From IMG/VR virus record IMGVR_UViG_3300031965_000010: a DNA stretch of 64,000 nucleotides; one strand, given 5' to 3'. This DNA comes from an uncultured virus (IMG/VR IMGVR_UViG_3300031965_000010). Its lineage: Duplodnaviria; Heunggongvirae; Uroviricota; Caudoviricetes. Shown one piece after another: positions 1 through 64,000 of the stretch (positions are counted from its first letter, which is position 1; each line of letters starts with the position of its first letter). Both the position numbers and the translations under genes were made by a program. Under the pieces are notes generated by a model. That model saw only the letters and a list, made by a program, of their open reading frames with translations. It was not told where the DNA came from and made no database searches.

Positions 1-2
1 AG

Positions 3-230
3 GCGGAGGCGGCGGCGGCGTGGGCGGCGAGGGCGGCGAGGGCGGCGGAGGCGGAGGCGGAGGCGGCGGCGGCGTGGGCGGCGAGGGCGGCGAGGGCGGC
101 GGAGGCGGAGGCGGAGGCGGCGGCGGAGGCGGCGGCGGCGTGGGACCGGATGACGGACGCTCTCTTCAACACCATCGAGGAAGAATGCCTCCGGACAGCA
201 AATGCCGAATACAACGAGGCTGCGAAATGA
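3..230 (+). CDS. 3' end of Ala-rich repeat protein (partial)
   Basis: Frame from nt 3 reads AEAAAAWAARAARAAEAEAE...AAAAWDRMTDALFNTIEEECLRTANAEYNEAAK*. Its TGA overlaps the ATG at 227. More plausible than the poly-Gly frame in the ORF track. Confidence 0.7.
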   Translation, partial: AEAAAAWAARAARAAEAEAEAAAAWAARAARAAEAEAEAAAEAAAAWDRMTDALFNTIEEECLRTANAEYNEAAK

Positions 231-406
231 CCACGCGTCGAAAACCCGCGTCCCAAAAGACACGACACTTCAACATCACCTTGGACCCGGCCTCGCTTAG
301 GCTTTTGTCCACGCTCGCGAAGCGATGGGCCTGCTCACAGAGCGCGGCGATCCGACGACTTCTCCGCGAGCACGACGCGCGCGAATTCGAAAAGGCGGCG
401 GGATGA
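227..406 (+). CDS. Ribbon-helix-helix (CopG-like) DNA-binding protein
   Basis: HFNITLDPASLRLLSTLAKRWACSQSAAIRRLL strand-helix-helix pattern; ATGA coupling at both ends. Confidence 0.65.
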   Translation: MTTRRKPASQKTRHFNITLDPASLRLLSTLAKRWACSQSAAIRRLLREHDAREFEKAAG

Positions 407-741
407 AAACCACGAAAAAACCCAAGCTCATCGAGCATGATGACCCACGTCTGCGCAGGGACTATCCGGACATTCTCGTCGCGTTTCCGAACGCACAATT
501 CGTCAGAGACGAGAATGGTGTTTTTCGTTTCAAAGAAAACGCTCTCGTCCGCTGGCTGATGGATGGCGGCAAAATCTCGCTCAACGACATGGCGGTCGCA
601 TTCCAGAACGGTCACTTCAAACTCGACGAGTACATGGAGTTTTACCAAGGTCTCGGCTACTCGCTGAGCGGTTTCTTGGAAATCGGCGCCTTCGATAAAG
701 AAGTCCGACGACGCTTTCGTAAACATTCGGAGAAGTCGTGA
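403..741 (+). CDS. Hypothetical phage protein
   Basis: Coupled ORF starting MKTTKKPK. Confidence 0.7.
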   Translation: MKTTKKPKLIEHDDPRLRRDYPDILVAFPNAQFVRDENGVFRFKENALVRWLMDGGKISLNDMAVAFQNGHFKLDEYMEFYQGLGYSLSGFLEIGAFDKEVRRRFRKHSEKS

Positions 742-995
742 GCACCTACTACACCCTGCTCAAACGCAACGTAGGGGACAGCGGCGACGAAGGTATCGAA
801 ATCGGTATCGACGAGCGCTCCAACAAGTTCGATCTGCACCTCTACAGCGCGCACGTCTTTGAATGTATGGCGCCTGAAGACCAAGACCGAGAGACAACGG
901 TCGAGGTCTACAGCGGGCTCTCGTTCGAGGACTTGCGCAAGATTCGAGACCACATCAACGAAGTGCTCTCATACTTCGACGAGGACGCGAAATGA
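738..995 (+). CDS. Hypothetical protein
   Basis: GTGA/ATGA coupling to both neighbours. Confidence 0.7.
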   Translation: MSTYYTLLKRNVGDSGDEGIEIGIDERSNKFDLHLYSAHVFECMAPEDQDRETTVEVYSGLSFEDLRKIRDHINEVLSYFDEDAK

Positions 996-1981
996 CCGAC
1001 CCGTTAAACGACGACGAAGCGAAGGAAAAGGCCGAAGAGACAGCCGCCGCCGCGAACGAGACTTGCAAACTGATCCTCCGAGAGAAAATCGCGATGGAAG
1101 CAAAGCTCGTTTCGGCGCTCGGAACCATCGACGCTCTCAATGACGAGTTGCTCCGAGCGAACGCGAAGGCGTTTCGGTCGCCCGTCGTCGAAGAACAACA
1201 CTCCGTCTACGCTCCCTACGAGGAGACCATCGAGGAAGAAATCAAGCGCCTGCGCGAAAGTGAAAAATACTTAGTGAAAACGCTCACTCGAATCCAAACA
1301 GCGCTCGGATCTACGAAACATGGGTGGGAAGATCTCGTAGACTTCGCCAAGGCTGTGAAAGAAAAGGCCGACGCCGCGGCGACGTTTCGCTCAACGATGC
1401 CACCCGTCGACGGCGCACGCGATGTCGACGCCAACGGTATCCGAGTCTGGAAGAAGTGCATCGTGTTCGGCTGCACGAATCACTCGAACCAAGGTGATTT
1501 CATGGGCGAGATGTGCGCCCCGTGTCGAACCATGCTCACGACCGGAAAAGTCGGACCGACGGATTCGTTCATCGGACAAATGCACTACGACCTCGAACAG
1601 ACCGTTCAGCGGAACCAAAAGCTGAAGGAACGCCTTGCGGAACGCGACGACGGCGAGTTGAAAAAATGGGAGGGCGTCGAGTCGCATCGTTACGAACCAA
1701 GCGCAGATCCGGCAAAATGCGCACGCTGCGGAATTCACGGAAAGCACTCCGTTCATGACGTCGAAACCGGTGAGCGCGACGGCGACGAACACACGTCGTA
1801 CCACGTCATCGACGTTCACTATGACGACGACGCGTCCAAGTCGTTCAAGTCGTTCAAAGAAGCCGAGGACTACATTAGAAACATCGTCGCGCGCGAAGGG
1901 ACCTTCCACATCGTCAAAGCGGTCGCCACGGTCGAACGCAAAGCTACGATCGCAATCCACGTCACCCGCCCACAGCACTAA
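992..1981 (+). CDS. Hypothetical coiled-coil protein with Cys/His clusters
   Basis: 329-aa ORF; CIVFGCTNH..CAPC and CARCG..H motifs. Confidence 0.7.
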   Translation: MTDPLNDDEAKEKAEETAAAANETCKLILREKIAMEAKLVSALGTIDALNDELLRANAKAFRSPVVEEQHSVYAPYEETIEEEIKRLRESEKYLVKTLTRIQTALGSTKHGWEDLVDFAKAVKEKADAAATFRSTMPPVDGARDVDANGIRVWKKCIVFGCTNHSNQGDFMGEMCAPCRTMLTTGKVGPTDSFIGQMHYDLEQTVQRNQKLKERLAERDDGELKKWEGVESHRYEPSADPAKCARCGIHGKHSVHDVETGERDGDEHTSYHVIDVHYDDDASKSFKSFKEAEDYIRNIVAREGTFHIVKAVATVERKATIAIHVTRPQH

Positions 1982-1994
1982 ATAGGAGTCCCTG

Positions 1995-2390
1995 ATGTTC
2001 GTACTTTTCCTGAACGATATGCGTTTCCCCAACATCGAGATGACGACGTGCGCCGCGCGCTCGAAAGAGAAAGGAGAGCTGGAGCGCCTCCTAGAATCCG
2101 AGCGCGTCGAACCCTACACCGACGAGGTCGAGGGGGTCGGCGGGGCCGCTGGGCGCCGCTGGGGCAAGATCTTCCGCAAAGACGGTCCCCTCGAATGGTT
2201 CAACGAACCGTTCCCATCTTTCGGTCAAGGTGTCTTCGAAATCGACGTCGAAACTCCGTTCACACCGGAGGAGCTGCGCGAGCTTCGGAGCAACGTCGGC
2301 AGAGCCATCGAGAGCGGTCTAGAGAACGCGCGGCGACTCAGCGGCGATCACATCCTGATTGCACGTCTACTTAACACGCTCGGATATTAG
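1995..2390 (+). CDS. Hypothetical protein
   Basis: AGGAG Shine-Dalgarno (SD) upstream of the ATG. Confidence 0.7.
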   Translation: MFVLFLNDMRFPNIEMTTCAARSKEKGELERLLESERVEPYTDEVEGVGGAAGRRWGKIFRKDGPLEWFNEPFPSFGQGVFEIDVETPFTPEELRELRSNVGRAIESGLENARRLSGDHILIARLLNTLGY

Positions 2391-2404
2391 GCGAAGGAAA
2401 CGAA

Positions 2405-2644
2405 GTGAAAATCCAACTACCAACAATGGGGCGCGTCGTGATCTACACGAGCGCGAAAGGAATCGCCTACCCGGCACTTGTCGACTACCACGAAGGCTTC
2501 GGAAAAGTGCAGCTCGTGGTGTCCATGGTGGACGGAAGCGGAAGCACGAGGTTGATCGCAAACGTCCCGCACGACGAGGACAGCGCACCGAACACCTGGC
2601 GCTACCCGCCGCGCAGCGACGAAACGATCGAGGTCGAGCGATGA
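2405..2644 (+). CDS. Hypothetical phage protein
   Basis: AAGGA SD; PTMGRVVIY...PNTWRYPPR. Confidence 0.7.
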   Translation: MKIQLPTMGRVVIYTSAKGIAYPALVDYHEGFGKVQLVVSMVDGSGSTRLIANVPHDEDSAPNTWRYPPRSDETIEVER

Positions 2645-2841
2645 CATGGATTCCAACCAACGAACTGCGCTGGCTTTTTGACCCAGACCTGAAAAACCAC
2701 CACACGGGGCCTCTCGTGAACGGCTCCTGCGTACTACAACAAAAATGGCGAGAGCTTTCCGAAATGGATGCGGGCGAGTCGACCTTCGAATGGCGAGACG
2801 TGCCCGTCATCTTTAACGACGCGAACGGAGGCGCAACATGA
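2641..2841 (+). CDS. Hypothetical protein
   Basis: Coupled ORF MTWIPTNELRW...EWRDVP. Confidence 0.65.
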   Translation: MTWIPTNELRWLFDPDLKNHHTGPLVNGSCVLQQKWRELSEMDAGESTFEWRDVPVIFNDANGGAT

Positions 2842-3029
2842 GTGACGACGAAAAGTGTCCGAAGTGCGGCGGTGAGCTGGAGCGCGACGAGGCCGACGTC
2901 GGCGTAGGCATCGTCTACGGTCCGGCCGGGTGCCCCGCGTGCTTTTGGGTCGAAGACCCGCTGCGCGTCGTTCGCGACGTGAACGAAGACCCGCCCGAAA
3001 CACTTCCGCCCAACACGAAGGTTCAATGA
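2838..3029 (+). CDS. Small zinc-ribbon protein
   Basis: CPKCG...CPAC; GGAGG SD. Confidence 0.65.
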   Translation: MSDDEKCPKCGGELERDEADVGVGIVYGPAGCPACFWVEDPLRVVRDVNEDPPETLPPNTKVQ

Positions 3030-3331
3030 ATCCCCCACGTCCTAGAAAAATCCCTGTCGGCACGTTCGCGCCCATCGTCGTGAATCACGAAGAGCGCTCG
3101 CTCCACACCCCTGACGGCGGCGACGATGGCGTGTGGCACGCATCGCGTGGGGCTCGTCTAGTACGCTTAGGTGTCGCCTACAGCTTCGAGCAGTACACGC
3201 TCATCGCGCACGGCAGTTGCGTGTTCTGCGAAGACTGCCACCCGAAGGGCCGCTACGTGAACGAGCCCGAAGCGCTCTTGTTCGTCGAGCGCGGAGTGTT
3301 GCCCGTCTCCCCGTCGCGGCGCTCCTCGTGA
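3026..3331 (+). CDS. Hypothetical protein
   Basis: Coupled ORF with CVFCEDC. Confidence 0.55.
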   Translation: MNPPRPRKIPVGTFAPIVVNHEERSLHTPDGGDDGVWHASRGARLVRLGVAYSFEQYTLIAHGSCVFCEDCHPKGRYVNEPEALLFVERGVLPVSPSRRSS

Positions 3332-3822
3332 CACCCGCCGACTATCGCCAAATACAAAGACTTCGCGAGTCACTCGTCGAGCTGAAGAAATCAGCTCCGA
3401 AGGATGCTCGTGCTCTTCTCGATCGCGCTGCTCGTTCCTGTGAGGTTCTTCTCGAAGAGCACGATGAATATCTTCGGGTCCGCAAGGCCAAGGCCGAGGT
3501 CAAAGCCAAGAGGGATGCAAAGCTTGAAATACGCCTGCGTGGCTTGTCGCCGCGACCCCCGCCTGACGTTATGTGTTTCATTCGGTCTGGCTACAGCCTT
3601 AATGCCGTACTGTCCCGATCTGTCGCTGTTAGCGCCTTTGTGATGAAGAACAGTGGCATGTCGACGAAAGAAATCGCTGCTGTCTTTGGCTTGAGTGCCG
3701 GACACGTATCTCAAAATCTTCGCTACTTACACGTCGAAAATTTCTCGGCGGATGTCGTCGAGTGGTTCCGCGACGCACGGTGGGTTAGTGATCAACACCT
3801 GGCCAGCAACGCTGACGACTAA
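3328..3822 (+). CDS. Protein with C-terminal helix-turn-helix
   Basis: GMSTKEIAAVFGLSAGHVSQNL; GTG start overlapping the previous stop. Confidence 0.6.
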   Translation: MTPADYRQIQRLRESLVELKKSAPKDARALLDRAARSCEVLLEEHDEYLRVRKAKAEVKAKRDAKLEIRLRGLSPRPPPDVMCFIRSGYSLNAVLSRSVAVSAFVMKNSGMSTKEIAAVFGLSAGHVSQNLRYLHVENFSADVVEWFRDARWVSDQHLASNADD

Positions 3823-4013
3823 CCGCCGCGCGAAAACGTCACGCACCCATTCGCCGAATAGCGAGGCTGTTCGTGGCGTTGCTCGCTGTGCCGCCGCTCG
3901 GAGTCACGAGCGTGAGCGCTGCTGCCGACAAATGATTTCTCAACGTGAGGACCTGACCCGCAGTCGCGGCCACAATCGCAAACCCGGCGCGCGACCCAGT
4001 ACGTCACCGCCAG

Positions 4014-4265
4014 CTAGCGCTGAAACTGCGCTCGCCACATCGCTTCATCTTGCGTCATGCAGAGGAGGCGAACCTGACGAGGGTCGAACACGCAGACGAG
4101 CACGCTCGGAGTTTTCATATCGACGTCCGGCTGGAACATCACTTTCACATCTACGATGCGTGGTGTGAAGGGAAGTTTGACAGGTGCCTCGGCCACTTCC
4201 GGGATGAGCGCGCACCCGGCAGCGCCAACCAGGGAAAATACGATCACAAAAACGAGCGCACTCAT
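4014..4265 (-). CDS. Putative lipoprotein
   Basis: MSALVFVIVFSLVGAAGC signal peptide and lipobox. Confidence 0.55.
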   Translation of the reverse strand: MSALVFVIVFSLVGAAGCALIPEVAEAPVKLPFTPRIVDVKVMFQPDVDMKTPSVLVCVFDPRQVRLLCMTQDEAMWRAQFQR

Positions 4266-4288
4266 CGTCTCAACAAAGACGCGGGGTC

Positions 4289-4894
4289 TCACGGGATATC
4301 CATCGCCGTGATGTCGTCGGAGGAAAACCGCGCCGTTGCGATTCGGTCGGCCTCGCCCGGCGAGAAGATGCGCGTCTCTACAACATAGACCCGCGACCCG
4401 CCTTCGCCAGCGCCTGTATCCGAGACGCGCACGACGCCCGCGTCCGCGTAAACGTCGTAATCGAACCCACCCGAGGGACCGGAGCACACGCGCGCAAGAA
4501 GTCTCGGGCCGATCTCGCCGGGAACATCGAGCACGGTTTCGCCGATGGGTAGCTCGGATAGCGCGATGTCCGTAGCTACGAGAATGACCGCGGCATCGCC
4601 GACACCCTGTTGCGAGCGCAGCACGGAAACGACGTCGCTCCGACCGTTGAGCCGACCGTCACTCTCGGTCACGACCGTGGCCTGACCGTCGAACCCCATA
4701 CGCTCGCCGATGTCGCCCCTGAGGAAGGCCCCAGTCTCGACCGAGAGTGGGGGCGTTGTAATCGCGACGCTACCCTCGACACCGCACCCCCAAATACCGA
4801 TTACAATGCACGCGCCTCCGAGAAGGAAGCAGATCCAAAACAAGCCACCGGCAAGCGCATTTTCCAGCGCTCGCAAAAACTGCGTGCGTTTCAT
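4289..4894 (-). CDS. Membrane-anchored/exported protein
   Basis: GGGAG SD; hydrophobic N-terminus ending IWGC. Confidence 0.6.
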   Translation of the reverse strand: MKRTQFLRALENALAGGLFWICFLLGGACIVIGIWGCGVEGSVAITTPPLSVETGAFLRGDIGERMGFDGQATVVTESDGRLNGRSDVVSVLRSQQGVGDAAVILVATDIALSELPIGETVLDVPGEIGPRLLARVCSGPSGGFDYDVYADAGVVRVSDTGAGEGGSRVYVVETRIFSPGEADRIATARFSSDDITAMDIP

Positions 4895-4985
4895 TGTGTC
4901 TCCCCTGCTGCGGCGACCTGTGTGCCGGTCGACGACCACCGCCTTATTTCAGCGTAGCTTCGCTTCACGGTGCCGCCACCACGGC

Positions 4986-5070
4986 TCGAAAGTACCCGTC
5001 AGACTTCGAAAGTATCCGTCAGACTTCTAAAGTATCCGTCAGACTTCGAAAGTGCCCGTCAGACTTCAAA
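4986..5070. repeat. Intergenic tandem repeat, 4+ x 20 bp (TCGAAAGTATCCGTCAGACT)
   Basis: Units start at 4986, 5006, 5026 and 5046, with 0-2 mismatches and no spacers. Confidence 0.9.
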
Positions 5071-5156
5071 GAACGGAGGCGACGCGACGACGCGAGCCCG
5101 CGAGCCCGCGAGCCACGCCGTCACTACGCCCGTCGTCGCGCGCGCATCGTCACGAC

Positions 5157-5179
5157 GTAGCAACCCCACGCGCTATCAT
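5157..5179 (+). promoter_or_regulatory. Viral late-type promoter GTAGCA-N11-TATCAT
   Basis: Member of 11-copy motif; 6 nt before ATG 5186. Confidence 0.75.
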
Positions 5180-5185
5180 TCCCCT

Positions 5186-5851
5186 ATGAAATTCATCCGC
5201 CAGAATGACCCAGCTTGGGGCAAAGAACTGCTCGGACACTCCGCCACGACGACGATCGGCCGCAGTGGATGCCTGCTTGTCGCTCTCACCGTCGCCTACA
5301 ACGAGCTGTGCAGCGCTTCCCACACACCTCTCTCAGTTCAACGACTGCTGCTCAGCAAGAATCCGAACTCGTTCAAGGGTTCCATGCTGGTGCTGGAAAT
5401 CGCCGCGAACATCCTAGGGCTCGTCTGCCTCGAAAAGGAGCGCCTGCGGAGCGTCCCCGGTGACCCCCGGTTGCCCGATCGGGTCCTTGCCGGGCTCGGC
5501 ATCGATTTACCCGGCGACTTCGCCAAAAGACCGCAGAGCCCGCCCCTGATGATTAACCGAACGCCCCTGGCCAAAGGTGTGACCGTGGGCGGGGGCGCGG
5601 TGACTGCCGGCTCGGCGGGGCTCTGTATACTCCACGTCGACCACGACAAAGATACGCTCGGCGGAGACATCGACGGCGACCATTTCCTCAACGCGCTCGA
5701 ATGGAAAAATGGACGCGTCGAATGCCTCGACCCCGCTACGGGGAAGGTGTGCTACCTCGACGACCGCACGTTGAAGGGTGACTCCCAGTGGGGGGCCGTC
5801 ACGAAGCATTTTACCGTCGTCGGGACGATTCCGATTCGGCGCGCGAGCTAG
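5186..5851 (+). CDS. Peptidase C39-like cysteine peptidase, candidate endolysin
   Basis: QNDPAWG...TIGRSGCLL (Cys), DHF (His), LDP (Asp). Confidence 0.75.
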   Translation: MKFIRQNDPAWGKELLGHSATTTIGRSGCLLVALTVAYNELCSASHTPLSVQRLLLSKNPNSFKGSMLVLEIAANILGLVCLEKERLRSVPGDPRLPDRVLAGLGIDLPGDFAKRPQSPPLMINRTPLAKGVTVGGGAVTAGSAGLCILHVDHDKDTLGGDIDGDHFLNALEWKNGRVECLDPATGKVCYLDDRTLKGDSQWGAVTKHFTVVGTIPIRRAS

Positions 5852-6141
5852 TAGCCGACGTCTTCCGCCCGAACAGCGCGGCGTCGACTCGCCGCCGTCT
5901 TGCTCTTCTTTATTCGATCCAGAAGATCTGGAAAGTGCTTGCGCAAATAAAGCGTTTCCTTGAAACCCGCCCGGTCTTCTTTTGGAAGCTTTCGAATTTC
6001 TCGCGACAGTCGTTCCGCCACCCATCTCTTCAAAAGCACTTGATACCCCACGCCAAGCTGCTTCGCGCGAGCTTTGAGAATGGCGAGTGTGTCGTCGGGA
6101 ATGCGGATGCTGATGGCAGTGGTCTTTTCACGAACGGACAT
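5848..6141 (-). CDS. CopG/BrnA-like RHH antitoxin with YefM-like C-terminal tail
   Basis: AISIRIPDDTLAILKARAKQLGVGYQVLLKRW; tail ETLY...HFP...VRAEDVGY matches the protein at 10005. Confidence 0.75.
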   Translation of the reverse strand: MSVREKTTAISIRIPDDTLAILKARAKQLGVGYQVLLKRWVAERLSREIRKLPKEDRAGFKETLYLRKHFPDLLDRIKKSKTAASRRRAVRAEDVGY

Positions 6142-6642
6142 TCAATCCTCTTCGCGATGCGGATATGGGCGGCTGAATGCTGTGATGATGTGCCCTTTGA
6201 AGTCGAAGTCGGCCGGATTGAATCTAGGATTCAAACGTGGAAAGCGTCGAACCCGACTTCTGATGTGAAGTTCCGCGTCCCACTGTCCGAGCAAGTAACA
6301 ACCGATCAACACGTCAGGGATTTCTTCGGCAGCAACAAAAACAGGCGTCTCCACCATGTGCTCGTCGTGCTCCCCGTTGTCTGAGATCCACGCGGATGTG
6401 TAATAGCCTTCGATGGGACGACCGTACGCATCCGTCGGAAGTGTGTCCTTTTCAACGTCCGGCAGATCTAGAATTTTTCCGATCGATTTCGGAACCACGA
6501 GCCCTAGAGTGCAGCCCGTATCGATGATGGCGTTCGCGGGAACCGGAGCTTGAGGTTCTTCAAAGGGCGAAAACACGTGGATGGGCATTCGCACCACCAA
6601 CTGTGTTTCTTTACGGGTGCGGCGTCTTGGTGTTTTGGTCAT
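6142..6642 (-). CDS. Clan AA (retropepsin-like) aspartic protease
   Basis: AIIDTG catalytic motif and DVLIG motif. Confidence 0.8.
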   Translation of the reverse strand: MTKTPRRRTRKETQLVVRMPIHVFSPFEEPQAPVPANAIIDTGCTLGLVVPKSIGKILDLPDVEKDTLPTDAYGRPIEGYYTSAWISDNGEHDEHMVETPVFVAAEEIPDVLIGCYLLGQWDAELHIRSRVRRFPRLNPRFNPADFDFKGHIITAFSRPYPHREED

Positions 6643-6677
6643 GTATATACGGTATATACGGTGGTCGGCCTTGTCAA
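6643..6677 (-). promoter_or_regulatory. Sigma70-type promoter with two palindromic GTATATAC boxes
   Basis: TTGACA-N17-TACCGT; GTATATAC at 6643-6650 and 6652-6659. Confidence 0.7.
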
Positions 6678-7121
6678 CTAGACCGGCACTCCGTAGACGG
6701 GCTCCGCCGCGTGCGCGTCGATCATAAATGCGGCCGTCACTTCGAACGGAATCTTCGCGGGCTCGACCACAGCACTCCCTGCGCGCAGCGCACGGGCCGT
6801 CTGCTCAATCCCGTACGAGCGCGCGACGATGGCGAAGGCCAGCTTGTCGGCGACGGCGCAGACGTAGCTGTACGTGCGCGGACCGTTCTCCAAAAGACGA
6901 TTCGCCTTCTGCACCTCCAAGCCCATGAACACGTCCGCGCCTTTCGGAGAGGTCCAACGCGGCGCGTCCGACGACGCATCGCCGGGTTCGAGCGCGTCCG
7001 GATAAAAAACCACACTTTCCCGCAAGTGCTGCGACGTCCGCCGCCATTCTTCGACGATGACCCGAAACTCCGTCGAGATTGGGTGGTTGGGAGAGCTGCG
7101 GGGGGCGGGACGAATGTGCAT
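6678..7121 (-). CDS. Hypothetical protein
   Basis: 147-aa ORF filling the gap. Confidence 0.5.
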   Translation of the reverse strand: MHIRPAPRSSPNHPISTEFRVIVEEWRRTSQHLRESVVFYPDALEPGDASSDAPRWTSPKGADVFMGLEVQKANRLLENGPRTYSYVCAVADKLAFAIVARSYGIEQTARALRAGSAVVEPAKIPFEVTAAFMIDAHAAEPVYGVPV

Positions 7122-7187
7122 CGGAAAGGCCGGGGATGGGGAGGGGATGGGGAGGGGTTGCTAGAATACTTGGGCGCGCTATCTAAC

Positions 7188-7493
7188 ATGCCGACCGGTA
7201 AAAGCGAGGAAAACGTGCCGCACGATTGGAAAAAACAGAGCGACAAACTTTTCACTAAAATCGTCAGCGGGAAGGAGTGTCGATTCGAATTCGAACACTC
7301 GAAGAACGTGTGGACGTTCTCAGCGCATCAACTGATTCTGGATTCGTTTCCCGGTGTGCTGACCGATCCGCCGTTCGGCCAGCTCGAACAATCTGAGCTG
7401 AAGTTTTTCAGAAACGGTCTGCTGTCTACGCGCAAGGGACCGGAGGGTTACTCACAAGTCCTCACCGGAAACGGCTGGCGAGACTTGCAGTGA
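7188..7493 (+). CDS. Hypothetical protein
   Basis: MPTGKSEENV... part of the 6603-7493 ORF. Confidence 0.5.
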   Translation: MPTGKSEENVPHDWKKQSDKLFTKIVSGKECRFEFEHSKNVWTFSAHQLILDSFPGVLTDPPFGQLEQSELKFFRNGLLSTRKGPEGYSQVLTGNGWRDLQ

Positions 7494-7582
7494 CGACGAG
7501 TAATAAGAACCCTGTAGAAAATTAGCTATGTCGTAACCAACCGCAGGTTGGTTATCACCCGGTACGACGACTCGGATGAAAC

Positions 7583-7816
7583 ATGCCCCTCTACGACGTG
7601 AAATGCGACGCGTGCGGCGAAAAGAGCGAGATTCTCCTGAATCGAGCCGAGCCCGTGCCCTTGTGTCCGTGCTGCGCCGAAGACGCGCTCGTCAAAGACC
7701 CGGTGCAGGTCACGGCACCGCCCTCATTCGTGGGCTCGGGTTGGGCCAAGGACGGCTACAGTTCGGGATGGACTGCACCGTCGAGGACGGCGGCGCCTTC
7801 GTCTAGTGTGGAGTGA
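7583..7816 (+). CDS. FmdB-family zinc-ribbon protein
   Basis: MPLYDVKCDACG...CPCC...FVGSGWAKDGY. Confidence 0.85.
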   Translation: MPLYDVKCDACGEKSEILLNRAEPVPLCPCCAEDALVKDPVQVTAPPSFVGSGWAKDGYSSGWTAPSRTAAPSSSVE

Positions 7817-7835
7817 TTGCCTCGCGGAACAGCGC

Positions 7836-8900
7836 TCAGCGCGAACGCCCTGAAATCAAAGTGCGCGCGCTCTCTCGTATGCGTCGCTCGATGACGCGTA
7901 CGTACTCTCGTGAGTAGCCGTGCTTTGCGCCGATTGCCTCGAGTGAGCTTGTCTCCGTCGCTGTTACGTTCGCGGCGCCCTTTCCGTCGTCCGCGAGAAG
8001 CCGCTCGAAGACGATGTCGCGAGCAACCCCTTCGAGCGGCGTGTTTTCGAATTCCCGCAGCACGTTGAAGAGCACCTCGCGCACGAAGTCCGTCACCTGT
8101 CGGCGCTCGACTTCTGCGTCAGGTAACCTGGCGTCTTGGTCTGAGAGCGTGTCTCCGAACGTGGACGCTTCGTCGTCCGCGTGCGAGGTATAAGGGGCGT
8201 CGATCTTCGTAACTGGATTCCTTCTACGAACCTTCTTCTTCGTGTGCACGTCCACTTCGTAGCCGTCCGCCATCGCTCGACGGCTCACGGAAACGAGCGG
8301 AGAATCGTCGCGCTGTAATCGCTGCCTGAGTCTCCCTACGGCTGCACGAATCCAGTGCATCGCGAATGTGGAGAAACGTTTGTCGAAACGAGGATCGAAC
8401 GTCTCGGCAGCGCGAATGAGCCCAAGCATCGCTTCCTGTGTGTACTCGGTCTTCATCTCCGGCGACGCGCTCTTAGAGAAACCGCCTACGAACAGATGCG
8501 CGAGGCGTAGGTTTTTCTCGACTAGGAGATTGCGCGCGTCGACGTCGCCGAAGGTCTGCACTCGATACGCGAGGATTTTTTCCTGCTCGGCTGTGAGTGT
8601 TTTCCCGACGCGTCCGAGCGGCGTGTGCGGGCCGAGCGCGAGCGGCGTGTGCGGGCCGAGCGCGGACGTGGGGGTGGGGTCGGTGGGGTCGGTGGGGTCA
8701 GTGGCGTCGGTGCCGTCGATCGGCGGTCCCTCAGTGGATAGGCCGGGCGCGAGCGTCCCCTCTTCGATGTGTTTGAGGACTTCAGACGCCTCCGCGAGCA
8801 CGCCTTCGGGTCCGCGCAAGCGCTCGGCCTCTTCGGTCACTGGGCCTTGATTGCGCTTCTTTCTGAGCGGGTGTTTCGCGTATATCGGCGACGGCTTCAT
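7836..8900 (-). CDS. Viral RNA polymerase sigma-70-family factor (RpoH/RpoD-like)
   Basis: Region 2 ARNLLVEKNLRL..QEAMLGLIRAAETFDP..RFSTFAMHWIR; region 4.2 SLEAIGAKHGYSREYVRVIE. Confidence 0.9.
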   Translation of the reverse strand: MKPSPIYAKHPLRKKRNQGPVTEEAERLRGPEGVLAEASEVLKHIEEGTLAPGLSTEGPPIDGTDATDPTDPTDPTPTSALGPHTPLALGPHTPLGRVGKTLTAEQEKILAYRVQTFGDVDARNLLVEKNLRLAHLFVGGFSKSASPEMKTEYTQEAMLGLIRAAETFDPRFDKRFSTFAMHWIRAAVGRLRQRLQRDDSPLVSVSRRAMADGYEVDVHTKKKVRRRNPVTKIDAPYTSHADDEASTFGDTLSDQDARLPDAEVERRQVTDFVREVLFNVLREFENTPLEGVARDIVFERLLADDGKGAANVTATETSSLEAIGAKHGYSREYVRVIERRIRESARTLISGRSR

Positions 8901-8909
8901 TCGGCCGCG

Positions 8910-8932
8910 ATCGTACCGCGGGGTTTTGCTAC
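8910..8932 (-). promoter_or_regulatory. Viral late-type promoter GTAGCA-N11-TACGAT upstream of sigma gene
   Basis: Motif match; 9 nt before the ATG. Confidence 0.75.
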
Positions 8933-8962
8933 GCCTTCAAACTACCCCCACGCTGCTAGGCT

Positions 8963-9664
8963 TCAACCGAGTCGCTCCGGCCTCGTGTGTGTTCCGGGGC
9001 CGATGGTCTGGATGTCGTCGTCATCGTAGTTGATCTGCGTACCCCAGAGCGATTCGGCCAAGGCGTCGGCCTCGCGCTCGGTGTGGTCGTCCTGCCCGGC
9101 CTGTAACAGCGCCACGTGCGCAAGCTCGTGCATGAGCACACCACACTGTCGATCTCTGTCGAAGCTCAACACCTTCGGCGCGATGTAGACCGTCCCATCG
9201 TCCGCAGCCGCGCACGCGCGCGCCTCCGTGCGCCCGGCGAGCGCTGTGGCCTCGTCGACGACGAGCGACACCGGGTGCGGGAACGAGCCCGCGGGCGCCT
9301 CCTCGATGAGGTTGTTGAACATATCGACGATCGTCGCGGCTCGCTCACTTCTACCGGGGTTTTTCCTGCGTATTCGACTCGGCGTTGGTGAGTACGCCCA
9401 CGCGATGAGCGCTAGATGTCGTCGCGTGGGCGCGCCTTTATCGTCGAACAAAGGTTCGTCGCGCATCGTCACCTGCGCCATGTGTCGCTTGATGAAGTTT
9501 TCCCGCCTGGACTGCCATTCAGGATCTATCCGGGCGATTGAACCGCCTGCGCGCCTGTATGCCTGAATGAACCCGCGAGGAGAGCGCGCGACCTCAGAGA
9601 CGCCTCGCTTTTTCATCTCGGGAATGAACGACTCGACGACGGAGAGCGGGAGCGCGTTGTGCAT
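8963..9664 (-). CDS. Two-domain protein with C-terminal HExxH zinc-peptidase-like domain
   Basis: LMHELAH...EREADALA; domains joined by RRKNPG. Confidence 0.7.
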   Translation of the reverse strand: MHNALPLSVVESFIPEMKKRGVSEVARSPRGFIQAYRRAGGSIARIDPEWQSRRENFIKRHMAQVTMRDEPLFDDKGAPTRRHLALIAWAYSPTPSRIRRKNPGRSERAATIVDMFNNLIEEAPAGSFPHPVSLVVDEATALAGRTEARACAAADDGTVYIAPKVLSFDRDRQCGVLMHELAHVALLQAGQDDHTEREADALAESLWGTQINYDDDDIQTIGPGTHTRPERLG

Positions 9665-9669
9665 TCGAC

Positions 9670-9692
9670 ATCCTAGCGTGCTCGGGTGCTAC
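9670..9692 (-). promoter_or_regulatory. Viral late-type promoter GTAGCA-N11-TAGGAT
   Basis: Motif match; 5 nt before ATG 9664. Confidence 0.75.
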
Positions 9693-9723
9693 GTCTCGAG
9701 CGTTTGCGACTACAGCCGCGTCG

Positions 9724-10008
9724 TCATCTGTCCCTGTAATGTCCGAGAACTTGAACGATCGTAACGAGGTTCCCTTCGATGCGATAAATAATACGGTGCT
9801 TCTTCGTCAGCCGTCGGGAGTGGTACCCGGAGTAGTCGTAACGCAGCGCTTCGTAGTCGAAGCCCGGTGCCACAGGATTGGCGCGTATGTGCGCAACGAT
9901 TTGCTTCAACCGTTTTTCCCACTGTGGGTTTTCTTCAACCCGCGGTAGCTGTTCTTTGACGACTTTCTCGTCGTAGACGACGTCCCACTTCTTCGAAGAC
10001 ATGCTCAA
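9724..10008 (-). CDS. yoeB: Txe/YoeB-family toxin
   Basis: EALRYDYSGYHSRRLTKKHRIIYRI...GHY. Confidence 0.9.
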   Translation of the reverse strand: MSMSSKKWDVVYDEKVVKEQLPRVEENPQWEKRLKQIVAHIRANPVAPGFDYEALRYDYSGYHSRRLTKKHRIIYRIEGNLVTIVQVLGHYRDR

Positions 10009-10298
10009 TATCCAAGATCTTCAGCGCGCACGACCCGTTTGCGCGCGGCGCGCGTCTCGCTCTGTCGAATGTCTTCCTTCAATTCCGGAAAGTGTTGGTC
10101 GACGTAGAGCGTTTCCTGGATGGCTTTCCATTCCTCGCGAGATACGATCACAACTGCCGCTCCGTTTCGCGAGACCACTGTGATCGGCCCGACCTCACCT
10201 GCGTCCACCTGATCTACGATTGAAAACAATTCTCGACGAGCCGCCGTGACGTTGATCAGGTCGTCTTCCATGAAATCGCCGTCTGGGTTTTTGATCAC
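10005..10298 (-). CDS. yefM: Phd/YefM-family antitoxin
   Basis: NVTAARRELFSIVDQV...VVIVSREEWKAIQETLY; GGGAGG SD before GTG 10298 (alternative ATG 10271). Confidence 0.9.
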   Translation of the reverse strand: MIKNPDGDFMEDDLINVTAARRELFSIVDQVDAGEVGPITVVSRNGAAVVIVSREEWKAIQETLYVDQHFPELKEDIRQSETRAARKRVVRAEDLGY

Positions 10299-10317
10299 GA
10301 AAGCCTCCCAATGAGAA

Positions 10318-10346
10318 AGCGTACGTTTAACCGTACCTGTCGTCAA
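10318..10346 (-). promoter_or_regulatory. Sigma70-type promoter of the TA operon with palindromic operator
   Basis: TTGACG-N17-TACGCT; GTACG-N6-CGTAC at 10321-10336. Confidence 0.75.
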
Positions 10347-10627
10347 GCTCCGCCGTCGGCGTGATGTTACGTCTCGTGCGTCTACGCGTGCGTCTACGCG
10401 TGCGGCGGTAACTCCCGCATTCGAGGCGACGCGGGCAGCTCGCCGGCTATCCACACGTCTCGGACCTCGCCAGCAACGACCTTGGCGCACGTTCCGTCGG
10501 GGAATCGAACCATGATTGTGTGGACTGGCGAGACCTTTCCGAGCGGGAAGGAAACCATCCGGCGCGTGGTGACGTCTCCCACGAATCTCGAAGCGAATCT
10601 TCGGCCGCTCGCTGCGTGCACGAACGC

Positions 10628-11023
10628 TCATCTACCACGCTCGCGACGCAAGCGTGCTTCGCGATCGGTCGGCGTTTCGAGCGCGTCACGCGCGAGGTCA
10701 ACAGCGAACCTCGCCATCTCCGGAGGCAGTCGCACGATCAAAAGCTCGTCGTGACAGTGACACGTCACGGTGCCCTCCACGCCAGCCGGATAAGGAACGC
10801 CGTCCTCCGTCATCGGTCGGAAAGAAACCAAGATCGAAGTCCAGTGCTCGGCCTTACCGTTCGACAACTCCACAGAGCCCTCGAAGGCTTCAGTGATGCC
10901 CGGCGGGACATCCTTTATTGACCTCGTCCACTTCATGGCGCGCAAGGCGCCCTCGACGCGTCGGAGCGTCTGTTGAATGTCCGGGGGTTGACGGGAACCT
11001 GTACTGAGTGTGGGCGTCGGCAT
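10628..11023 (-). CDS. Hypothetical protein
   Basis: TTGACG-N16-TAATGT 6 nt before the ATG. Confidence 0.55.
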   Translation of the reverse strand: MPTPTLSTGSRQPPDIQQTLRRVEGALRAMKWTRSIKDVPPGITEAFEGSVELSNGKAEHWTSILVSFRPMTEDGVPYPAGVEGTVTCHCHDELLIVRLPPEMARFAVDLARDALETPTDREARLRRERGR

Positions 11024-11053
11024 TTTGCTACATTACCGCCGCCCACAATCCCG

Positions 11054-11272
11054 TCAAGGGGTCGCAGGCGCGGCGGGCGCGGCGGGCGCGGGCGCTTCGA
11101 CGGGTTCGACGGGAACCGCGGCGGGCGCTTCAACGACCGGTGCACCCACTTCGAGCGTCGTTCCAGCGTCCGCTGCGACGTCGGCTACGTCGGCTACGGG
11201 GGTGGCATCCAGTTCGCACGAAACCAGAGCCACGACGCCAATCAACACGCTGCCAAACAACACGGTCTTCAT
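11054..11272 (-). CDS. Small Pro/Ala-rich lipoprotein
   Basis: MKTVLFGSVLIGVVALVSC lipobox; AAGGAG SD. Confidence 0.65.
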   Translation of the reverse strand: MKTVLFGSVLIGVVALVSCELDATPVADVADVAADAGTTLEVGAPVVEAPAAVPVEPVEAPAPAAPAAPATP

Positions 11273-12018
11273 GAACCACTCCTTGGAAGTTGAGACGCGG
11301 CGTACGCGACCACGCCTACGATCGCCAGTGGGGCGACCCACCACGGAATCGTGCTGGGATTGAAAGGGTTCGGGACATTGCTCGCGGCTGCGAGAGATGT
11401 GTCGACCACTTCGATCGCAGCCTCGCGCGCTTCGTCCAACGACTGAGGAGTGACGCCTACGATCGAAGCCGTCACGGCCAACGGCAGCGACGTGAAACGA
11501 ACGATTGCTTCAACAAAGCCGACGCCGAGAATGTCGGTGATGCGCTGGGTCGCGGCCTGGACGTTGGCAAAGCCCAAAACCGAGCTTGCGGCCGTCGGGT
11601 TCGCGGCAATCGCGTTGATGCGCGTAGGCCCGACGCGCGAAGCGTAGTCGTGGGCGAGGCGCGCGGTTTCTTCCGTCTGAACATTCGTCGTGGTGTTCTT
11701 CACAAGCAACGCTTTTGCTGCGAGCGCTGCGAGACCTGCGCGGGCGATCGTAATCTGCGCCGACGTGATACCGACCGTCGCCGACGAGCCGAGGGAACCG
11801 AGCCCTCCGACGCGTTGTCGCGCGAAGTCGCGAAACACGCCGCCGCGCGTTCCAGGCTGCGGTGGGGCAAAGAAGTGCGGCCCGAGACCGTCGCGCATCC
11901 CGCGTTGCAGGCCGGGCTTGCCCGAGAACAAGCCCGTGTTACCCGCGCGCGAATTGATGGCGCCCGGAGCTTTGCCGAGACCTGAAAGGCCCTTCGCTTC
12001 GATGATCACGTACGCCAC
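11269..12018 (-). CDS. Putative virion membrane protein (C-terminal TM)
   Basis: GGAGGAG SD plus GTG; LSGLG and VGGLG motifs; WWVAPLAIVGVVAYA anchor. Confidence 0.7.
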   Translation of the reverse strand: MAYVIIEAKGLSGLGKAPGAINSRAGNTGLFSGKPGLQRGMRDGLGPHFFAPPQPGTRGGVFRDFARQRVGGLGSLGSSATVGITSAQITIARAGLAALAAKALLVKNTTTNVQTEETARLAHDYASRVGPTRINAIAANPTAASSVLGFANVQAATQRITDILGVGFVEAIVRFTSLPLAVTASIVGVTPQSLDEAREAAIEVVDTSLAAASNVPNPFNPSTIPWWVAPLAIVGVVAYAASQLPRSGS

Positions 12019-12113
12019 GCGCTCCTCCAATCCATCCGACCCTGTTCGCGCCCACCTTCGCGCCGCGCCGTTCACGACGCTCTGTTCGCGACGCTCTGTT
12101 CACGTCACGCCGT

Positions 12114-12713
12114 TCACGCCGCTGACGACTTGCGCTTCTTGCGCTCATTCAAAACGAGAACGACCGTTGCGATGGCCGCTGCGGCGCCAAGCACGAGCAT
12201 CGTCTTTCCGCCGCCCGAACTGGCTTCGCTAACCGGACTCGGGAAACGAATCGACACACCGGGACCTGGAAGAGGAGACACCACTGTTTTGGGAGCGGTC
12301 GCTTTGCCTGCCTTGTATGTGGCGTTGAACCACGCCTGCGCTTTGTCGTCGCCCGCTTTGCTGCCGTCCCCGCCCACGACAGAATTGGGCACGTGAAACT
12401 TGTAGAAGTACGTCTTGCCGGCGTCCTTGCCCGCCGCAGGCGTATTCGGAAACGTCCCGCGCACGAAGATGTACTTTTCGTTGTTAAAAAGACCCTCTTG
12501 GAACTTGTCCGCGTGTGCGGGCGGATCGCTGAACACGACTCCGGCTGCTGCAAGCTTCTTGACGGCCCTGGTGGGACCGTCTCCGGCGCCACCAGTGCCC
12601 CAGTCACCACCGACACCGCCAAACGGCGAGAACTCGGTGCCGTCCCCGCCAACAGCGCCGAGATTTCCGAGACCGCCTACCCTGCCACCGAGACCCGAGA
12701 TAATGTACGTCAT
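12114..12713 (-). CDS. Putative virion membrane protein
   Basis: MTYIISGLG start; C-terminal TM followed by ERKKRK. Confidence 0.7.
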   Translation of the reverse strand: MTYIISGLGGRVGGLGNLGAVGGDGTEFSPFGGVGGDWGTGGAGDGPTRAVKKLAAAGVVFSDPPAHADKFQEGLFNNEKYIFVRGTFPNTPAAGKDAGKTYFYKFHVPNSVVGGDGSKAGDDKAQAWFNATYKAGKATAPKTVVSPLPGPGVSIRFPSPVSEASSGGGKTMLVLGAAAAIATVVLVLNERKKRKSSAA

Positions 12714-12732
12714 TGTTGCATCCTGAAACGTC

Positions 12733-13194
12733 TCAGCGACGTCGTGCGAGAAGAACCAAACCGAGAACCGCGACCGCAGCGCCGCCGACGATGACGCCGG
12801 TCGGGATGTTTCCGAACATTCCGTTGGAAACGGGCTTTCCCGTTTGAACGTCGACGAGCACGGTCTCGCCCGTAGCCGTCGGAACCGGCTTCGTGCCCGA
12901 CGAGGACTTCGGACGCGGTCCGAGCGCAGCGACGATGGCTTGTTCGACAATTTCCGCCATGTACGGGATGTTGGCTGCGGCTGCGGCTTTCTTCGCCGCC
13001 TCGCGCATCGACATCGCCTTCGCGTCCCAAATAGCTTGCTCGACCGTCGACGATCCGCTCGCGACTTTCGAAGCCAGCTCAGCCGCGGCGCCGGGAACGC
13101 CGGCCTTCGCTTCGTTGGCGAGTTGTTCGAGCTGCGAAGCTTTCAACTTCGACACTGCGGCAGCGTCGCCGAGCCCATATAGATACGCCATCAC
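12733..13194 (-). CDS. Putative virion membrane protein
   Basis: MAYLYGLGD start; C-terminal TM plus RRR. Confidence 0.7.
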   Translation of the reverse strand: MMAYLYGLGDAAAVSKLKASQLEQLANEAKAGVPGAAAELASKVASGSSTVEQAIWDAKAMSMREAAKKAAAAANIPYMAEIVEQAIVAALGPRPKSSSGTKPVPTATGETVLVDVQTGKPVSNGMFGNIPTGVIVGGAAVAVLGLVLLARRR

Positions 13195-14507
13195 TTACCC
13201 CTACGAGAAAGAAGAACCGCGCCGACAGCGACGACCGCGAGCGCACCACCGACGAGAACGACAGGAGAAACACCGCTCGAAACGGTCGGCGGCGGTTCGA
13301 ATGCGGGCTTGAAATCGGAATCGTCTGCGCCACCGCCGCCGCCGCCGCCGCCGTCTGTGCCGCCGCCGCCGCCGTCGGGCTTCAACATCTCGTCTATTGC
13401 CTTACCGGCCAACTTGTTCACCAACTCAATAATGATTTTGGTGATGGCATCAACGATGGGCTCAGACGCCACGACCGTGCCTGCCGCTGCCGTCGCCGCT
13501 GTCGCTCCTGCCGCCTCTTCGCCGCCTGTCGCTCCGAGCCCTGAGAGGGAGAGCTTCAAAGAAGAACTCGGCTTCAACGGAGAAACGACTGGCGTAGTGG
13601 TGAACTTCAGACCAGCCGCAATTGTTTTCGCTCTCGCGATGGCGTCTTGAAGAGCGACTTGATCACGACGCTCTGCGATCTCGCGCTTCATCATGTCGAG
13701 CTTGTCGAAGTAGAAGAGTGTCTGCCAACGATCGTATATGTACTTCCGCCAGATCTCGATTCGCACTTCACCCTTGCTGGGATCGACTGGGATATCTTTC
13801 GTCGGAATCCATGCGTCGTTGATCCAACCATCCTTCAATAGCGCCGCTTCGGAGTCATTCGGTGTCACGCGGTGGTCGCGAACCGGTGCTCCAGCCGGAA
13901 CCTCGTCCGGAATCAAACTGTGCAGCGGTCCGAAATCATTGCGCGGCGGAATGATGTTCTGCGCGAACACGAATCCGACGGGGTCCGTGAATGCGATGGC
14001 GTAGAAGGCGTTGATCACCCGCAGGCGGCGAATGAGATTCATCCCAGCGGGGTCTTTCTTCTCCAGCGCTGCGTCGCCCGCGAGCGCCGTCAACTTTCCG
14101 GTCGCGTTGTCGCGCGCTCCCGCTTTGATGTTCACCGTCCTGCCGCTGAACGGCATGGTGATTTGAACCTTGCCCGTCTTTTTCACGTAGTCGCGAATCA
14201 TCAACGAGACAAAGGTTTCGATCGGGTCGAACAGGTCGACGAGAAAATCGAAAGGCCGCGTAAGTAGTTTGGCTTTGTCCGACCCACTCAGAAACGGCGC
14301 CATGTTGAGAGCGGGTGCGTACGGGGCGATCTTCGCCGCCAGCGCGATGTTGTATTCGTTCGTGACGGACGCAGACAGTGGAACAGCACCGAGCGTGGGC
14401 GCGACCAAGTACGGCGGACCGAGGCCCAAGCCGTAGTGTCCGATCGTGTGTCGGCGCGCGCGCGAGACGACGTCATGCTGCGTGGATTTCGGGCTGTGGT
14501 AGCTCAT
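13191..14507 (-). CDS. Putative virion membrane protein
   Basis: GLG motifs, Gly linker, C-terminal TM plus RRGK. Confidence 0.7.
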   Translation of the reverse strand: MSYHSPKSTQHDVVSRARRHTIGHYGLGLGPPYLVAPTLGAVPLSASVTNEYNIALAAKIAPYAPALNMAPFLSGSDKAKLLTRPFDFLVDLFDPIETFVSLMIRDYVKKTGKVQITMPFSGRTVNIKAGARDNATGKLTALAGDAALEKKDPAGMNLIRRLRVINAFYAIAFTDPVGFVFAQNIIPPRNDFGPLHSLIPDEVPAGAPVRDHRVTPNDSEAALLKDGWINDAWIPTKDIPVDPSKGEVRIEIWRKYIYDRWQTLFYFDKLDMMKREIAERRDQVALQDAIARAKTIAAGLKFTTTPVVSPLKPSSSLKLSLSGLGATGGEEAAGATAATAAAGTVVASEPIVDAITKIIIELVNKLAGKAIDEMLKPDGGGGGTDGGGGGGGGADDSDFKPAFEPPPTVSSGVSPVVLVGGALAVVAVGAVLLSRRGK

Positions 14508-15046
14508 TTGTTACTCTTCGGCGCGACCGCTTTCAGGATTTGCGACGCGGCATATGCGCCAACCACGAGTGCGAGCACCGTTCCGGTCTTCCCGAGCTTC
14601 GACGAAAGCGCTCCGCCCACAGCGCCGCCCGCGATGGCGAGGGCGATGAGGTTCGGCGCCTCTTGCTTCACGACCTTCACGACGCCTTCAGCGGCTTTAT
14701 CTTCGACCTTGTTCAAGAACTCGGCGCCGGGACCGGAACGAATGAACTTTTCAAGCTCACTCGAAACGGACTCCGTCGTGTCTTTCGTGACGTCCTCGAC
14801 CAGGCCCGAGCCCGATCTGAGCAAGTCGTCGAAGAACCCGTCGATTCTCGCCGATGACGACGGCGACGACACGGCACCCAGGCCGTTCACGGGATTCCAC
14901 GTCCACGGGAACTGTCGCGGCATCGTCGTTGGACGTCCCCGAGACAAGTCCGGGTAGATCTCATCTGGCTCGATGTAGCGCTGCGTCGCGCGGGCCATGC
15001 CAACACGGTACGGATGTTTCGAACCGGGGTCGCGGGTATGGGACAT
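14504..15046 (-). CDS. Putative virion membrane protein (2 TM)
   Basis: VNGLGAV; two hydrophobic segments at the C-terminus. Confidence 0.7.
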   Translation of the reverse strand: MSHTRDPGSKHPYRVGMARATQRYIEPDEIYPDLSRGRPTTMPRQFPWTWNPVNGLGAVSSPSSSARIDGFFDDLLRSGSGLVEDVTKDTTESVSSELEKFIRSGPGAEFLNKVEDKAAEGVVKVVKQEAPNLIALAIAGGAVGGALSSKLGKTGTVLALVVGAYAASQILKAVAPKSNK

Positions 15047-15052
15047 TCCCGG

Positions 15053-15075
15053 AGAGTACCGCTGTTTTTTGCTAC
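15053..15075 (-). promoter_or_regulatory. Viral late-type promoter GTAGCA-N11-TACTCT
   Basis: Motif match; 6 nt before ATG 15046. Confidence 0.75.
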
Positions 15076-15115
15076 GTTAGCTTCGTTGCTTCAGCGTCGT
15101 TGCTTCAGCGTCGAC

Positions 15116-15610
15116 TCAGCGCCGGAAACGCCGCCACAGCAGAAAACCAATCGCCGCAACACCGCCCCAGACGAGTAATTTCCCGCCACCACCGCCGAGC
15201 TGTCCCGTGAGGAACGGAAACGGATCGACAGCCGTGCCGTTCGGGTTTTTAAGCTCGAAGTGCAGGTGTGGCGCTGTGGCGCGGCCGGTCATCCCCGTTT
15301 CACCGATGATTGTTCCCGCGCCGACGCTCATGTCGGACGACACGAACATCCGAGACAGGTGCATCATGTTCACGCGCCAGCCGTCGGCGTTTCGAATCGT
15401 GATTGTGTTGCCACCGTTCGTCGACGAGGAGACCGTGACCTCGCCGCTCATCGGCGCGTGCAGTGGCGTACCTACAGGCGCTCGCAAGTCGACCCCGGCG
15501 TGAAACCCCGGCTCACCCGTCACCGGGTGGACGCGGTTGCCGAACGACGATGTTTTGGTCATCGACGCCAGCGGCAACGCTTCGATAGGGTTTGCCGAGA
15601 CTGCCATCAA
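15116..15610 (-). CDS. M23-family peptidase with C-terminal membrane anchor
   Basis: FHAGVDL (HxxxD), TGRATAPHLHFE (HxH), then TM plus RRFRR. Confidence 0.9.
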   Translation of the reverse strand: MMAVSANPIEALPLASMTKTSSFGNRVHPVTGEPGFHAGVDLRAPVGTPLHAPMSGEVTVSSSTNGGNTITIRNADGWRVNMMHLSRMFVSSDMSVGAGTIIGETGMTGRATAPHLHFELKNPNGTAVDPFPFLTGQLGGGGGKLLVWGGVAAIGFLLWRRFRR

Positions 15611-16140
15611 TCTTCGCCTTCGTCGTCAACGGCGCCCTCGTCGCCGTCATCCTCGTCGCCCGCGAACCTCGGCAAAACCCACTTATTCACCGCCCAGAAA
15701 CCGGCAGCGCCGGCCGCGACGCCGAGAGCGACCTTCACCCAGGGGAACCCTGGCTCTTCACCGGGGGCGTCGCCGACCCCTCCGATTCCGGGCTGAGTCG
15801 GGCCGAGCTGCGTCGGAGGCATCATCGCGGTCTGAGACTGGACCATCGAACCAGGACCGACCGTGACGCCCTGGGTGGCGAGCAACGCAACTTCCTCAGG
15901 AGTCGGGACGCGAAACTCCTCTTGAAACTCCACCTGCTGTCCGGGCGGGTTGTGTGGGTGACGAATCGCCCGAGCGACCCGCATGTGTCCCGGCGAGGGG
16001 TACGCAACGACGAGTGTTTCGCGCAAAGGCGTGCCGTCACCGTCGACGGGAGGCGCGGACGCATCCTCAGGTGGACCCCCGCGTCCGAAAACACCGTTGG
16101 GTCCGTGCTGCGTGAAGATGCCGCTGTTCGTGTTGGTCAT
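15607..16140 (-). CDS. Putative virion membrane protein
   Basis: IGGVGD; TM WVKVALGVAAGAAGFW; acidic tail. Confidence 0.7.
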   Translation of the reverse strand: MTNTNSGIFTQHGPNGVFGRGGPPEDASAPPVDGDGTPLRETLVVAYPSPGHMRVARAIRHPHNPPGQQVEFQEEFRVPTPEEVALLATQGVTVGPGSMVQSQTAMMPPTQLGPTQPGIGGVGDAPGEEPGFPWVKVALGVAAGAAGFWAVNKWVLPRFAGDEDDGDEGAVDDEGED

Positions 16141-16176
16141 TTTCTTTCCGAATTCCCGCCGATGTATTCGATCTGT

Positions 16177-16695
16177 TTACGCCGTCAAGCGTTTCGTGCT
16201 GCTGGTCGCGCGCTTCTTTCGCTCGCTGAAGAGCAGAAACCCTAGCGCTGCTGCGCCCGCCACCGCGAGCAACGGATTGACGCCAGCTTCCTTCACGTTT
16301 TTCTTCGGTGTCGGACCCAGCACTCCAGCGGGCGGACGTGGACCGCCTGCCGGAAGCAAAATCACGCTGTTCGAGGAGAACACCCAACGACGGACGGTCT
16401 TTCCAGTCGCTTTGTCTGCGAAAGTGAGGAGCTTACCGCCCGTCTTCTCCACCCAGCCGCCGTCACCTTCGATAGCCGCTGGACTGAACGAGACACCGTT
16501 CGCCTTCACGATCTCCTGCGCAGTCGTGTTGTACAGCTTGGCGAGACTGTGGGTCGTGTCGCTCGTGTCGAGCTGATCGCCGTCAAGCAGTTTCGTCGGG
16601 ACCAACGCGCGGCCGACGAATCCCGTCGCGCCCAACCCCACGATCCCCGCGTTCTTGTTCGCGACGTATCCGAGACCGCTCAAAACGTAAGTCAT
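16177..16695 (-). CDS. LysM-like domain membrane protein
   Basis: MTYVLSGLG; DTTHSLAKLYNTTAQEIVKANG; C-terminal TM plus ERKKR. Confidence 0.7.
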   Translation of the reverse strand: MTYVLSGLGYVANKNAGIVGLGATGFVGRALVPTKLLDGDQLDTSDTTHSLAKLYNTTAQEIVKANGVSFSPAAIEGDGGWVEKTGGKLLTFADKATGKTVRRWVFSSNSVILLPAGGPRPPAGVLGPTPKKNVKEAGVNPLLAVAGAAALGFLLFSERKKRATSSTKRLTA

Positions 16696-16697
16696 GC

Positions 16698-17567
16698 CTA
16701 CTTCCCACCCTTCAAAATCTTCCACCCAACGAGCGCCGCAATCCCGAAGATGATCCACCCCGCGTTGCTCGACGCGGCCTTCACCACCTCGACCGGAATG
16801 GTCGGCGTCAGATTCTCAGGCGGCGGTCCCGACGGAACAAGGTCCGTCGTCGCAGTCGACTCAGTAGACGGGGTGTTCACCGGTCGAGCGTCAGAGCCCG
16901 GCACCAGCTCGCCCGACGGAGAAACCGTCACCGTGCTCGTTTCGACCACGACCTCTTCGCCCGAAGACGGAGCCGGATACGACGAACCGCCGCCCGCTGC
17001 CCCCGCAGCCGCTGCTTTCTGCACTTCAGCCTGCGAAGCGCCCGTCGCGATGGCGCTGTACGCCGCCTTCGTGGCTTCACCAGCGCAGTCACGAATGTAC
17101 GTGATGCACATCGACGCGGCGGCATTGAGCTTGTTGATTTGATCTTGCGCGATCTTCATCATCTTCACGTCGTTGCGAAGACTCGCGCCGTGAAGCGTCT
17201 TCTGCCAGTTGGACAGCTCATAGCCGATCTTCTTCAGCAGCTTCTCCAACTCGGCCTGCTGACCGCGGTACTTGCCGACCAGAGCTAGGTACTTGTCCAC
17301 GATTGGAGCTGTGACCGTCGAGGCGCCCGTCGACGTCGTCGCGGTGTCGGTCGTCGCGGATGTTGTCGAAAACGTCTGCGTCGACTGCACCATACCGCTC
17401 AACTGCGCCAGCATACGCCGCACGCGCACGGGCTCTCGAGGGCGCAACGCGCGCGTCGCCATCATCGGCGAAGAGGACACGAAAGCACGCGACGGCGGGG
17501 CCGGCTCGCGAGGGCGCATCGACCGCGCTGACCGCTCCGTGATCACCCCATTCAGTACGTACGCCAT
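16698..17567 (-). CDS. Putative virion membrane protein (coiled coil, C-terminal TM)
   Basis: MAYVLNG start after GAGGG; WIIFGIAALVGWK. Confidence 0.7.
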   Translation of the reverse strand: MAYVLNGVITERSARSMRPREPAPPSRAFVSSSPMMATRALRPREPVRVRRMLAQLSGMVQSTQTFSTTSATTDTATTSTGASTVTAPIVDKYLALVGKYRGQQAELEKLLKKIGYELSNWQKTLHGASLRNDVKMMKIAQDQINKLNAAASMCITYIRDCAGEATKAAYSAIATGASQAEVQKAAAAGAAGGGSSYPAPSSGEEVVVETSTVTVSPSGELVPGSDARPVNTPSTESTATTDLVPSGPPPENLTPTIPVEVVKAASSNAGWIIFGIAALVGWKILKGGK

Positions 17568-17618
17568 TAGACCCTCGCTTTTGTGCTGGCTGACCGCCCG
17601 CGGACCCATTACCGCCCC

Positions 17619-17641
17619 ATGCTACCGCACGCGTTCGCTAC
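17619..17641 (-). promoter_or_regulatory. Viral late-type promoter GTAGCG-N11-TAGCAT
   Basis: Intergenic motif variant. Confidence 0.65.
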
Positions 17642-17655
17642 ATCATCCCGAGTCA

Positions 17656-18378
17656 TCACCGAGCCGTACCGGGACGGTCCTGCCACGAACCTTCGGGGCC
17701 GAGCTGTCCAATACGACGAGCGATTTTAAGCTTGTCGTAAGTCTGCGCCGGCATGCGGACCCCAGACACGTACGCGCCCGCGAAATCGATTCGCTGCGTC
17801 GCGACTGCCGGGACGTCCGGAGGAATCACGAACGGGTTCGGAATGGGGGCGGTACCAGCCGTCGGAGTGAGACGGAACAACACTCGGAAAATGGTCTTCG
17901 GCGGCAAATAGATGAGCGCGTACTCGTTCTGCATCCCGAAATCTCGCAACGACGGCTGATCGAGTCCGAGAAAAGTCGTCCCGCGCACAACCTCTCGATC
18001 TCGATTGTTCGGCGTCGCAGCAATCGTCGGCGAATTGTAGTCGTGTTCGACAAGGCGCGGCTGGTTGTTTGCCTTGTCGTTGTCGAACAGCACGAATCCA
18101 GCCAGCTCGCTCGGAGGGATCAACTGCACCGTTTCCGTCGCCAGTCCGACATTAATACGTCGCCAGCAATGCGGAAACACGTTCATGACCACTTCGCCCG
18201 TGTTGTCCGGAACAACGTGCTGGTGAACGATGAACAACCCCGTCGAAACGATGGGCGCGGCCTCGGCGCCCGTGCCCGTGAGGTCTTGACGCTTGTCGAT
18301 ATCGAACGACACGACCTCGTCGTCGACGAGGTATCCGAGCGGATTGTTCGCCGGATACGGAATGCCTAGACGTGTCAT
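17656..18378 (-). CDS. Putative jelly-roll minor capsid/vertex protein (divergent paralog)
   Basis: Beta-rich; C-terminal strand AGAYVSGVRM as in neighbours. Confidence 0.5.
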   Translation of the reverse strand: MTRLGIPYPANNPLGYLVDDEVVSFDIDKRQDLTGTGAEAAPIVSTGLFIVHQHVVPDNTGEVVMNVFPHCWRRINVGLATETVQLIPPSELAGFVLFDNDKANNQPRLVEHDYNSPTIAATPNNRDREVVRGTTFLGLDQPSLRDFGMQNEYALIYLPPKTIFRVLFRLTPTAGTAPIPNPFVIPPDVPAVATQRIDFAGAYVSGVRMPAQTYDKLKIARRIGQLGPEGSWQDRPGTAR

Positions 18379-19376
18379 CGGGGTCTCCTACCGCGTTCCA
18401 ACATTCGCGCGTCATCGTCGCTGTTGACGTCGTTCAGATTGTACGGGTGTCGTCGAGGATCGCTACTCGTGAGCCACGCGCCGTCCTTGAGCGCGTCTTG
18501 ACCTGTGTAGTAGCGGTTGCCGTGGAACTCGACGCGCACGGTTGCTTGTTCGACGCGGTTACCTGCGCTGCGATCGTCGATGCCGCCATACGGGAACGTC
18601 GCATCCGATGCTGCGATTTGGTAGAGGTCCATGATGGGCCGGAAGAGAAACGAGACCTGACCGTCGCGCTCGAACTGCCATGGTGTGTCGAACTCGAAAA
18701 GCTCGCTGTCCGGAATCATGTTGCCGCGCGTGTTCAACAGTGCGCCGCTCGGCATCCAATCCTGCGCGTACTGTCGTCCGCTCTTTTCGTCGACGATGTT
18801 CCAGAAATACGGAATGAACGGCATCACCGTGGTGAAGTCGCCGAGCACCTGTTGCTGCCAGGTGTACTGAATCGCCGTCGTCGGCGGACCGACGAATCCG
18901 CCAGCGGAAAATCCGTTGCCTTCGAGCGCTCTGTAATCGTTCAACGGCGTAATTCCATTGCGTGCGACGCCCGCGAACTGTGTGTACCCGGCCTCGATGC
19001 CCACCACGAGATTGTGTGCCTGCAAAATTCCAGGCGGCGGAAACAGGACCGGAATCCGGTACGTCTGCCCCGCGAGAAAAATCGGATTCACCTGCAACGC
19101 GATGAACGCGACGGGCGGCACCGCGTCCGGGTTCGTCGGAAACTGCGCGATAGTGATCGTAGTCGATGTGTCTGCAACGAACGTCTGCTCACCAATGGCG
19201 ACCGATGGCTGTCCGTTCGCTAGCGGCGTGTTCAGACGCTCATTGATTCCGGCGAGCTGCGCGCGCAGGTTTCTCGCACGCACCGCGAGCTGTTGAAGCC
19301 AGCCGACACCTTGGCCAGAAGAACCACGCGCCAACCGACCTGTTTCAACGACCCGAGTAGGGATGATTCGCTTCAT
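18375..19376 (-). CDS. Putative jelly-roll minor capsid paralog
   Basis: WNIVDEKSGRQY..WMPS; VRVEFHGNRY; N-terminal coiled coil. Confidence 0.6.
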   Translation of the reverse strand: MKRIIPTRVVETGRLARGSSGQGVGWLQQLAVRARNLRAQLAGINERLNTPLANGQPSVAIGEQTFVADTSTTITIAQFPTNPDAVPPVAFIALQVNPIFLAGQTYRIPVLFPPPGILQAHNLVVGIEAGYTQFAGVARNGITPLNDYRALEGNGFSAGGFVGPPTTAIQYTWQQQVLGDFTTVMPFIPYFWNIVDEKSGRQYAQDWMPSGALLNTRGNMIPDSELFEFDTPWQFERDGQVSFLFRPIMDLYQIAASDATFPYGGIDDRSAGNRVEQATVRVEFHGNRYYTGQDALKDGAWLTSSDPRRHPYNLNDVNSDDDARMLERGRRPR

Positions 19377-19413
19377 CGTAGCTCGCCCTTCTTACGACTA
19401 TCTCTCGACGGGT

Positions 19414-20106
19414 TCATCGGAGCGCCGCTACTTTCTTCTCGCCTTCGAGAATGCCAACGATCTTGTAGCGGTGCTGCCGCACGATATCGACTTCAACGTC
19501 ATCGATGAGCGCGGGCTCCTCGATTGTTCGGATGCCTAGAAAGGTCGGCGTCACTCGACACACGAGACTCTTCGAGCGCGCCAGGAACAGCGGAACATCG
19601 AAAACCATCCCAGACGGAGTCTGCGAAGCACCGCCCCATCGAGACGCCCCTACCCACTTCAACATGTCGACGCAGTACGCAGCGGACACGGGGGTGTCGA
19701 TGTTTTGGTATTCTTTCCCCTCGTAAATGAGTGCGAACGTCGCATCCGCCAATGTGTTGATGTCTGTGTACAACGTAGCCGGATTTGGGACGAATCCAGG
19801 ATCTCCATACACGGAAGACCACGTCGTTTCACGGAAGGTGGTCTCGGACGGAGTGCCGTTCACCGGGTCGACGACCTTGCAGAGCGGGTACAGCAACAAC
19901 CGATAGGCCCAAAAGTCCGCGTCCGCAGGAACGTTGAAGATCAGATTCGCAGAGGGGGCTGCGCCCTGCGAAAACTCGGCTGAAGCAGGGAGCGGCGTGT
20001 AAACGCGATCGCCGCTGCGCAAACCTCGCACGTTCTGCGCGGCGCGCTGCGCTCGCTCAAGCAAACGTGCTGCCTTATCTGTTTGAGCTACGATCTCCGT
20101 CAACAT
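19414..20106 (-). CDS. Putative jelly-roll minor capsid paralog
   Basis: PADADFWAYRL; IVGILEGEK. Confidence 0.6.
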   Translation of the reverse strand: MLTEIVAQTDKAARLLERAQRAAQNVRGLRSGDRVYTPLPASAEFSQGAAPSANLIFNVPADADFWAYRLLLYPLCKVVDPVNGTPSETTFRETTWSSVYGDPGFVPNPATLYTDINTLADATFALIYEGKEYQNIDTPVSAAYCVDMLKWVGASRWGGASQTPSGMVFDVPLFLARSKSLVCRVTPTFLGIRTIEEPALIDDVEVDIVRQHRYKIVGILEGEKKVAALR

Positions 20107-20172
20107 CGCCGACCTCCCTCTCCGTCCCCGCCGTCCATCACTCCGATACCATACGCAACTACGCTACGCCGC

Positions 20173-20886
20173 CTACGCTCCGTAAACCTTGTATCCAACG
20201 AGCGATAAGAAGACTCTGGAGCTGATTGAATCTTCGCCACTCAATGAACACACGCCCATGTTGAACACTTCAACTCTCACGTCACCTGAACGCGGGACGG
20301 TGAACTCCGAGAAGAGTGCGTTCTTCATGTTCGACCCGAGCCCCGGTCGGATACTGGAGATGTACGACAGCGGAACGACACCCCGATCGAGCGAGAACGG
20401 ACCCGTCGACATTCCGGCGACGAGATTTCGTCCGGTCGCGACGTCCGTGATGCGAAGCAGCGGATCTATGGTGCTGTCGTCGGCGCCGAACGACCCGTCG
20501 TCCGCGTAGTCCTCAATAAAAAACGGCGGATTTGGTGAGGACCGTACGATCTGAATGGCTCCGAAAATACCTGTGACCACGAACGCCGCGTCTTCTTGAT
20601 TCCGTAAATAGCCGATCTTCGCGTTTGAGAACCCAAACGTGTTGGGGTCGTTCTGCGCCCCGAGAAGAATGCCGTTCTGTTGGTCGCGGTCGTCGACGGC
20701 GCTGAGAAAATAAGCCCGGTGTTCGGTCGAGACGTCGTCCGCCGGCATGACCGGAATCCGACCGTCGTTCAAAATAGCGAGCTGTTCGTCAACAAGCTGT
20801 AGGTCTCGCTTCGTCGCCAACAGAAGCTCGCGCGCCGCGTCCAACTTCACCCGGTGGTGGTCGGGTCTTTGGTTTTCATCGACCAT
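20173..20886 (-). CDS. Putative jelly-roll minor capsid paralog
   Basis: QEDAAFVVTGI; RITDVATGRNL; VFLSLVGYKV. Confidence 0.6.
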   Translation of the reverse strand: MVDENQRPDHHRVKLDAARELLLATKRDLQLVDEQLAILNDGRIPVMPADDVSTEHRAYFLSAVDDRDQQNGILLGAQNDPNTFGFSNAKIGYLRNQEDAAFVVTGIFGAIQIVRSSPNPPFFIEDYADDGSFGADDSTIDPLLRITDVATGRNLVAGMSTGPFSLDRGVVPLSYISSIRPGLGSNMKNALFSEFTVPRSGDVRVEVFNMGVCSLSGEDSISSRVFLSLVGYKVYGA

Positions 20887-20889
20887 AAA

Positions 20890-21531
20890 TCAGCCGCCTT
20901 CTCTGTAACCGGAAATAAGCATTGCGACGACCGCTGACGGATGCGGTCCGAAGCCAGTGTCGAAAACCCGCATGCCCGCTCCGAGCAACTCACACTCGAA
21001 TGTGAACGTCTCCATCGGTTCGATGATCTGCGGGTTACGGAAAGAGAGATGGTTTCCAACTTGTGTTCGTCCGCCTGCTCGTGCGAAGCAGCGCCCTTTC
21101 TGCGAATACCAGCGCTGTTGAATGGACGTTTGAAAATTCCAACGCCAGTTGAACGGAAACACACCTGCCGTCGCTGCTGCTGCAAGCCGTGCGTCATATG
21201 TCGCAGAGCCCGCGACGATCGGCGTCGTCGGACGAATCAAGTACGGCTGAAACGCGATTTCCCGCACATACACACGTGAACTGTGGTTTGTGAAGATCGA
21301 TTGCTTGACGTTGTTTCCTGCGAGCGCGTCCGACGAAGCAGGGGTCGCCGCAGCGAACGTGGAAGGAAGTTGATCAAACCTCGCTTCGATCGAAGCGAAG
21401 AACGGAATCTCTCGCTGAATCGGTTGCGAGGGTTCGATTGCTCGAACAACTCGACTAATCAACGCGTCCGCGTGTTTGTTCAAGTCTACAAGCTCGGACC
21501 ACAATCCCGAACCGATGGATGGGTTGCTCAC
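20890..21531 (-). CDS. Putative jelly-roll minor capsid paralog
   Basis: RVYVREI; WNFQTSIQQRWY; VAMLISGYRE. Confidence 0.55.
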   Translation of the reverse strand: MSNPSIGSGLWSELVDLNKHADALISRVVRAIEPSQPIQREIPFFASIEARFDQLPSTFAAATPASSDALAGNNVKQSIFTNHSSRVYVREIAFQPYLIRPTTPIVAGSATYDARLAAAATAGVFPFNWRWNFQTSIQQRWYSQKGRCFARAGGRTQVGNHLSFRNPQIIEPMETFTFECELLGAGMRVFDTGFGPHPSAVVAMLISGYREGG

Positions 21532-21562
21532 AGCGAACCTCCAATCATTGTTCTACTGGACA

Positions 21563-22204
21563 TCACAGTGCACTCCCGTCCGGCACTTCGTGTCCGACGA
21601 ACGATATTTGAAGCACGTATTGCTGAATGGTTCCGTCTGCGAAAAACCCGGACGCGCTCTGATTCATCTCGCTTCTAAACGGTTCGACCGTCGAGAAAAT
21701 TACACTGCCACCACCGAGAATCGTTCGACGCGGAAGCCACAGCGGTCCCGTGTATCCGCCGCCACCGAAGAGAGACGGCAACGGTTGATCCATCCATTCT
21801 CGATCTGTACCTGTGTCCCGGACGCGCCAGAAATAGTCGAATAGGTTGAGCCTGATGTTCCAGGGCAACGTCACCTGTACGGAAACGTCTTCTCCCGAAT
21901 ACGAATCCTCGGCGGTTCCGACTGCGCGGAGGAAGCTTTCCACGTAAGCGCAACGAAAAATCATACCGGTCTCGACGGTGACCGAGCGCTCTTGAGGCTG
22001 AAGGTCGCCCGGCTCGAATTGGAAATCGATGCTGTACCGTCGGTATTGAATACCTGCGAAATCGGTCGGAAAGTCGCCGGCCGGTGCGTTCACCTCGAGA
22101 AGTCCGTTGAGCTGCGCCGTCTTCGATTCGAGCTGACGCTGGAGGCGTCGATACTCGTTCGCTAGCTCCACGATTTCGTTCTGATCACTCATTGCGCACT
22201 CCAC
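21563..22204 (-). CDS. Putative jelly-roll minor capsid paralog
   Basis: WRVRDTGTDREWMDQPLPS; LQISFVGHEV. Confidence 0.6.
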   Translation of the reverse strand: MECAMSDQNEIVELANEYRRLQRQLESKTAQLNGLLEVNAPAGDFPTDFAGIQYRRYSIDFQFEPGDLQPQERSVTVETGMIFRCAYVESFLRAVGTAEDSYSGEDVSVQVTLPWNIRLNLFDYFWRVRDTGTDREWMDQPLPSLFGGGGYTGPLWLPRRTILGGGSVIFSTVEPFRSEMNQSASGFFADGTIQQYVLQISFVGHEVPDGSAL

Positions 22205-22227
22205 TCCGACTGCCTACTTGACGTCGC

Positions 22228-23067
22228 CTACAGGTTCGGTGCCTCGAGGTGCGCCGTACCCTTGAACACGAGCACCACGTACGCCTTCACGCTCGCCGCC
22301 TCGAAAGCCGTCGCGCCGTCGAGAATGGAGCCCATGCGGATCTCCTTCACGAACAACCGCGGTTCGATCTTCGAGCCCTGTTCCCAATTCAGCACGCTCG
22401 CCGTTTCCCTGTTTGCGATTCGTCCACCCTGGAACATCGTCGACGGCAGGCGCTGGTCGTGCATCCTGCGCCCCCTGATTCGGTCGTACAGCTCAATCTC
22501 AAACGAGATGTTCGGAAGGTTTGGCTGCGCTGAGCTGAGCGTAGAAAATGTGCCGCCGAAAAAGTCGAGAGGCATCGCGCCACCGTTAGGGCCAACCCCA
22601 GGATTGGGACCCACCGCATCGAAGATGTCTCCGACTCCGTTGGGGTTCGTGTACGGAACCGCGAAGCCGGGGTTCGATGTGTACCCCCAGTTCACGAACC
22701 CAAACGCGCTCAAGCTCTTCACCCTGACGGACTGGTTCCGGCTGACGATGATGTCGCCGTTGCGAGGCACCACGAACTTGGACGGATCTGCGAGCGTCGC
22801 GAGGGTTTGGAAGCCGTCCTGTCCGACGAGGTTGCCGGGACGGCCGGCTGTGGTCAAAGGCAGCGGGCCGTACAGGACCGGCGTGCAGTAGCTCTCGATG
22901 CGACCGGGGCCTTGGTCGTACGGGGTGGGCTTCAGGAGCAAATCGTTGAGGTCGTCGAGCTTGCTCCCGATCAAGTCCATGAATCGCTTGAAGGGCAACT
23001 GACGATGTTTGTCGAGGAGGTTCCCGAAGTCCGGCTTCACGTCATAGTCGGGCTGCTTGGTACGCAT
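22228..23067 (-). CDS. Putative jelly-roll minor/second capsid paralog
   Basis: IELYDRIRGRRMHDQRLPS; VVLVFKGT. Confidence 0.6.
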   Translation of the reverse strand: MRTKQPDYDVKPDFGNLLDKHRQLPFKRFMDLIGSKLDDLNDLLLKPTPYDQGPGRIESYCTPVLYGPLPLTTAGRPGNLVGQDGFQTLATLADPSKFVVPRNGDIIVSRNQSVRVKSLSAFGFVNWGYTSNPGFAVPYTNPNGVGDIFDAVGPNPGVGPNGGAMPLDFFGGTFSTLSSAQPNLPNISFEIELYDRIRGRRMHDQRLPSTMFQGGRIANRETASVLNWEQGSKIEPRLFVKEIRMGSILDGATAFEAASVKAYVVLVFKGTAHLEAPNL

Positions 23068-23176
23068 CGGGCCTTCCCTCGTCTGCCCCTTCGTTGGATG
23101 AAGGAGCCGTGATTCACTTTTCTGTCGCCGACGCGCACTGTGCGCGCTGCGGGTTCTACCTCGAACCGCGAAGCGA

Positions 23177-23199
23177 ATCCTACACGCGATTTTTGCTAC
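23177..23199 (-). promoter_or_regulatory. Viral late-type promoter GTAGCA-N11-TAGGAT
   Basis: Motif match heading the paralog operon. Confidence 0.75.
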
Positions 23200-23207
23200 G
23201 TGAAAGA

Positions 23208-23291
23208 TACCGGGAACGGGACTCGAACCCGTACGAGCTTGCGCCCTGTCGATTTTAAGTCGACTGCGGCTACCTGTTACGCCATCCCGGC
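23208..23291 (-). tRNA. tRNA-Leu(UAA)
   Basis: GCCGGGA/TCCCGGT-A acceptor stem, GTCGA-CTTAAAA-TCGAC anticodon arm, long variable arm, GGTTCGAGTCC T arm; CCA not encoded. Confidence 0.93.
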
Positions 23292-23347
23292 TGGTACACG
23301 CTACTCTCGTGGTGACAAGTAGTCCAGTATTGCTTTACGCTGGTCGC

Positions 23348-24325
23348 ATGAAGAGACCCAAAGGACTCCCGGCCTCACCAGGTATCTACAAAATCGAATG
23401 CGACGTGACTTCAAAGGCGTACATCGGACAAGCGACCAGCCTTCGAGCGAACGCAAGCAACCATCTATACAAGCTGAATCTCGGCATCGACTACAACCCA
23501 CCGCTCCAGGCCGCCTACAACAAATACGGCGCGAACAACTTCACGTACTCACTGCTGGAGCTTTGCGCGGAAGCCGATCTCACCGCGCGCGAGCAATGGC
23601 ACATGGACGCCGTTCCAAAGGGTAAATTGTTCAACACGAAGCCGGCCGGACCAAGCGGTACCCTCGGACTCAAACAACCAGAAGAGCAAAAACTCAAACA
23701 CAGTCGATCGAAGGGTGGACGCCCTTTCTACGCCACTCACGAGACCACGGGCGAAGTCCACCACTTCGAACACGTCGGCGAAGCCTGTCGAAAACTGCCT
23801 GGCCTCCAACGCGCGCACGTTTACTCCGTCCTGCACGGAACCCGCACAAGTCACAGAGGGTTCACGTTCGACTACGACCCGAGCTTTCCGATCCCGACAC
23901 ACAAACACAAAGCCAAGCGACCTCTCGGTGGCGACCATCGAAGTCGCGCGCTGATCGGAACCTGCATCGAAACGGGAATGGAGACAACCTACGATTACGT
24001 CGGTGCCGTGAAACACGCCGGGTTCTCCACTTCAGCCGTCTATCTATGTCTCGCTGGCGGGATGCAAACCCACAAGGGTTTTCGCTGGCGGTACGCCGAC
24101 GGGTTGCCTCATAGAACTTCGACCAAGACTGAACATCTGAAGGGAGCGCGCATCAAGCATGGAGGCTCGCGCGCGATCGTGGGCGTGCATCGAGTCACCG
24201 GAGAGAAAGTCCGTTTCGAATACATTCGCCAAGCCGCTGACGCACTGGGCGTACATCCACAGAACATCTCCGCCGCGTTGAAGAAGGGGTGGGCTACCAA
24301 CGGTTACGTCTGGACCTATGAATAG
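23348..24325 (+). CDS. Free-standing GIY-YIG homing endonuclease with repeated NUMOD/IENR-like domains
   Basis: PGIYKI...AYIGQ...REQ; three C-terminal repeats (TGE..F..V..A...H.G..W.Y); antisense to the virion module. Confidence 0.9.
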   Translation: MKRPKGLPASPGIYKIECDVTSKAYIGQATSLRANASNHLYKLNLGIDYNPPLQAAYNKYGANNFTYSLLELCAEADLTAREQWHMDAVPKGKLFNTKPAGPSGTLGLKQPEEQKLKHSRSKGGRPFYATHETTGEVHHFEHVGEACRKLPGLQRAHVYSVLHGTRTSHRGFTFDYDPSFPIPTHKHKAKRPLGGDHRSRALIGTCIETGMETTYDYVGAVKHAGFSTSAVYLCLAGGMQTHKGFRWRYADGLPHRTSTKTEHLKGARIKHGGSRAIVGVHRVTGEKVRFEYIRQAADALGVHPQNISAALKKGWATNGYVWTYE

Positions 24326-24331
24326 ACGTAT

Positions 24332-24364
24332 AAAAGAAAATGGCCCCTGTAGGGGCCACTTTCA
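24332..24364. terminator. Bidirectional intrinsic terminator
   Basis: A-tract, TGGCCCCT-GT-AGGGGCCA stem, T-tract, between convergent genes. Confidence 0.85.
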
Positions 24365-24370
24365 CATTCT

Positions 24371-25465
24371 TTAGAGGACGTCGCGAGTTTTGCCAGTTGT
24401 TATCGGTTGGCTCTTTATCCAACCATCTGAATCTTTCGAAGCAGAGCAGACTATATCATCATCCCTTAGGATGCCGGGCACTCGTGGGCGGGATTGTTCG
24501 GCTCCCCCGCCTAGTCGTTGAACCTTCTACTCTGTTCTCTTTCGAGTCCGCAGAGCAGCTCGGCTGCTGATTGTCCAATCCACCGTTCTTTTCGACGTTC
24601 GCGCTTACCGTTACCAGTTACGCTGTAGTGTCGGTGGCTCTAAGGAGTTTCCAGCAATTCACCCAGTTTGCTGCACACCTTCCGGCGTGCAGGGACTTCA
24701 CGCAGCGAGGGCCTGTGTGTGTCGAACGCCGAACACCTTGTTCAGCATCGACTCAATCCCGTCGAGCACGCAGCCGAGCAGCTTGATGCCGTCGAACGCG
24801 TTGAGGTACGCCAAAGGGTCAAGCGCACTAGTATACGCCGTTGCCGCGTTGCCTGCGGTACCAGCAGTACCACCGGTACCCGCGCCAGGAACGTTACCAG
24901 TGATGGGTTTGTAGTTGAAGAAGTCGAGCTTCGTATGAAACCCTTGACGGGCAGGGATGGGAATATCTTTTGCTAAGAGCAAAATGTTTTCCTGGCTAGG
25001 CCATCCATTTGAAGCGATGTTGCGCGAGTTTTCAGTTGTACTGCCAAAGATGCCCATGCCTGCGGGGCAGTACACCAATTGCGACGTGAACTGATCTTTC
25101 TCAGAGCAGTTGAACGTCAGGTGGCAGCCATAGCCGAGCAGGCTGTACAGGTCGAGCGCGCGGCTGTTGGTGCCGGCGACGGTTGCGCCGTTGAGCGCCG
25201 GCAGGAGCGCCGGGTTGCCGTAGGCGTCGAATTCCGAATCCTTGAGGGACTGAAACATCATCACCGCACGAATCGCCTTCACGACGAAGGTCTGATCTGA
25301 CGTGAACGCGCCAGACGTTTGCATGTTGGTGAATTCGGCAGAACTGTTGGGCGAGTCCGAAAAGAGCCGCACGCCGTTGGTCACTTGCGAGACGCCGATT
25401 CCTCGGACCGCCATTGACCAAACGGGTTGGTGGATTCTTTCACGGGCTCCGTCAAAACGAGGCAT
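24371..25465 (-). CDS. Candidate major capsid protein (single jelly-roll type), intron-split: exon 1 25465-24756, exon 2 about 24394-24371
   Basis: AGGAAGG SD; own promoter and flanking terminators; TNMQTSGAFTSDQTFVVKAIR and LGCVLDG motifs parallel the downstream paralogs; exon 2 encodes KTRDVL*. Confidence 0.7.
24395..24755 (-). ncRNA. Group I self-splicing intron (ORF-less) in the capsid gene
   Basis: P AATTGCTGGAAA (24648-59), Q AATCAGCAG (24564-72), R GTTCAACGACTAG (24511-23), S GATATAGTCT (24448-57). P2 hairpin CTGCACGCC-GGAA-GGTGTGCAG. IGS AGUCCC pairs with exon GGGAU (U-G). Ends ATAACAACTG; boundaries +/-1 nt. Confidence 0.9.
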
Positions 25466-25553
25466 TGTGTACCTGTCCTTCCTACGTTTTTTAAGAGGTG
25501 GCATCCTCTGTTGTTGAAGGTCTCCCCGGAGGATTCCGGGGAGAACACGAGGC

Positions 25554-25576
25554 ATACTAGCCGACGTTTTTGCTAC
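25554..25576 (-). promoter_or_regulatory. Viral late-type promoter GTAGCA-N11-TAGTAT
   Basis: Motif match directly after a terminator. Confidence 0.8.
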
Positions 25577-25608
25577 ATCATCGAAGCGCAGCGACGTCGA
25601 CTCCAAGC

Positions 25609-25637
25609 AAAAATAAAAGGCGCCGTCAGGCGCCTTC
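25609..25637 (-). terminator. Intrinsic terminator
   Basis: AAGGCGCC-N4-GGCGCCTT stem followed by TTATTTTT on the - strand. Confidence 0.8.
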
Positions 25638-25662
25638 TACTTTCAACGCGAGGCAAGAGACC

Positions 25663-26892
25663 TCAGCGCTGCGATGGTCCGCGGAAGAGCCCGCCAGCGA
25701 GGATTCCGCCCTCACCCGGTGCCCACTCCGTCGTGTCGTCGAGACCGTTCACGGCCCACTCAGTGTCGTTGTCCGCCGACGCACGCGGACGCTGGTTGCT
25801 GTACGCGCCACCGCCTCGCGCTACGATCTGATCGACGCCGTACGCGCCCATGCCGTTCGTCGCCCACTCAGTGCGGTTGTCGGACGTGTTTCGCGGACGG
25901 CTGTTGCTGTACGCGCCGCCGCCACGAGCGACCGATGTGGTCCCGAGACCGCCAACGGTCGTGTAGTCGCCGATGTCGCGGAAGATGCCGGCTTTGGCGT
26001 ACGAACGACCACCCACGGTCGTGTAGTCGCCAACGGTCGTGTAGTCACCGAGACCAAGCGCCGTCTTCGCCTTCGCCGCGAGACCATCAGTCTTCCCTTC
26101 GGAAGCCGCGGAAACGGCCTGCATGACCGCTGCGAGCAAACCACCGATGGCGACAGCACCCTTGTACTTCGGAGCGAACTTGTCGGCGAGCTTGTAGCCA
26201 ACCACCGACACGAGCGCCGTCGAAAGCGCGGGCATGTACTTTACGATCGCCCGTGGCTTCTTGTCCGCGTCGAGGAACGCGCCACGCACAGCACCAAGTC
26301 CGTTCGTTGCGGCCGATGCCGTGCTCGTCTCCGTGACAGCCTCAGGAGTCGTCACGGCGGCTTCAGCAACTTCCTTCGGATCTGCCGTCGTCGTGACGAG
26401 GTCGCTCAGTTTCCGGCCAAGCATCGCGAGACCGACCATCGACACAGCGCTCGCACCGACCTGGGGCGCAAGCACCTTCGCCGCTGTCCACAGACCTCCG
26501 AGACCGGGGTTCATCTTGAGGTGCATCGCTTTCGCGACGGCCGATTTCTTCGGGCTACCGCCTCTGAGAGCGACGCGACGGAGCGTCGACAGACGCTTCG
26601 CCTGCGTCATCGCCACGCTGCGACGCACAGATCCGCGCTTCATCCCGCGCGCCCTCTTACGCAACGCACTCGCCTTGCGCATGAGCCCGCGGCTCGTCGC
26701 TCGACGACGGCGTGCCGCCTTCGAAAGACGACGACGCTTCTTTCGGGGCTTGGCAGCGCCCGGAGGCGTCACGCGCGCGAAAATCCCGGAACCGGGATTG
26801 CGGCGCAAACGTCGACGAAGCCGACGACCGCGCCTGCGGCGCGAAGGGTTGCGAGCGGCTTTGCGAGCGTGACGTCGACGACGGCGGGCCAT
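25663..26892 (-). CDS. Arg-rich (protamine-like) membrane-associated core protein, paralog 2
   Basis: MARRRRRH...; hydrophobic helices; GDYTTV repeats. Confidence 0.75.
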   Translation of the reverse strand: MARRRRRHARKAARNPSRRRRGRRLRRRLRRNPGSGIFARVTPPGAAKPRKKRRRLSKAARRRRATSRGLMRKASALRKRARGMKRGSVRRSVAMTQAKRLSTLRRVALRGGSPKKSAVAKAMHLKMNPGLGGLWTAAKVLAPQVGASAVSMVGLAMLGRKLSDLVTTTADPKEVAEAAVTTPEAVTETSTASAATNGLGAVRGAFLDADKKPRAIVKYMPALSTALVSVVGYKLADKFAPKYKGAVAIGGLLAAVMQAVSAASEGKTDGLAAKAKTALGLGDYTTVGDYTTVGGRSYAKAGIFRDIGDYTTVGGLGTTSVARGGGAYSNSRPRNTSDNRTEWATNGMGAYGVDQIVARGGGAYSNQRPRASADNDTEWAVNGLDDTTEWAPGEGGILAGGLFRGPSQR

Positions 26893-26969
26893 GGAAACAC
26901 CTACAAGGGAAAGAGAAACCAACGAGAAGAAAGACGGAGGGGCGATCTCTCACCCCTCCGCCTCACGCA

Positions 26970-28340
26970 TCAGCGCGACGACGGTCCGCGAAAGAGACCA
27001 CCCGCGAGGATTCCGCCCTCGCCCGGCGCCCACTCCGTCGTGTCGTCGAGACCACGCAGCGAGTCGTGTGCGAACTCGGTCGCGTTGTCCGCTCCCTCGC
27101 CCACGGTCGTGTAGTCGCCGATCTCACGGAAGATCCCCGCTTCGGCGTACGCACGACCGCCAACGGTCGTGTAGTCGCCCACGGTCGTGTAGTCGCCGAG
27201 GCCAAGCGAAAGACCGAGAGCCTCCTTCGCCTTCGCCGCGAGACCATCGGTCTTGGTCGACGTCGCCGCCGCTGCCGCAACCGCCTGAACAACCGCCGCC
27301 AAGAGCCCGCCGATGACGACAGCACCCTTGAACTTCGGAGCGACCTTGTCCGCGACAACGTACCCGAGCCCCGCAGTCGCGGCCGTGACGATCGAAGGCA
27401 TGTACGCCGCGAGCGTGGGCTTGTCCGCGAAGAACGCCTTCGGTGTCGCTGCGGGTCCCGTGATCATCTCTGACACCTGACGACCAATCATCGCCGAACC
27501 AAGCAGCGCGACCGCACCTGCGCCAGCCTGCGGAAGGAGGACCTTCGCCGCCGTGAGGAGCCCAGCCATGCCCGGATTCGTTCGAATGTGCATCGCCTTC
27601 GAAAGAGCACTCTTGCCAGCACGCTTCGGGTAGCGCTTCGTCAAACGACGAAGAGCCGACGCGCGATGCGCCTGCGCAGTCGCGACCGCGCGACCAAGCG
27701 AACGCTTCTTTCGGCGGCGCGCCACCTTGCGGAGACGCGACACAACCGCGAGGCCGTGCGAACGTCGCTTGAAACGACGCTTACGGTGACGAGTCACCTT
27801 GCGCGAAGAACGCTTCACGAGCGCCTTCGACGGGTTGCGGCGAAGACGACGCTTCCTGCGACGCGGGCTAGAACGACGAGCGCGCTTCGCGCCAGCGATC
27901 ATCCGCTTCGTCGCGGCACGCTGCGCGGCCGAACGACGCTTCCTGCTCGGGTTGCGCGCGAGACGACGCTTCCGACGACGCGGGTTCGTGCGCGGCGCGG
28001 ACATGGCAATCGCGGCCGGCGATCCTGCCTGCACCGGATTGCGGCGACGACGCACGCGGGACTTCCGGCGCTTCGGGTTGGACTTCAGGCGCGTGAAACG
28101 ACCGAGCTTGTTGCGACGAGCGCGGGGATTGCGACGGGCCTTCTTTGCAGAGCGACGCTTACGACGACGAGCCATGGGATTTTTCCTTTTCGTGTGGACC
28201 TGTGCTTTTTTGGCAGAACGCCGAGACCGACGACGAACCCCACGCACAGCCGGGCGTCCCGGATTTACGACGAGCAACTCGACCGGATTCCGGCGCATGC
28301 GGGTTCGGGCAGAGCGACTCGGCGAACGCGAGAGTTTCAT
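26970..28340 (-). CDS. Arg-rich (protamine-like) membrane-associated core protein, paralog 1
   Basis: Long R/K-rich tract punctuated by NP; C-terminus nearly identical to paralog 2; alternative ATG at 28175. Confidence 0.75.
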   Translation of the reverse strand: MKLSRSPSRSARTRMRRNPVELLVVNPGRPAVRGVRRRSRRSAKKAQVHTKRKNPMARRRKRRSAKKARRNPRARRNKLGRFTRLKSNPKRRKSRVRRRRNPVQAGSPAAIAMSAPRTNPRRRKRRLARNPSRKRRSAAQRAATKRMIAGAKRARRSSPRRRKRRLRRNPSKALVKRSSRKVTRHRKRRFKRRSHGLAVVSRLRKVARRRKKRSLGRAVATAQAHRASALRRLTKRYPKRAGKSALSKAMHIRTNPGMAGLLTAAKVLLPQAGAGAVALLGSAMIGRQVSEMITGPAATPKAFFADKPTLAAYMPSIVTAATAGLGYVVADKVAPKFKGAVVIGGLLAAVVQAVAAAAATSTKTDGLAAKAKEALGLSLGLGDYTTVGDYTTVGGRAYAEAGIFREIGDYTTVGEGADNATEFAHDSLRGLDDTTEWAPGEGGILAGGLFRGPSSR

Positions 28341-28347
28341 GAGGAGA

Positions 28348-28370
28348 ACTCTACCGCCGTTTTTTGCTAC
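28348..28370 (-). promoter_or_regulatory. Viral late-type promoter GTAGCA-N11-TAGAGT
   Basis: Motif match; 7 nt before ATG 28340. Confidence 0.75.
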
Positions 28371-28424
28371 ATCATCAACCACTCAAAACGCGTAGTCACC
28401 ACAGCGCCAATAACGCCAATGACG

Positions 28425-29234
28425 TCACTTCACGATTCCGCGCTCATCGAAGGACATCTCGCCGCCCCGAATCACAATGAGCTGCCAGTGCGGGTCGACA
28501 ATGACGATGGTGCGCTGATCGATTGCGCCGTACACGCGAGACCCAGTGTGGATCGCTACCTCGTCACCTTCCGTAGTCCCGTCCTTGAGACAAAAACTCA
28601 GAGGTGCTGCGAGGTCAGCGAGAACTGCTTTGTTTTGCTCTTTGAAAATCACTTCGTTACGTGTTCTGAAAATTGGTCGGAGCAACTGCTCGACTGTCTT
28701 CTCGCCCCTAAACGGCAAGCCATCTTCAACGAGATGTCGAAGCATCCAGACCTTGGGAGATCCGAAGTGATGAACGTAGTCGTTCGTCTTTCGACCTTTC
28801 TCCCATTTCGATGATCTGTACACGATGTCGTGTGCGGTGCCCACACAACACATCTCGTCGTCACCGTCGCAGCCTGTATCGATTACTCCGACATTTCTAG
28901 GCGGCTTCTTGTGCCACATCTCTGAGACTTCTTCGGCGTGCTCCGTGTCTAACTCGCCGTCATCAGGGTTAACAACTAGAAGCTCGCCAGGATTTTCACG
29001 GACGTGGTCTCGTCTCCCGGGGTTCTCCTTGACATCGTCGCGTCGTGGACACCAACTCGCGTCGTCCTCGGGCGGGAGCTTCTGCCCACCGATGGCCGGC
29101 TTGGTCATCACTTTGATACTTCCGAGCGGACAACCTTCGTCGACCATGTCCGTACGTCGCTGATTCGCGCTGCCGACGTCGTCCCACTCAGAGTCGATGC
29201 AGATCTGCTGAACGTCGACGACATACCACTTCAT
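28425..29234 (-). CDS. Hypothetical virion-module protein with three NP motifs
   Basis: KENPG, RENPG, ELLVVNP (also in paralog 1). Confidence 0.7.
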   Translation of the reverse strand: MKWYVVDVQQICIDSEWDDVGSANQRRTDMVDEGCPLGSIKVMTKPAIGGQKLPPEDDASWCPRRDDVKENPGRRDHVRENPGELLVVNPDDGELDTEHAEEVSEMWHKKPPRNVGVIDTGCDGDDEMCCVGTAHDIVYRSSKWEKGRKTNDYVHHFGSPKVWMLRHLVEDGLPFRGEKTVEQLLRPIFRTRNEVIFKEQNKAVLADLAAPLSFCLKDGTTEGDEVAIHTGSRVYGAIDQRTIVIVDPHWQLIVIRGGEMSFDERGIVK

Positions 29235-29258
29235 GTGAACCTCACAGCCACCACCACA

Positions 29259-29858
29259 TCACTTCCGCTTGTTGAGCGCGCGCTGAACGAAGACGCCTAC
29301 GACGGCTGCGATCGTCGCGGCGAGAACGGTCTGACCAAACGCGGTCTTGGTGACAACCAAATTGGTTTCGCTCGGCGAAGTGGGCGCCGTCGCCGTCGAC
29401 GCAAGTACGTCACCGAGGCCGGTTCCACAAACGCCGCAGACTTCTTCTTCGTACTTGCCTGGGTACGCTGGACGAATCTCGGTGTCGTGCATCCGAGGGC
29501 GCGCGCCTTGAAAGCGCTCTGCGTACGGAGCGTGATGAACCGCGCCGAATCCACTGAGCCCGCCGCCACCACCCACTCGTGAAGCAACGATACCGCGCGC
29601 GACGTTCCCACTCCCAACACGTCTAGCGTTGGATGGAAGCTTGATTGCGAGCGCCTCGGGCGCGAAGCCGATACACACGCGCTCTCCGGCTCGACCGCCT
29701 CCGCCACCGAGCCCCGTCACCGACGCCGCGAGCGGTCCCTGCGGACCCTGGCTCAGCGCGCGATACTTCGTGCCGCGCGAGTCATACTTGGCCGACGTGC
29801 CCGGAGCCTCGTAGTAGTGGAAGCGTCGCTCGTCGTGGTCGAAGACTGAAAAAATCAC
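29259..29858 (-). CDS. Putative virion membrane protein
   Basis: VTGLG, LSGFG, GTGLGD; C-terminal TM plus KRK. Confidence 0.7.
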   Translation of the reverse strand: MIFSVFDHDERRFHYYEAPGTSAKYDSRGTKYRALSQGPQGPLAASVTGLGGGGGRAGERVCIGFAPEALAIKLPSNARRVGSGNVARGIVASRVGGGGGLSGFGAVHHAPYAERFQGARPRMHDTEIRPAYPGKYEEEVCGVCGTGLGDVLASTATAPTSPSETNLVVTKTAFGQTVLAATIAAVVGVFVQRALNKRK

Positions 29859-29870
29859 GTGACACCTCGC

Positions 29871-30392
29871 TCACAACGGAAACGCGCGCACAAATCCGAT
29901 CCGGTCGTGCATCTGCGCGGTGTTCTCATCGGCCACAGGATCTACCGTGATCCACTTCGGAGCGCCTCCAGGAACATTCCCGTCGACACTCGTTCGCCCC
30001 GGTGCTTGAGCGCGCACCGCGACCTGACAGAAAACGTGCGACGGGTTTTTGTCTTCGAACCCAACGACGAGAAAGCGACACTCGTTACCCATCGCCATGC
30101 ACAGCGCGGCGAGCAGGCACGCGATGTCGTCGCAGTCGCCCTGCTTCGACTCCAACAGCCGAGCCGGCGCCTTCACATACTCGACGTTGTGAATGTCTCG
30201 CGCGTAGCGAATGTTTTGACGAACCCAGCAATACAACGCGTAAATCTCGCTGTTGTAGTCGCCCGGTTCGAGACCCGCGCAGATCTTCTCGGCGAGAGGT
30301 CGAAGTGTTTTCTTCGCCTCATTGGCTTTGACCCGCATGACTCGCAGCGTGTCGTCGAGCGTCGGATTCTTGATCAACGTGTGCGAAGGCAT
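29871..30392 (-). CDS. Transglutaminase-like cysteine protease, candidate maturation protease
   Basis: GDCDD (Cys), SHVF (His), WITVDP (Asp). Confidence 0.85.
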   Translation of the reverse strand: MPSHTLIKNPTLDDTLRVMRVKANEAKKTLRPLAEKICAGLEPGDYNSEIYALYCWVRQNIRYARDIHNVEYVKAPARLLESKQGDCDDIACLLAALCMAMGNECRFLVVGFEDKNPSHVFCQVAVRAQAPGRTSVDGNVPGGAPKWITVDPVADENTAQMHDRIGFVRAFPL

Positions 30393-30409
30393 GAGCCCAC
30401 CTTATGCGA

Positions 30410-30742
30410 TCAGCCTTCTTCGATCGAAACTCGCGAATCCGTAGCTGCAATCAAATCCAGCTCCGCGGTGAGGTTTTCCCACCGGATGGCGACGTAAATC
30501 GTGAGGACGCCACCTGTGGCGTTCTGAACGGACACAGCGTTGACCGTCGCTTGCGTGACGGTCATCTCTGCGTTCGTCATGAGCCGACCGTTCACTCCAT
30601 CCGTGACAAGGACTTGGTACGCCCGACGTCCCAAACCATGCGTGAAGGTCAACGTCGCACCGGAGGCGAGAGACACCGGAACCAACGACCCGTGATTGGC
30701 GCCTGCAATAACCGAAACGCCACCTTGACTTGTTGCCGACAT
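30410..30742 (-). CDS. Small beta-rich structural protein
   Basis: AGGAG SD; TFTHGLGRR..VLVTD motif. Confidence 0.65.
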   Translation of the reverse strand: MSATSQGGVSVIAGANHGSLVPVSLASGATLTFTHGLGRRAYQVLVTDGVNGRLMTNAEMTVTQATVNAVSVQNATGGVLTIYVAIRWENLTAELDLIAATDSRVSIEEG

Positions 30743-30764
30743 GTTTCTCTCCTACGTTGCCGGC

Positions 30765-30787
30765 AGTATAGCCAACGATCTTGCTAC
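30765..30787 (-). promoter_or_regulatory. Viral late-type promoter GTAGCA-N11-TATACT
   Basis: Motif match directly after a terminator. Confidence 0.8.
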
Positions 30788-30793
30788 ACAATG

Positions 30794-30822
30794 AAAACGG
30801 GGCCGGTTTTACCCGGCCCCGT
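30794..30822 (-). terminator. Intrinsic terminator
   Basis: ACGGGGCCGG...CCGGCCCCGT stem plus T tract on the - strand. Confidence 0.8.
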
Positions 30823-30840
30823 CGTCACGCCTTCAACCGA

Positions 30841-31233
30841 TCACTGAACGATCGAGTGACGGTGCTTGATGTGCAGGTACGCAAGCTGCCCGGTGGTGTC
30901 GGACATGCCGATGTTCAACTCCGCCTTGGTCGCCGTGACGGCGTCGACGTCGACATCTGCCGTGACCTGATTCTTCTCGGCCGTGACATCGACGCCAGTC
31001 GCGACGAGTTGAATGCTGATTTCGCAATTGGCGCCGCCGCCGAGGAGCGCGGTCCGCATCGCCGCCTGGTTGGCGTAGGTGGTGTTCCACGCTTCCCAAA
31101 GAGGTCCGCCGACGTTCATATCGGCGAGGAGCGTCGCCGACGGGATGGTGGGACCCACCACCGTGCCGTCTCCAGTGAGAAGATAGGTGAGGTGATTTTC
31201 CGAGGACGAGACTTTGACTGCGGTATTCGCCAC
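30841..31233 (-). CDS. Small structural protein, monocistronic (candidate cement/decoration protein)
   Basis: Own late promoter and terminator; ends HRHSIVQ. Confidence 0.65.
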   Translation of the reverse strand: MANTAVKVSSSENHLTYLLTGDGTVVGPTIPSATLLADMNVGGPLWEAWNTTYANQAAMRTALLGGGANCEISIQLVATGVDVTAEKNQVTADVDVDAVTATKAELNIGMSDTTGQLAYLHIKHRHSIVQ

Positions 31234-31296
31234 GACGCTTCTCCATTGCCGCGATGCGGCGGGTTTTAACAGCCCGCAAAATACGCGGGACTGCGG

Positions 31297-31319
31297 AGTC
31301 TAACCCGTCGTGTTGCTAC
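31297..31319 (-). promoter_or_regulatory. Viral late-type promoter GTAGCA-N11-TAGACT
   Basis: Motif match. Confidence 0.8.
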
Positions 31320-31340
31320 ACGAACGTGTCCCCTGCGCTC

Positions 31341-32225
31341 TTATGACTCGATGGAATGCTGTTTCTGCACGTAAAGCGTTCCGGCAACTGAACCAGTGTC
31401 CATGCCTTGAATGCGCACGACAACTTCGACTTCGTCGACGGTCGCAGGGTCGTCGACCGGTGCGTGAGTGACCGCGTTTTGAAACGTGAGAGTCACAACG
31501 CCGGGAACGCCCGCAGCGCCTGCGCCGACGAGCCCAAGCGACTTAATGAACAACGAGTTGGTGTTGTTATCTTGCGTACCACCAGCCGGTGTGACCAGCG
31601 TGAGCGCAGCCGCCGAGCTGTGATTTCGCAGCGTGAGCGCCTGCCCAGCTGTTGCTGTAATGACCGCAACCCCTGTCATCACAGACGTGCCTGTCGCCTG
31701 CCCGTAGATGGTGCTGTCAACTGCCACGCCGTCAAGAAACAACGCAACCTGCTGAGGTTCCGCAACGCCCGTAGTCCACACAACCTCGTACGTACCCGCA
31801 TTCACGATCGTGATCGGAGCCGACGTCGCCGGAACCGGACTGGCCGTGTGAAGGAACGCGCCGGGACTGACCGGGCCGTCCGTATCGAACGGAAACACGC
31901 CTTCGATGGCGACGGTTCCCGCCACCTCTTTGTTGTAGAAAAAGCCGAACACCTCTTCCGAAGGCGCGGAAGCCGGACCCACCATCGCGGACGGTTGAAA
32001 AATTGCCGTGATGGCGTAGTCGACGTTCGGCGCGTTCGGAGCGTTGTTGCCCTGGGTGCCCGTGTTCGGCTCTAGGTTGTTGCCGTATCTGTCAGGGGTC
32101 CCGACGACAGTCGGCCCGTTCGTGAGAACGAAAGTGCCGAGAACGGCGTCATCCCCTTCGACCACAACGGGCTCGGCGAGCGTTCCGACGGGGTAGTAGA
32201 GCTTCAGGCGTTGGTTTGCGGACAC
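31341..32225 (-). CDS. Structural protein with inserted BclA-C/C1q-TNF-like domain
   Basis: ITIVNAGTYEV...QVALFLDG...STIYG...LTLRNHSSAAALTL..AGGTQ; ends QHSIES. Confidence 0.7.
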   Translation of the reverse strand: MSANQRLKLYYPVGTLAEPVVVEGDDAVLGTFVLTNGPTVVGTPDRYGNNLEPNTGTQGNNAPNAPNVDYAITAIFQPSAMVGPASAPSEEVFGFFYNKEVAGTVAIEGVFPFDTDGPVSPGAFLHTASPVPATSAPITIVNAGTYEVVWTTGVAEPQQVALFLDGVAVDSTIYGQATGTSVMTGVAVITATAGQALTLRNHSSAAALTLVTPAGGTQDNNTNSLFIKSLGLVGAGAAGVPGVVTLTFQNAVTHAPVDDPATVDEVEVVVRIQGMDTGSVAGTLYVQKQHSIES

Positions 32226-32250
32226 AAGTCACCCCTAGGTTTGAACCAGG

Positions 32251-32273
32251 AGTCTACTGCGTGCTCTTGCTAC
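32251..32273 (-). promoter_or_regulatory. Viral late-type promoter GTAGCA-N11-TAGACT
   Basis: Motif match. Confidence 0.8.
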
Positions 32274-32314
32274 GTCATCGAATACGTCGCCCGCACCCTA
32301 ACCATCACCCTCGC

Positions 32315-32683
32315 CTACTCGTCGTCTTCGTCCTCTTCGTCCTCTTCGTCCTCTTCGTCCTCGTCTTCGTCGTCATCCTCATCTCCGTCGTCTTCGTCGT
32401 CATCCTCGCCGTACGTGGACAGGTAGAGGTCGGTCGTCATGTCGATGATGGTTTCGATCCCGCTCGTACACTGAGCCGTCAGGTTGTCCACCACGTTCCC
32501 CCGTGTGTCCTTGTCCGGCTGCTCTTCAAGATTTTCCTTACACCACAGATCGACCGTGATCTTGAACATCTGCCGAACGAGCTGTTCGATCTCCTGCCCC
32601 CGGTCAACCTTCGGGCGCTTCGGCTTCACGCTCACCGTGCGAACCGTTGCGGATTTGTTCTTGCTCTTTCTCGAAGTCATCAC
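32315..32683 (-). CDS. Protein with basic N-terminus and poly-Asp/Glu tail
   Basis: Coupled ORF. Confidence 0.7.
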   Translation of the reverse strand: MMTSRKSKNKSATVRTVSVKPKRPKVDRGQEIEQLVRQMFKITVDLWCKENLEEQPDKDTRGNVVDNLTAQCTSGIETIIDMTTDLYLSTYGEDDDEDDGDEDDDEDEDEEDEEDEEDEDDE

Positions 32684-34681
32684 CCCTCCCCGTCATCGGA
32701 CTGAAACATCTCGAACGCAGCTCGAACAAGCTCTTCTCCCTTCGGAGAGAGAATCGCCCAGTCACCGGGAACGTTCGCCTCGACGAACTCCACGATCTGA
32801 TCTGACGAGAGCCCCGCCGTCATGCCCATGAGCATCGGCGCAGCCTCTTCGAAAGGATCTAGAATCTTTTCCACGATTTGCTCTGGCGTCATGTTCCTCT
32901 GTACGGCGAGGTCCACGTTCTTGATGAGCATGGTCCCGGCCAACAACATGTCGCTGTCCGGTGTCGGCATCACGAATTCCGTGAGGTCGTTCGCTGGACC
33001 TTGTGGCGCCTGCGTTTCGGCTGCACGAAATCCCGCATATTCAGGAGAAGGTTGACCTGCCGGATTTGCTTGAGCCTCTTGCGTCGCGGCGACTGTCGCC
33101 GGGTTCTGAACGGGCAACGCCGGACGACGGGGTCCTAGGTCGACCACGATCGGACGCGGCATCTGCTGTTGAGGCTGCGGTTGCGCCTGCGGCGCCTGAC
33201 CCTTACGAGACGACATGAGCTGCTGTGCGACCGGCATGACCGTCTGCGCAATGTTTTGAAGACCCTCCGAGAACTTCTCGAAAGACGTCGGTTCTTGATC
33301 TGAACCTGTAAGCACGCCACTCAGATTCTTCAGCATCATGAGCTGTTCGGTCACAGCCTTCACGCCACCTGTTTCGGCACGTGATGTGATCATCTCCATC
33401 TGCGTCTGTTGGAAATTCTGCATCATCGCCAAATATTCCTGCGTGCGCTGATGGTCCTGCTTCACCCGCTCCGCTTGCGCGAGCATGTCCCGCTCATGTT
33501 GTCGCTGCTTTTCCGCCGCTTCAGCCTTCATTTCTTCACGAATACGCTCGCGCTCTTCCTTGGCGCGCTCTCGTTCAAGCTCCCTCTCCTCTCGCGCCTT
33601 TTCTCTCTCCTCACGAATCTGTTCGCGCCGAGCCTCGTCCGCCTTGCGCTCGTCTTCTCGACGACGATCTTCCGCGCGTTTTTCCTCATCGCGCCGTCGA
33701 TCTTCATCCCGCCTCCGCTCCTCTCGCTCCTCCGCGCGCTTTTCCTCTTCACGACGACGTTCTTCATCACGCCGACGCTCTTCTGCCTTCTTTTCTTCGC
33801 GCTGAACTTCCAAGAGTGCTTTCGTGGACTCCTCGTTTTTTGTGAGAAGCTTTTCGAGAAGTGGAGTGATGACGGGCAATATTTCAGAGACTGCCGAAGG
33901 CGTATCTCGGCTACGCTCCAGAAGCTCCATCACGCGCTGTTGATTCCGCTCGTTCGATTCCGTGATGGCGCGCAGCACCTCGCTCGTCTCCGTAGAATTC
34001 TTCTCTTCCTTCTTGTGTGAAGGCATGGGCTTCGGAAGTCCAGCGATCGAAAACGTCTCGTTCCGGATAATCTGCCGCGACCCCGTAACAGGATGCGGAC
34101 CCCAGACCTTGATGTCGTAGACGCCGCCGCCGAAGCGCTGCTGAATCTGATCGACCGAAACCTGCTGCCGGTAGGTGTGGAGCAGACCCGTGCATGTGAC
34201 GCCGTTTTCGTCCGTGTCCGGCTCAAGACGACTCACACGAACTTCGTACCGACGCGTCGAGAAATTCAGACCCGCCAAGAGTGCGTCGATCTCCTGATAC
34301 GCGTTGTTCTGATACTCGCGCGCCGCATTCAACGCCGGAGAAGCAGCGCGTTGCGCAGGAGTCAAAGACCGCGGACCTCTCACGCCTCGCGGGACGGCCG
34401 GTGCGCCCCTCGGACGACCTCGCGGCTTGGGTGCTCCATTCGAAGCCGGAGCGCTCGTAGCAAGCGTCGCCGCGATAGGCATTGGCTCGCCGCCATCATC
34501 GTCACCGTCGTCACCACCGTCGTCGCCATCACCGTCATCGCCGTCGTCGTCGTCGTCGTCGTCATCATCGTCATCGTCGCCGTCGCCGTCGTCGTCGTCG
34601 TCGGGGCCAGCGCCGGGAAGACCGTCAAGAAACTTTCCGACCGCGCCGTCCTCGTCCACTTCCGGCTTCACTTTCGTATTC

Positions 34682-34692
<11 letters not shown>
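32680..34692 (-). CDS. Large coiled-coil protein (acidic tract, AT-hook-like, E/R-rich helix); possible scaffold
   Basis: Poly-D, KPRGRPR, long EERRR tract. Confidence 0.75.
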
Positions 34693-35337
<645 letters not shown>

Positions 35338-35341
<4 letters not shown>

Positions 35342-36012
35342 TTTTCGTCCTTGTTGAAAATTCCACCCGAACCAGATCCAAAGATTCCGTCCAGCTCTTT
35401 CTCAGTCTCCGGAGAGAGCCCGCTCGGGGGCGCCTCCTCTCCCGGTTTCACGATTCCTATCTGCGGACCGTTTGCGATGTCGTCCATCGTCATCATCAGC
35501 GGAGACTTCCCACTGCCCCACATAGGTTGGTCGGGGAATTCCTCGCGAAGCTTTTGAATCTCTTTAATCGTCATTGGATTGAAGCGCGCGAATCCTTGGT
35601 CGTAGGTCACGTAACCGGGACCCTTCTTTCGTCCAAGAAGTCTCGCCGAGACGCGTTTCCCGATGGCAACCAAACCTGGTTCCTTCTTCGGCTCGTACCT
35701 GTCGCAGTATGTCGGCTCTTCCTCTGAAGTGAACTCGAACAAGAACGAGTCCGTCAGTGTGCAAGAACGGTGTTTCTCGCCGAGTCTCATCGCGTCCGCG
35801 TTCTGCGCTCGGAACTTCTGCGCAACTGACCACAGGTGTTTGCAGCGGATTCCGTTGGCTGCTCCGGTGCAAACGCACGGCGCTCTGTACATGAGGCTTC
35901 GAGCGTCAGCGTTCGGATCTTCGATGAGAGTCATGAAACCTCGCCAGATGTGCGGTGACGATGCTGTATTGAGTTGACGCGCACCGTAAGCGAGGCTTAG
36001 TTTTTTCTGCAA
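35338..36012 (-). CDS. Cys-rich protein (SWIM-like CxC...CKH); start uncertain
   Basis: CVCTGAANGIRCKHLW. Confidence 0.6.
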
Positions 36013-36110
36013 TGAACAAGACTCGTGTAAATCGAAAGGGTTTTTCGGCTAAAAGTGTTCGACAGTGAAAACGCTAGCTACCGTAAAACAAATAGGTTTG
36101 TTAAAAAGCA

Positions 36111-36596
36111 ATGCACAAGATTCACGCGAATAGAACCCTTTCCGCTCGCCGTACATTGACTGCGCGCCTATTCGACGCATCCGACCGTCACACGCCCACC
36201 GTCGCCGGAATTTTAGGAGTCACGCCCCAGGCGATCGGACAACGCCTCGCCAGAAAAGCGATCCGCGAACGTGTGAAACGCAGACGCGCCGAGCATCGAA
36301 AGCGCGCGGCGTCGTCCGCCCTACTACGCGTATGGTGGCGAATGCGTATGCGGCGCATCGACATCGATCCCGCAACTCTCCCTCTCACAGACCCTGTCTG
36401 GAGCGCGTGTCACGCGTTCCCCCGTGGGCTCTTCGTTCGCATCGTCGCCGCGCAAATGCGTGCCGAGCGCCCCAGTGAATCCCTCGCGCCCCCCGAGCGC
36501 ATCGAGGAACTATTGCGGCGAGTCGCCGTCGTGGCGCTCCTTCCCCCGGTCGAAATTGCCGCGCTCGCGTCGGCGCACGGTCTGCTGCCTAAGTGA
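36111..36596 (+). CDS. Helix-turn-helix protein at the transcriptional switch point
   Basis: TVAGILGVTPQAIGQRL. Confidence 0.55.
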   Translation: MHKIHANRTLSARRTLTARLFDASDRHTPTVAGILGVTPQAIGQRLARKAIRERVKRRRAEHRKRAASSALLRVWWRMRMRRIDIDPATLPLTDPVWSACHAFPRGLFVRIVAAQMRAERPSESLAPPERIEELLRRVAVVALLPPVEIAALASAHGLLPK

Positions 36597-36840
36597 CCGT
36601 CCGATGAATCGTCACGCCCGCGCGCTCGTGACGACGTGCGCGGCGTGTCCCTCCATCGACGCGTGACGCCGATGCGTTCCTAGGTCCGGGCCGGTCCGGG
36701 CCGGTCGGATGCGCCGCGCGGGTGTGACCCGGAGCACGTTCGGCGGTTCCTTCCTATACCGTAGCGCGTGACGCTGGACCCTTATTTTCGGCGTTAGGAC
36801 GCCGCGGGACCGTCACGCGTCGATTTTCCTAAGCGGTCGC

Positions 36841-36870
36841 TTGTAGACTGCGGGCGCCGTTTGCTACAGT
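36841..36870 (+). promoter_or_regulatory. Sigma70-type promoter with extended -10
   Basis: TTGTAG-N18-TACAGT with TG at the extended -10, ahead of an AAAGGA SD. Confidence 0.55.
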
Positions 36871-36905
36871 AGAGCGCAGCACGCCGCACCACCGAAAGGA
36901 CCACC

Positions 36906-38150
36906 ATGCCCGCCCGTCCCTCCCTTACTGCCGTCCCATCGACCCCCGCCGCTCCCTCGGCCGACGCGTCTCCCTTGCGAGCTTGGCTCACCTCAGCCGA
37001 GTCGCAATACCTGCAACGCGGTCCGGTGCTCCGCGCACTGGCGCTCGCGATGATCTGCGCCCGCCCCATAAACGTCTTGCTAGTCGGCCCTCCCGGCACG
37101 GCGAAAACCGCCATCTCTCACGCGTTCGCTAGTGCCTGCGGCGCGCGCTTCCTGGCCCGCACTCTCTCCCCTTGGACCGACGCCGCGGAATTGCTCGGTC
37201 CGGTTGACCTCGCTGCGCTGCAACGCGGGGAGCTGCAACGCGCGACGTCAATCACGCGCCCCACGCTCCTAGACGCGGACATGGTCCTAACCGACGAGCT
37301 TCCCCGCGCCTCGCCCGGCATCCGCGCGATGATGCTGTCCGCACTCTCTGACCGTCGCACACCATCGGACGACCCAGTGCCCGCGCACGTCATCGTGGCC
37401 GGTGCCAACACGCGGTTGACCTCCGAAGAGGACCGCGCGCTAGTCGATCGTTTCGCGCTGCGCGTCGAGGTTCCGCGGCTCATGTCGGCGCCAGATCTGC
37501 GTGCCGTGCTCACTCGGGAGGTCACCGTCAACGGCGCCCCCCAAACGTCCGCGGCGCTCCCCGCGCTCCCCGTTGGCCTCGTCGCCGCGCTGCGCGCACA
37601 CTCCGCTACCGTCGACCTCCCCGGCGACGTCGCCGACGCGTTGACCTCCCTTGCCTTGGCTCTGCGACAACCCGCGCCATCGGGCGCAAGCTATCCCGAC
37701 GTGTCAGAGCGCCGCTGGGTCCTCACAACGCGCGTACTCCAAGCGTCCGCCACGCTCTCCGACCGTTCCACCGTGGAATGGTCCGATCTGACCTCGACAC
37801 TGCCGATGATTCTCGACGACGGACCCGAGTCACGCGCCGCCGTTGCGAACGCAATCACAGCGTGCGTGCCGCGTTACGTGCGCGCTTTGGATGACCTCGA
37901 CGCCGCAATTACAACGGCGACCGAGCGCGCGCGCCGCGTCGGGGGTGTCGTCGACATCCGCCCCGGCGAAGCAGACGAGCACGCCAAACGCGCCGAGACA
38001 TTCGACGCGCTCCTATCCGCGCTACGCCCCTACGGCGCTTCCGTCATCGCGCAAGCCGAGGACCGTATCGAGCGCGGTAACGATGCCATCGACGCCGCGT
38101 ACGTCGACGGCGCGAACGCCTACAACGCAGCACGCAAGGCCCGCCGATGA
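36906..38150 (+). CDS. MoxR/RavA-family AAA+ ATPase
   Basis: VLLVGPPGTAKT, ELLGP, LTDE, ALVDRF, SERRW. Confidence 0.9.
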   Translation: MPARPSLTAVPSTPAAPSADASPLRAWLTSAESQYLQRGPVLRALALAMICARPINVLLVGPPGTAKTAISHAFASACGARFLARTLSPWTDAAELLGPVDLAALQRGELQRATSITRPTLLDADMVLTDELPRASPGIRAMMLSALSDRRTPSDDPVPAHVIVAGANTRLTSEEDRALVDRFALRVEVPRLMSAPDLRAVLTREVTVNGAPQTSAALPALPVGLVAALRAHSATVDLPGDVADALTSLALALRQPAPSGASYPDVSERRWVLTTRVLQASATLSDRSTVEWSDLTSTLPMILDDGPESRAAVANAITACVPRYVRALDDLDAAITTATERARRVGGVVDIRPGEADEHAKRAETFDALLSALRPYGASVIAQAEDRIERGNDAIDAAYVDGANAYNAARKARR

Positions 38151-39259
38151 CCGCTCACACGTCCGCCCCGTCCGCAACGTCCGCCACGAAAGGAACCGCC
38201 CCTATGAACGCCCCCGCAAAAACCACGTCCGCTAGCTCCGTCGTCGCCACGCTCGCCACCGTCGCCGCACACGTCGACCCCGCCACGTTTCACAAAGACA
38301 CGCCCCCCGGCGTCGCGGGCGTGCTCGTCTTCTTCGGACCCCCGTCAACGAAGCCCGCGCCGTCGACGATGCGCAACACGTTCGAGGATGCGATCGTTGG
38401 GCGCGCGCTCCCCGTCGACGCCACGCCCGCGATGCACGAACGCGCTAGCGCGTTCCTCGCCTCGCTCCCCGACGTCGTTAGCCCGGTCGCCGCGCTCGGT
38501 ATCGCCGTCAACCATGCGACGGACGGGAAATCGAAGTGGGTGCACAACCGCACGTTTCAAAAGGCGTCCCGGCACACCTACTGCGCCGCCAACGTCACGG
38601 CGGACACCGTGAGCATCCACGGCGCGGGAACGTGCGCGGAGGCATCCGCCGACGGCACCTTGACGATTGAATCCGGAGTGCCGCAAGCCATCGCGGACCG
38701 TCTCCGCGCCGCGTACCTCGCCGCGCGTGGCGTCGTCGAGACATCCCGCGTGTCCGCGCTGATCGCCGCGTACCTCACCAAAATGGGCGGCCGGGCGATC
38801 GGCTCCGCCGCGTACCTACTCCCATCGATCGACCCCGTCACGTGCGGCGTGCTCGCCGGTCTCTCTGACCTCGGGGGTTTCGCGTTGACCTACGCGGTCG
38901 CCGACCCCGCGCAAGTCGCCGCGCTCGCTGCGCCCGTCACCCAGTCAATCGAAGAGCAAATTGCCGACGTGACCGAGGCCGCGCGGCTCTTCGTTGAAAA
39001 GGCCCGCGACGTTGCGAACGGTGCGACCGTCGAGGTCACGACCGACGACGGCACGACGAAAACCCGCAACGTGTCGATCAAGTCGACCTCCATCGATACG
39101 CTGCGCGCGAACATTGAAAATGCCCGCAAGGCCGCGTCATTGTGGCGTGACCGTCTCCAGCTCGCGTCCCTCGACGTCGACGACGCCTTGACCGCGCTCG
39201 ACGCCGACGCCGACGCCGCATCCCGCGCCGCGCTCGAAGCCATGAAGGCCCGCAAGTAG
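38147..39259 (+). CDS. Hypothetical protein between the AAA and VWA genes
   Basis: Coupled 370-aa ORF. Confidence 0.75.
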   Translation: MTAHTSAPSATSATKGTAPMNAPAKTTSASSVVATLATVAAHVDPATFHKDTPPGVAGVLVFFGPPSTKPAPSTMRNTFEDAIVGRALPVDATPAMHERASAFLASLPDVVSPVAALGIAVNHATDGKSKWVHNRTFQKASRHTYCAANVTADTVSIHGAGTCAEASADGTLTIESGVPQAIADRLRAAYLAARGVVETSRVSALIAAYLTKMGGRAIGSAAYLLPSIDPVTCGVLAGLSDLGGFALTYAVADPAQVAALAAPVTQSIEEQIADVTEAARLFVEKARDVANGATVEVTTDDGTTKTRNVSIKSTSIDTLRANIENARKAASLWRDRLQLASLDVDDALTALDADADAASRAALEAMKARK

Positions 39260-39327
39260 CGCGCGCGACGCTCACGTCCTGCCCCCGTCCCTCGACGGGG
39301 TCACAGGTGAACGCCGCTCGGTTCCGT

Positions 39328-39361
39328 CCGTCCCGTCCCGTCCCGTCCCGTCCCGTCCCGT
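39328..39361. repeat. (CCGTC)n pentanucleotide microsatellite
   Basis: About 7 copies, just upstream of the VWA gene SD. Confidence 0.9.
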
Positions 39362-39379
39362 TTCCCTCCAGAGGTTCCC

Positions 39380-40903
39380 ATGTCCGCACCCCTTGACCCC
39401 CGCGTCGCCCGCCTTGAATCCGCATCCGACCCCGCGCCGTCCGCGCACGAGCGCGGACCCGTGGCGCGTCTCCAATGGCGCCATGGCCTCGACGTTGACG
39501 TCGACCTCGCACGCGTCACCGTCGACACGCCCGCCGTGCCCATGGAATGGTCCGCGCTCCTCGCCGAAACACACGCGGCGCTCCTCGATCCGACGGGCCT
39601 GCGTTCGCTCGACCGACCCTCGCCGATCGGCGTGTCCGTGACGGATTCCCTTCGCGCTGCGCCCGCGTGGCAAGGGCTCGCCGACGCCGCACGCTCGCAC
39701 CCGCTCATCGCCCGCGAGGCCGTTGTGCAGCTCGCCGACGTCGTCAAGGGCGCGCTATTGAAAGCCGGGGCGCGTTCCGCCACGGACGCCCGCCGTTCCC
39801 TCGCTGACCTCGACGCCGCACGCGCCGCCCTTGAACGCGCACGCGCCGCGCAGAAGGCCGCGCAAGGCGACACATCACCGGAAGGCCGGAAGGCGCTCCG
39901 CGAAGCACTCAAGGCCGCCACGGACGCGCAAGCGGCCGAGGAACGCGCGCACGGCGCGGTCAACGCGGACGCCGCGATTGCGCAACGTACGGGCGATGCA
40001 CTCGACGAGGCCGGCGACGCTATCGCCGCAATCGCGCAAGCCGCGCAAGGTCGCGCCGACGCCGCGCACGCTTTTTCGAACGCGTGCGGGTCCGGGGTCG
40101 GCGTCGGCGGTACGGCCCCGCTCGCGGATGACGTCGTAAAGGCCCTTACTCCCGAGGTCGCCGCGATGCTCCGCGCCGTGGGCGCCATCCGCAAGGCACT
40201 CCAAGCGGGACGCGCAGCGCGCCACGTGCGAGGCCGGGAAGGAATGGTGGGCGTCACTCAGGGAGGAATCGAGCACGCCGCAGATCTGACCTCGCTGGCC
40301 CTCGCTGGCCTTGCTGGACACCTTGGCTCCCCGATGGCTGCTTTGACGCGCCTCGCGCTCGTTGAGAGTCGCGCCGACGTCGTCGAAAAGGGCGGCGGGC
40401 TCGCACGCAACGGTGACGTGATCGTAGTCGTCGATCAGTCCGGGTCGATGGAAGGCCCCCGCGCCTTGTGGGCCGGTGCGCTCGCGCTCGCGGTCCTCCT
40501 CGAAGCTCGCGCCGACGGTAGAACCGCCGCGCTCGTCACGTTTGACACTCACGTGCGCGCTTCGATCGTCGTCGATTCACCCGATAGCCTCGCTCGTGCC
40601 GTCGTCGCGTTGTCCGTACAATCCGACGGCGGAACCGGACTACGCGCGGCATTGTCCGAGGCGTGCGCCGTGCTCGGTCGCATGCCCCACGGGGGAGACC
40701 CCGCCGATGCGCTGTTGATCACGGACGGTGGATGGGACGCCGACGCGTTGCAAGGATGGCCGGACCGCGCCCGCCTGCGTGGCTGTTTCATCGGTGGCAG
40801 CGCACCGACCGGCAGCACGTTCGCGTCCACGTGGGAAGTCCGCGCAACGGAAGGGGTGGACGCGGAAGCGCTCGCCGTCGAGATTGCGTCTGTAATCGTC
40901 TAA
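39380..40903 (+). CDS. ViaA-like von Willebrand A domain protein
   Basis: MIDAS DQSGSM...GGT...LITDG. Confidence 0.9.
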   Translation: MSAPLDPRVARLESASDPAPSAHERGPVARLQWRHGLDVDVDLARVTVDTPAVPMEWSALLAETHAALLDPTGLRSLDRPSPIGVSVTDSLRAAPAWQGLADAARSHPLIAREAVVQLADVVKGALLKAGARSATDARRSLADLDAARAALERARAAQKAAQGDTSPEGRKALREALKAATDAQAAEERAHGAVNADAAIAQRTGDALDEAGDAIAAIAQAAQGRADAAHAFSNACGSGVGVGGTAPLADDVVKALTPEVAAMLRAVGAIRKALQAGRAARHVRGREGMVGVTQGGIEHAADLTSLALAGLAGHLGSPMAALTRLALVESRADVVEKGGGLARNGDVIVVVDQSGSMEGPRALWAGALALAVLLEARADGRTAALVTFDTHVRASIVVDSPDSLARAVVALSVQSDGGTGLRAALSEACAVLGRMPHGGDPADALLITDGGWDADALQGWPDRARLRGCFIGGSAPTGSTFASTWEVRATEGVDAEALAVEIASVIV

Positions 40904-40961
40904 CTGTCAGTAACCGCCCCGCCGTGACGTCGTCACGGTGGGCAATCGAAGGGAGGCAAAC

Positions 40962-41279
40962 ATGACTGAACCATCCACTAGCCCGACGTGTATCAAGTGC
41001 GGCGGAACCGTCCTGTCCAAGGGTCGTGGTTGTTCGCGCGCCTGCGACGCGCACACCTACGGCGCAGGGTGGTCCGATGTCACTGCAAACATTCACACCG
41101 TCGACGGTCCGGGGATTCCCCTCTACCGCGTGACGCTCGACGTGCGCGACGTCGGGGTTTTCGCCTACCGTCCGATCAAGTCGATCGACGCGGCTACCGC
41201 CATCGCTAAACATGCCGTCGCCGCGAGCCCTTACGATCTCTCCATGATGCTCTGCTCGAAAGGATGGCGGAAACAATGA
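40962..41279 (+). CDS. Hypothetical protein
   Basis: GGGAGG SD; CxxC. Confidence 0.6.
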   Translation: MTEPSTSPTCIKCGGTVLSKGRGCSRACDAHTYGAGWSDVTANIHTVDGPGIPLYRVTLDVRDVGVFAYRPIKSIDAATAIAKHAVAASPYDLSMMLCSKGWRKQ

Positions 41280-41659
41280 AGACGACAACGCCGACAACGC
41301 CGACAACGACGACAACGACGATTCACAGCAACGGGTCTAAATGGGCTGGCGAAGAGCCCAACTCCCTAGAGACTCTCTTTGAAAATCTCGAACGCTACAC
41401 GCTCGATTCTGTTTTTGAGGATTACGGAAATTTCGCTCACATGGTCGCGGGTCGCGCCTACTTCTTCGGCAACTTTGCAGATCTTAGCGGGGTGTTCCGC
41501 CTCGACACCAACGATCCCGCCTTGATCAAACGCCTCACCAAAGCCATCCGCGCGAACCAAGCAACGCCCCGCTACGCCGAGGAGAAGCGCGCGAGGCTCG
41601 CCCGCCACGCGGCTTTACTGGAACACGAAGCCACCATGAGAAAAAGGAACGCGCGATGA
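41276..41659 (+). CDS. Hypothetical protein
   Basis: Coupled ORF. Confidence 0.65.
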   Translation: MKTTTPTTPTTTTTTIHSNGSKWAGEEPNSLETLFENLERYTLDSVFEDYGNFAHMVAGRAYFFGNFADLSGVFRLDTNDPALIKRLTKAIRANQATPRYAEEKRARLARHAALLEHEATMRKRNAR

Positions 41660-42099
41660 AAGACCACACGACGAGCGACCCCACGACGAGCAACCCCACG
41701 ACGAGCAACCTCACAGACCGCGCTATAGAAATTCTCAAACGCACGCGCGACGGCGACGACCTGTCCGGGGACCACCTGTACCTCGTACAGGAAGCGGTCA
41801 ACGGGAACCTTTCGAACCTCGGTCTAAAAGCGTTCGCCGAGCTGCACGCGCGTGTCACGTCCGGCGACTACGTGCGCCCGTGGCTACACGACATCGAGCA
41901 CCTCACCAAAAATCAAGACGGTTACGTTTTTTGGAAGGGTCACGAGGTCGAGCACTTCTCTTTTCGGAACCGCGACGAAGAAAGGAAAGCCGCTGAAGAG
42001 CTTGCACGCCGTTGCCGCGTCATTGAATCACGCGGCGAAATCCCGAATACGTCTAACGCCGTGTGGCGCTGGACCGAGCCGACGGAGACCGCGCAATGA
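41656..42099 (+). CDS. Hypothetical protein
   Basis: Coupled ORF. Confidence 0.7.
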   Translation: MKDHTTSDPTTSNPTTSNLTDRAIEILKRTRDGDDLSGDHLYLVQEAVNGNLSNLGLKAFAELHARVTSGDYVRPWLHDIEHLTKNQDGYVFWKGHEVEHFSFRNRDEERKAAEELARRCRVIESRGEIPNTSNAVWRWTEPTETAQ

Positions 42100-42413
42100 C
42101 TGAACCAACTGAACCAACCGAACCGACCGCTACCGTGCACCACCTCGCAACCCGCGCTTCGATCTTCGCCTACTACACGAGCGAGCCTCACCCTTCGACG
42201 TGGTCGAAAACGCAAATCGCTAACACGATGTCTCGAACCATGTGCGGCATTCCCGCAATCAAACACGGCGAACCCGTGCCCGTCGGTGAGCACTCCGACC
42301 AATGGGGGCACGTCACGTGCGCCGCGTGCTGGCGCATCAAGCGCAACTGTGACGAGGTACGCGCTAAAGGATGGGCCGGAAAAGCAATCCGTGACGTGCC
42401 GGTGCATCGATGA
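42096..42413 (+). CDS. Hypothetical protein
   Basis: Coupled ORF; H..CG..VTCAAC zinc motif. Confidence 0.6.
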   Translation: MTEPTEPTEPTATVHHLATRASIFAYYTSEPHPSTWSKTQIANTMSRTMCGIPAIKHGEPVPVGEHSDQWGHVTCAACWRIKRNCDEVRAKGWAGKAIRDVPVHR

Positions 42414-42817
42414 CCGCCCCGAAACTATACGTCGTCGGTTTCGTCCCGCTCACCAACGACGACACGCGCATCACTAACCTCGTTGTGACCGGCATCGGTG
42501 AGCGCGTGCTCGTCCGCGACCTCTCTACCAACTGCAAGCCGCACGCGTTCAAGCATCGCGAGGCCGCTTCGATCATCCTCGCACGTGCTCGCGTGCAGCA
42601 TCCCGAATGCGGCGACTCGTGGCACATCGTCGGAACCTCCGAGCTGCGCGCACTTCAAGGGCTACCACCAACGCGAAAGAAGCGCGCGCCCGACGTCAAG
42701 TACACGCACGCCGACCACATTCACGCAGCCGACGAAAAGGCGGACTCGACCACGAAACGCCACTTAACGGTGCTGGTACGCGATCGGGGAGACGAAACAA
42801 TCCAAACGAGCACCTAA
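42410..42817 (+). CDS. Hypothetical protein
   Basis: Coupled ORF. Confidence 0.55.
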   Translation: MTAPKLYVVGFVPLTNDDTRITNLVVTGIGERVLVRDLSTNCKPHAFKHREAASIILARARVQHPECGDSWHIVGTSELRALQGLPPTRKKRAPDVKYTHADHIHAADEKADSTTKRHLTVLVRDRGDETIQTST

Positions 42818-42878
42818 TCCTGACACCCTTCTGGCACGACAACGACACCACCAACGAAGACGACTAAAGGACCGATAA

Positions 42879-43451
42879 ATGACCCGACGTACACCGAGAG
42901 CGCTCATCATTCCCGCTGACACAGGACCGTTTCGCGGTTCGATCCGCTTCAACCCCACCGGCTCCCTCTACCGCTACGGCACCGACGACACGGGGCTTTA
43001 TAGAAACCCCGTCGAGCGCGAAGGCGTCGTAAAGTTTGTCGCGCGAGCGTTCATTGGCTTCAACGTCGGCAAAGCTCCGCGCTGGAAGCTCGACGAGATT
43101 ATCTCCATGTACGAAGACCTTCGCCTTGAACAAGGCGAAAGCCCCGACGCGACATTCTTCGTCACGAAAGGTCTCTACACGTCGAACGTCGATGGCTCGC
43201 TCGTCCGCGAGGACGGATGCCAGATCCTCACGTTTCAATTCGGCGGACAACGCGCGGCGTTCGAAAACCAAATGGCCGAGCTGTACGAGAAACTCGTTGC
43301 GATGCTCGATCAAGAAGTCATCTACGTAGAGCTTCAGAAAAACGGCATCCCTTACGAAGTCTTCAAGGTCACGCCACCGAAAAGAATCGTGAGACGTCCA
43401 CGTAAAAAAACACCCTCGAAGACGCACACGAAAGGAAGGAACCGCAAATGA
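42879..43451 (+). CDS. Hypothetical protein
   Basis: AAAGGA SD; 190 aa; basic tail. Confidence 0.7.
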   Translation: MTRRTPRALIIPADTGPFRGSIRFNPTGSLYRYGTDDTGLYRNPVEREGVVKFVARAFIGFNVGKAPRWKLDEIISMYEDLRLEQGESPDATFFVTKGLYTSNVDGSLVREDGCQILTFQFGGQRAAFENQMAELYEKLVAMLDQEVIYVELQKNGIPYEVFKVTPPKRIVRRPRKKTPSKTHTKGRNRK

Positions 43452-43990
43452 CCGCTTCACACACCGTCCGAACAGCGCTCATCAACGACCTCATCGAACA
43501 CGTCAAAGAAGTCGCTCACGACGTCGCGTCCTCAGAAGAACACAACATCATGGCGTTCATCGTCCCCGGCGCTGCGGCGGGACTGCCTGATGGTGCAGTG
43601 CTTCCAGTGATGCCCGAAGCCATGCCAGACGAAAACGCCAAAGAGCTTTTCACGCAATTCCTTCGCGCTACCTCGAAAGACCTTTGCGCTGACGCCGTCA
43701 TCGTGGTCATGGAAGCTTACATATCGTTCCTACGTACGGAGGACGTTGCCCGCGACGATCGCGACCTGCACACGCAAATGCGCACTTCACCCACCCGACA
43801 AGAAACACTCATTTGCTCCGTCGAAAGGAAGCTCGGCGCGACCACGTTCTACTATGCACCGATCGGAGTCGACGGCGGCATCGGCGCTCGACGCGTCGGA
43901 CCCTTCGTTGAAATGCCGACCGGTATCAGCACCGTCGAAAGCATCCTTACACTCAAGTCCACCATCGCAGCGGCGAAAGGAACCCAATGA
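43448..43990 (+). CDS. Hypothetical protein
   Basis: Coupled ORF; ADAVIVVMEAY. Confidence 0.7.
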   Translation: MTASHTVRTALINDLIEHVKEVAHDVASSEEHNIMAFIVPGAAAGLPDGAVLPVMPEAMPDENAKELFTQFLRATSKDLCADAVIVVMEAYISFLRTEDVARDDRDLHTQMRTSPTRQETLICSVERKLGATTFYYAPIGVDGGIGARRVGPFVEMPTGISTVESILTLKSTIAAAKGTQ

Positions 43991-44175
43991 CACGACCTCG
44001 AATCACCAAAGAGATTCTCGACGGAATCATCACCGCAACATCCCTCTACCTCGCCGATCCTCCGGACTGTGGGTGCGAATCCGGACCTGAGTTTGACGAG
44101 CAAGAGAAAGACCTCCGAGCTGTCGAAGCCGCCGACTATTGGGCACGTACGACACGTGAATCGAGGGGGAAATGA
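43987..44175 (+). CDS. Hypothetical protein
   Basis: Coupled ORF. Confidence 0.6.
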   Translation: MTRPRITKEILDGIITATSLYLADPPDCGCESGPEFDEQEKDLRAVEAADYWARTTRESRGK

Positions 44176-44471
44176 TCGTCTACGAAGTAGAAAAAAACAT
44201 CGTATGGGAAAAATGGTCCCGCATAGATCTCGGCGACGAAATCCATCATAGCCCGTTCGGTATGCTCCGCGATGAATCCACCGCGCTCGCGGTCGCTGCG
44301 CTGCTGAACGAAGCCGTCGCGCGTCGCGCGCCACCGTTTCAAAAAGACGTTCGCGCTGCTGTCGTGGAGCGCGTTGCAAACCATGATTTCCAACCCAACA
44401 CCTCCACGAACGGCGCTAGATTCTGTAGCTGCGGGGGCACTCGCGCCGACCACTACCGGGTGAAGCCGTGA
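44172..44471 (+). CDS. Hypothetical protein
   Basis: Coupled ORF. Confidence 0.6.
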   Translation: MIVYEVEKNIVWEKWSRIDLGDEIHHSPFGMLRDESTALAVAALLNEAVARRAPPFQKDVRAAVVERVANHDFQPNTSTNGARFCSCGGTRADHYRVKP

Positions 44472-45148
44472 CGCGCGCGAAATCCCGTTCGCACATTCCT
44501 CTCCGCTGGCCCGACGGTTGGGACCGCTCCACATACCCACGCGAGGGAAATTTCTCAGGCGATCGCACGCTGACTCAAGCCGTGCGCGAGCTGTACGAAG
44601 AGCTTTCCCGAAAGGACTCCTCCGGAAAAAGCTTCGCACGCGACATCGAAATCACGTGCGCCGACGGAACCGCGAACCCTACGCGGCACATCGACTCGGG
44701 CGCGGCCGTGTATTTCACGCGACCGTCGCCGGACGGGCCGGAGGACCAACACGTCGTTTTGGCTTGTGACAAGTGGCGCGACCCGGCGCACAACGTCTGG
44801 GCGCTCGTGCTGCACGTGCGGGCGCTTCGAGGTCTCTTGCGTTGGGGCGTCGGCACGACGTCGCAGGCGTTCGCCGGTTACGTCGCGCTTCCACCATCTC
44901 CCGACGCAGCTCCGTACGTGCCTCCGCCCGAAGGGACGCCCGACGCGCTCGTCTATGGCGGTCCGTGGTGGGAAATGCTCGGGTTCAGATTCAAACCGAA
45001 AGGGATCGAAGACGTCGACGCTGCGTACAAAAACCTCGCGAGAAAGGTCCATCCTGACGTCGGCGGCAGCGAAACACTCATGCAAAACCTCAACGTCGCG
45101 CGGGACGAAGCTCTCACGGCGCTCGGGAGACAATCGTCCACCGGGTGA
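44468..45148 (+). CDS. Phage J-domain (DnaJ-like) protein
   Basis: VDAAYKNLARKVHPDVGGS...LNVARDEA; N-terminal PLRWPDGW. Confidence 0.85.
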   Translation: MTRAKSRSHIPLRWPDGWDRSTYPREGNFSGDRTLTQAVRELYEELSRKDSSGKSFARDIEITCADGTANPTRHIDSGAAVYFTRPSPDGPEDQHVVLACDKWRDPAHNVWALVLHVRALRGLLRWGVGTTSQAFAGYVALPPSPDAAPYVPPPEGTPDALVYGGPWWEMLGFRFKPKGIEDVDAAYKNLARKVHPDVGGSETLMQNLNVARDEALTALGRQSSTG

Positions 45149-45246
45149 TTTCTCGTTGCTTCGCTGAAAACCGTGTTGCTACACTACCGCTCTCCGCAAT
45201 CATTCACGTCCGCGCCATCGGCGCCCCGAACAAAAAGGAATCCAAA

Positions 45247-46221
45247 ATGGGTGGTCACGCTCTCTCGCACAAACGTGCCGAACACTTCCTTATCCCGCCA
45301 GCAAACCTCGTCATCATCGGCTTCGACACAAAACACGTTCAGGGTGAACACCCACTCTGGCGCGCTGACTGTAAGAACGAAGCGAACGCGGACCTCGTCA
45401 ACTCCATCCGCAAACACGGCATCATCCAACCAATTCGCGCGAGGAAGCTCCCGAAGTCCGACGCCATCGAAAGCGAGCACCTCTCCCTATCCGGTGATGA
45501 ATACGCCGAAGTCGTCGTCGGACGCGAGCGAGTCAAAGCTGCGCGCGTTCTCGCTGACGAAGGTCTCAACATCCTCGTTCCGGCGTTGCTGTGGCCTGTC
45601 GGCGCTCCGGTCGGGGAAATCATCGGCGCCGCAAACGCTGAAAACTACCAGCGCAAAACCGAAGGCGTCGTCGCTGTTGCCGAGCACGTCTACATGCAGC
45701 TCCGCGCCGAGGGTTACTTCGACGGAAACGAGCGCGACGCCTTAAAAGGTGTCGCAGTGTCGACCGGCTTTTCCGTGCAGCGCATTCGCAACCTGCTCGC
45801 GTTCCGTGAAGACGAACGACTCGTGCGTGAAGTCCGCGCCTGTCACATCGGAGGCGAAGCGGCGCTCGCCATCGCCACGCTCCCGGAGAAAGAGCGCGGC
45901 GAACAGCTCGCGAAAGTGCTCGCAGATCCTACGAACGCTACGATCGAACAGGTACGCGAGCGTGTTAGATACGCGAAAGCCGCGATCCCCGACGGAAAGA
46001 CGAACGGAAAGAACGGCCACGTCGGCACGAAAGAAGGTGGCGTATCGTCACTCGGCATCTCCAAACCGCTCCAGAAACGAATCGTCGAAGCGCAATCCGC
46101 GCTGTCGTCGAACGAGCGTCTCGACCCCCTCGTCATCAAAACCCTGAAAGTCTGCGCCGGACTCGCCTCTCCTTCCACCGTGCCTGGACTCACGAAAGCA
46201 CTCAAAGCGTTGGGACTCTGA
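45247..46221 (+). CDS. ParB/Srx-like N-terminal domain protein with HTH
   Basis: LVNSIRKHGIIQPI...VVVGRERVKAA...AENYQR; upstream TTGCTT-N18-TACACT. Confidence 0.8.
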   Translation: MGGHALSHKRAEHFLIPPANLVIIGFDTKHVQGEHPLWRADCKNEANADLVNSIRKHGIIQPIRARKLPKSDAIESEHLSLSGDEYAEVVVGRERVKAARVLADEGLNILVPALLWPVGAPVGEIIGAANAENYQRKTEGVVAVAEHVYMQLRAEGYFDGNERDALKGVAVSTGFSVQRIRNLLAFREDERLVREVRACHIGGEAALAIATLPEKERGEQLAKVLADPTNATIEQVRERVRYAKAAIPDGKTNGKNGHVGTKEGGVSSLGISKPLQKRIVEAQSALSSNERLDPLVIKTLKVCAGLASPSTVPGLTKALKALGL

Positions 46222-46222
46222 C

Positions 46223-46522
46223 ATGCCCTTCAAAATCGAATGCGACGAATGCGGATGGGCTGGAGAAATCCACACGGCGGAATGCTCGCAAGGAACCTAC
46301 GTCAACCAGGATGACGTCGTCATCTACAGCGCTGCAATCACCGAAGAGAACGACGTCCCTCGCGTGTGGTTCTCTGCGAACCCGTTCGATCCGCACGAAA
46401 CACCAGAAAAGGGATTTGGATTTTCGCTAGTGGACGAGGGAGACCTTCAAACCGAAGACGTCGCAAGACTCGAACGTCATCACGACATTCCTCCACCAAT
46501 GCGGAAAACGGTGGAGACATGA
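46223..46522 (+). CDS. Hypothetical protein
   Basis: ORF adjacent to the ParB-like gene. Confidence 0.6.
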   Translation: MPFKIECDECGWAGEIHTAECSQGTYVNQDDVVIYSAAITEENDVPRVWFSANPFDPHETPEKGFGFSLVDEGDLQTEDVARLERHHDIPPPMRKTVET

Positions 46523-46794
46523 AAATCAAAGTCACCATTCCACTCTCCCTTGAAGTCGAGGTGGACCTTTCTCCGCTCGCCGACAAAGTAAAGCTCGACA
46601 AAGTAAAGCTCGACGAACTCGCCAAGGTCGCTGAGACTGCCGCAGATCTGCTCGTCGCTACGATCGGCCTGTCCTCATCACACGCGGTAACCGACAGCGT
46701 TCACTTGGACGGTTTCGGCAAAGTGCTCGTCACCTACGACGTCAGTGACAGCTACCTCGCGGGAACGCCGAAGGCGTCCCAGGTGTCCAAATGA
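46519..46794 (+). CDS. Hypothetical protein
   Basis: Coupled ORF MKIKVTIP. Confidence 0.6.
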   Translation: MKIKVTIPLSLEVEVDLSPLADKVKLDKVKLDELAKVAETAADLLVATIGLSSSHAVTDSVHLDGFGKVLVTYDVSDSYLAGTPKASQVSK

Positions 46795-47513
46795 CCTTTC
46801 AACCGACTCCAACCACGAAGGGCTCCGCCGCCGCACTCAATTCGCTGTCGGCCATCCCCGAGCCCTCGCCCAAACCCATCTCCAGCTACCTCACCGGCAA
46901 CAAGACCGTGCGCGCCAGAATCGCGGCGACACGTCAGAGCGATCGAAAGCCGGAGCTTCACATCTTCGAGCTTGAAGACGTCGTCGTGCTTTCGCAGGTC
47001 ATGCAAAATGAACTGGGACTCGACGTCGACGTCGAGACCTTCGAAGCGCCGATCTTGAACTCCCTGTTAGCTGTTTCAAGATTCTCTTTGGACGCGCTCG
47101 TGCGCAGTCTTGGTTTCGCCGCGCATGGCTACAGCGTGACGCTCAACGAAGAAGAGAAGGCGTGGTTCTTCGCGAGGTTCGTCGGCAAGACCGTGGAGAT
47201 TGTGTCACGCACTCGCGAAACCAAGTCGGGTGCGTTCTACACGCAACACGACGTGAAGCTCCTTAGCCCTTCGCCGTTCATCTTCGACGAGGATGGAAAC
47301 CTCATCATCGAGGACACGGAAGAAATTCCCCCGCCTCCCATACGTGAATGGCCGACGCGTCGCGAACGTGAGCGCGCTCGACCTCGCTTCGAAGCCGACG
47401 TTGGGGCCGACATTGGGGTCGACGTTCAACCTCTCGTACTCGACGCCGACGGCGTACCAACCGCGTGTCGAATCTGCGGACGCTCCTACTGCGACCACCC
47501 AAGGCGCTCATGA
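46791..47513 (+). CDS. Hypothetical protein, possibly a second SSB-like OB fold
   Basis: FVGKTVEIVSRTRETKSGAFYT resembles the 57083 protein. Confidence 0.55.
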   Translation: MTFQPTPTTKGSAAALNSLSAIPEPSPKPISSYLTGNKTVRARIAATRQSDRKPELHIFELEDVVVLSQVMQNELGLDVDVETFEAPILNSLLAVSRFSLDALVRSLGFAAHGYSVTLNEEEKAWFFARFVGKTVEIVSRTRETKSGAFYTQHDVKLLSPSPFIFDEDGNLIIEDTEEIPPPPIREWPTRRERERARPRFEADVGADIGVDVQPLVLDADGVPTACRICGRSYCDHPRRS

Positions 47514-47785
47514 TCGAACCCATCAAACGCGTCTACTCGTTCTGCATTCACCTTGACACAGGTAGTGACCTCGTTGTCGAAGCTCCGACCATGTCGGAAG
47601 CGGTTCGATACGTGGAACGACGTTGGCCGACTTTCAAAGGGATCCCGAAAATCGTTAGGCGCGTCTATCAACACACTTTCGATCAATCTCTCATTCACAG
47701 CACGGTCGGGTTCGCTCAACGTCCGAAATATCCAGACGGGCAAACCGCCATCGATCCAGCGAGAGTCGGCGACGTTCCAGAATGA
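47510..47785 (+). CDS. Hypothetical protein
   Basis: Coupled ORF. Confidence 0.55.
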   Translation: MIEPIKRVYSFCIHLDTGSDLVVEAPTMSEAVRYVERRWPTFKGIPKIVRRVYQHTFDQSLIHSTVGFAQRPKYPDGQTAIDPARVGDVPE

Positions 47786-48129
47786 AAGCCGTGCGCATCG
47801 AGTGTCGCCAATGCGACGGGCGCGGGTTTCTTGCGTGGCCTGGCGACACTCCACCCGACGCCGACGACACACCTTCCGACGACACACAGCACGCCGCCGC
47901 CGCCGACGACACTCCGCCCAACGACACACAACCCGACGCACAGCACGCCAGCACCGAGCGCGTTTGCGTCGTATGCAGAGGTCGCGGATCTTTGGCAGCG
48001 GGGAAGCGAAGGCGAGGCGGACCCCTCTGGCTACGCCTCTCGCGAGCCTGCGCGTACTGCGACGCGGCCCCCGGTAAGCCTTGCCTGACGGCGAGGCTTC
48101 GCCCTCGGACGCCTCATAAAGGTCGCTGA
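47782..48129 (+). CDS. Zinc-finger protein with two CxxCxGxG motifs
   Basis: CRQCDGRG, CVVCRGRG, CAYCDAAPGKPC..H. Confidence 0.6.
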   Translation: MKAVRIECRQCDGRGFLAWPGDTPPDADDTPSDDTQHAAAADDTPPNDTQPDAQHASTERVCVVCRGRGSLAAGKRRRGGPLWLRLSRACAYCDAAPGKPCLTARLRPRTPHKGR

Positions 48130-48591
48130 GCGCTTCTCACTGCGCCCGCGCTTCACCCGCACACGCACTCACCCGTCGCACGCACGGCACAACGCACGAC
48201 ACAAAAAGAAACGCGCCGTTTATGTCTTCGAAGCACCCCCAGTGCCTCTCCGACTTCGCGACGCGTTCCCACCTCGAACAGAACAACCTTGTACTCGGGG
48301 CTCGATGAACCCCTTGTGCTCAAGCTACGTCGTGTGTGCGAACGCGTCCACCGCGAACCGCGAGACAAACGCGTGCTCTAGAAACACAAACCCCCGGACG
48401 GTGCCGTGAGAGCGACGTCCGGGGGTTCGCATGCTCTGGCTCTACTTCGATCCGTACAGTGTTTGCCGCAGCGTACAGGTGAGAGAAGAAGCTCGGAGTC
48501 GTGCGTGCTTTACCTCGACGTCTATTGCTACGCAAGACTCTAAATAGCCCTCCTAGCGGCTCCCACGCGGAGGCACTGGTCGCCTGCCTTG

Positions 48592-48654
48592 CGCCCTGCC
48601 TGCCTTGCGCACTGCCTGCCTTGCGCCCTGCCTGCCCTGCGCCCTGCCTGCCCT
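48592..48654. repeat. About 4 x 16-bp tandem repeat (GCGCCCTGCCTGCCTT)
   Basis: Read directly; lies next to the origin region. Confidence 0.8.
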
Positions 48655-48739
48655 AACTACCCCCGTGACCCACCGGATCAGGGTCGTGTTTGCTACAGCA
48701 CTTAAACGAACGCTGAGAGCCCGGCGCGAAGCAAAATCC

Positions 48740-49240
48740 ATTTTTTCTATTTTTTAATCCTCGAAAACCTATTTTTTGGGTGGGACACCCGTGGGACACC
48801 TCCGGGACACCACTGTCCCACCCCTGGGACTCAAAAAATCAAAAAACAAATCCGAAAAATCAAAAATAAACCCAAAAAACCCGTTTCGACTCTGAAATGA
48901 TTTTTTCTACGGAAAATAGTTTTTATTATTTTTTTTATTCAGAAAAATGTTTGGCCCGAAAACGAGGCGGTGGGACACTTTTTAGTGTCCCACTGAAGAG
49001 GTGTCCCACGAAGTGTCCCACCAAAAACAGCGCATTCTAACGCCGTAAAACAGGTGCCTGGGACAGTGGTACACCAATTCTCTCTCTTAACACTTATAGC
49101 GGTAGATGCCGGAAAGCACGACCGTACCGTCTACCGCGGGGCCGGCGGACACACGCCAGGAAACTTTCCGCAAAGTGGTGTCCCACTGTCCCACTGTCCC
49201 ACGTCGTATTTTCCGACAATTAAAAAAACCCACAAAACAA
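48740..49240. other. Putative replication origin: AT-rich tract with about 13 GTGGGACA/TGTCCCAC iterons
   Basis: Non-coding, A/T runs, direct and inverted 8-mers, just upstream of the primase-helicase; C-to-G skew switch. Confidence 0.8.
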
Positions 49241-49460
49241 TCTTCAGCTTTTGCTACGTGACGGTTCCGACTGCGGTTCCGACTGCGGCTCGGCTTGCGT
49301 TTCGCCGGCCGGATGCACAGTGCGAAGCCACCCAGCGATCGCGCAGCGATCCACCACACAACCGTTTGTGCGCGAATAGACACACGGCGCATCCACGAAA
49401 GCACGCGTTCGCGATCTTTTTAAGATCGCGAGCGATCGCTGAGCGATCGAAATTAGCGAG

Positions 49461-52412
49461 ATGTGGGTTGACGACCCCACACGCTGTGTTCTACGACCCT
49501 CATCGCCGCAGCGTTTGGTTTCGCGCAGTGCAGTATCGCACCGCAACGTAGAGAAGATTGTCGGAGGGATTCGGGTGCTCTCGCTTTTCGTAGACAAGCA
49601 CGTCAGACCGAACGACCCCAATGCGGTCGGTGAAGTCGCGGATACCCCCGAATCATGGGCAGACCTCCTCAACGATCCGCGCGTTCTCCCCGAAGACGAC
49701 GAAGACGCCAGAACAGCCCTCCCGGCATTGTGTGGGGCCGAATACTTTCCGGAAGCCAGGGAACGCGACCGAGAGAACATAGCAGCGGTCCACTGGATGA
49801 TCTTGGACGTCGACTGTTTGGAGAACCCGCAAGGAAAAGTCCCTTCACCAGATGTCGTTAGGGCTTCTCTGAAAGGCTTGCACGCGGTTGTCTACACAAG
49901 CCCCAGCCACACCGACACCGAATCGCGTTTGCGCGTCCTGCTGCCGCTGGCTTCGCCGTTACCCCCGAAGAAGCACCGGGCGCTCGTAGAATTTCTGTCG
50001 GAAAACCTCGTTCCAGGGTTCGAGGGATGCATCAATGTCCAAGCAACGGGTGACCCATGTCGACTCGGGTTTGTCATGGGCACGCGCCACCCCGAACATT
50101 ACGAGTGGTTCGTCACGGACGGGGAGTTGTTCGATTGGAGTCGCATCCCTCTCGAAGACGAAATCTGGGACCGAGCCCCGCTTGGAGGACTTGAACGTTC
50201 TCCGTTGTGGAGTGACAGGTCGACAGCACTGAAAGCAGCGCTGCGATATTTTTCTAGGACGGGTCAGGGCATGGGACGGGGAAGCGGACGCTCCGTGCTC
50301 TTTTGGTCTGTAAGCAATCAGCTGTGGTGGGAGTGGGCGGCTGAAGACGAAGACTTCGTGATGGAAGTCCTCGAACAAATCAACGACAATTTCTCCGAAC
50401 CCGAAGATTTGAGTGAGATGCATCGACAGATGCACGAGGCACACAAGATTACGATTGGCGAGAAGCGCAAAGGACAGCTCACAGGAAACTACGGATGGAG
50501 AAGAGACCCGACGAGCGTCATCACGAAGGAAGCAATCCTCGCGCACGCCTCTCGCCTTCTCCACAGGCGGAACCCTGAAGACCAAGCCAAAGGGCTCGCG
50601 CTTAGACGACTCGCGAAAGAACACACTCTCTCAGACGAACATCAGGCACGTAAGGGACTCGTGACGAAACTCGTGCACGAGCTTGCGAAGGTCTTTTCGT
50701 TTTCAGACGTAGATCACATCGCGAAATTTTTCGAAGGCTCCATTTCCGCAATGCGTCGAGACGTAAGCACGTTTCCGAACATGGATGAAGTGCGCGCGTG
50801 GATTTCGGCTGCGCTGGAGCGGCAGAGAAAGAATCGCGAGGAAAATTTTGAGAGGGCAGACGCAAAGGTAAGAGAGCAGATCGAGTATGTGATGAACGGG
50901 GAGCGAAACACGAAATACACGATGAACGAGGTTTCCATATGGGAACAGAGCGTGGGACTTCGAAGCAACAACTGGATACTCGTCGTCAAAAACGTGCTGT
51001 TTGTTTTTCGAAACGGGACGTGGGTTGGCCCGTACACAGAAAAAGAATTCGAAGCACAGGGCTACAAAGATTTGGCCGCTGCGGCAGATGTCGGTGTGAA
51101 GACACAGGTTTTCAACGAACAGAAGATGTCGTGGACGAACATGCCGCTGCAAAAGCTACTTCACGAGTACGGTAGTCGATGCACGACGCGTATGGATCTG
51201 AACTGCGACAAAACATGGTTTGACGTAGAGGAGCACGTCCTCGTTCTTTCAGGACCTCCGAGACGAAACATCACACCGAAGTTTCACGAAGATGTAGACG
51301 AGTGGTTCCGCGTGATGACGGGTCGTTCGTCGCCCAAAAACGCCAAAGTCCGCCAAAGCGATGCGAGCACGTCGAACAAAGGAGCTGACGACTACGACGT
51401 TCTTTGCGATTGGCTCGCATCGGTCACACAACTCGATCGACCATGCGCGGCGCTCTATCTGCAAGGAGCACACAGCGTAGGCAAGGGTCTTTTCGCGGAC
51501 GGCGTCGCACGCATTTGGAAAGCCGGATCGATGCCTCTCGAGGACGCTTTCGACGATTTCAACTCGCTCCTTTCGGAAACACCGTTTGTACACATCGATG
51601 AAGCACTGCCGGAACACGTACGTGCGTCGGTATTGTTGCGTAAGGCGTTGGCTGCGCGTGAGTTCGTGTACAAGCGCAAATACATGGACGCCGGAAAGAT
51701 GAGTGGTTGTTTGCGTATGTTGTTCACGGCAAACAACTTAGATCTTTTCAACAAAGCAAAAGAGATGGTGAAGAAGGAAGATGTTGACGCGCTCGCGCAG
51801 CGCTTCATCCACATCCACATCGACCCCGCATCTTCAGCCTATTTGGAGAGCATCAGTCCAAGACACGAAGGTTTCGTAGAGAAAAATATGCTCGCGGAGC
51901 ACGCGTATTGGCTTCACGAAAAGCGCTGGGCTGCGATCAAAGCAAGAGGTCTGCGTTTCCTTGTGCGTGGTCAAAACACGAACGTATCCGACGTAGTCGC
52001 CACCAACAGCGATTCGACCTCGGATTGCTGCACAGCAATTTGCGAGGCGATCGTTGAGCAGAGGAAGACGGATTGGTTCTTGGTTCGAGAGGGGGAGGTG
52101 TTTGTGAACACCTCGCTACTCAAGCGATTTCTTTCCATTCAAAACGTGTCGAGGGGCTACAGCGATGTTGAAGTCACCCGCGCCGTGTCTAGCATCGCCA
52201 ACAACACGAAGAAGATGCGGCACAACGGAAAGCAGATGCGAATGCGTTCGGTTCGTTTGGAGTCACTGAAGGCTTGGTGTGACAACAAAGACGTGTACGA
52301 CTGGTTCGACGTTCAGGCTGGCATAGAGGAGCTTAATAAAGCGACGGAAGAACGAGAGGCTCTCGAAATAAACGTCAAAGTAGAAAGCAAGAGTAAGGCA
52401 GTTCTCAACTGA
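49461..52412 (+). CDS. Primase/PrimPol-like protein fused to SF3 (NrS-1/D5-like) helicase; likely start GTG 49575
   Basis: MILDVD, YTSPSH, RLRVLLPL; Walker A GAHSVGKG, Walker B VHIDE, FTANN. Confidence 0.85.
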   Translation: MWVDDPTRCVLRPSSPQRLVSRSAVSHRNVEKIVGGIRVLSLFVDKHVRPNDPNAVGEVADTPESWADLLNDPRVLPEDDEDARTALPALCGAEYFPEARERDRENIAAVHWMILDVDCLENPQGKVPSPDVVRASLKGLHAVVYTSPSHTDTESRLRVLLPLASPLPPKKHRALVEFLSENLVPGFEGCINVQATGDPCRLGFVMGTRHPEHYEWFVTDGELFDWSRIPLEDEIWDRAPLGGLERSPLWSDRSTALKAALRYFSRTGQGMGRGSGRSVLFWSVSNQLWWEWAAEDEDFVMEVLEQINDNFSEPEDLSEMHRQMHEAHKITIGEKRKGQLTGNYGWRRDPTSVITKEAILAHASRLLHRRNPEDQAKGLALRRLAKEHTLSDEHQARKGLVTKLVHELAKVFSFSDVDHIAKFFEGSISAMRRDVSTFPNMDEVRAWISAALERQRKNREENFERADAKVREQIEYVMNGERNTKYTMNEVSIWEQSVGLRSNNWILVVKNVLFVFRNGTWVGPYTEKEFEAQGYKDLAAAADVGVKTQVFNEQKMSWTNMPLQKLLHEYGSRCTTRMDLNCDKTWFDVEEHVLVLSGPPRRNITPKFHEDVDEWFRVMTGRSSPKNAKVRQSDASTSNKGADDYDVLCDWLASVTQLDRPCAALYLQGAHSVGKGLFADGVARIWKAGSMPLEDAFDDFNSLLSETPFVHIDEALPEHVRASVLLRKALAAREFVYKRKYMDAGKMSGCLRMLFTANNLDLFNKAKEMVKKEDVDALAQRFIHIHIDPASSAYLESISPRHEGFVEKNMLAEHAYWLHEKRWAAIKARGLRFLVRGQNTNVSDVVATNSDSTSDCCTAICEAIVEQRKTDWFLVREGEVFVNTSLLKRFLSIQNVSRGYSDVEVTRAVSSIANNTKKMRHNGKQMRMRSVRLESLKAWCDNKDVYDWFDVQAGIEELNKATEEREALEINVKVESKSKAVLN

Positions 52413-52424
52413 GGAGGAGAATAT

Positions 52425-52733
52425 ATGAGACGAGAGAAGTTGATCACGAGTGCAAACGTTTTGAAGGTTGCCGTTGAGACCAACGGCATTCAGGGTGGGA
52501 ATGTGAGTCACGGGGGAAAGACGGAGTTTTACCTTCAGGACGGAGGAAGCACCTGCTGGGACGTTGAGGTTCGAGACGAATCTGGTCAAGTGTTTCTAAT
52601 TCCGTATCCCGATTACGTGAAGATCACGTTCAAGGGTGACACGGAGTTGAGAACGGCGACTAAGGCGTTGCGTTGGGCCGGTAAAACCCTTCGAAACATG
52701 CGCAAGCTCGTCGGAAGCAAAGAGACGCGATGA
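52425..52733 (+). CDS. Hypothetical protein
   Basis: GAGGAGG SD. Confidence 0.7.
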   Translation: MRREKLITSANVLKVAVETNGIQGGNVSHGGKTEFYLQDGGSTCWDVEVRDESGQVFLIPYPDYVKITFKGDTELRTATKALRWAGKTLRNMRKLVGSKETR

Positions 52734-54895
52734 ATCTCACGTTCGTCTCCTTGAACCCTGTGTGGGTGCCGTACACGCCTTCGGAGCTTTCCGAGCGCGC
52801 AGCGCGTCCGTCGAAGGGGCGCGGCGGAGAGAAAGGCCCGAACGGCGAGGCCGCCGACAGCGGCAAGTGGCGACTGGCGTTCCCGGACGGGGAAATTTAC
52901 AGCGGTCCAACCATCTCCGTGTCCGCGCTGGAGACGGCGAGTGAGTGCCTTCAAAAATGGGCGCTGAGTCGGATCGACAATCTGGAACGCGCGCCGAACA
53001 GGAAGGGCGATCTTGGGCAGATCGCGCACGATTCTCTAGAGGCTTGGCAAAAATTCGGGAAGGCACCGACGATCGCCGGCATGTCGAAGGTGCTCACGCA
53101 CTTCCCGATGCCGGGTCAAGCCGAGAGCGAAGTGTTCTTCGGGTTCGCTCTAGAAATCGGCGAAGATGGCACGGACGGTGAGGGCGCGAACGCGGGCCGC
53201 GTCATTGTGTTCTCCGGCTATATGGACGTACGCCTCTCAAAGCTCCGCAGTGGTTTCGAGCAGCGCATCGAGGGCGGGCGCAAGACGCTCGTGCAATGCA
53301 CACCCCCGGCGAACAGCGTTGTTTACGACCTCAAGACGACCGGATCTTTCGATTGGAAGAAGACCCCGAAGCAGCTCGCAGCGAATCTTCAAGGTGCTGT
53401 GTACGCGCTCGATGAAATGCTGCGCGTCGAAGCTGTGCAAGGCGAGTGCGACGCCGTCATTCTGAAGTGGGTGTACGCGCTTTTGAAGGAAGAAAAGGAC
53501 GGGTCGATCACCCTTAAGAAGGTCGTGACGGTGTGCGACGAGCAGATCGCCGCCGAAGATCCGAAGAAAGCCAAGGGCGTGCTCGTGACGCGTGAGCAGG
53601 CCGTCAGTGTGCTCGCGCAATACGTTCCGATGGCGGTGCGGATGTTGGACATCATCGCAGCAGCAGACGCATGGAAGGCGAACCCGAAAGAAAACGCGCG
53701 CCCGGACACGCCGAAGGATTCTTCCGCGTGTCATTCGTACGGCGGATGCGGTTGGAAGATCGCAGGTGGCGAGGTTGGGTCGAAGGGTCAGTTGCCGAGC
53801 CCGAGTGCGAAGCCTGGCGAACCATGCTGCGTGGTGCCGGCAGGCGGTGGATTTCTCGCGATGGCGAAGCAGACAAGAGAGAGATTAGGGATAGAGACGG
53901 TGATGGAGCCGACGAAGGCAGCGACGGCGGCGATGCAGGTCGCGTCGTCGAGTGGTTTGGTTCAGATCGACAACAACAGCAGAAAAACCCCGAGTGGGAA
54001 CGGAGAGAAAAAAATGGGTCTCGGAGCGCGTTTCGGAAACAGGATTGCAAATGGTGGTGCGAACGGCGTGGCGAATGAGGCGGCGGTCGCAGCGGCGGCT
54101 GCGAAGGAAGTGAAACAGGCGCCCGCAGCGACAACCGCAGCGACAACCGCAGCGACGACCGCACCGGCAGTGAACGGAAAGAGTGGTGGACTCGGAGCGA
54201 GGTTCGCAAAGGCAGGGACGGGTACGGTCGCGCAGTCGAATGGAGCAGGGAACGGAGCAGCTAAGGAAACGCCGAAGATGGACGTGAAGTCGACCACGGC
54301 GGGCATGTCGTCGAAGGCGGCGTCCGCGCCGTCGGGCGGTGGCGGCGGGACGCTCCTTGATCGCCTGAAGGGGATCGTGAAGCCGGGCGAAGCGGGGGCA
54401 GTGGAGAAAGCGGCGTCGGCAGCTCCGACGCTCGCGGTGGGCATCAATCCGCCCGACGCGGCGCCCGAGTGGACGGCGGAGCAGCAAGAGGCGGAGAGTC
54501 AGAGGTTGAGCGAGGCTGGTAGGACGAAGGAAGAGAAGAAGGCGCTGAAGGAAGCGGAGAAGGCAGCGACGGCGGCTGAGAAGGTGGCGTTGAAAGAAGC
54601 GACGACGACGACGACGATGTCGACGGTAGAGGCGGAAGGCGGCGCGACGGAGGCGAAGCGTGGTCCGGGTCGACCGAAGGGTTCGACGAAGACTAAGGCG
54701 AGTACAGCGGTTGTTGCGGCGGGCACTGTCGAAAACACCGTTGCGTATATGGACGGCGGCTTCTCCGACGTCGAGCTGATCGACGACATGGCGAAGCGTT
54801 GGATCGAAGCGGGTAATCGTCGCGGTGCGATGTTGCTTCTGCAAGCGAGCGAGACAGCGTCTTTGGTGGCGGCGGGCTCTGGCGCGGCGATGTGA
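52730..54895 (+). CDS. PD-(D/E)XK (Cas4/RecB-like) nuclease with low-complexity C-terminus and AT-hook
   Basis: GQIAH..LE, GYMD, VYDLKT, QGAVYA, CHSYGGC; KRGPGRPKG. Confidence 0.8.
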   Translation: MNLTFVSLNPVWVPYTPSELSERAARPSKGRGGEKGPNGEAADSGKWRLAFPDGEIYSGPTISVSALETASECLQKWALSRIDNLERAPNRKGDLGQIAHDSLEAWQKFGKAPTIAGMSKVLTHFPMPGQAESEVFFGFALEIGEDGTDGEGANAGRVIVFSGYMDVRLSKLRSGFEQRIEGGRKTLVQCTPPANSVVYDLKTTGSFDWKKTPKQLAANLQGAVYALDEMLRVEAVQGECDAVILKWVYALLKEEKDGSITLKKVVTVCDEQIAAEDPKKAKGVLVTREQAVSVLAQYVPMAVRMLDIIAAADAWKANPKENARPDTPKDSSACHSYGGCGWKIAGGEVGSKGQLPSPSAKPGEPCCVVPAGGGFLAMAKQTRERLGIETVMEPTKAATAAMQVASSSGLVQIDNNSRKTPSGNGEKKMGLGARFGNRIANGGANGVANEAAVAAAAAKEVKQAPAATTAATTAATTAPAVNGKSGGLGARFAKAGTGTVAQSNGAGNGAAKETPKMDVKSTTAGMSSKAASAPSGGGGGTLLDRLKGIVKPGEAGAVEKAASAAPTLAVGINPPDAAPEWTAEQQEAESQRLSEAGRTKEEKKALKEAEKAATAAEKVALKEATTTTTMSTVEAEGGATEAKRGPGRPKGSTKTKASTAVVAAGTVENTVAYMDGGFSDVELIDDMAKRWIEAGNRRGAMLLLQASETASLVAAGSGAAM

Positions 54896-57039
54896 ACGTG
54901 GTGAACGATGTGAGCGCGTCTCTGGACCCTGCGGTTCCGGTTCAAGACGGAAAACGAAAGAAGACGGCGCAAGAGCGTTTCGGCACGAAGCTGAATCCGT
55001 TCGGTGCGAAGTCCGCATATTCGGTGACGCGCTCGGATGATTTTCGGCGCATTGCGGCGCTACCTCGACGCACGGAGTGGACGGATTACTCCGAGGCGTT
55101 GACGTTGGCGTTCGCATTGCCGCCGAGAAAGCCGGGCACGTGTCCGAGTAACTGTCCGTGTCGCGGGACGGGCGTGATGAAGTTGCGCCCGTTGCAGGCG
55201 TGGGCGCTGTCGGAGTTTCTTGAACAGCGCGGCGGTATAGGCATGCTTTCGGCCGGAAGCGGCAAGACACTGGTGTCGCTTCTGCTTCCGATTTTGTTGG
55301 GTTGGCAGAGGCCGGTGTTGTTCGTGCCCGCGTCACTTCGAGACAAGACGGTGAAGATCGATATGCCGTTGTTGGCGCGACATTGGCGACTGCCGCCGCT
55401 AGAAGGTCCGGGGAGCTTGGAAGTATGCAGCTACGAAGAGCTGTCGCAGACGAGCTTTGCAGACTATCTGGAGCTGCGGAAGATTCCAGATGGAATTATT
55501 TCAGACGAGTGTCACAAGCTGGCTCACCGGAGCGCCGCGCGCACGAAAAGAATTTTGAGATTTTTCTCAAAGTTTCCGACGACGGAATTCATAGGCATGT
55601 CTGGGTCGATCGTGCATCGCAGCGTGATGGACTACGGACACACGTTTCACATCGCGCTCAAAGAGACGTCGCCGTTGCCGCATGGGTTCATGGAGTTGAA
55701 GACGTGGGCGGACTGCCTCGACGAAGGCATTCCAGATTTCGCGCGCCCCGACCCTGGCGCGCTGCGAGATTTTTGCGCTGTGGGTGAGACCCCTCGCGAT
55801 GGATATCGGCGTCGCTTGCTGGAGACGGCGGGTGTCGTTGCGTCGTCGGACTTGTCGACGAACATCGGCTTGCAGATTTGCGAGCTACCGATGCCGAAGA
55901 TTCCGCCGAAGGTGGTCGAGGCTTTCCAGCGATTGAGAAACAAGAGCGAGCTGCCCGAAGGCGAGATGGCGACGACGGCGCTCGATCAGCTCAGGCACGC
56001 GCGCGAGCTGTTGTTGGGATTCTATCTGCGATGGGTGTGGCCGAAGACGGAGGACGGGAAGCCCGGCAAGCCCGACCTTGAGTGGATGAAGAAGCGTCGC
56101 GCGTGGCGGAAGTACGTGCGCAAGATGACGACGCGCAGTCACTTCGGAAAGTGGCTCGATACGGAAGCGCAGGTCGCGAAGGCAGTCATCAACGGCGATG
56201 TGGAGTGCAAAGAGAACGAGGTCTCAGTCACTGGAAAAGTCATCCGCAACAACGTGAACGTGTATGCGGAGTGGGTGGAGATGCGTGAGGCGCGAAGGCC
56301 GTTGTGGGGTGGGAAGCCAGAGCCGAACAAGGAAGTGGTTTGGCTTTCCGACTACATGATCGAAGCGCTGGAGCAGTGGGCCTCTAAGAACGTGGGAATC
56401 GTGTGGGTGGAGAACATCGGATTTCTGGAGAAGCTCCGCGAGCGAGGGAACGTGTGCTTTGGGGCCGGCGAGAATGAGATCGAACTGGAAGACGGATCGC
56501 GAAGTGTGTTCGCGTCGTTCGCGCATGCCGTGGGAAAGAATCTCCAGATGTGGTCGCGTATGTGTTTCTCGGCGCCGCTTCAGAGTGGGAAGGCGTGGGA
56601 GCAAGCGCTCGCGAGGCAGCATCGACCGGGACAGCTCGCGGACGACGTTGTTGCGGATGTGTTCCTCGGGTGTCGAGAAACGTGGTGGGCGTTTGAGCGT
56701 TCGAAAGCGGACGCTGTGGCGATCGAAGCGACACTCGGTCAGCCACAGCGCTTAAACAAAGCGACGATTGTTGTGTCGACCACGGAAGATCTTGCGATGT
56801 CGTTGTACGACGTAGGTAACCCACTTTGGGCAGCGACTGGTCACGCGAAGATCGACGGTTCACTTGGCGTGTTGCGTGAGGATGGAACGCGAGAGATTTC
56901 TGCGACGCCCACGTTGACGGCGATGTGGGAACGAGTAAAGAACGAGGAGGATGAAGACGATGACGAGTTGAGTGAGTCGAGTTCGAACGATTCGAGTTCA
57001 AGTGAGTTGGATGAAGACGTCGACGACGGCGTCGAGTAG
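54892..57039 (+). CDS. SF2 (SNF2-like) helicase
   Basis: LRPLQ, AGSGKT, DECH, MSGS, GKNLQ, EQALARQHRPGQ. Confidence 0.85.
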   Translation: MNVVNDVSASLDPAVPVQDGKRKKTAQERFGTKLNPFGAKSAYSVTRSDDFRRIAALPRRTEWTDYSEALTLAFALPPRKPGTCPSNCPCRGTGVMKLRPLQAWALSEFLEQRGGIGMLSAGSGKTLVSLLLPILLGWQRPVLFVPASLRDKTVKIDMPLLARHWRLPPLEGPGSLEVCSYEELSQTSFADYLELRKIPDGIISDECHKLAHRSAARTKRILRFFSKFPTTEFIGMSGSIVHRSVMDYGHTFHIALKETSPLPHGFMELKTWADCLDEGIPDFARPDPGALRDFCAVGETPRDGYRRRLLETAGVVASSDLSTNIGLQICELPMPKIPPKVVEAFQRLRNKSELPEGEMATTALDQLRHARELLLGFYLRWVWPKTEDGKPGKPDLEWMKKRRAWRKYVRKMTTRSHFGKWLDTEAQVAKAVINGDVECKENEVSVTGKVIRNNVNVYAEWVEMREARRPLWGGKPEPNKEVVWLSDYMIEALEQWASKNVGIVWVENIGFLEKLRERGNVCFGAGENEIELEDGSRSVFASFAHAVGKNLQMWSRMCFSAPLQSGKAWEQALARQHRPGQLADDVVADVFLGCRETWWAFERSKADAVAIEATLGQPQRLNKATIVVSTTEDLAMSLYDVGNPLWAATGHAKIDGSLGVLREDGTREISATPTLTAMWERVKNEEDEDDDELSESSSNDSSSSELDEDVDDGVE

Positions 57040-57082
57040 TAAAGTAGATAGCTGAAAAACAACAAAGAAAGAGTGGTATACT

Positions 57083-57607
57083 GTGGGAGCATTCGACCGT
57101 TTTCGTGACAGTGAAATTATGGGCGTTCGTCAGTACATCGAGCCAGGCAAGCACAGATTGCTCGTCAAGAGAGCTTCGATGGGTCCTTCCAAAAACCCCG
57201 AGAAGAAAAAGCTGAATCAGGAAAACACGATCATCGAGTTCAAGATCGTTCGTAGCGACACGATGAAGGTCGGGAGCGTGTGCAACCTAGTCGAGGTGAG
57301 CACCGCGCAAGGCTACGAAGGCAACGTGTTGTTGGTGACGGCAGGTATCCTAGGATACGAAGTTGAGAAGATGCGCAAAGATCCAGCTTTTGATTCTATT
57401 TTCGAAGCTGCGTTCGGTGAGGAACAGATCTTTTGCGGAATGTGTGTCGACGTGGTCGCTCAGCAGGTGAAGACGACGAAGGGAGGCGACTACACGGCGA
57501 AGACGTGGGAGCCGGTCCTCGCTTCGGAGTACGAAGAGGACGGCCTCATCGCCCCTGACGGCGCGTACACGGGTCCGGAAGACGACGGCGAAGAAGCCGC
57601 CGCGTAA
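57083..57607 (+). CDS. Putative single-stranded DNA-binding protein
   Basis: Position in the replication module, beta-rich, acidic tail. Confidence 0.55.
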   Translation: MGAFDRFRDSEIMGVRQYIEPGKHRLLVKRASMGPSKNPEKKKLNQENTIIEFKIVRSDTMKVGSVCNLVEVSTAQGYEGNVLLVTAGILGYEVEKMRKDPAFDSIFEAAFGEEQIFCGMCVDVVAQQVKTTKGGDYTAKTWEPVLASEYEEDGLIAPDGAYTGPEDDGEEAAA

Positions 57608-57770
57608 AACTCGGGCGCGCATCGTCGTTCCTCCTTGAGCGATGCGCGTTGAAAGCGGTGTAGGACCGAGCCGCGAGAAATCGGTCCCCCTTCGGGGTCA
57701 CGTTCGTTCACGGGAACACAGTTCGTTCAACGACAACAGACAGACACATCGAGGCGGGAAGAGGAGAGCC

Positions 57771-58037
57771 ATGGATTTCATCATCGATAGGGTTAGCAAG
57801 TGGATCGGCAGAGAGGTCGTGTTGGAGGGAATCTTCCCGATTCCTGTCCCGAGTCAGACCGGGATGCAGGTGATTTACTCTCCGATCAAAGGAAAGCTCG
57901 TCGGCGTCTACAAAGACGGTTTCGAGTTGATGGAAGACGGCGACGGAGAGCCGACGCTCTACCCGAGCAAAAACATCCGCAGCATTCACCCGATTAGCGA
58001 AATCGCTCGCGTCAAACCGAACCGTCTCATTACCTGA
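57771..58037 (+). CDS. Small protein, possible Sm/Hfq-like fold
   Basis: GAGGAG SD; IKGKLVGV...TLYPSKNIRSI. Confidence 0.55.
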   Translation: MDFIIDRVSKWIGREVVLEGIFPIPVPSQTGMQVIYSPIKGKLVGVYKDGFELMEDGDGEPTLYPSKNIRSIHPISEIARVKPNRLIT

Positions 58038-58091
58038 CTCACTGATTTCATCCCAACCACACAGGCGGGCCTTCACCCGCGAGGAGCGTAA

Positions 58092-58877
58092 ATGGCTGCG
58101 AAGAAAGCAAAGAAGAGCGCGTCACGTAAGGCAGCGAAACCCGCTAGAGCACCGAAGCCGTCGAAGCCTTCGAAGCTATCGAAGCCATCTAAGCCGCCGA
58201 AGGTCACGATCGTAGATGCGGACGTGCTGCGGGCGCGTTTGCGTGCTGCGTCAGTTCGTCCGCTCGACGAATACGATCGGAAACACGCCAGCGGCGTTGT
58301 GCTCATGCAGCGGACGCTCGACGGCGATGACGACCCGGTGAAAGTAGGCGCGCATCCGATCTTTCACGATCTAGAACGCATGGAAGCTCTCGCGCAGACG
58401 GCGCATCGTTGCGGAAGCGACGATGACATCGCGGTGTTGTATCGACTTCTGACCGATGCGCATGAACGGCTTGCCGAAGCAGTGGATACGTCCGAGGCCG
58501 ACGAGCTTCGTGAGCAGCTCGAAGCGAAGGACGTGGAGATCGACGACGCGCACAAAGAAGCGAACGAGTTTGAGAAAGACAACGAGAAGCTCACGAAGGA
58601 AATCGAAACGCTGAAGGAAAAGTTGACGGAGGAAACCGCTGCGCTGAACGAAGCGCTCTCTAACGCAAATCGCTTAGCGGCGCTCTACGAAAACGCCCCT
58701 TCGAAAGAGCTGCTCGCCGTCGCAGAGGCACGCTGTGCCGAGTTGGCGGAGGTGGAGCCGCTCGCGATGGCTTTCGCTGTGCTGTGCAGCGTTGGCCTAG
58801 AGCACTACACAGGCGTGCTCGATGACGAACAGTTTGCGACAATTAAAGCCGCGAGCGTGCTCTTGGGTGCGGAATGA
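58092..58877 (+). CDS. Coiled-coil protein with histone-H1-like K/A/P N-terminus
   Basis: MAAKKAKKSASRKAAKP...; GAGGAG SD. Confidence 0.7.
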   Translation: MAAKKAKKSASRKAAKPARAPKPSKPSKLSKPSKPPKVTIVDADVLRARLRAASVRPLDEYDRKHASGVVLMQRTLDGDDDPVKVGAHPIFHDLERMEALAQTAHRCGSDDDIAVLYRLLTDAHERLAEAVDTSEADELREQLEAKDVEIDDAHKEANEFEKDNEKLTKEIETLKEKLTEETAALNEALSNANRLAALYENAPSKELLAVAEARCAELAEVEPLAMAFAVLCSVGLEHYTGVLDDEQFATIKAASVLLGAE

Positions 58878-59125
58878 CGACGCCGTTTCAGTTCAAGGTC
58901 GGGGATGCGGTGCGGGTTCATTTCCCTGACGAACCTCGCGCGGTCGATGCTGGGAAGACGGTAACGGCGAAAATCGACAGCGTTAGACACTCGGAATATC
59001 CGTACGCCGTGACGTGGGTTCGGGAAGGCCGCGAGCTTCGACGTCTCTGTAGGTCGGACTGGTTGGAGCGCCGGACCGTTTCGGCGGGGCAGTTATCTTT
59101 GCTTGAGATCGGTGGTGTTCCGTGA
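58874..59125 (+). CDS. Small SH3/KOW-like protein
   Basis: FKVGDAVRV; coupled to neighbours. Confidence 0.6.
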   Translation: MTTPFQFKVGDAVRVHFPDEPRAVDAGKTVTAKIDSVRHSEYPYAVTWVREGRELRRLCRSDWLERRTVSAGQLSLLEIGGVP

Positions 59126-59727
59126 GCGACTGCATCAACACCTTTACGGGCAAGGCGTTCGCTCCGTTGAACCCTAGAGTCGAGGACATCGACATCGAAG
59201 ACATCGCGCACGCGCTTTCGAACATGTGTCGATTTACGGGTCACACGCGGGACTTCTTCTCGGTAGCAGAGCACTCCTGCTACGTACACGACGTCATCGA
59301 GAAACGTTTCATTGCGGGCGGCGAGGTCTCCGAGGAAGAGTACCGCAGCCAAGAGAACACGCTTCGATGGGCTCTCCTCCACGATGCGGCGGAAGGATTT
59401 TTGATCGACGTCGCGCGCCCCGTGAAGAGGCAGCCGCAGATGGCGTTCTACAGAGAAGCGGAGGACAAGCTCCTCACGTGCATCGCGCGGCGATTCAAAA
59501 TGTCGGGCGACGCCCCGCCGCCTGTCGTACAGGAAGTCGACACGAAGATTTGCGTGAATGAAGCTCGACGATTGCTGCCGAGAATGCGGGAAGATCTCTG
59601 GGCAGGTCGCGAAGGTCTGGACGAGGAAGAATTCTCCGCCGTGGTGAAGGGGTTGGGACACCACCCGCCGATCGCAAAAATGCGATTTCTTCATCGCTTC
59701 AACCGGCTGTTTGACGGGGAGATCTGA
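59122..59727 (+). CDS. HD-domain 5'-deoxynucleotidase (YfbR/YfdR-like)
   Basis: IEDIAHALSNMCRFTGH..FSVAEHS..ALLHDAAE. Confidence 0.9.
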   Translation: MSDCINTFTGKAFAPLNPRVEDIDIEDIAHALSNMCRFTGHTRDFFSVAEHSCYVHDVIEKRFIAGGEVSEEEYRSQENTLRWALLHDAAEGFLIDVARPVKRQPQMAFYREAEDKLLTCIARRFKMSGDAPPPVVQEVDTKICVNEARRLLPRMREDLWAGREGLDEEEFSAVVKGLGHHPPIAKMRFLHRFNRLFDGEI

Positions 59728-59729
59728 AA

Positions 59730-62081
59730 ATGGGAATCGCTGGACGTCTCGCGGCTATGAAAGCCGCAGCGGAATCCCGTGGGCCGCTCGACCCGGCGAC
59801 GGGGGAGCCTCCTGGCGTAGTGGACGACGGCGAATTCGCCGACCTGCGAAGAAACACACGCGTTTCAGTGCTACCGCCGTTGAGGAACGGCGAGGTGGTT
59901 TTTTCCAAGTCACCCGAAGAGCGAGCGACGATTGCGGATGGGTGCGCGGGTTTAGACTGCGAGACTTTCCTCATACAGCCGGGGCGAGCTGTTCCCAGAC
60001 TCGTCGTCACGGGTTACCAAAAGGCGGACGGCACTCAGCAGATCGTGACGGGAGATCCGAGCGACCCAACGATTCACGCGCGTTCTTTTTTGTCGTTCAC
60101 GGAGCACATCGTCGAGAACGCTCTGTCGAAATTGAAGTCGGTCGACGGTAAAGAGGTCGTCGCGCTCGAACGCGTTGGAGACGGTGTTGGCGGTTTACTG
60201 ATCAACCAAAATATTGCGTTCGACTTTAGTGCAATCGCGGAAGACGCTCATCAGCGGGACGTAGCGCTGGGACTCGTGGGATCGGACGAGTCGTGGTTCG
60301 AGCGAGTGATGCAGAGAATTTTCGAGCTTCTGGATCTACGTGTCGTCGAGGACAATGCGCTCAGGGAGCGCTTGCTGGATTTGGCAGAAGGATCATTGGG
60401 TAAGGATTTTTCGGACCTCACCAAAGATGGGAACCCGAGGCGCAAGGGCTACAACTTAAAGAGCATGGGCAAGCAGTACTTCAACGTCGATCTCGACAAA
60501 CTTTCGTGGCGTACGTCGTATTCCAGACTCGTTGACAAACCCTTGAGCGAGTACGCGGACGGCGCCATCAACTACGTGACGGAAGACGTTGAAACGGCGC
60601 TGCACGTCGCAGCCAGGCAGACACGTCGAGCGCAGATGGCCGGACTTCCACCCGGCGCACGTATTCCGGATGCCGCTCAACAGAGCAAATACGCGTTCGC
60701 TTTGAATCTCGTTTCCGCTTGGGGGATGAGAACAGATTTGTCGAAGGTGCAAAAACTAGACGCAGACCTCGATTCGCTTTCTCGACAAATGCTTGGCCTA
60801 CTCAAAGACCACGGACTCGTCCGCTCGACAGGGCGAGACGCTGGATCGAGAGACATGAAGAAAATCCACAAGCTCGTGGAGGAGTGTTACGAAGAAGCGA
60901 GACTGCCGGTCCCACGCACCAAAAAGGGAAACATTTCCACGGCGGGTAGTGTCCTGGAAGATATCGCTCTCATACAGTCGAGAGGTTCCGCAAAAGAGGT
61001 ACTGGACAAAGAGGGTCGACTCGTCGAGGACGATCTTTTCAAACTGCCTCTATACGCGCTTAGTCAATACACGTCAGTCGAGAAGTTGATTTCAACGTAT
61101 CTGCCCACACTGTACGCGGGGGCGCAGCATCCGATAAATACGAGGTATCAGACCGTTCTAGAAACAGGACGCGTTTCGTCAAGTAAACCCAACCTCAACA
61201 ACATGCCGCGAGGCGGTACCAAAACCCTACTACTAAGATTGCAAAGCCGCGTGAGGCAATGCTTCGTACCGAGACCGGGGTTCCTGTTGTCGAGCTGTGA
61301 CTACAACCAGCTCGAACTGGCGTGCCTGTCACAGTTGATGTTGTGGTATTTCGGCGAGTCGAAGATGGCGGATGCCATCAACGCAGGTCTGGATCTGCAC
61401 ATGCTGTTTGCTGCGGAGCAGCTTCTGCACATCCCCTACGAAGAGGCAATGCGTAGGAAAAAAGATAAGGAAGTAGCCGATCTCAGACAAATGGCGAAAG
61501 TTGCCAATTTTTCCCTCGGCGGAGGCGCTGGCCCTAACTCCTTGGTCAAAATGGCGGCGGCTTCTTACGGTGTCTACCTGACAGTAGATGAGGCAAAAGA
61601 ACTTAAAGAAAAGTGGTTAAACCAGTGGCAGATGCGGGGGTACTTTAGACTGATTTCCTCCATGTTGCGAGATTTCGATGACCGGGGAGATCCAGTAGGC
61701 TCGATCGAACAATTCATCAGCGGGCGCGTGCGAGGCGGCGCGCGTTATTGTGCCCTCGCAAACCAGGGCTTTCAAGCATTAGGTGCAGACGGTTCGCTCA
61801 GCGCATTGTATGAGCTTCAGAAGGCTTCGTATTTGCGTAAAGGTCCTCTCTACGGGTCGAGATGTGTCGGGTATTTCTATGATGAGACGTTGTTCGAGTT
61901 TCCCGAAGATCGAGCGGCCGAATACGCCGAGATTCAGACGAACGTCATGAAGGAAGTGATGCAGCAACACACGCCAGGTGTGAAGATCAGCGCGTCACCC
62001 GCTTTGATGACTTGTTGGGCCAAAGAAGCGGAAGCCGTCTACGACAAGAATGGAAAACTCTGTGTGTGGGAGGCAAAGTGA
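59730..62081 (+). CDS. Family A DNA polymerase with 3'-5' exonuclease
   Basis: LDCET, NIAFD, YVTED; TGRVSSSKPNLNN; motif A DYNQLE, motif B RQMAKVANF, motif C FYDE. Confidence 0.93.
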   Translation: MGIAGRLAAMKAAAESRGPLDPATGEPPGVVDDGEFADLRRNTRVSVLPPLRNGEVVFSKSPEERATIADGCAGLDCETFLIQPGRAVPRLVVTGYQKADGTQQIVTGDPSDPTIHARSFLSFTEHIVENALSKLKSVDGKEVVALERVGDGVGGLLINQNIAFDFSAIAEDAHQRDVALGLVGSDESWFERVMQRIFELLDLRVVEDNALRERLLDLAEGSLGKDFSDLTKDGNPRRKGYNLKSMGKQYFNVDLDKLSWRTSYSRLVDKPLSEYADGAINYVTEDVETALHVAARQTRRAQMAGLPPGARIPDAAQQSKYAFALNLVSAWGMRTDLSKVQKLDADLDSLSRQMLGLLKDHGLVRSTGRDAGSRDMKKIHKLVEECYEEARLPVPRTKKGNISTAGSVLEDIALIQSRGSAKEVLDKEGRLVEDDLFKLPLYALSQYTSVEKLISTYLPTLYAGAQHPINTRYQTVLETGRVSSSKPNLNNMPRGGTKTLLLRLQSRVRQCFVPRPGFLLSSCDYNQLELACLSQLMLWYFGESKMADAINAGLDLHMLFAAEQLLHIPYEEAMRRKKDKEVADLRQMAKVANFSLGGGAGPNSLVKMAAASYGVYLTVDEAKELKEKWLNQWQMRGYFRLISSMLRDFDDRGDPVGSIEQFISGRVRGGARYCALANQGFQALGADGSLSALYELQKASYLRKGPLYGSRCVGYFYDETLFEFPEDRAAEYAEIQTNVMKEVMQQHTPGVKISASPALMTCWAKEAEAVYDKNGKLCVWEAK

Positions 62082-63076
62082 GACAGTCGTCGAGTTGGGC
62101 GCAGCAAGGGTTCTGTCGGGGGTGCGGCGGCGTCAGAGATACAGAGCGCGTGCGTTGCACACTCTGTGTCGCGCGGGAAAAGGCGTTACGAGACGCGAGG
62201 GATCGTTCGATTCCGTTACCGATTCCCGTAGAAGTTGCGGAACGGTTCTGGAAGTACGTAGGCGATCGACCGGAAGACCCTAACGCATGTTGGGATTGGA
62301 TCGGCGCTCTGGACTACAAGGGATACGGTCAGATTTCAGTTGCGGGTCGACAGCGCCGAACACATCGAATCGCATACATGATGGCGTACGGCGCGATTCC
62401 GGATGGGTTGAGTGTTTGTCACAAGTGCGATCGTCGTTGTTGTGTTCGTGCATCTCACTATTTTCTCGGAACGAACGCAGACAACACAGCGGACATGATC
62501 GCGAAGGGTAGAAACAGGATTCCCGATGGGACGCTGACTTCAGGTGAAGACAACTGGAATCACAGGCTCACTGACGAGATCGTCATTGATATTCGTAGGC
62601 GTATTCGTAGCGGCGAAAAAGGTGTCGATCTGGCTCGCGAATTAGGTGTCAGTCGGGCCACGATTAGCGAGGCAAAAAACGGACGTCTGTGGGATCACGT
62701 GAACCACATCGAACCTCCGCTGGAGCCCCACAACCGCTATGGTCGGCCCCCGGACCCGCCCAAGGACGATTTGGTTGGGCGAACGTTCGGCTCGTACAAC
62801 GTCGTCGAGTACATAGCTGGTTCGAGACCGGCTTCGTATATGTGTCGATGTGTTTGCGGCAGGGTTAGAAAAGTCGTCGCGTGTAACCTCAAGAACGGGA
62901 ATTCGAAGTCCTGCGGTTGTGTACGAAAGCCCCGTGGGAAAAACAAAACAGCAGTTGTCACGACGGTAGAACCGACCATCGTGGAGGTTGAGACGGTCCG
63001 CATTGCAAATCGACGTCCTTCGCCCGCCAGCATGAGATTCCGTTTCATTAGAGAGCGAATGAACCGGAGCGAATGA
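62078..63076 (+). CDS. HNH homing endonuclease with HTH and Cys modules
   Basis: CWDWIG..GYG..THRIAY..VCHKCD..CCVRASHYFLGTNADN; CRCVCG..SKSCGC. Confidence 0.88.
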   Translation: MRQSSSWAQQGFCRGCGGVRDTERVRCTLCVAREKALRDARDRSIPLPIPVEVAERFWKYVGDRPEDPNACWDWIGALDYKGYGQISVAGRQRRTHRIAYMMAYGAIPDGLSVCHKCDRRCCVRASHYFLGTNADNTADMIAKGRNRIPDGTLTSGEDNWNHRLTDEIVIDIRRRIRSGEKGVDLARELGVSRATISEAKNGRLWDHVNHIEPPLEPHNRYGRPPDPPKDDLVGRTFGSYNVVEYIAGSRPASYMCRCVCGRVRKVVACNLKNGNSKSCGCVRKPRGKNKTAVVTTVEPTIVEVETVRIANRRPSPASMRFRFIRERMNRSE

Positions 63077-63094
63077 ACCGGAGCGATTGAGATC

Positions 63095-63123
63095 TTGCTA
63101 CCAGGCCCGACGTGCTGTAGCAT
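63095..63123 (+). promoter_or_regulatory. Sigma70-type promoter
   Basis: TTGCTA-N17-TAGCAT with TG at the extended -10. Confidence 0.6.
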
Positions 63124-63151
63124 CCGCCCGGCCCCTCATAGGAGAAAACGA

Positions 63152-63868
63152 ATGCGTATTTTTGTGCTGGACCTCGAGACTTCCGGGTTGAACGCGACCC
63201 CGAACGCAATCCAACCGAACGAGTTCGTGGAGCATCGTCCTGGCGTAGACCCGGACTGCATCCTGGAGATCGGTCTCGTGGTGCTCAATGCGGATACGCT
63301 CGAAGTCGAGCACGCATACGCGCAAGGCTTGTACCCACCGGGCGTGGAGGACGTCGAAGATTTCGACCGTTGGACGACACAGTTGCGCGAGAAGAACGCG
63401 TTTGTGTATGGCATGCACGCTGAGTCGGGGCTGTTCGCGGACATTCGCCGCTCATTCGAACCAGGCTTTCTCGGACTCCGAACTCTCGAAGAGTCGGAGA
63501 AGAACCTGTGCAAGCTCGTGGAGCGATTCTCGGAGCGCGCGAAAATCAAAGACGCAGGTCCGATCCACCCCGGAAACTCTGACGTCATGCTCGTCGGAAA
63601 TTCGATCAGTAACCTCGATATTCCGATGCTCCGTTTGTGGATGCCGGAGTTTCACAAGATGCTGAGCTACAGGATCATGGATGTGAGCGTGCTTCGTAGC
63701 TTCTACCAAGATCTGTCGAAGGTAGCGCTGCCGGAAGGTCTCGCGGAGAGAATCAAATCCGGTACCGGCCGTAGTGGCGGGAGACTGCATCGCGCACTCG
63801 ACGATGCGAAACACTGCGCGGAGGCGTTGCGCGAGTGTGTCGCGTACGCGAGGTCGTTTGTGAGATGA
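63152..63868 (+). CDS. orn: Oligoribonuclease-like DEDDh exonuclease
   Basis: LDLETSGL, ILEIG, MH.ESGL, GNSI..D, YRIMDVS, HRALDD. Confidence 0.85.
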   Translation: MRIFVLDLETSGLNATPNAIQPNEFVEHRPGVDPDCILEIGLVVLNADTLEVEHAYAQGLYPPGVEDVEDFDRWTTQLREKNAFVYGMHAESGLFADIRRSFEPGFLGLRTLEESEKNLCKLVERFSERAKIKDAGPIHPGNSDVMLVGNSISNLDIPMLRLWMPEFHKMLSYRIMDVSVLRSFYQDLSKVALPEGLAERIKSGTGRSGGRLHRALDDAKHCAEALRECVAYARSFVR

Positions 63869-64000
63869 GGGTAGGACGTACTGAAGAACAATTGTTAGAG
63901 GAAAGGGTGGCGAAAAAGCGTCGAGAAGAGGCGCGTGCTGCACGAGGGTTGTGCGTTCAGTGTGCCGAACCTAACAACGGGTCCGCTAAAAGGTGCATTG
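63865..64000 (+). CDS. Partial ORF with GLCVQC...RC zinc motif (possibly a second HNH)
   Basis: Coupled ATG; resembles the N-terminus of the 62078 protein. Confidence 0.5.
   Translation, partial: MRVGRTEEQLLEERVAKKRREEARAARGLCVQCAEPNNGSAKRCI

Follow-up and report, generated by a model that had tools for sequence, protein, structure and literature searches.

The soil virus-like element analysed here carries two small operons, a canonical yefM-yoeB pair and a second unit in which a protease gene is followed by the gene for a chimeric RHH repressor, and sequence comparison supports the 97-aa product of the latter as a domain-shuffled protein that joins a BrnA-type RHH to a tail of YefM origin. 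The reading that we favour, tentatively, is an autorepressed protease operon whose repressor may also bind the element's YoeB, both as a spare antitoxin and as a sensor. The relevant features lie as follows in the window, by which we mean the whole stretch of 64,000 nucleotides that was analysed.

5848-6141, minus strand: chimeric repressor/antitoxin, 97 aa, with a BrnA/CopG-type RHH at about residues 4-52 and a YefM-derived tail at residues 52-97
5851-5988, minus strand: YefM-derived tail, with E62, T63, Y65, L66, P71, I77 and the terminal hydrophobic strand kept and W57 lost
6142-6642, minus strand: retropepsin-like (clan AA) aspartic protease, 166 aa (148 aa from the second Met), both motifs intact
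6643-6650 and 6652-6659, no strand: two GTATATAC palindromes, the predicted RHH operator, overlapping the putative -10 and the putative start of a leaderless transcript
6649-6677, minus strand: putative promoter TTGACA-17-TACCGT, with TTGACA at 6677-6672 and 6 bases from the -10 to the protease ATG
9724-10002, minus strand: YoeB/Txe toxin, 92 aa, over family cut-offs, its E, R, R and C-terminal HY aligning with solved YoeBs
10005-10298, minus strand: YefM antitoxin, 97 aa, GTG start, alternative ATG at 10271
10321-10346, minus strand: yefM-yoeB promoter TTGACG-17-TACGCT, with a GTAC-N8-GTAC operator at 10321-10336

The earlier note held that the two antitoxin reading frames end in the same tail behind unrelated DNA-binding domains, and this is borne out, coordinates included. 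BLASTP aligns residues 52-97 of the chimera with the resident YefM (22/46 identical, E 3e-15), while the N-terminal domains belong to different families, CopG_antitoxin PF12441 in the chimera (30.5 bits, cut-off 28; NF047399 scores 31.9 bits, under its cut-off of 60) and PhdYeFM_antitox PF02604 in YefM; the chimera gave no PF02604 match, and the YefM profile covers its residues 54-83 only. Over the last 36 residues the chimera is identical to the resident YefM at 21 positions, to a sister YefM at 20 and to 18 other YefMs at 8-14, 14/36 being the best figure for an outside YefM, and the local score of the tail is 126 against a mean of 25.5 (sd 4.5) and a maximum of 55 in 5000 shuffles. The distal motifs HFP and VRA.D.GY are common to this element's lineage only and absent from the 18 other YefMs; together with the shuffle test they rule out convergence of the two tails, and the domain-shuffled origin proposed in that note stands.

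The fusion is in frame and includes the whole toxin-binding half through to the last residue, with the N-terminal arm cleanly removed. The tail spans the stretch with which YefM wraps round YoeB in the S. aureus structure, where E50, T51, Y53, L54 and L64 correspond to E62, T63, Y65, L66 and I77 of the chimera in a mapping of contact residues made by motif; W57, invariant in 21 YefMs, is lost from the chimera tail. Differences from the resident YefM at 15 of the 36 tail positions count against cross-binding of YoeB. The frame is open, with pS at 0.84 (saturated) and pN at 0.30, and the saturated synonymous sites are compatible with selection on the chimera and equally with a fusion that happened recently but drew on a yefM that had diverged beforehand. 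Taq polymerase, matched by the chimera in the PDB, and the designed TIM barrels matched by YefM were rejected as chance hits.

Beyond what had been noted before, the RHH is, on comparison with its relatives, a BrnA-type domain that has lost its N-terminal arm, the part of BrnA that binds BrnT. Among 1.84 billion representatives, 79 of the 80 non-self matches cover the RHH part, and 67 of these 79 have at least 25 extra N-terminal residues that are lacking in the chimera, whose RHH begins at residue 4. A Thermus homologue sits behind a BrnT gene, and a BrnT-like gene or fragment lies upstream of the RHH relative at 23/28 genome and viral loci and 53/68 metagenome loci; a BrnT-like profile found no match in the six frames of the window (best E 2). 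The chimera operon shares with BrnT-BrnA (COG2929 with COG5304/COG3514; PF04365 with PF12441/PF14384) the order of a toxin-slot gene first and an RHH antitoxin second, its RHH is 42-57% identical to a BrnA-like subfamily with a common GTATATAC operator, and like BrnT-BrnA it would autoregulate its own promoter. It differs in having no BrnT and the protease as first gene, and whereas BrnA consists of the arm and then a C-terminal RHH, the chimera has its RHH at the N-terminus, lacks the arm (about 35 residues) and ends in a YefM tail. In terms of gene content, then, the retropepsin fills the toxin slot of a brnTA-type operon. The RHH gene directly follows a DTG protease gene, as described previously: the protease stop codon directly adjoins the start ATG of the RHH gene, an AGAGGA element lies within the last protease codons, and translation of the two looks coupled.

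The palindromes had been proposed as an operator, a suggestion strengthened by their conservation across the RHH subfamily. GTATATAC occurs only twice in the whole window, at 6643 and 6652. At 20/28 genome and viral loci an exact copy lies within the 250-base upstream window, before the BrnT-like toxin gene, giving 27 copies in 7,000 upstream bases versus one in 136,269 bases elsewhere and none in 121,698 bases of control loci; in metagenomes it is present at 50/68 loci, at 49 of them together with BrnT. We strongly infer that this RHH subfamily uses the boxes as its operator, and the protease operon would thus keep a brnTA-type operator, repressor and gene order. Pairs of GTATATAC are not exclusive to the RHH subfamily: in the viral matches they stand ahead of BrnT-BrnA, of other toxin-RHH and MazEF-like pairs and of cargo-plus-RHH operons, making cargo with an autorepressor a common arrangement, which counts against our reading. 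The promoter claimed for the operon fares less evenly: TTGACA is in place with the GTATATAC pair over the putative -10, but this -10 is weak (3/6 consensus positions), which counts against our reading, and a consensus scan of 5500-10700 called no promoters.

The protease carries D41-T-G and a downstream hydrophobic-hydrophobic-G114, of which the D, G and G are invariant across 12 aligned sequences, and a profile built from the other 11 singles out this ORF in the window (E 1.6e-4). A Pfam search gave no match, and the score was under the TIGR03698 cut-off. Its Atlas model reaches TM 0.64 to retropepsin clusters; our own model has pLDDT 50, with a retroviral protease as best Foldseek match (E 7.8e-3, none under 1e-3), and a single-sequence model has pLDDT 37. 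Homologue searches found no true relative, only weak partial matches in 2/301 and 2/301 genomes. All six DUF5678 loci in 301 genomes (five distinct) are followed by a retropepsin-like ORF, pairs of which our literature search found no description; at one (L034) the partner is an RHH-DUF5678 fusion, and in L015 a DUF5678-retropepsin pair stands immediately before a BrnT-less BrnA-like gene. These are likewise small clan AA proteases in two-gene TA-like units, sometimes with an RHH-bearing partner, but there the partner is upstream and carries DUF5678, while here it is downstream with a YefM tail; no DUF5678-like ORF was found in the window (best E 2.7). That proteases of this kind usually pair with DUF5678 counts against our reading. 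Ten of 12 inspected protease ORFs have no small DUF5678-type partner, so many retropepsins stand alone.

The intervals at 9724-10346 form a full member of the YefM-YoeB (Axe-Txe) family: YefM precedes YoeB, and PF02604, TIGR01552, PF06769 and TIGR02116 are all over cut-off. GTAC-N8-GTAC is the published YefM core operator. With operator and catalytic residues kept, the module is canonical by these marks and its YoeB, the only RelE-type toxin among the window ORFs scanned, looks active. The sister YefM (P0071/P0087) belongs to a cluster of five members and is 93% identical overall to the resident YefM; a scan of viral and metagenome contigs for this lineage found no locus, and a search of 391 genomes from the sampled phylum gave 18 YefM matches, all of which begin in the DNA-binding domain. 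The chimera bears the toxin-binding half of YefM, but unlike YefM it lacks the Phd/YefM DNA-binding domain, and its gene is transcribed apart from yoeB under another operator, 3.6 kb away; that three to four unrelated genes lie between the two operons counts against our reading. S. aureus YefM-YoeB paralogues show no cross-neutralisation, a further point against it, though they are far more diverged (25%) than the chimera tail is from YefM.

Two Logan contigs, from one run that is possibly where the window DNA came from and so is not independent sampling, cover 3000-7609 (depth 12.6) and 7587-13000 (depth 13.6) with no differences; they overlap by 23 bases only, so that run provides no bridge between the two modules. 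An assembly chimera or duplication artefact is ruled out, as the tails are only 57% identical as DNA and the contigs agree letter for letter. PADLOC models for known anti-phage defence systems matched 0/9 proteins, and no relative of PolA was found in the viral contigs searched.

In proposing how such a repressor might work, we suggest that protease and chimera form one autorepressed operon derived from a brnTA-type module that has shed its BrnT-like toxin and the N-terminal arm of its antitoxin and carries a retropepsin as cargo. The comparative data argue strongly that an RHH dimer would sit on the two GTATATAC boxes and keep the promoter off. Having acquired the toxin-binding half of this lineage's YefM, the repressor may bind its own element's YoeB in trans and so double as a spare antitoxin for it. 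On the model of conditional cooperativity, turnover of YefM would free YoeB, which would load on the chimera and alter its grip on the operator, so that protease expression would track the state of yefM-yoeB. An extension in which free YoeB derepresses the retropepsin, which cleaves both YefM-type tails and releases more YoeB, would make a self-amplifying switch; we consider it distinctly unlikely. A metallopeptidase encoded at 8963-9664 is a second candidate for antitoxin cleavage. If the switch were real, a type II toxin would have a self-amplifying trigger encoded on the element and assembled from parts of two TA families, and for the first time a bacterial retropepsin would have a part in controlling a TA system.

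The tail might instead be directed at a foreign YoeB, from a competing element or the host, whose yefM supplied the tail or towards which the tail has drifted, making the chimera an orphan antitoxin for anti-addiction or counter-defence whose RHH only autoregulates. Orphan antitoxins have been proposed as anti-addiction modules, and those of phages reportedly counter DarTG1 (PMC11825919). Identity to the resident YefM tail is 58%, compared with 93% overall for the sister YefM, which leaves room for a donor from a more distant lineage, and a related element with this YefM does exist. Yet the distal motifs missing from the 18 other YefMs are absent too from the 18 phylum matches, and their confinement to the element's lineage makes a host YoeB a less likely target than that of a sister element. 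We regard a foreign target as unlikely. The fusion could also be recent and idle: the RHH would do no more than repress its own operon, with the protease as cargo, and the tail would be a recombination passenger in a TA-rich region. No full-length relative of the chimera was found in 5.8 billion proteins, 1.84 billion representatives, viral contigs, or phage or plasmid records, nor the tail at any of 159 loci, and the search for protease plus RHH-YefM-tail operons that the earlier note called for returned none in any collection searched; the operon is known from a single example, which favours an idle fusion and counts against our reading. RHH relatives bear many different C-terminal extensions, broken or orphan subfamily members are common (5/28 loci without BrnT, several frameshifted), viruses commonly carry cargo-plus-RHH operons, and from an L015-like layout a deletion would yield the protease-RHH adjacency. 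An idle passenger fits poorly, however, with an in-frame join of exactly the toxin-binding half, with contact residues kept, a residue linked to the YefM DNA-binding core dropped along with that core, the arm removed cleanly and translation seemingly coupled, and we think it improbable.

Very unlikely, in our judgement, is a new type II pair with the retropepsin as toxin and the chimera as cognate antitoxin, its tail turned to a new use in blocking or baiting the protease. The protease does occupy the toxin position under a TA-type operator, and small retropepsins do occur in TA-like pairs, as at the DUF5678 loci and in the RHH-DUF5678 fusion; but the tail keeps YoeB-contact residues and has no DUF5678 domain, most inspected protease ORFs are partnerless, and our literature search found no retropepsin described as a TA toxin.

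That antitoxins are modular is usually inferred from networks at the family level. In this case a donor-like gene and its product lie on one element with the donated repressor's operator still in place, so that four small genes suffice for testing the swap. Should the chimera bind YoeB, a toxin would be signalling to an operon that does not encode it; with an idle tail, the case shrinks to a minor piece of TA debris. The operon also gives a handle on the small bacterial retropepsins of TA-like pairs, for which our searches found no described role. Orphan antitoxins, whether anti-addiction modules of phages and plasmids or the DarG-like counter-defence of phages, are likewise antitoxin modules on mobile elements with no cognate toxin adjacent, but this element also encodes the matching toxin together with a full antitoxin, and its orphan is a chimera of two families. 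The ImmA/IrrE-ImmR and RosmerTA circuits likewise place a protease gene beside repressor or TA genes, but theirs are zinc metalloproteases acting on HTH repressors, while the present pair is an aspartic retropepsin and an RHH.

The yefM, yoeB, protease and RHH open reading frames described in the earlier note are present in the window as it had them:

10005-10298 (-), yefM, which overlaps yoeB
9724-10002 (-), yoeB, the partner of yefM
6142-6642 (-), DTG protease of 166 aa, abutting the RHH gene, 3 kb beyond yefM-yoeB
5848-6141 (-), RHH protein of 97 aa (the chimera), directly after the protease gene

From 3000 to 13000 the window agrees letter for letter with contigs from a single run, possibly that of the source sample, and no contig of that run bridges 7587-7609 by 31 bases. 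Chimera, protease, YefM and YoeB are each listed on a 78,270-base contig in a protein collection. We take this to be a real, clean domain swap within a single element, with a well-supported operator. Three TTGAC[AG]-17-TANNNT promoters lie on the (-) strand (6677, 10346, 11057); at two of them an ATG follows 6-7 bases past the -10, which suggests leaderless transcripts.

The claim that the RHH protein and YefM have a tail in common was borne out. Over residues 52-97 the chimera and the resident YefM form a gap-free alignment (22/46 identical, E 3e-15), with a local score of 126 against a maximum of 55 in 5000 shuffles. The last 111 bases of the two genes have 57% DNA identity (65, 76 and 30% by codon position), with pS of 0.84 and pN of 0.30 over 36 codons; the shared tail is an old homology and no duplicate from assembly. 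Identity in the tail is 21/36 with the resident YefM, 20/36 with its sister P0071 (from a cluster of five members) and 8-14/36 with 18 other YefMs; searched against all six frames of the window, a profile built solely from those 18 still puts the chimera in second place (E 0.02). The sequences thus place the origin of the tail in the YefM of this element's lineage.

The resident yefM-yoeB is an ordinary pair. Both products pass family cut-offs, and YoeB matches solved YoeBs at its catalytic residues, E, R, R and a C-terminal HY. The promoter contains GTAC-N8-GTAC, reported as the core operator of YefM (PMC7544224). Downstream on the same strand, 59 bases behind yoeB, an HExxH metallopeptidase-like ORF (8963-9664) with weak SprT, M78/IrrE and DUF2201_N matches offers a further candidate for a protease that cleaves antitoxin or repressor. 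In the S. aureus complex, YoeB is described as wrapped by the C-terminal half of YefM (41-81), with contacts from E50, T51, Y53, L54, L64, I68, L71 and the terminal strand (PMC7544224). With ETLY and P as anchors, the first five correspond to E62, T63, Y65, L66 and I77 of the chimera; I68 and L71 fall on K81 and A84, positions that are non-conserved in the resident YefM too. W57, invariant in 21 aligned YefMs, is lost, which would fit with the chimera's missing YefM DNA-binding core. YefM-YoeB paralogues in S. aureus, sharing only 25% identity, are reported not to cross-neutralise (PMC8717551).

The remainder of the chimera is, by its relatives, a truncated BrnA-type domain. Among 1.84 billion representatives there were 80 non-self matches, 79 to the RHH and one (P0071) to the tail only, none combining both. 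At least 25 extra N-terminal residues occur in 67 of the 79, a count that leaves out four rows that were no RHH match. BrnA is described as carrying a C-terminal RHH and controlling brnTA (PMC11980606, PMC5086665), a COG2929-COG5304 pairing given in PMC2701414. Of 28 loci (26 from genomes of Chloroflexota, Myxococcota, Planctomycetota and others, the Myxococcota sampled only on account of RHH relatives there, and two viral), 23 have a BrnT-like gene or fragment upstream of the RHH; PF04365 matched seven of nine such ORFs scanned, weakly and always below cut-off. BrnT-like sequence occurs in 53 of the 68 metagenome loci, the palindromic box GTATATAC in 50 and both in 49. None of the 68 has the YefM tail, a positive control having been run. 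The search proposed earlier for protease plus RHH-YefM-tail operons elsewhere found none in the collections covered. Loci L002-L027 and L130-L197 form a compact BrnT-like/BrnA-like toxin-antitoxin (TA) subfamily of Chloroflexota, Myxococcota and Planctomycetota, below the Pfam BrnT cut-off, its toxin bearing an acidic N-terminal extension and its GTATATAC operator kept. The window holds a further small RHH-like ORF at 20-406 (+) (RHH_1, E 0.001).

That the palindromes at the protease promoter are an operator is backed by conservation. Exact GTATATAC occurs 400-650 bases ahead of the RHH match in 20/28 loci, with 27 copies in 7,000 upstream bases against one in 136,269 bases elsewhere and none in control loci totalling 121,698 bases; in the window it occurs just twice, on either side of the protease gene's putative -10. 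The boxes are thus a well-supported predicted operator of the chimera's RHH subfamily. They are not exclusive to it: in a viral scan, TTGAC together with two boxes turned up in 62 stretches, and those listed at 47% GC or more include a BrnT-BrnA-like pair, another toxin-RHH pair, a MazEF-like pair and several cargo-plus-small-RHH operons, all labelled by eye and from no family scan.

The protease has no Pfam match, its TIGR03698 match (E 5.4e-4) is below cut-off, and homologue searches returned no close relative. The Atlas groups it with retropepsins (features 0.94, structure TM 0.64). A separate model made for this analysis is weak (pLDDT 50), and retroviral-type proteases match it only at E >1e-3. 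When the protease is aligned with 11 bacterial retropepsins, its D-T-G and later Gly do not vary, and a profile from those 11 alone retrieves it from the window (E 1.6e-4). Elsewhere, all six DUF5678 matches (five distinct loci) in 301 sampled genomes are followed by a retropepsin-like ORF, in one locus a DTR variant with a TIGR03698 match. Of 16 protease loci examined, 12 have a motif-bearing ORF and two a small DUF5678-like partner, one an RHH-DUF5678 fusion; by eye, none has an RHH downstream of the protease. At locus L015 a DUF5678-like ORF, a retropepsin with no detectable closeness to ours (E 0.085) and a BrnA-like gene that lacks BrnT stand side by side in that order. Retropepsins thus travel in TA-like units. 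Two-gene DUF5678-retropepsin units (L034, L045, L062-L067, L015), some with RHH fused to DUF5678, had no description as a TA-like module in the literature searched, and may merit their own study.

Architecture, the origin of both halves, the conserved operator and intact motifs can be read from the sequence. The chimera very probably represses its own protease-chimera operon, and its tail would, somewhat more probably than otherwise, bind the resident YoeB. Occupancy by YoeB might conceivably tune repression, and hence protease level; cleavage of the antitoxins by the protease is more speculative again. We tentatively favour, at a little under even odds, an autorepressed protease operon whose repressor also binds the element's YoeB, as spare antitoxin and sensor. 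Because retropepsins occur in TA-like units, the layout could plausibly be a functional unit or, as L015 illustrates, a deletion product; an idle fusion is unlikely, as is an antitoxin against foreign YoeB, and a protease acting as the toxin is less likely still.

Neither a retropepsin or aspartyl protease in TA nor a chimeric BrnA/YefM antitoxin was described in the literature searched, and supplementary tables of surveys may hold cases. It is already known that antitoxins are modular and swap partners and that TA circuits with metalloproteases exist (PMC10440598, PMC2701414), RHH-YoeB fusions have been reported, orphan antitoxins are reviewed in PMC7354431, and a retropepsin is noted near archaeal CRISPR loci (PMC3973734).

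The element encodes PolA, primase, helicase, a ParB-like protein, a sigma factor and an M23 peptidase, a set consistent with a virus or virus-like replicon. None of its ORFs could be recognised as a capsid protein, the candidate ORF 24698-25606 being without match. A long block of ORFs without family matches (11000-36000, (-)) includes many ending in a hydrophobic helix and basic residues, several that look beta-rich, two arginine-rich ORFs with RRNP repeats, a transglutaminase and an M23 peptidase, and suggests, perhaps, a tailless membrane-containing virion. A sigma-70 family factor (7836-8900, (-)) is nearest RpoH/RpoS models, and a second ORF (3133-3822, (+)) has a weak sigma region 4 HTH. 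Convergent on the chimera, ORF 5186-5851 (+) had no match in family scans; its QND...GC and later H resemble a papain-like peptidase, judged by eye, as were four near-identical CTTCGAAAGTATCCGTCAGA-like repeats of ~20 bases upstream (4990-5070). A MoxR-type AAA ATPase and a vWA protein, with an uncharacterised ORF in between, occupy 36906-40903 (+).

Follow-up and report, generated by a model that had tools for sequence, protein, structure and literature searches.

A short N-terminal tag on unrelated membrane proteins in the late module of an uncultured virus, with a possible role in particle loading

In phage T4, soluble proteins are loaded into the scaffold core of a tailed phage by means of a capsid targeting sequence (CTS), which a serine prohead protease removes at Leu/Ile-x-Glu. 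The T4 internal proteins are described as diverse, the CTS being the only feature common to them (PMC3012670). For adenain (AVP), the adenovirus protease, the cleavage sites given are (M/I/L)XGX-G and (M/I/L)XGG-X (PMC3386624). LapG and DvhG are described as bacterial, site-specific cysteine proteases of transglutaminase fold; both cut near an N-terminus, at the two small residues of a di-alanine, and a membrane-bound state is predicted for DvhG (PMC10990149). PeiW and PeiP, from methanogen viruses, are virus-encoded Cys-His-Asp enzymes with a transglutaminase fold.

The cultured Salisaeta phage SSIP-1 is described as membrane-containing and tailless, and is placed among the single beta-barrel viruses (PMC6356626, PMC4958249); it differs from the virus analysed here in being halophilic, with 44 kb of DNA. 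HCIV-1 and HHIV-2 also differ, being archaeal viruses of ~30 kb with two capsid proteins. Their VP10 and VP13 are small, each with a transmembrane helix at the C-terminus, and have been proposed to lie beneath the capsomers and pentons, where they would set the position of the single jelly-roll capsid proteins. In this they resemble the anchored proteins described below, although the passages on them report no common N-terminal tag (PMC6414509).

The DNA analysed here is a stretch of 64,000 nucleotides from an uncultured bacterial virus (the window). Its late module includes the following genes.

11269..12018, minus strand: membrane protein with two hydrophobic segments near the C-terminus; looser leader (GTG)AYVIIEAKGLSGLG, also VGGLG and ILGVG
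12114..12713, minus strand: tail-anchored protein; leader MTYIISGLG, then VGGLG
12733..13191, minus strand: tail-anchored protein; leader MAYLYGLGD, alternative GTG start at 13194
13191..14507, minus strand: tail-anchored protein of 438 residues; starts MSYHS, internal LSGLG at residue 321
14504..15046, minus strand: tail-anchored protein, untagged; internal VNGLG
15116..15607, minus strand: M23 peptidase, untagged; C-terminal hydrophobic stretch and basic end
15607..16140, minus strand: membrane-associated protein; internal IGGVG, not conserved in relatives L008 and L012
16177..16695, minus strand: tail-anchored protein; leader MTYVLSGLGY, second motif IVGLG; family of 33, ten with an M-x-Y tag
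16698..17567, minus strand: protein with a C-terminal hydrophobic stretch; leader MAYVLNGV
17656..23067, minus strand: six consecutive genes, N-terminal helix and beta-rich body; includes the jelly-roll model 22228-23067
24698..25468, minus strand: best-conserved capsid-block protein, 83% identical in L002
25663..28313, minus strand: two paralogues, Arg-rich N-terminal part and hydrophobic helices; three GDYTTVG repeats, several GLG
29259..29858, minus strand: tail-anchored protein adjoining the enzyme gene; VTGLG and LSGFG
29871..30392, minus strand: transglutaminase-fold enzyme; Cys87, His119, Asp151

The initial annotation had pointed to a leader shared by several of these proteins. It is present at start positions 12713, 13191/13194, 16695, 17567 and, in looser form, 12018, each start being preceded by a purine-rich stretch resembling a ribosome site. 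The consensus is M-[A/T/S]-Y-hydrophobic-hydrophobic-x-G. M[ATS]Y begins six of the 30 late proteins and none of the 55 others (binomial probability 9e-9), and all six carriers are encoded within 11269-17567 and have hydrophobic C-terminal segments. Once their first 22 residues and last 35 had been trimmed off, no similarity was detected among them in any of the 15 pairs (z from -1.6 to 2.0). The codon for the tag serine differs between two genes (TCG and AGC), and the codons for the hydrophobic residues also vary, which argues for selection at the protein level. This N-terminal tag, restricted to six membrane proteins, is a firmer signal than the internal pentapeptides considered below.

Relatives keep the tag on C-terminally anchored proteins: MAYVLQGLG and (GTG)SYTCGCLG in L002, MAYALSAFS and (GTG)VYVLRGFG in L008, and (GTG)SYVVDGIG and MAYTTRGG in L013. 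It is thus found at residue 2-3 of unrelated proteins in lineages whose capsid-block protein is 36-54% identical. It is also modular, coming and going at the starts of orthologues; the M23 peptidase, for instance, has it in L002 and lacks it in the window. Orthologues of the 16698..17567 protein start MAYVLQGLG in L002 and MYCSMNGV in L008 and L012, and a 40%-identical homologue of the 13191..14507 protein retains MSYHS, with LGSLG aligned to the internal LSGLG. Of the 33 members of the 16177-16695 family, ten begin M-[TSG]-(H)-Y, and most untagged members start a few residues ahead of a conserved WVPTRL core; since about two thirds of the members lack it, the tag is dispensable in this family. 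The Gly-x-Gly is its least conserved portion, with variants at the second glycine such as MTYLSGVRS, MGYVLSGVQ and MSYIGAIDL.

The initial annotation had further listed pentapeptides recurring in otherwise dissimilar proteins. All of them, like the leaders, are found in the translations.

11974-11988, 13533-13547, 16669-16683, in translation: LSGLG
12687-12701, in translation: ISGLG
11797-11811, 12666-12680, 25942-25956, in translation: VGGLG
13168-13182, in translation: LYGLG
14876-14890, in translation: VNGLG
15772-15786, in translation: IGGVG
29706-29720, in translation: VTGLG
29544-29558, in translation: LSGFG
26044-26058, 27192-27206, in translation: LGLGD
25846-25860, in translation: TNGMG

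The motif was counted as [LIVM]xG[LMFVI]G, a pattern set after the sequence had been viewed, in the 30 late proteins (7,387 residues) and the 55 others (14,432 residues); null counts came from shuffles of the whole protein or of 20-residue windows, the latter preserving local glycine content. The late proteins contain 15 matches, against 3.7 expected from whole-protein and 4.6 from windowed shuffles, and none of 1000 shuffles matched this count. The other proteins have no excess (6 observed against 5.6-5.9). GLG alone behaves similarly, with 23 against 6.5 in the late proteins (0/1000 shuffles) and no excess elsewhere (9 against 8.7). The tail-anchored proteins hold 13 of the 15 matches, a class of ten in which a hydropathy scan finds a single C-terminal anchor in just six and two segments in one more, the other three having, in translation, brief hydrophobic runs rich in Gly/Ala, with basic residues after them. 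Beyond their first 25 residues these proteins have 7 pentapeptides against 1.9 expected (3/2000 shuffles), whereas no excess is seen in the 20 unanchored late proteins (2 against 2.4). A signal common to otherwise dissimilar late proteins, as the initial annotation had it, is therefore borne out; one that is genome-wide or virion-wide is not, the excess being restricted to tail-anchored membrane proteins.

The internal copies are mostly not conserved among relatives. IVGLG, IGGVG, VTGLG and LSGFG are missing from orthologues, the last two falling within stretches that orthologues of the 29259..29858 protein lack, and HYGLGLG is missing from the 40%-identical homologue of the 13191..14507 protein. 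Among relatives, the late modules of L002, L008 and L013 have no significant enrichment (4 against 2.6, 5 against 2.1 and 3 against 2.0). A tag-related element, Y-[VITL]-[VITLY]-x-G, occurs ten times in total against 1.4 expected (0/1000 shuffles), including three internal copies in each of the two Arg-rich proteins.

A tailless virus with an inner membrane and a jelly-roll capsid is predicted. The model for 22228-23067 (pLDDT 81.5) is a jelly roll whose best Foldseek matches are the capsid proteins of HCIV-1 and HHIV-2 (probability 0.95 and 0.99). VIA-align places SPV1 first (Z 9.5, rmsd 3.5, 134 residues aligned) and P23-77 VP17 second (Z 8.6, rmsd 4.2, 116 aligned), followed by SH1, the P23-77 VP16-VP17 complex, HHIV-2 and HCIV-1 (Z 8.2-7.5), a moderate match given that Z reaches 7.1 for unrelated beta-sandwich enzymes. 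The model thus points to a moderate resemblance in fold between this capsid-block protein and the single jelly-roll capsid proteins that membrane-containing viruses carry. In 76 kb of sequence, no packaging ATPase turned up.

The initial annotation had called the 29871-30392 product a transglutaminase-like Cys-His-Asp protein. Pfam assigns it to Transglut_core (45 bits against a cut-off of 23), and Cys87, His119 and Asp151 are invariant in 67 of 67 sequences. The gene belongs to the conserved core of this virus group. The enzyme's sole homologue in 50,697 phage records is gp34 of SSIP-1 (32% identity, 75% query cover, E 2e-5; 1e-24 in a profile search of the 41 SSIP-1 proteins), which is annotated as a structural protein and has matching Cys, His and Asp motifs and a C-terminal hydrophobic tail. 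In that search no other SSIP-1 protein matched the window by sequence, and none of the SSIP-1 proteins starts with M-[ATS]-Y. The adjoining 29259..29858 protein is a separate ORF in five loci and is fused with the enzyme in one ORF in L018; from this fusion and the hydrophobic tail of gp34, the enzyme and the tagged proteins would share a membrane surface. The fold neighbours include proteases that are site-specific as well as an isopeptidase of viral origin that acts on cell walls, the best matches being annotated as proteases or putative proteases. LapG and DvhG share the fold class (Foldseek E 8e-5 to 2e-3), with LapG among the nearest solved folds (E 8e-5; profile E 0.0018); the sequence relation is weak, the enzyme has no Pfam match to the model of their own family, and they differ in being calcium-dependent periplasmic regulators of adhesins. 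An adenain-like enzyme is ruled out, with no sequence or fold match. Adenain belongs to clan CE and has the residue order His-Glu-Cys, unlike the Cys-His-Asp on a transglutaminase core found here.

We hypothesise that the tag is a particle-loading or docking signal for viral membrane proteins, a reading to which we give an even chance. The tagged proteins would reside in the inner virion membrane with their N-termini toward the capsid, where the tag would bind something on the capsid side and so bring them to either the jelly-roll capsid or a common assembly factor. This reading follows from the restriction of the tag to six mutually unrelated proteins, from its modularity and retention by relatives on anchored proteins, from the related element inside the Arg-rich proteins, and from the jelly-roll context together with the T4 precedent. 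One carrier, the 74-residue L008 protein at 14815-15039, consists of little besides tag, linker and anchor, which suits a tether more than it suits a precursor. The CTS is the nearest working parallel, a short N-terminal tag on diverse particle proteins that loads the assembling particle (PMC3012670), although here the carriers are membrane-anchored and the predicted particle has no tail. Weighing against docking, the additional GLG and pentapeptide copies beyond the first 25 residues are not explained by it alone, the tag is dispensable in one family, and the jelly-roll match is moderate. Trimming of the tag after loading is less likely than not; the only candidate seen for it is the transglutaminase-like enzyme.

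The initial annotation had instead proposed adenovirus-like logic. On this reading, hydrophobic-x-Gly-hydrophobic-Gly would be cut during particle maturation by the membrane-anchored enzyme, stripping leaders of 8-20 residues and cutting internal copies. The pentapeptide does fit the adenain site (M/I/L)XGX-G (PMC3386624), and as with adenain a cysteine enzyme would be carried in a jelly-roll-capsid virus; the fold and residue order differ, and G-x-G is the least conserved portion. We consider such cleavage distinctly unlikely. The enrichment outside leaders in tail-anchored proteins, the invariant triad, the L018 fusion and tailed, structural-annotated gp34, and the LapG fold all suit it, as does the L002 M23 orthologue, whose 20-residue extension (GTG)SYTCGCLG...GSLG ends precisely where the leaderless protein of the window starts, at a common AVS(A/S)NP. 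The motif is also enriched in SSIP-1 late proteins (8 against 2.5; 2/1000 shuffles), but five of those eight matches lie in or adjoin transmembrane stretches. A cleavage site would moreover not require fixed spacing from residue 1, the strict pentapeptide lies within the first 25 residues in only 3 of the 33 members of the 16177-16695 family, and the internal copies and their enrichment are poorly kept by relatives. The sequenced N-termini of HCIV-1, a relative at fold level only, are described as showing Met removal and nothing more (PMC4958249). 

The enzyme may alternatively have nothing to do with the tag, and be a virion-borne cell-wall endo- or isopeptidase for entry or lysis, held at the viral membrane as the tail-anchored M23 peptidase is. 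Entry lysins of membrane-containing phages are structural proteins, as gp34 is annotated to be, and a DPBB lytic transglycosylase-like protein is encoded elsewhere in the genome, besides the anchored M23 peptidase in the same module. Among the fold neighbours are, at rank 5 (E 4.4e-3), the enzyme of phage psiM2, and also PeiP and PeiW (E 2e-3 to 1e-2), lysis enzymes that act on the archaeal cell wall as pseudomurein endoisopeptidases; the matches to PeiP and PeiW are weaker than those to the protease-annotated structures, and Pfam finds no wall-binding domain. The gene lies among core and assembly-like genes for acidic, coiled-coil and Arg-rich proteins, apart from the M23 cluster, and we regard this role as unlikely. 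That the motif has no signalling role, and derives from Gly-rich linkers, glycine-zipper packing beside membrane helices, local codon or DNA bias, or remnants of tandem duplication, seems very improbable. GLG is indeed written with GGT-CTC nine times out of 23 (P 5e-4, with 11% expected), there are 14 copies of the 8-mer CCGAGACC where 4.3 would be expected, the adjacency of the tagged genes makes duplication plausible, and the unconserved internal copies and membrane-associated SSIP-1 matches agree with such an origin. However, shuffles that keep local glycine content never attain the observed counts, the flanking DNA is dissimilar, the tag serine codons vary, and the tagged proteins have no remaining similarity outside tag and anchor. 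The position of the tag, held at residue 2-3 on unrelated proteins across the diverged lineages, also speaks against such an origin.

The virus record is 76,144 bases long and is estimated to be 65% complete; the window covers its bases 1-64000. The plus strand carries replication genes (helicases and a family A polymerase, with an integrase outside the window), while a block of minus-strand genes occupies the region between about 36012 and 10628. Nearly all of the genes in this block are without a Pfam or PHROGs match, the exceptions being an M23 peptidase, a transglutaminase-like protein and a fibre-like protein. A PHROGs search with 34 proteins gave no match for the tagged proteins described here or for the transglutaminase-like enzyme, and an NCBIfam search with eight late proteins gave nothing meaningful. 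Genes, start codons and anchors were called by us and do not come from an annotation, and the 30 late and 55 other proteins compared here were curated by hand from ORF lists and GC content by codon position.

Features of the window discussed in the text.
7836-8900, minus: sigma-70 family factor, adjoining the late block
9724-10631, minus: YoeB-like toxin and Phd/YefM-like antitoxin, adjoining the late block
15116-15607, minus: M23 peptidase
16177-16695, minus: tagged tail-anchored protein (MTYVLSGLGY)
17656-25468, minus: capsid block of seven adjacent genes, whose products have an N-terminal helix and a beta-rich body
23309-24325, plus: NUMOD-domain gene (I-HmuI-type, homing-endonuclease-like), on the opposite strand within the capsid gene block
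25663-26892 and 26970-28313, minus: two Arg-rich paralogues, conserved across related loci
29259-29858, minus: tail-anchored protein next to the enzyme
29871-30392, minus: transglutaminase-fold enzyme
30410-32225, minus: three genes for fibre-like proteins, with a weak BclA_C-like match and a PHROG match to collagen-like minor tail
36906-40903, plus: MoxR-type AAA ATPase and von Willebrand A protein, with one gene without known family between them

The strongest signal lies at the very N-terminus. Six of the 30 late proteins begin with M-[A/T/S]-Y, compared with none of the 55 others (binomial 9e-9), and all six are encoded within a nine-gene run at 11269-17567. Once trimmed by 22 residues at the start and 35 at the end, the six proteins show no similarity in any of the 15 pairs (z -1.6 to 2.0). 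One gene uses TCG for the Ser of the tag and a second uses AGC, and it is therefore the protein that has been kept, not the DNA. Every one of the pentapeptides and leaders named in the initial annotation is present in the translations, and all five leader starts are preceded by a purine-rich stretch at the distance expected of a ribosome site. Units of Y-T-T-V-G, akin to the tag, recur within the Arg-rich proteins (10 vs 1.4 expected). A short N-terminal tag common to otherwise unrelated late proteins, known here from sequence, is reminiscent of T4's capsid targeting sequence, which the available portion of PMC3012670 describes as the sole thing common to diverse internal proteins.

The pentapeptide [LIVM]xG[LMFVI]G, a definition chosen after inspection of the sequence, occurs 15 times in the 30 late proteins, against 3.7 expected from whole-protein shuffling or 4.6 from shuffling in 20-residue windows (0 of 1000 shuffles reach 15), whereas the 55 other proteins contain 6 against 5.6–5.9 expected (509 and 539 of 1000 shuffles reach 6). 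For the shorter GLG the counts are 23 against 6.5 in the late proteins (0 of 1000 shuffles) and 9 against 8.7 in the others (502 of 1000). The comparison of late with other ORFs that the initial annotation had suggested thus finds the motif above the Gly-rich background in late proteins only, so that the objection it had raised against itself, that the motif might simply reflect this background, does not account for the excess. Its view that the signal runs across virion proteins in general is not borne out. Thirteen of the 15 late matches are in proteins with a hydrophobic C-terminal stretch followed by basic residues, and the 20 late proteins without such an anchor have no excess (2 vs 2.4 expected), which makes the motif a property of membrane-anchored proteins. 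Of the ten anchored proteins, six have one C-terminal anchor according to the hydropathy scan and another has two segments, and the remaining three calls rest on Gly/Ala-rich hydrophobic ends visible in the translation. Beyond their first 25 residues, the ten contain seven pentapeptides vs 1.9 expected (3 of 2000 shuffles).

A search of metagenome_contigs identified 17 related loci, on short metagenome contigs, in which the gene order is conserved. No relatives were found by two single-protein searches and one alignment search of viral_contigs, or by two alignment searches of genome_contigs. Anchored proteins with the tag are found again in lineages that share 77%, 54% and 36% identity with the window in the capsid-block protein.

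N-terminal tags in related metagenome loci.
L002: MAYVLQGLG, (GTG)SYTCGCLG
L008 and L012: MAYALSAFS / MTYALSAFS, (GTG)VYVLRGFG
L013: (GTG)SYVVDGIG, MAYTTRGG

The late modules of L002, L008 and L013, which cover few anchored genes, are not significantly enriched in the pentapeptide (4 vs 2.6, 5 vs 2.1 and 3 vs 2.0); each of the three has an anchored protein with one pentapeptide at its residue 5. Orthologues are without VTGLG, LSGFG, IGGVG and IVGLG, and in a 40% homologue HYGLGLG is absent, MSYHS is kept, and LGSLG stands where the window has LSGLG. A full search with the tail-anchored protein 16177-16695 gave a family of 33 members including the query. Ten of these begin with M-[TSG]-(H)-Y (one of the ten, P0153, resembles a different, non-anchored LysM protein), and most of the others start a few residues ahead of a conserved WVPTRL core. 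The strict pentapeptide is found within the first 25 residues of only three of the 33, the usual tags being of the form MTYLSGVRS, MGYVLSGVQ or MSYIGAIDL. It follows from these forms that the conserved part is M-x-Y-hydrophobic-x-G, and that conservation does not extend to the second Gly, the adenain-like element.

Both in this family and in the M23 peptidase, the tag is a module. The L002 orthologue of the peptidase has a 20-residue extension, with the tag at its start and GSLG at its end, directly before the first residues of the window protein. A 74-residue protein of L008 (14815-15039) consists of a tag, a linker and an anchor. Other differences between the loci concern the gene neighbourhood: L002 and L008 have no NUMOD gene at the place matching 23309-24325, and the fibre-like genes that in the window separate an acidic protein from the enzyme are not between them in L008, where the two adjoin directly.

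The capsid block gives an indication of the type of virus. The protein 22228-23067, for which 57 homologues besides itself were found (58 listed), has a predicted fold in which a jelly roll comes after a helix (pLDDT 81.5). Foldseek places the capsid proteins of HCIV-1 (E 4.5e-4, probability 0.95) and HHIV-2 (probability 0.99) first, and the top six matches from VIA-align are capsid chains of membrane-containing viruses.

VIA-align matches of 22228-23067; unrelated sandwiches start at Z 7.1.
SPV1: Z 9.5, rmsd 3.5, 134 aligned
P23-77 VP17: Z 8.6, rmsd 4.2, 116 aligned
SH1: Z 8.2
VP16-VP17 complex: Z 8.1
HHIV-2: Z 7.6
HCIV-1: Z 7.5

The predicted fold thus provides moderate evidence, from one protein of the seven, that the virus has a vertical single jelly-roll capsid protein. 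The profile of this protein produced chance-level matches only against PDB sequences. In a profile-profile comparison of eight capsid-block proteins there is one related pair, 18375-19376 and 21563-22192 (88.6%), with the 27 remaining pairs under 10%, so that the description of the block as a set of paralogues rests on the shared layout and not on sequence. For 24698-25468 the ESM Atlas has weak named neighbours only, from the PM2 P2 and PRD1 P3 families (0.76–0.78), and these serve as a lead at most. A Walker A scan of the 85 curated proteins found no FtsK/HerA-type packaging ATPase in this partial record (65% by estimate). The presence of about ten C-terminally anchored proteins, together with the homology to gp34 of SSIP-1 discussed below, suggests that there is a lipid membrane beneath the capsid, and in combination with the jelly-roll fold makes it likely that this is an inner-membrane, jelly-roll virus. 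Known single jelly-roll membrane viruses have two capsid proteins and genomes of 16–44 kb, whereas the record here is 76 kb and homologues are found on contigs of 102–110 kb. The region also suggests a group of viruses whose genome is several-fold above that of any described single jelly-roll virus; a literature search found no description of large single jelly-roll viruses.

Among 50,697 phage records, only Salisaeta icosahedral phage 1, abbreviated SSIP-1, matches the enzyme, through gp34 (32% identity, 75% of the query, E 2e-5), and the enzyme profile run against 41 SSIP-1 proteins finds gp34 at E 1e-24. This protein is annotated as structural; matching motifs contain its Cys, His and Asp, and it has a hydrophobic tail at its end. 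Comparison of the SSIP-1 proteins with all window proteins and nine profiles gave no match besides gp34. The late proteins of SSIP-1 are enriched in the pentapeptide (8 vs 2.5 expected, 2/1000), with five of the eight located within or next to transmembrane stretches, and the tag start is absent from all of its proteins. SSIP-1 is described in the available portions of PMC6356626, PMC4958249 and PMC6260650 as tailless and membrane-containing, and is placed there with the single beta-barrel viruses.

The initial annotation named this transglutaminase-like protein as the candidate protease of an adenovirus-like maturation. Its transglutaminase-like fold and its Cys-His-Asp residues are confirmed. 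The enzyme matches Pfam PF01841 (Transglut_core) with 45 bits (cut-off 23, E 1.5e-11), and its model (pLDDT 90.9) has a papain-like transglutaminase core fold. C87, H119 and D151 are invariant in all 67 aligned sequences and in all seven locus orthologues. Orthologues were found in six related loci, with 63 more among database proteins (64 listed), and several homologues are on contigs of the same lengths (102–110 kb) as those with capsid-block homologues. Adenain (peptidase C5, clan CE) has the residue order His-Glu/Asp-Cys, and was rejected because the order in the enzyme is Cys-His-Asp and Pfam gives transglutaminase-like families only (E up to 0.01); no model of BTLCP, the LapG-like proteases, is among these Pfam matches.

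The best solved neighbours of the enzyme, with a Foldseek probability of 1.00, are the putative cysteine protease 3isr, LapG, the putative protease 3kd4 and TglA, and PeiP/PeiW, CPR-C4 and PNGase rank after them. The fold match to LapG is good, and the 67-sequence profile matches LapG chain 4u65_E at E 0.0018. In the available text of PMC10990149, LapG and DvhG belong to the transglutaminase-like cysteine proteases and cleave adhesins at a di-alanine, DvhG being predicted to be membrane-bound, and site-specific proteolysis at small residues is therefore within the repertoire of the fold. The repertoire also includes cell-wall isopeptidase activity, as in enzymes of methanogen viruses. It is rather doubtful that the enzyme is a cell-wall hydrolase instead of a maturation protease, though a hydrolase would be compatible with a docking role for the tag. 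In L018, another related locus, the enzyme and the neighbouring tail-anchored protein read as one ORF (5747-6643), which is either a true fusion or a sequencing error.

For HCIV-1 and HHIV-2, the available part of PMC6414509 proposes a place beneath capsomers and pentons for small proteins that have C-terminal transmembrane helices, where they would position the capsid proteins. We consider the chances about even that the tag is a loading or docking signal. This reading fits best with the fixed place of the tag at residues 2–3, its presence on anchored proteins only, the way it comes and goes as a module, the existence of a protein that is little more than tag and anchor, and the related units within the Arg-rich proteins. 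Trimming of the tag after loading is possible: in its favour are the M23 comparison, where the extension ends in GSLG before the start of the window protein, and the internal enrichment of the pentapeptide in anchored proteins, but it sits less well with the weak conservation of the second Gly and with internal copies that are not conserved in orthologues. In its full adenain-like form, with precursors cut at the pentapeptide sites in the particle, the proposal of the initial annotation seems unlikely. A complex prediction for the enzyme and residues 1–40 of 16177-16695 scored 0.01 (mark 0.32), which speaks neither for nor against binding.

More broadly, and with a probability that we would put as low, the region could represent a so far undescribed lineage of large membrane-containing bacterial viruses (76 kb record; relatives' contigs of 100–110 kb), with a set of single jelly-roll capsid proteins and load-and-trim maturation. 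The N-terminal Met-x-Tyr...Gly tag would load tail-anchored proteins under the capsid, and a membrane-anchored transglutaminase-fold cysteine protease would then clip it. If this is true, prokaryotic jelly-roll viruses would have their first maturation protease, with an evolutionary origin separate from that of adenain; trimming of the tag by the enzyme would in itself be a bacterial counterpart of adenovirus-like maturation, with a different protease fold. For the membrane-containing jelly-roll viruses that infect bacteria and archaea, neither a maturation protease nor a shared loading tag is known to us, and a literature search found no description of a phage transglutaminase-like maturation protease. 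The N-terminal processing of HCIV-1 reported in the available part of PMC4958249 is Met removal only. The tag bears on the question of how the many small membrane proteins of such viruses are selected for the particle, which a short portable tag would make testable, and a tag marking proteins for the viral membrane would also serve as a handle to load foreign proteins into particles.

In each of the Arg-rich paralogues the N-terminal part is protamine-like, rich in Arg and contains repeated R-R-N-P; hydrophobic helices and then three G-D-Y-T-T-V-G repeats follow, and the two proteins may link DNA to the membrane. A second short common motif, N-P-x-E-L-L-V-V-N-P, is found on the minus strand at 28260-28290 and about 28960-28990. 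It is at the N-terminus of one Arg-rich paralogue in every lineage (L007, L008, L009, L013, L016 and L018), is present in the window additionally inside 28425-29234, and is comparable to NPAELVVHENP in gp44 of SSIP-1. The protein 28425-29234 (minus) also contains D-x-V-[KR]-E-N-P-G twice, at residues ~70–95. We take this to recall the N-P-G of picornavirus 2A peptides, a likeness that in a bacterial virus is probably a coincidence. At the nucleotide level, the 8-mer CCGAGACC has 14 sites in the window vs 4.3 expected (for example 11975, 12667, 12688, 16670, 25943, 26048 and 26498), and nine of the 23 Gly-Leu-Gly copies are coded GGT-CTC-GGN, where codon usage predicts 11% (P 5e-4).

Follow-up and report, generated by a model that had tools for sequence, protein, structure and literature searches.

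Seven consecutive genes, six paralogs plus one, as probable minor capsomer genes of a large and most likely tailless bacterial virus

In SPV1 (Portogloboviridae), hexamers are made of VP4 and pentamers of VP10 (PMC8459092), and the available text of PMC8812541 describes this virus as devoid of a packaging ATPase. HCIV-1 and HHIV-2 possess two major capsid proteins plus a penton (available parts of PMC6414509 and PMC6441041); the penton VP9 of HCIV-1 is a jelly roll whose N-terminal helix faces the membrane (same part of PMC6414509). Borgs carry one highly expressed capsid-like gene, and also five or six jelly-roll genes that directly follow one another, for which the published predictions favour homo-oligomers over the two-protein hetero-hexamers tested (PMC12660748 and bioRxiv 10.1101/2024.11.05.622173, as far as their accessible portions go).

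The window studied here, i.e., the whole stretch of 64,000 nucleotides, belongs to a contig of 76,144 bases which is probably incomplete and which encodes a DNA polymerase A. The segment 17656-23067 is filled exactly by seven consecutive minus-strand open reading frames, g1-g7 (g1 starts at 23067); the seven consecutive genes announced in an earlier note on this DNA are thus borne out. The block and the features upstream of it are as follows.

22228-23067, minus strand: g1, 279 aa, paralog with an N-terminal helical arm and long insertions
21563-22192, minus strand: g2, 209 aa, heptad helix (residues 2-34), then a predicted eight-stranded single jelly roll
20890-21531, minus strand: g3, 213 aa, weakly linked paralog with an arm
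20173-20886, minus strand: g4, 237 aa, weakly linked paralog with an arm
19414-20106, minus strand: g5, 230 aa, paralog with an arm
18375-19376, minus strand: g6, 333 aa, paralog whose longer N-terminal region contains a helix
17656-18378, minus strand: g7, 240 aa, probable jelly roll without N-terminal arm, with a conserved helix-like C-terminal segment; candidate penton
24371-25465, minus strand: candidate for the major capsid protein, about 243 aa, with a group I intron splitting its last codons
24336-24363, minus strand: terminator-like hairpin with a U run, immediately behind the stop codon of the major capsid candidate
23309-24325, plus strand: GIY-YIG/NUMOD homing endonuclease gene, antisense, in the insert 23208-24325 between the capsid gene and g1
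23208-23291, minus strand: tRNA-Leu, in the same insert

Searches in Pfam, PHROGs and NCBIfam gave no match for g1-g7 or for the major capsid candidate. The number and order of g1-g7 are kept in all four related loci spanning the block (L001, L005, L010 and L012), over identities ranging from 79% down to 23% (about 23-41% for the lowest loci), and g7 is conserved in the four. Junctions are tight in 2 cases out of 6 in the window itself, and in the four relatives 20 of 24 junctions show an overlap or a gap of no more than one base. Relatives reach 102-110 kb. Scans relying on short exact patterns gave one GTDB locus with g2 and none with the capsid alignment, and no relative in IMG/VR, even with a g2 sub-alignment; neither the capsid candidate nor the L012 ortholog of g2 has a match in the GenBank phage collection. 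L012 lies in a Gemmatimonadota bin; its 14-kb contig carries virion genes throughout, thus no host is deduced from it.

The genome, which comes from a soil metagenome, contains bacterial-type genes (sigma-70, PolA, M23 peptidase, YoeB/YefM). No HK97 capsid, portal, terminase or tail protein was detected in 44 ORFs (PHROGs/Pfam) and in 27 more ORFs of the window (Pfam), a scope that ends at 64 kb; the only related match is a sub-cutoff scaffold-like coiled-coil located outside the block. A crude motif scan of 347 ORFs of this probably incomplete contig gave no fitting Walker A motif for a FtsK/HerA-type packaging ATPase. The virion block itself is jelly-roll based, and g1-g7 most likely encode proteins of minor capsomers in a large bacterial virus, tailless and hitherto undescribed.

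The major capsid candidate is the most conserved gene of the block in the four loci (4/4), and its search returned 41 proteins including itself. Its model (pLDDT 57.6) matches jelly rolls, among them XepA (Z 6.6) and SPV1 (Z 6.0). The hairpin with a U run after its stop is found in 6 of 7 related loci, the seventh having hairpins with no clear U run. Terminator-like sites are overall not above chance (13 vs. 10.8 ± 3.3), thus only the position and the recurrence of the capsid hairpin count. One gene is singled out in this way by conservation and hairpin, to be compared with the two major capsid proteins of Halopanivirales, and the bulk of the shell is likely built by this upstream protein. Besides the candidate, the flanking block encodes a transglutaminase-like protein, two proteins with Arg-rich repeats and several whose C-terminal segment is hydrophobic. 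The Arg-rich repeat and hydrophobic-tailed proteins are at most suggestive of a nucleoprotein core or an inner lipid layer.

The seven genes had been described as diverged capsid-like paralogs sharing the same elements in the same order. All the quoted motifs are present in the genes to which they were attributed (11/11), but only g1, g2, g4 and g6, four of the seven, carry the D-x3-[G/D]-R..P motif (9 of 347 ORFs genome-wide). None of the 21 pairs of g1-g7 is significant in single-sequence comparison (best z 2.5, a value that 7 of 200 shuffles also attain), thus the similarity judged by eye alone is not above chance. Once relatives are added in profile tests, it exceeds chance for six of the seven genes. 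In these tests a leave-one-family-out HMM was compared with shuffles in two replicates, and the members scoring above every shuffle were counted: 6/8 and 7/8 for g1, 8/8 and 8/8 for g2, 2/6 and 2/6 for g3, 3/8 and 2/8 for g4, 3/6 and 5/6 for g5, 6/6 and 6/6 for g6. In both replicates the counts are 0/5 for g7 and 0/4 for each of three control families. For g3, g4 and g5, the sequences of the window themselves do not score above the shuffles, and it is their orthologs that link them to the family.

HHalign connects to the g2 family g1 (P 87, E 3.6e-6), g5 (P 81, E 1.2e-5) and g6 (P 80, E 1.3e-5). The g4 alignment with this family is in register over 133 columns (E 0.01), and g3 aligns with g6 (E 0.0019); it must be noted that the pairwise E-values of g3 and g4 (0.002-0.05) overlap those of the controls (down to 0.008). 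The g2 HMM matches the L012 orthologs of g5 (E 1.9e-12) and g3 (E 4.8e-3), and with shallow profiles the only pair linked by HHalign is g2-g6. The g2 profile search gave 105 matches among 50%-identity representatives, and all 105 fit g2 better than any other paralog profile; the g1 and g4 searches found 68 and 82 proteins, each including itself. No further family member is present among the 347 ORFs of the genome. Ten of the 105 matches (fragments, partial or repeat-driven) were excluded from the g2 profile used for HHalign, P0199 and P0202 also from alignment A7, and P0295 from the g4 profile. Large families were subsampled in HHalign, leave-one-family-out and g7-versus-capsid profile comparisons.

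The comparison of the sequence profiles leads to the conclusions that: (i) g1-g6 appear as one paralog family, anciently duplicated, firmly for g1, g2, g5 and g6; (ii) g3 and g4 are weakly assigned to it; (iii) since g7 is armless and shows no measurable link to g1-g6 (HHalign and leave-one-family-out HMM), the set is, on these profiles, best described as six paralogs plus one. The initial description as seven paralogs is thus kept for g1-g6 but not for g7.

As for the proposed derivation by duplication of the capsid gene, the fold class is the same but no significant sequence link was obtained: the major capsid candidate scores 0/8 against the paralogs in both replicates, and its best HHalign E-value with g1-g7 (0.0075) is inside the control range. 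By codon usage, the capsid gene and g1-g7 are not distinguishable. A closer kinship of g7 with the major capsid protein is at most faint, the g7 profile scoring 1 of 10 capsid sequences at 8.2 bits, i.e., below the best shuffle (10.0).

The AF2 model of g2 (pLDDT 91.5) comprises a 33-residue heptad helix and a jelly roll; an eight-stranded single jelly roll is thus predicted with high confidence. Its best structural match (VIA) is the SPV1 capsid chain 6oj0_T (Z 8.6, rmsd 3.1, 128 aligned). The other viral matches are HHIV-2 chain b (Z 8.2; presumably VP9 given its chain length), HCIV-1 (Z 7.1) and P23-77 VP17 (Z 6.6), together with the turret proteins of STIV (4ind, Z 7.8) and HFTV1 (8qpg, Z 6.7). 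These matches are not specific, since two cellular jelly rolls, PHM (Z 8.4) and the nucleoplasmin-like HDT1 (Z 8.1), score on a par with SPV1; according to the caution of the structure-comparison tool, a Z near 8 can reflect a common arrangement. PHM, nucleoplasmin and VP17 are among the matches of a separate g2 structure comparison, and Foldseek against viral models gave low-TM jelly-roll matches only. The same fold is predicted for g1 and g3-g6 by homology to g2, firmly for g1, g5 and g6 and weakly for g3 and g4; the g2 model and the kinship of the others to g2 thus support the capsid-type jelly roll proposed for g1-g6. The Atlas model of g7 (pLDDT 0.50) is nearest to viral beta-sandwich clusters (TM 0.46) and to DISMED2/CBM domains, and its feature neighbours are P2_C/P2_N at 0.76-0.77; g7 is probably a jelly roll, modelled as a low-confidence fold. 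The clusters neighbouring g2 and g7 in the Atlas are viral to 82-100%. When g1+g2+g3+g4 were modelled as a complex, g2 being the partner, the score was 0.61 vs. 0.49 for the control; this result is used neither for nor against any reading.

Each of g1-g6 has a helical arm at its N-terminus, whereas g7 has none. The 33-residue helix of g2 has hydrophobic columns at 14, 17, 21, 28 and 31 across 98 sequences. A profile search of PDB sequences gave nothing significant, most of the weak matches (E 0.5-9) being coiled coils over the arm. The amphipathic or coiled-coil arm attributed to most of the genes is retained as a helical arm in g1-g6, but a simple helical-moment test of the window proteins gives p<0.05 only for g2, g3 and g5. 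In the relative L010, g2, g4 and g5 have no arm, thus a six-helix bundle is not obligatory.

It is probable that g1-g7 are minor capsid jelly-roll proteins, a role supported by the position behind the major capsid gene and its hairpin, by the fixed order and by the overlaps in relatives. The main reading, to which a probability of about 0.5 is given, is that they would form a hetero-oligomeric capsomer of the vertex region; at the same even odds, the predicted armed single jelly rolls g1-g6 and g7 would be special capsomers, present in low copy number at the vertices of an icosahedral virus without a tail. Each paralog would occupy one non-interchangeable position. The model favoured in detail is a six-plus-one geometry, put forward tentatively: g1-g6 would assemble, one copy each, into a hetero-hexamer, their arms would bundle beneath it toward an inner membrane or scaffold (cf. 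the HCIV-1 penton VP9 helix), and the armless g7 would form a homo-pentameric penton beside it. The number of armed proteins (six) equals the number of subunits of a single-jelly-roll hexamer, which may be coincidental. The ring possibly consists of six different subunits, of which no description was found in the literature for any virus. The widest proposal is rather unlikely as a whole, i.e., that six different jelly-roll proteins in fixed order make one ordered, helix-tied hetero-hexamer which, with the g7 penton, constitutes a vertex nucleating assembly or releasing the genome, and that this holds for a widespread lineage of tailless bacterial viruses of 80-110 kb in which no packaging motor is recognisable.

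Each paralog could instead form its own homo-oligomeric (or two-protein) capsomer replacing the major capsid protein at particular lattice positions, e.g., a unique genome-delivery vertex or fibre-bearing sites. This is doubtful, with a precedent in PBCV-1, where five major-capsid variants and a penton variant, mostly homo-oligomers, occupy the unique vertex and fibre sites (available part of PMC9617893). Moreover, the consecutive jelly-roll proteins of Borgs are predicted as homo-pentamers or hexamers (accessible text of PMC12660748 and bioRxiv 10.1101/2024.11.05.622173), a heptad arm would bundle equally well in a homo-oligomer, and capsomers independent of each other would fit the loss of the arm in three L010 genes. 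The strict gene order and the overlaps, on the contrary, suit co-assembly of the paralogs, though operons of separate parts do likewise.

An outward turret or spike on the vertex, in which jelly-roll rings would be stacked on a stalk of helices and serve in host attachment rather than in the shell, is improbable. It would account for the STIV and HFTV1 turrets among the g2 matches, and the HHIV-2 spike consists of jelly rolls in series (available part of PMC6414509). Separate fibre-like candidates exist nevertheless in this genome (BclA-like, 31341-32225, and long repeat ORFs beyond 71 kb). Receptor-binding parts are usually variable in number and sequence, whereas the number and order of g1-g7 are fixed down to 23% identity. 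It is still less probable, indeed very improbable, that g1-g7 form a scaffold or a sub-capsomer layer inside the particle, or that they are non-virion beta-sandwich proteins whose capsid likeness reflects the common jelly-roll fold only: the tie between cellular and viral matches of g2 and the lack of family annotation for g1-g7 would agree with it, but in all loci the genes occupy the central part of the block of virion genes and the Atlas neighbour clusters of g2 and g7 are largely viral.

Under the main reading of a hetero-oligomeric vertex-region capsomer, the set raises the question of how a large shell is assembled and a genome delivered without tail, portal or obvious motor. Solved single-jelly-roll dsDNA viruses have two or three barrel shell proteins. 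Seven extra non-interchangeable jelly-roll-type genes kept over deep divergence would mean that the shell is much more differentiated than in those viruses; in the literature examined, the only shell of this kind solved to date is that of a eukaryotic giant virus. The block is compact and cloneable (5.4 kb) and supplies markers for an apparently undescribed virus group, g2 alone finding about 100 clusters at 50% identity.

The present virus resembles SPV1 (PDB 6oj0), whose shell is made of single jelly rolls: SPV1 gives the best structural match of g2 (Z 8.6) and one of the top matches of the model of the major capsid candidate (Z 6.0). A packaging ATPase is absent in SPV1, and none was seen here in the motif scan of 347 ORFs. 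It differs from SPV1 (two jelly-roll shell proteins, 20-kb genome without polymerase, archaeal host) in that one block holds up to eight jelly-roll genes and in that the genome, of at least 76 kb, encodes DNA polymerase A, sigma-70 and an M23 peptidase. It thus departs from Portogloboviridae, a contig of 76,144 bases with DNA polymerase A being opposed to a circular genome of about 20 kb without polymerase; the bacterial-type genes and the soil metagenome argue, indirectly, against a hyperthermophilic archaeal host. Halopanivirales (Singelaviria, the former Helvetiavirae; HCIV-1, HHIV-2, SH1, P23-77) have vertical single jelly rolls and hetero-hexameric capsomers, but, in the accounts available, these are made of two major capsid proteins and not of six minor ones, and their FtsK-type packaging ATPase was not found here by the crude motif scan of 347 ORFs. 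The claim that the set is more elaborate than in characterised single-jelly-roll viruses thus holds with respect to SPV1 and to HCIV-1/HHIV-2, but runs of five or six genes were already known in Borgs. The likeness to Borg clusters, drawn from their description in the accessible text, lies in a main capsid-like gene, a consecutive jelly-roll run and no ubiquitous packaging ATPase; by contrast Borgs are archaeal giant elements, their run is apart from the main capsid gene and homo-oligomers are proposed for it. By analogy, the same hetero-hexamer solution may be behind the six-gene runs in Borgs. Finally, shell-protein paralogs placed at special lattice positions, mixed capsomers included, are described for PBCV-1 in the available part of PMC9617893, and the present set is comparable in this respect.

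The seven genes g1-g7, read by the earlier note as seven consecutive diverged capsid-like paralogs, are real as a set, though as six paralogs (g1-g6) plus one (g7). They lie in a minus-strand virion block with the following order: a transglutaminase-like gene, two Arg-rich repeat genes, the major capsid protein candidate, a terminator-like hairpin, an insert (antisense homing endonuclease and tRNA-Leu) and g1-g7; beyond these come several proteins whose C-terminal segments are hydrophobic.

Features of the virion block
26970-28382 and 25663-26922 (-): two paralogous Arg/Lys-rich proteins with repeated RRNP motifs
25465-24371 (-): major capsid candidate, with a group I intron near the gene end
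24363-24336 (-): terminator-like hairpin behind the capsid candidate
23067-17656 (-): g1-g7, after the endonuclease/tRNA-Leu insert
29259-29858 and 11269-17609 (-): some nine small GLG-motif proteins, with a C-terminal hydrophobic segment, then basic residues

The Arg/Lys-rich proteins have a hydrophobic C-terminal half in common, are separated by a strong hairpin (26931-26964) and are kept in every locus reaching that far; they are likely DNA-condensing core proteins. The small GLG proteins, one of which is an M23 peptidase, are candidate proteins of an inner membrane or of the entry step, and the transglutaminase-like protein (29871-30392) may cut them. The block opens with a trio (32680-36012, -) of a Cys/His-rich protein, an acidic helical protein and a 670-aa charged coiled-coil protein, present in all loci reaching it (L005, L007, L010, L012); this trio gave no family match and is a possible assembly scaffold.

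Single-sequence comparison of g1-g7 gave no signal. The g2 profile matched 105 proteins among 50%-identity representatives, all fitting g2 best. In HHalign comparisons, the kind of check proposed earlier, the deep g2 profile was linked with g1 (P 87, E 3.6e-6), g5 (P 81) and g6 (P 80), a second run being similar, while g3 vs. g6 (E 0.0019) and g4 vs. the g2 family (in register across 133 columns, E only 0.01) lie near the control E-values, which go down to 0.008. In L012, a related locus that as such was not part of the g2 profile, the g2 HMM recovered exactly g2, g5 (1.9e-12), g1 (8e-4), g3 (4.8e-3), g6 (8.6e-3) and g4 (1.8e-2); below E 0.05 it matched nothing else. With leave-one-family-out profiles, members of each of g1-g6 exceeded all 600-800 shuffles in both replicates; none did so for g7, the capsid candidate or three control families. 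Taken together, these profile comparisons indicate that g1-g6 are one family and that g7 falls outside the reach of such tests. The supposed origin by capsid gene duplication drew no shuffle-beating match between the capsid candidate and this family, and the g7 profile found 1 of 10 capsid sequences, at 8.2 bits, under the best shuffle.

The g2 model (98 aligned sequences, pLDDT 91.5) combines a helix (2-34) with a sandwich of eight strands that carries an insertion. The shared D-xxx-D/G-R..P motif is placed at the turn that follows strand 118-126. Within the last strand lies the terminal glycine noticed earlier, which is invariant (98/98). Among 48,161 chains, the best matches are SPV1 6oj0_T (Z 8.6, rmsd 3.1, 128 aligned), PHM (8.4), HHIV-2 6h82_b (8.2), HDT1 (8.1) and the STIV turret protein (7.8); the predicted fold is thus certain in kind and, the top matches being tied, its nearest relative is not. 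The g7 Atlas model is poor (pLDDT 0.50) and nearest to viral beta-sandwich clusters; its feature neighbours, PM2 capsid domains, are below the tool's bar.

Of the N-terminal coiled-coil arms ascribed to most of the seven, that of g2 has hydrophobic columns 14, 17, 21, 28 and 31 in a heptad pattern and occurs in 43/46 sampled members of the g2 family. Similar helical stretches can be made out by inspection in g1 and g3-g6 (helical-moment test significant in the window only for g3 and g5 of these), but g7 has no arm, nor have g2, g4 and g5 of L010. It must be added that L010 carries compact g2-g5 of 160-190 aa (13702-15775), three without arms.

Twelve related loci were compared (L013 repeats L012; L005/L006 and L009/L010 are near-duplicates). 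L001, L005, L010 and L012 span the block, and all four keep seven genes in unchanged order, g3 and g4 of L010 being assigned via position and alignment, not BLAST. L006, L007, L008 and L011 are truncated within the block and consistent as far as readable; the remaining four stop too soon. Junctions overlap or lie ≤1 base apart in 20 of 24 cases in the four complete relatives; in the window 2/6 are within three bases.

In all four complete relatives the capsid candidate is better conserved than any of g1-g7 (83, 73, 55 and 49% identity vs. 23-79% for g1-g7). Its weak model (pLDDT 57.6) matches jelly rolls, i.e., XepA (Z 6.6), nucleoplasmins (6.3) and SPV1 (6.0). The group I intron (24393-24755, -; Rfam match 24427-24709) splits its last codons; by frame logic the final exon would directly precede the stop at 24371, which fits the relatives' C-terminus. 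Some homologs (P0005, P0015, P0029) diverge at this point, which suggests that they share the intron site. The GIY-YIG/NUMOD endonuclease gene (23309-24325, +) is outside the intron, antisense and beyond the capsid stop; L010 has one at the identical location (39% identity). The capsid stop is followed by a hairpin with a U run in 6/7 loci examined.

The virus record (76,144 bases, the window being its first 64 kb) has no terminal repeat and is thus probably incomplete; relatives of the capsid candidate sit on contigs as long as 110,596 bases. A single run is listed as containing the virus, a soil metagenome, which is possibly its source. A bacterial host is suggested by the genes for DNA polymerase A, a primase-like protein, helicase, exonucleases, sigma-70, an M23 peptidase and a YoeB/YefM pair. 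This type II toxin-antitoxin pair is at 9724-10631 (-), and a MoxR AAA+ ATPase, an unknown protein and a VWA protein are consecutive at 36906-40903 (+), with GC above the flanks. Within the 64 kb, tailed-phage capsid, portal and terminase families were absent from 44 ORFs (PHROGs and Pfam) and 27 further ORFs (Pfam). A motif scan of 347 ORFs showed no packaging-type Walker A motif.

From position, fold and hairpin, we infer that g1-g7 are minor shell proteins; that their number and order are fixed, and that they fall into separate orthologous groups, speaks for an own position for each. Since the single-jelly-roll shell of SPV1 has hexameric capsomers (PMC8459092), the six armed proteins g1-g6 could be the subunits of one hexameric capsomer, the odd armless g7 being a natural penton candidate. 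In HCIV-1 (PMC6414509), the N-terminal helix of the penton is directed at the membrane and interacts with a membrane protein, which suggests that the g1-g6 arms may be oriented inwards, forming a bundle or docking at that site. The main rival to this six-protein capsomer is a set of separate homo-oligomeric capsomers at special positions, for which PBCV-1 offers a solved precedent (PMC9617893) and Borgs a predicted one (PMC12660748, bioRxiv 10.1101/2024.11.05.622173); for Borgs, only two-protein hetero-hexamers are reported as tried.

A search of largely open-access literature turned up no account of the virus group, nor of a capsomer built from six proteins. XepA and cupin 5uqp are also reported as neighbours of SPV1 VP4 (PMC8812541), XepA being a neighbour of both VP4 and the capsid candidate.

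Follow-up and report, generated by a model that had tools for sequence, protein, structure and literature searches.

What becomes of a capsid subunit when a self-splicing intron sits within the last codons of its gene? This locus raises the question in the window, the whole 64,000-nucleotide stretch of viral DNA that we analysed. A sequence-only reading had proposed a group I intron near the end of a candidate major capsid gene, allowing two C-termini, and the intron is borne out: the 64-kb window and the 76,144-base record hold a single group I match, RF00028 at 24427-24709 on the minus strand (66.6 bits, E 1e-14; cut-off 50 bits), which spans the whole model. The proposed extent, 24371..24756, does contain a group I intron, but the intron proper is the 363 nt at 24393-24755 on the minus strand (Table 1). 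The elements had been described as complete. This holds for the core from P3 to P7, for P2 and for pairing of the internal guide sequence (IGS), but P7.2, a second hairpin between P7 and P3, was not seen in the intron, and no clear P10 was found next to the IGS. Introns of subgroup IA2 carry both P7.1 and P7.2 between P7 and P3; because P7.1 is present here without a visible P7.2, we describe the intron as IA-type.

Table 1. Features of the capsid gene end and its surroundings, in window coordinates.
Feature	Position	Strand	Basis or remark
Exon 1 of the candidate major capsid gene	24756..25465	-	Codons 1-236 and two bases of Ile237; ends at the U of the U.G pair
Group I intron, IA-type, without internal endonuclease	24393..24755	-	RF00028; pairings by coordinate
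Enlarged P1 loop, 59 nt, two hairpins	24697..24755	-	18 codons open in the host frame; codes the read-through tail
IGS, complementary to the last five exon 1 bases	24692..24696	-	Folding and pairing check
Catalytic core	24449..24666	-	RF00028; pairings by coordinate
P3; P4	24666-24661/24479-24474; 24657-24652/24569-24564	-	
P7; P7.1; P8	24516-24512/24453-24449; 24511-24487; 24473-24460	-	
P9.0, P9, P9.1 and omega-G (24393)	24393..24448	-	Folding, pairing check
Exon 2: last base of Ile237, six codons (KTRDVL), stop	24371..24392	-	Matches intronless loci L001, L002, L004
Intrinsic-terminator-like hairpin 3' of exon 2	24336..24363	-	
Free-standing, convergent GIY-YIG endonuclease gene	23309..24325	+	NUMOD-like repeats; Asn for I-TevI Arg27
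tRNA-Leu(TAA)	23208..23291	-	Upstream of the endonuclease gene

Rfam's own P1 begins too far downstream in this intron. Unconstrained folding of 24690-24762 returns a P1 that closes a 59-nt loop containing two hairpins (z -2.8, equalled by 2 of 200 shuffles) and pairs the exon end with 24696-24692, which places the 5' splice site after U24756. Checked by coordinate, P1 joins 24760-24756 to 24696-24692 with a U24756.G24696 pair at that site, P2 joins 24691-24684 to 24679-24672 under a GNRA loop, and P3, P4, P7, P7.1, P8, P9.0 and P9.1 all pair. With the 5' site at 24756, the omega-G at 24393 is the only terminal G that gives a 243-aa product ending in KTRDVL, and precise removal of the intron restores the conserved gene, with its 243 aa, its native ending and the same junction as in intronless loci. 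Other splice pairs near the predicted sites were rejected. The spliced ending had been written earlier as LDGI(A)KTRDVL; KTRDVL stands, but the optional Ala is impossible because the splice pair giving Ile-Ala shifts the frame. Judged from sequence, the group I intron is almost certainly real and its spliced ending native, and the intron likely self-splices to yield the normal 243-aa subunit. The P7.1 loop (24495-24502) shares an 8-base complementarity with the 3' side of the large hairpin in the P1 loop (24728-24735, minus strand; p 0.013, loop shuffles). This pairing may form once ribosomes open the P1-loop hairpin, or may be chance.

The native C-terminus can be read from relatives. A protein search found 41 clusters, 63-85% identical, and look-ups for 20 clusters gave 107 sequences including the window's own. 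A six-residue ending of the native TRD type closes 72 of these 107 close homologs, and in 17 more it is followed by 8-9 additional residues. Six, the window's protein included, break at the window's junction (site A); seven break after KTR (site B), six of them ending in CEA; four keep the whole native ending and add 27 aa, with tails ending A[LI]AA (site C); one is of a remaining type. Introns at the three sites in the tailed homologs were placed from protein ends. None of the 11 metagenome loci represented by DNA has an intron: in L002 and L004 the coding sequence continues unbroken through the window's junction, and L001, the nearest of them (83%), likewise has Leu as its last residue. Arg240 is nearly invariant, and Arg stands at position -4 in 67 of 101 distant homologs, an indication that the ending is ancient. 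Since homologs and intronless loci share this ending, splicing would restore the ending of the family and, the spliced ending being native, the normal subunit would need splicing. The earlier view that capsid completion depends on splicing thus stands; the intronless homologs to which it appealed exist, and ESMLNKVF-like ends, named as what would speak against it, are not the family pattern.

Several side observations came with this survey. The 8-9 aa extension, which ends in Val and is intron-free, occurs in some alleles (L002, L003 and 17 proteins), and L002 and L003 show it to be real coding sequence. One site-B protein, P0011, has an odd tail that looks like a frameshift into the terminator. 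L158 was considered as an insertion and rejected; at 2501-3695 it carries a tandem second copy of the capsid gene, a 3' part followed by a full copy. In the window's own record the capsid gene is single-copy. In L148 (2043-3471), a distant capsid homolog, a group I-like intron interrupts the gene near codon 42. It is the second intron seen as DNA in this virus family, and by eye a LAGLIDADG-like motif can be made out in the ORF that it contains; a second endonuclease-like ORF lies 3' of the gene. Translated group I core motifs can be recognised in the N-terminal parts of P0176 and P0190, whose capsid genes are therefore likely to contain at least two introns. RF00028 had no match in 16 distant virus records, blanks that weigh little because the model also missed the endonuclease-split L148 intron. 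A pattern search with the IGS region gave seven chance matches, none with an intron, and the A1 query found no relatives in IMG/VR or GTDB genomes and none in GenBank phages.

The intron-bearing gene likely codes for the major capsid protein of a tailless bacterial virus. The major-capsid reading rests on a mean identity of 71%, the gene's own terminator and its position heading a block of paralog-like genes; Pfam, PHROGs and NCBIfam gave no family match for this capsid-like protein. A model of the intronless homolog P0003, built from 80 sequences, is a single jelly roll (pLDDT 87, pTM 0.81) whose last strand, 227-241, runs through the exon 2 residues. Its best structural match is SPV1 (6oj0_A; Z 8.8, rmsd 3.8, 137 aligned), in keeping with the earlier reading of a candidate capsid gene, followed by the cellular jelly roll PHM (Z 7.5) and P23-77 VP17 (3zmn; Z 7.4). 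Because a cellular protein scores this well, the fold alone is no proof of a capsid. Foldseek probabilities are 0.96 for SPV1 and 0.91 for SH1, with E-values that are not significant, and the Atlas leads, the PM2 P2 and PRD1 P3 families at 0.76-0.77, lie below the Atlas trust level.

The gene context fits a tailless virus, with Arg-rich genes upstream and seven similar-sized genes of unknown function downstream; other genes encode transglutaminase-like, M23, PolA and sigma factor proteins. Upstream, at 25663-28382 on the minus strand, lie the genes of two Arg-rich paralogs in which RRNP repeats and multiple GDYTTV motifs occur. They are candidate DNA-core proteins, and one homolog also lies upstream of the L010 capsid gene. 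Downstream, at 17656-23067 on the minus strand, the seven genes (213-333 aa, without family matches) end in a similar last hydrophobic strand and are candidate jelly-roll paralogs. The claim that the spliced ending fits the terminal strand of these paralogs holds loosely: in five of the seven neighbours, as in the spliced form, a Lys or Arg occupies the second position past the Gly of the matching strand. The record also carries MoxR-vWA genes (36906-40903), PolA (59730-62081), a sigma-70-like gene (7836-8900), a Phd/YefM-like gene (10005-10631) and HNH genes near 62012-64617. A simple Walker A scan of the record, which is 65% complete, found no packaging ATPase, and no profile match ties it to Portogloboviridae or Halopanivirales, of which we do not count it a member. 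Distant relatives lie on IMG/VR records of 75-180 kb, many with terminal repeats, and no described virus family matching these viruses emerged from the literature as judged by titles and the start of abstracts.

Left unspliced, the frame gives 255 aa, 237 native residues and 18 intron-coded ones ending Ala-Leu-Ala-Ala, as the sequence-only reading had written it; a single base separates its stop codon (24698-24700) from the IGS. Missing from the read-through form are the near-invariant Arg and the final part of the last strand; the model of this form, from 41 close sequences, is poor (pLDDT 54), and the 18-residue tail is of low confidence. All six site-A tails end LA[AVT] (four LAA, two LAV or LAT) after 17-25 aa with no earlier stop, and among the 107 none stops right after the splice site, all tails keeping 17-29 open codons. 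Among control introns, P1 calls with a score of at least 9 came from only 18 loci, where read-through ranges from 0 to 68 codons, so the 18 codons here cannot be called unusual. The endings stand out more. Four of 34 distant homologs with non-native ends finish in [LIFV]AA, against 4 of 1879 open frames of this genome, an enrichment of about 50-fold (binomial p 9e-7); two of the four carry translated group I core motifs elsewhere, and three are internal truncations and so cannot be capsid isoforms. The read-through products of the LittleE capsid and BAKA tail introns end, as predicted beforehand, in Ala-Ala, with runs of three and five Ala. The stop falls in a tetraloop hairpin in LittleE and BAKA, in a hairpin arm in the window and after P2 in L025, so that Ala-Ala ends come from at least three RNA contexts. 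Between the hairpin stems of L183 (LittleE) and L184 (BAKA), compensatory changes are seen with the Ala codons kept.

On a quick tree built from 59 of the 107 sequences, each trimmed at the splice site, the site-A rows are scattered beside native-ended sisters (five changes for six rows, a count as low in 333 of 500 shuffles), which fits a mobile insertion. Site-B rows are nearly as scattered. Site-C rows cluster, and the site-C tail may therefore be a real inherited extension.

We lean, without much margin of confidence, towards the view that the tail coded by the P1 loop is a degron that clears faulty subunits. Its starting point is a full group I core with a P1 that defines the predicted 5' site, where joining 24756 to 24392 would restore the family ending. 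On RNA that has yet to splice, ribosomes would read the 18 intron codons and halt just before the IGS, a stop that would keep them out of the core. Lacking the Arg and the end of the last strand, the tailed product could fold in part and disturb assembly, and its spacer and terminal Ala-Leu-Ala-Ala-COOH would be recognised and destroyed by a ClpXP-type protease of the host. A weaker step is that the intron may have spread between viruses by homing, aided by free-standing endonucleases like its neighbour. The E. coli ssrA tag ends in YALAA, the terminal Ala-Ala mattering most, and other Ala-Ala degrons exist; GFP with three tag residues was not degraded, while five or more led to degradation (PMC7652416). 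The account in PMC8138137 also includes ssrA-type or Ala-Ala C-degrons of ClpXP. In the window, the C-terminal Ala-Ala follows a hydrophobic residue, and the tail extends 18 residues beyond the fold. More tentatively, P1 in introns of virion-protein genes may have been selected several times, from different RNA elements, to append a degron that mimics ssrA. We would hold no more firmly that the tag makes insertions survivable in this virus family, in which introns accumulate within the last capsid codons, and that it may couple capsid supply to splicing and to the state of the host protease. Within the literature covered, mostly open-access papers, we found no natural intron-encoded degron, only the engineered SIBR, in which the tag lies 3' of the intron.

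The same ending could instead belong to an ordinary group I intron whose read-through peptide is a neutral by-product, its stop shielding the core and its last residues set by RNA structure and ancestry. Passages that treat in-frame stops close to the 5' site describe them as usual and interpret them as helping the RNA to fold (PMC3984707, PMC2988022, PMC8565351). The last tail codons pair in a hairpin, and because the ALAA codons sit in the P1 loop in this way, RNA structure or common descent could fix them. The six CEA proteins at site B (five distinct tails) do not end in Ala-Ala and, judged from protein ends, look like a related RNA element read differently; two of the six site-A tails end in LAV or LAT. 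Most control introns also lack the ending. Read-through of the Tuc2009 capsid intron gives 55 aa ending in WS and that of the L148 intron 45 aa ending in NGL; Ala-Ala closes 2 of 68 distinct upstream-frame ends among 120 IMG/VR loci that share the intron's P3/P4 motif, and one of six major head protein cases among the 45 control loci scanned, one 302-aa product being without it. LittleE and BAKA, moreover, share a 156-bp segment (PMC3706429) and so count as closer to one observation than two. A by-product free of selection nevertheless sits poorly with Ala-Ala ends arising in at least three RNA contexts, with the absence of any stop right after the splice site among the 107 proteins and with the roughly 50-fold enrichment over background in distant homologs. 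We regard a neutral peptide as rather unlikely, though a serious contender.

The sequence-only reading had suggested a second isoform, and the unspliced product could indeed be a functional capsid variant whose amphipathic C-terminal helix could bind the inner membrane or mark special capsid positions. The tails as a set are amphipathic, which fits an isoform as well as a degron and leaves the isoform some support: twelve distinct tails exceed shuffles, random DNA and random hairpin DNA, with Fisher p values of 3e-6, 2e-6 and 7e-6 to 9e-5, respectively, in a post hoc comparison of non-independent tails. P0011 and P0048 were excluded from these statistics, and only one of P0030/P0046 and one of the four site-C tails were counted. 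The helical hydrophobic moment is strongest at site B, and such a helix could anchor the subunit to an inner membrane or attract proteases itself. The C-terminus also tolerates natural extensions of 8-9 aa in intronless L002 and L003, and the four proteins that add an A[LI]AA tail to the whole native ending cluster on the tree. However, the window's tail alone is not amphipathic (p 0.57; a moment of 0.64 is reached only with the three preceding exon residues), tail lengths and sequences differ widely, 89 of the 107 close homologs have no such tail, and the same ending caps internal truncations. Loss of Arg240 and part of the last strand makes normal assembly of the site-A product doubtful and, with an unconserved tail that ends in ssrA-like ALAA, argues against this role, which we consider improbable. 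It is barely credible that the intron no longer splices and that the 255-aa form is the only capsid protein. Splicing is predicted from sequence alone, and the neighbouring endonuclease looks decayed, but all core pairings are intact, exon 2 keeps its six conserved codons, stop and terminator, and the record holds no second copy of the gene.

The convergent GIY-YIG gene beside the intron matches TIGR01453 (79.4 bits; cut-off 56.05) and carries PF22083 repeats. It ends 11 bases from the capsid terminator and 68 bases from the intron end. Its Asn48 aligns to Arg27 of I-TevI, which we take to be the catalytic Arg; this copy thus lacks that residue and is probably inactive. At the same place in intronless L010 lies a gene, 39% identical, that keeps the Arg. 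With tRNA-Leu, the GIY-YIG gene forms an insert (23208-24325) between the capsid terminator and the next gene, which follows directly in L001 and L005-L008; no tRNA was found in the 11 intronless loci. The arrangement fits a free-standing endonuclease that would target the conserved gene end, with introns as its protected passengers, and that may now be decaying.

In reviews, the in-frame stop of bacterial group I introns is taken to assist folding, and the truncated protein receives little attention. An intron this near the stop codon leaves almost the whole subunit, where a faulty product would harm most. Should the tail be a degron, the ribozyme, itself a selfish element, would code a peptide that borrows the host ssrA pathway and lowers the intron's own cost. 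On a practical level, automated gene calling mispredicts the C-terminus of about 12-16 of the 107 capsid proteins in this family.

The location of the intron alone is not new, as capsid-gene introns are already known in phages. Spliced introns are described in the LittleE capsid and BAKA tail genes, with Tuc2009 cited (PMC3706429), and introns in MCP genes of crAss-like Delta/Zeta phages (PMC7886860); group I introns also occur in chlorovirus genes, in passages that do not name a capsid gene (PMC7019647). Given these precedents, the list of usual phage host genes in the sequence-only reading (DNA-metabolism genes, lysins, terminases, psbA) was too narrow. As in LittleE and BAKA, a likely virion protein here would need a self-splicing-type intron to be removed, and the read-through ends in Ala-Ala, an ending on which the cited passages are silent. 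LittleE, BAKA, Tuc2009 and the crAss-like phages, in contrast, are tailed viruses of HK97 type with internal insertions, whereas the window has a single jelly roll and an unspliced product of almost full length. This fold, as modelled, is shared with SPV1 (Portogloboviridae), P23-77 VP17 and the SH1/HHIV-2/HCIV-1 group; unlike the SPV1/SH1 group, the viruses considered here have no sequence family match, and their genomes of 75-180 kb carry PolA and a sigma factor.

The ribozyme itself resembles phage IA introns (RF00028; T4 td, nrdB, nrdD) in its core helices, the U.G pair at the 5' site, omega-G, P7.1 and an in-frame stop ahead of the core. Introns in 191 GenBank phage records have a similar core, with none covering 80% of the query, and phage IA2 introns are described as heterogeneous (PMC11878797). 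Unlike the T4-type introns, it lies six codons before the stop, has no internal endonuclease and no P7.2 that we could see, and has a structured 59-nt P1 loop that stays open for 18 codons; in td, the first intron codon is already a stop (PMC8565351). Collaborative homing by a free-standing endonuclease has been described (PMC2988022), and the arrangement here, an intron that encodes no endonuclease and ends 68 bases from a free-standing GIY-YIG gene, recalls it; in contrast to that system, the target here is only a candidate, this copy has Asn for Arg27, and the intact homolog occupies the same place in intronless L010. Compared with the ssrA/tmRNA tag of E. coli, the tail is coded in cis by the intron, involves no tmRNA or ribosome stalling and lacks the SspB-binding first half. 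By E. coli rules, which may not be those of the host, it nonetheless has the same last four residues, ALAA, and a spacer above the five-residue minimum, and like the ssrA tag it would mark a faulty product.
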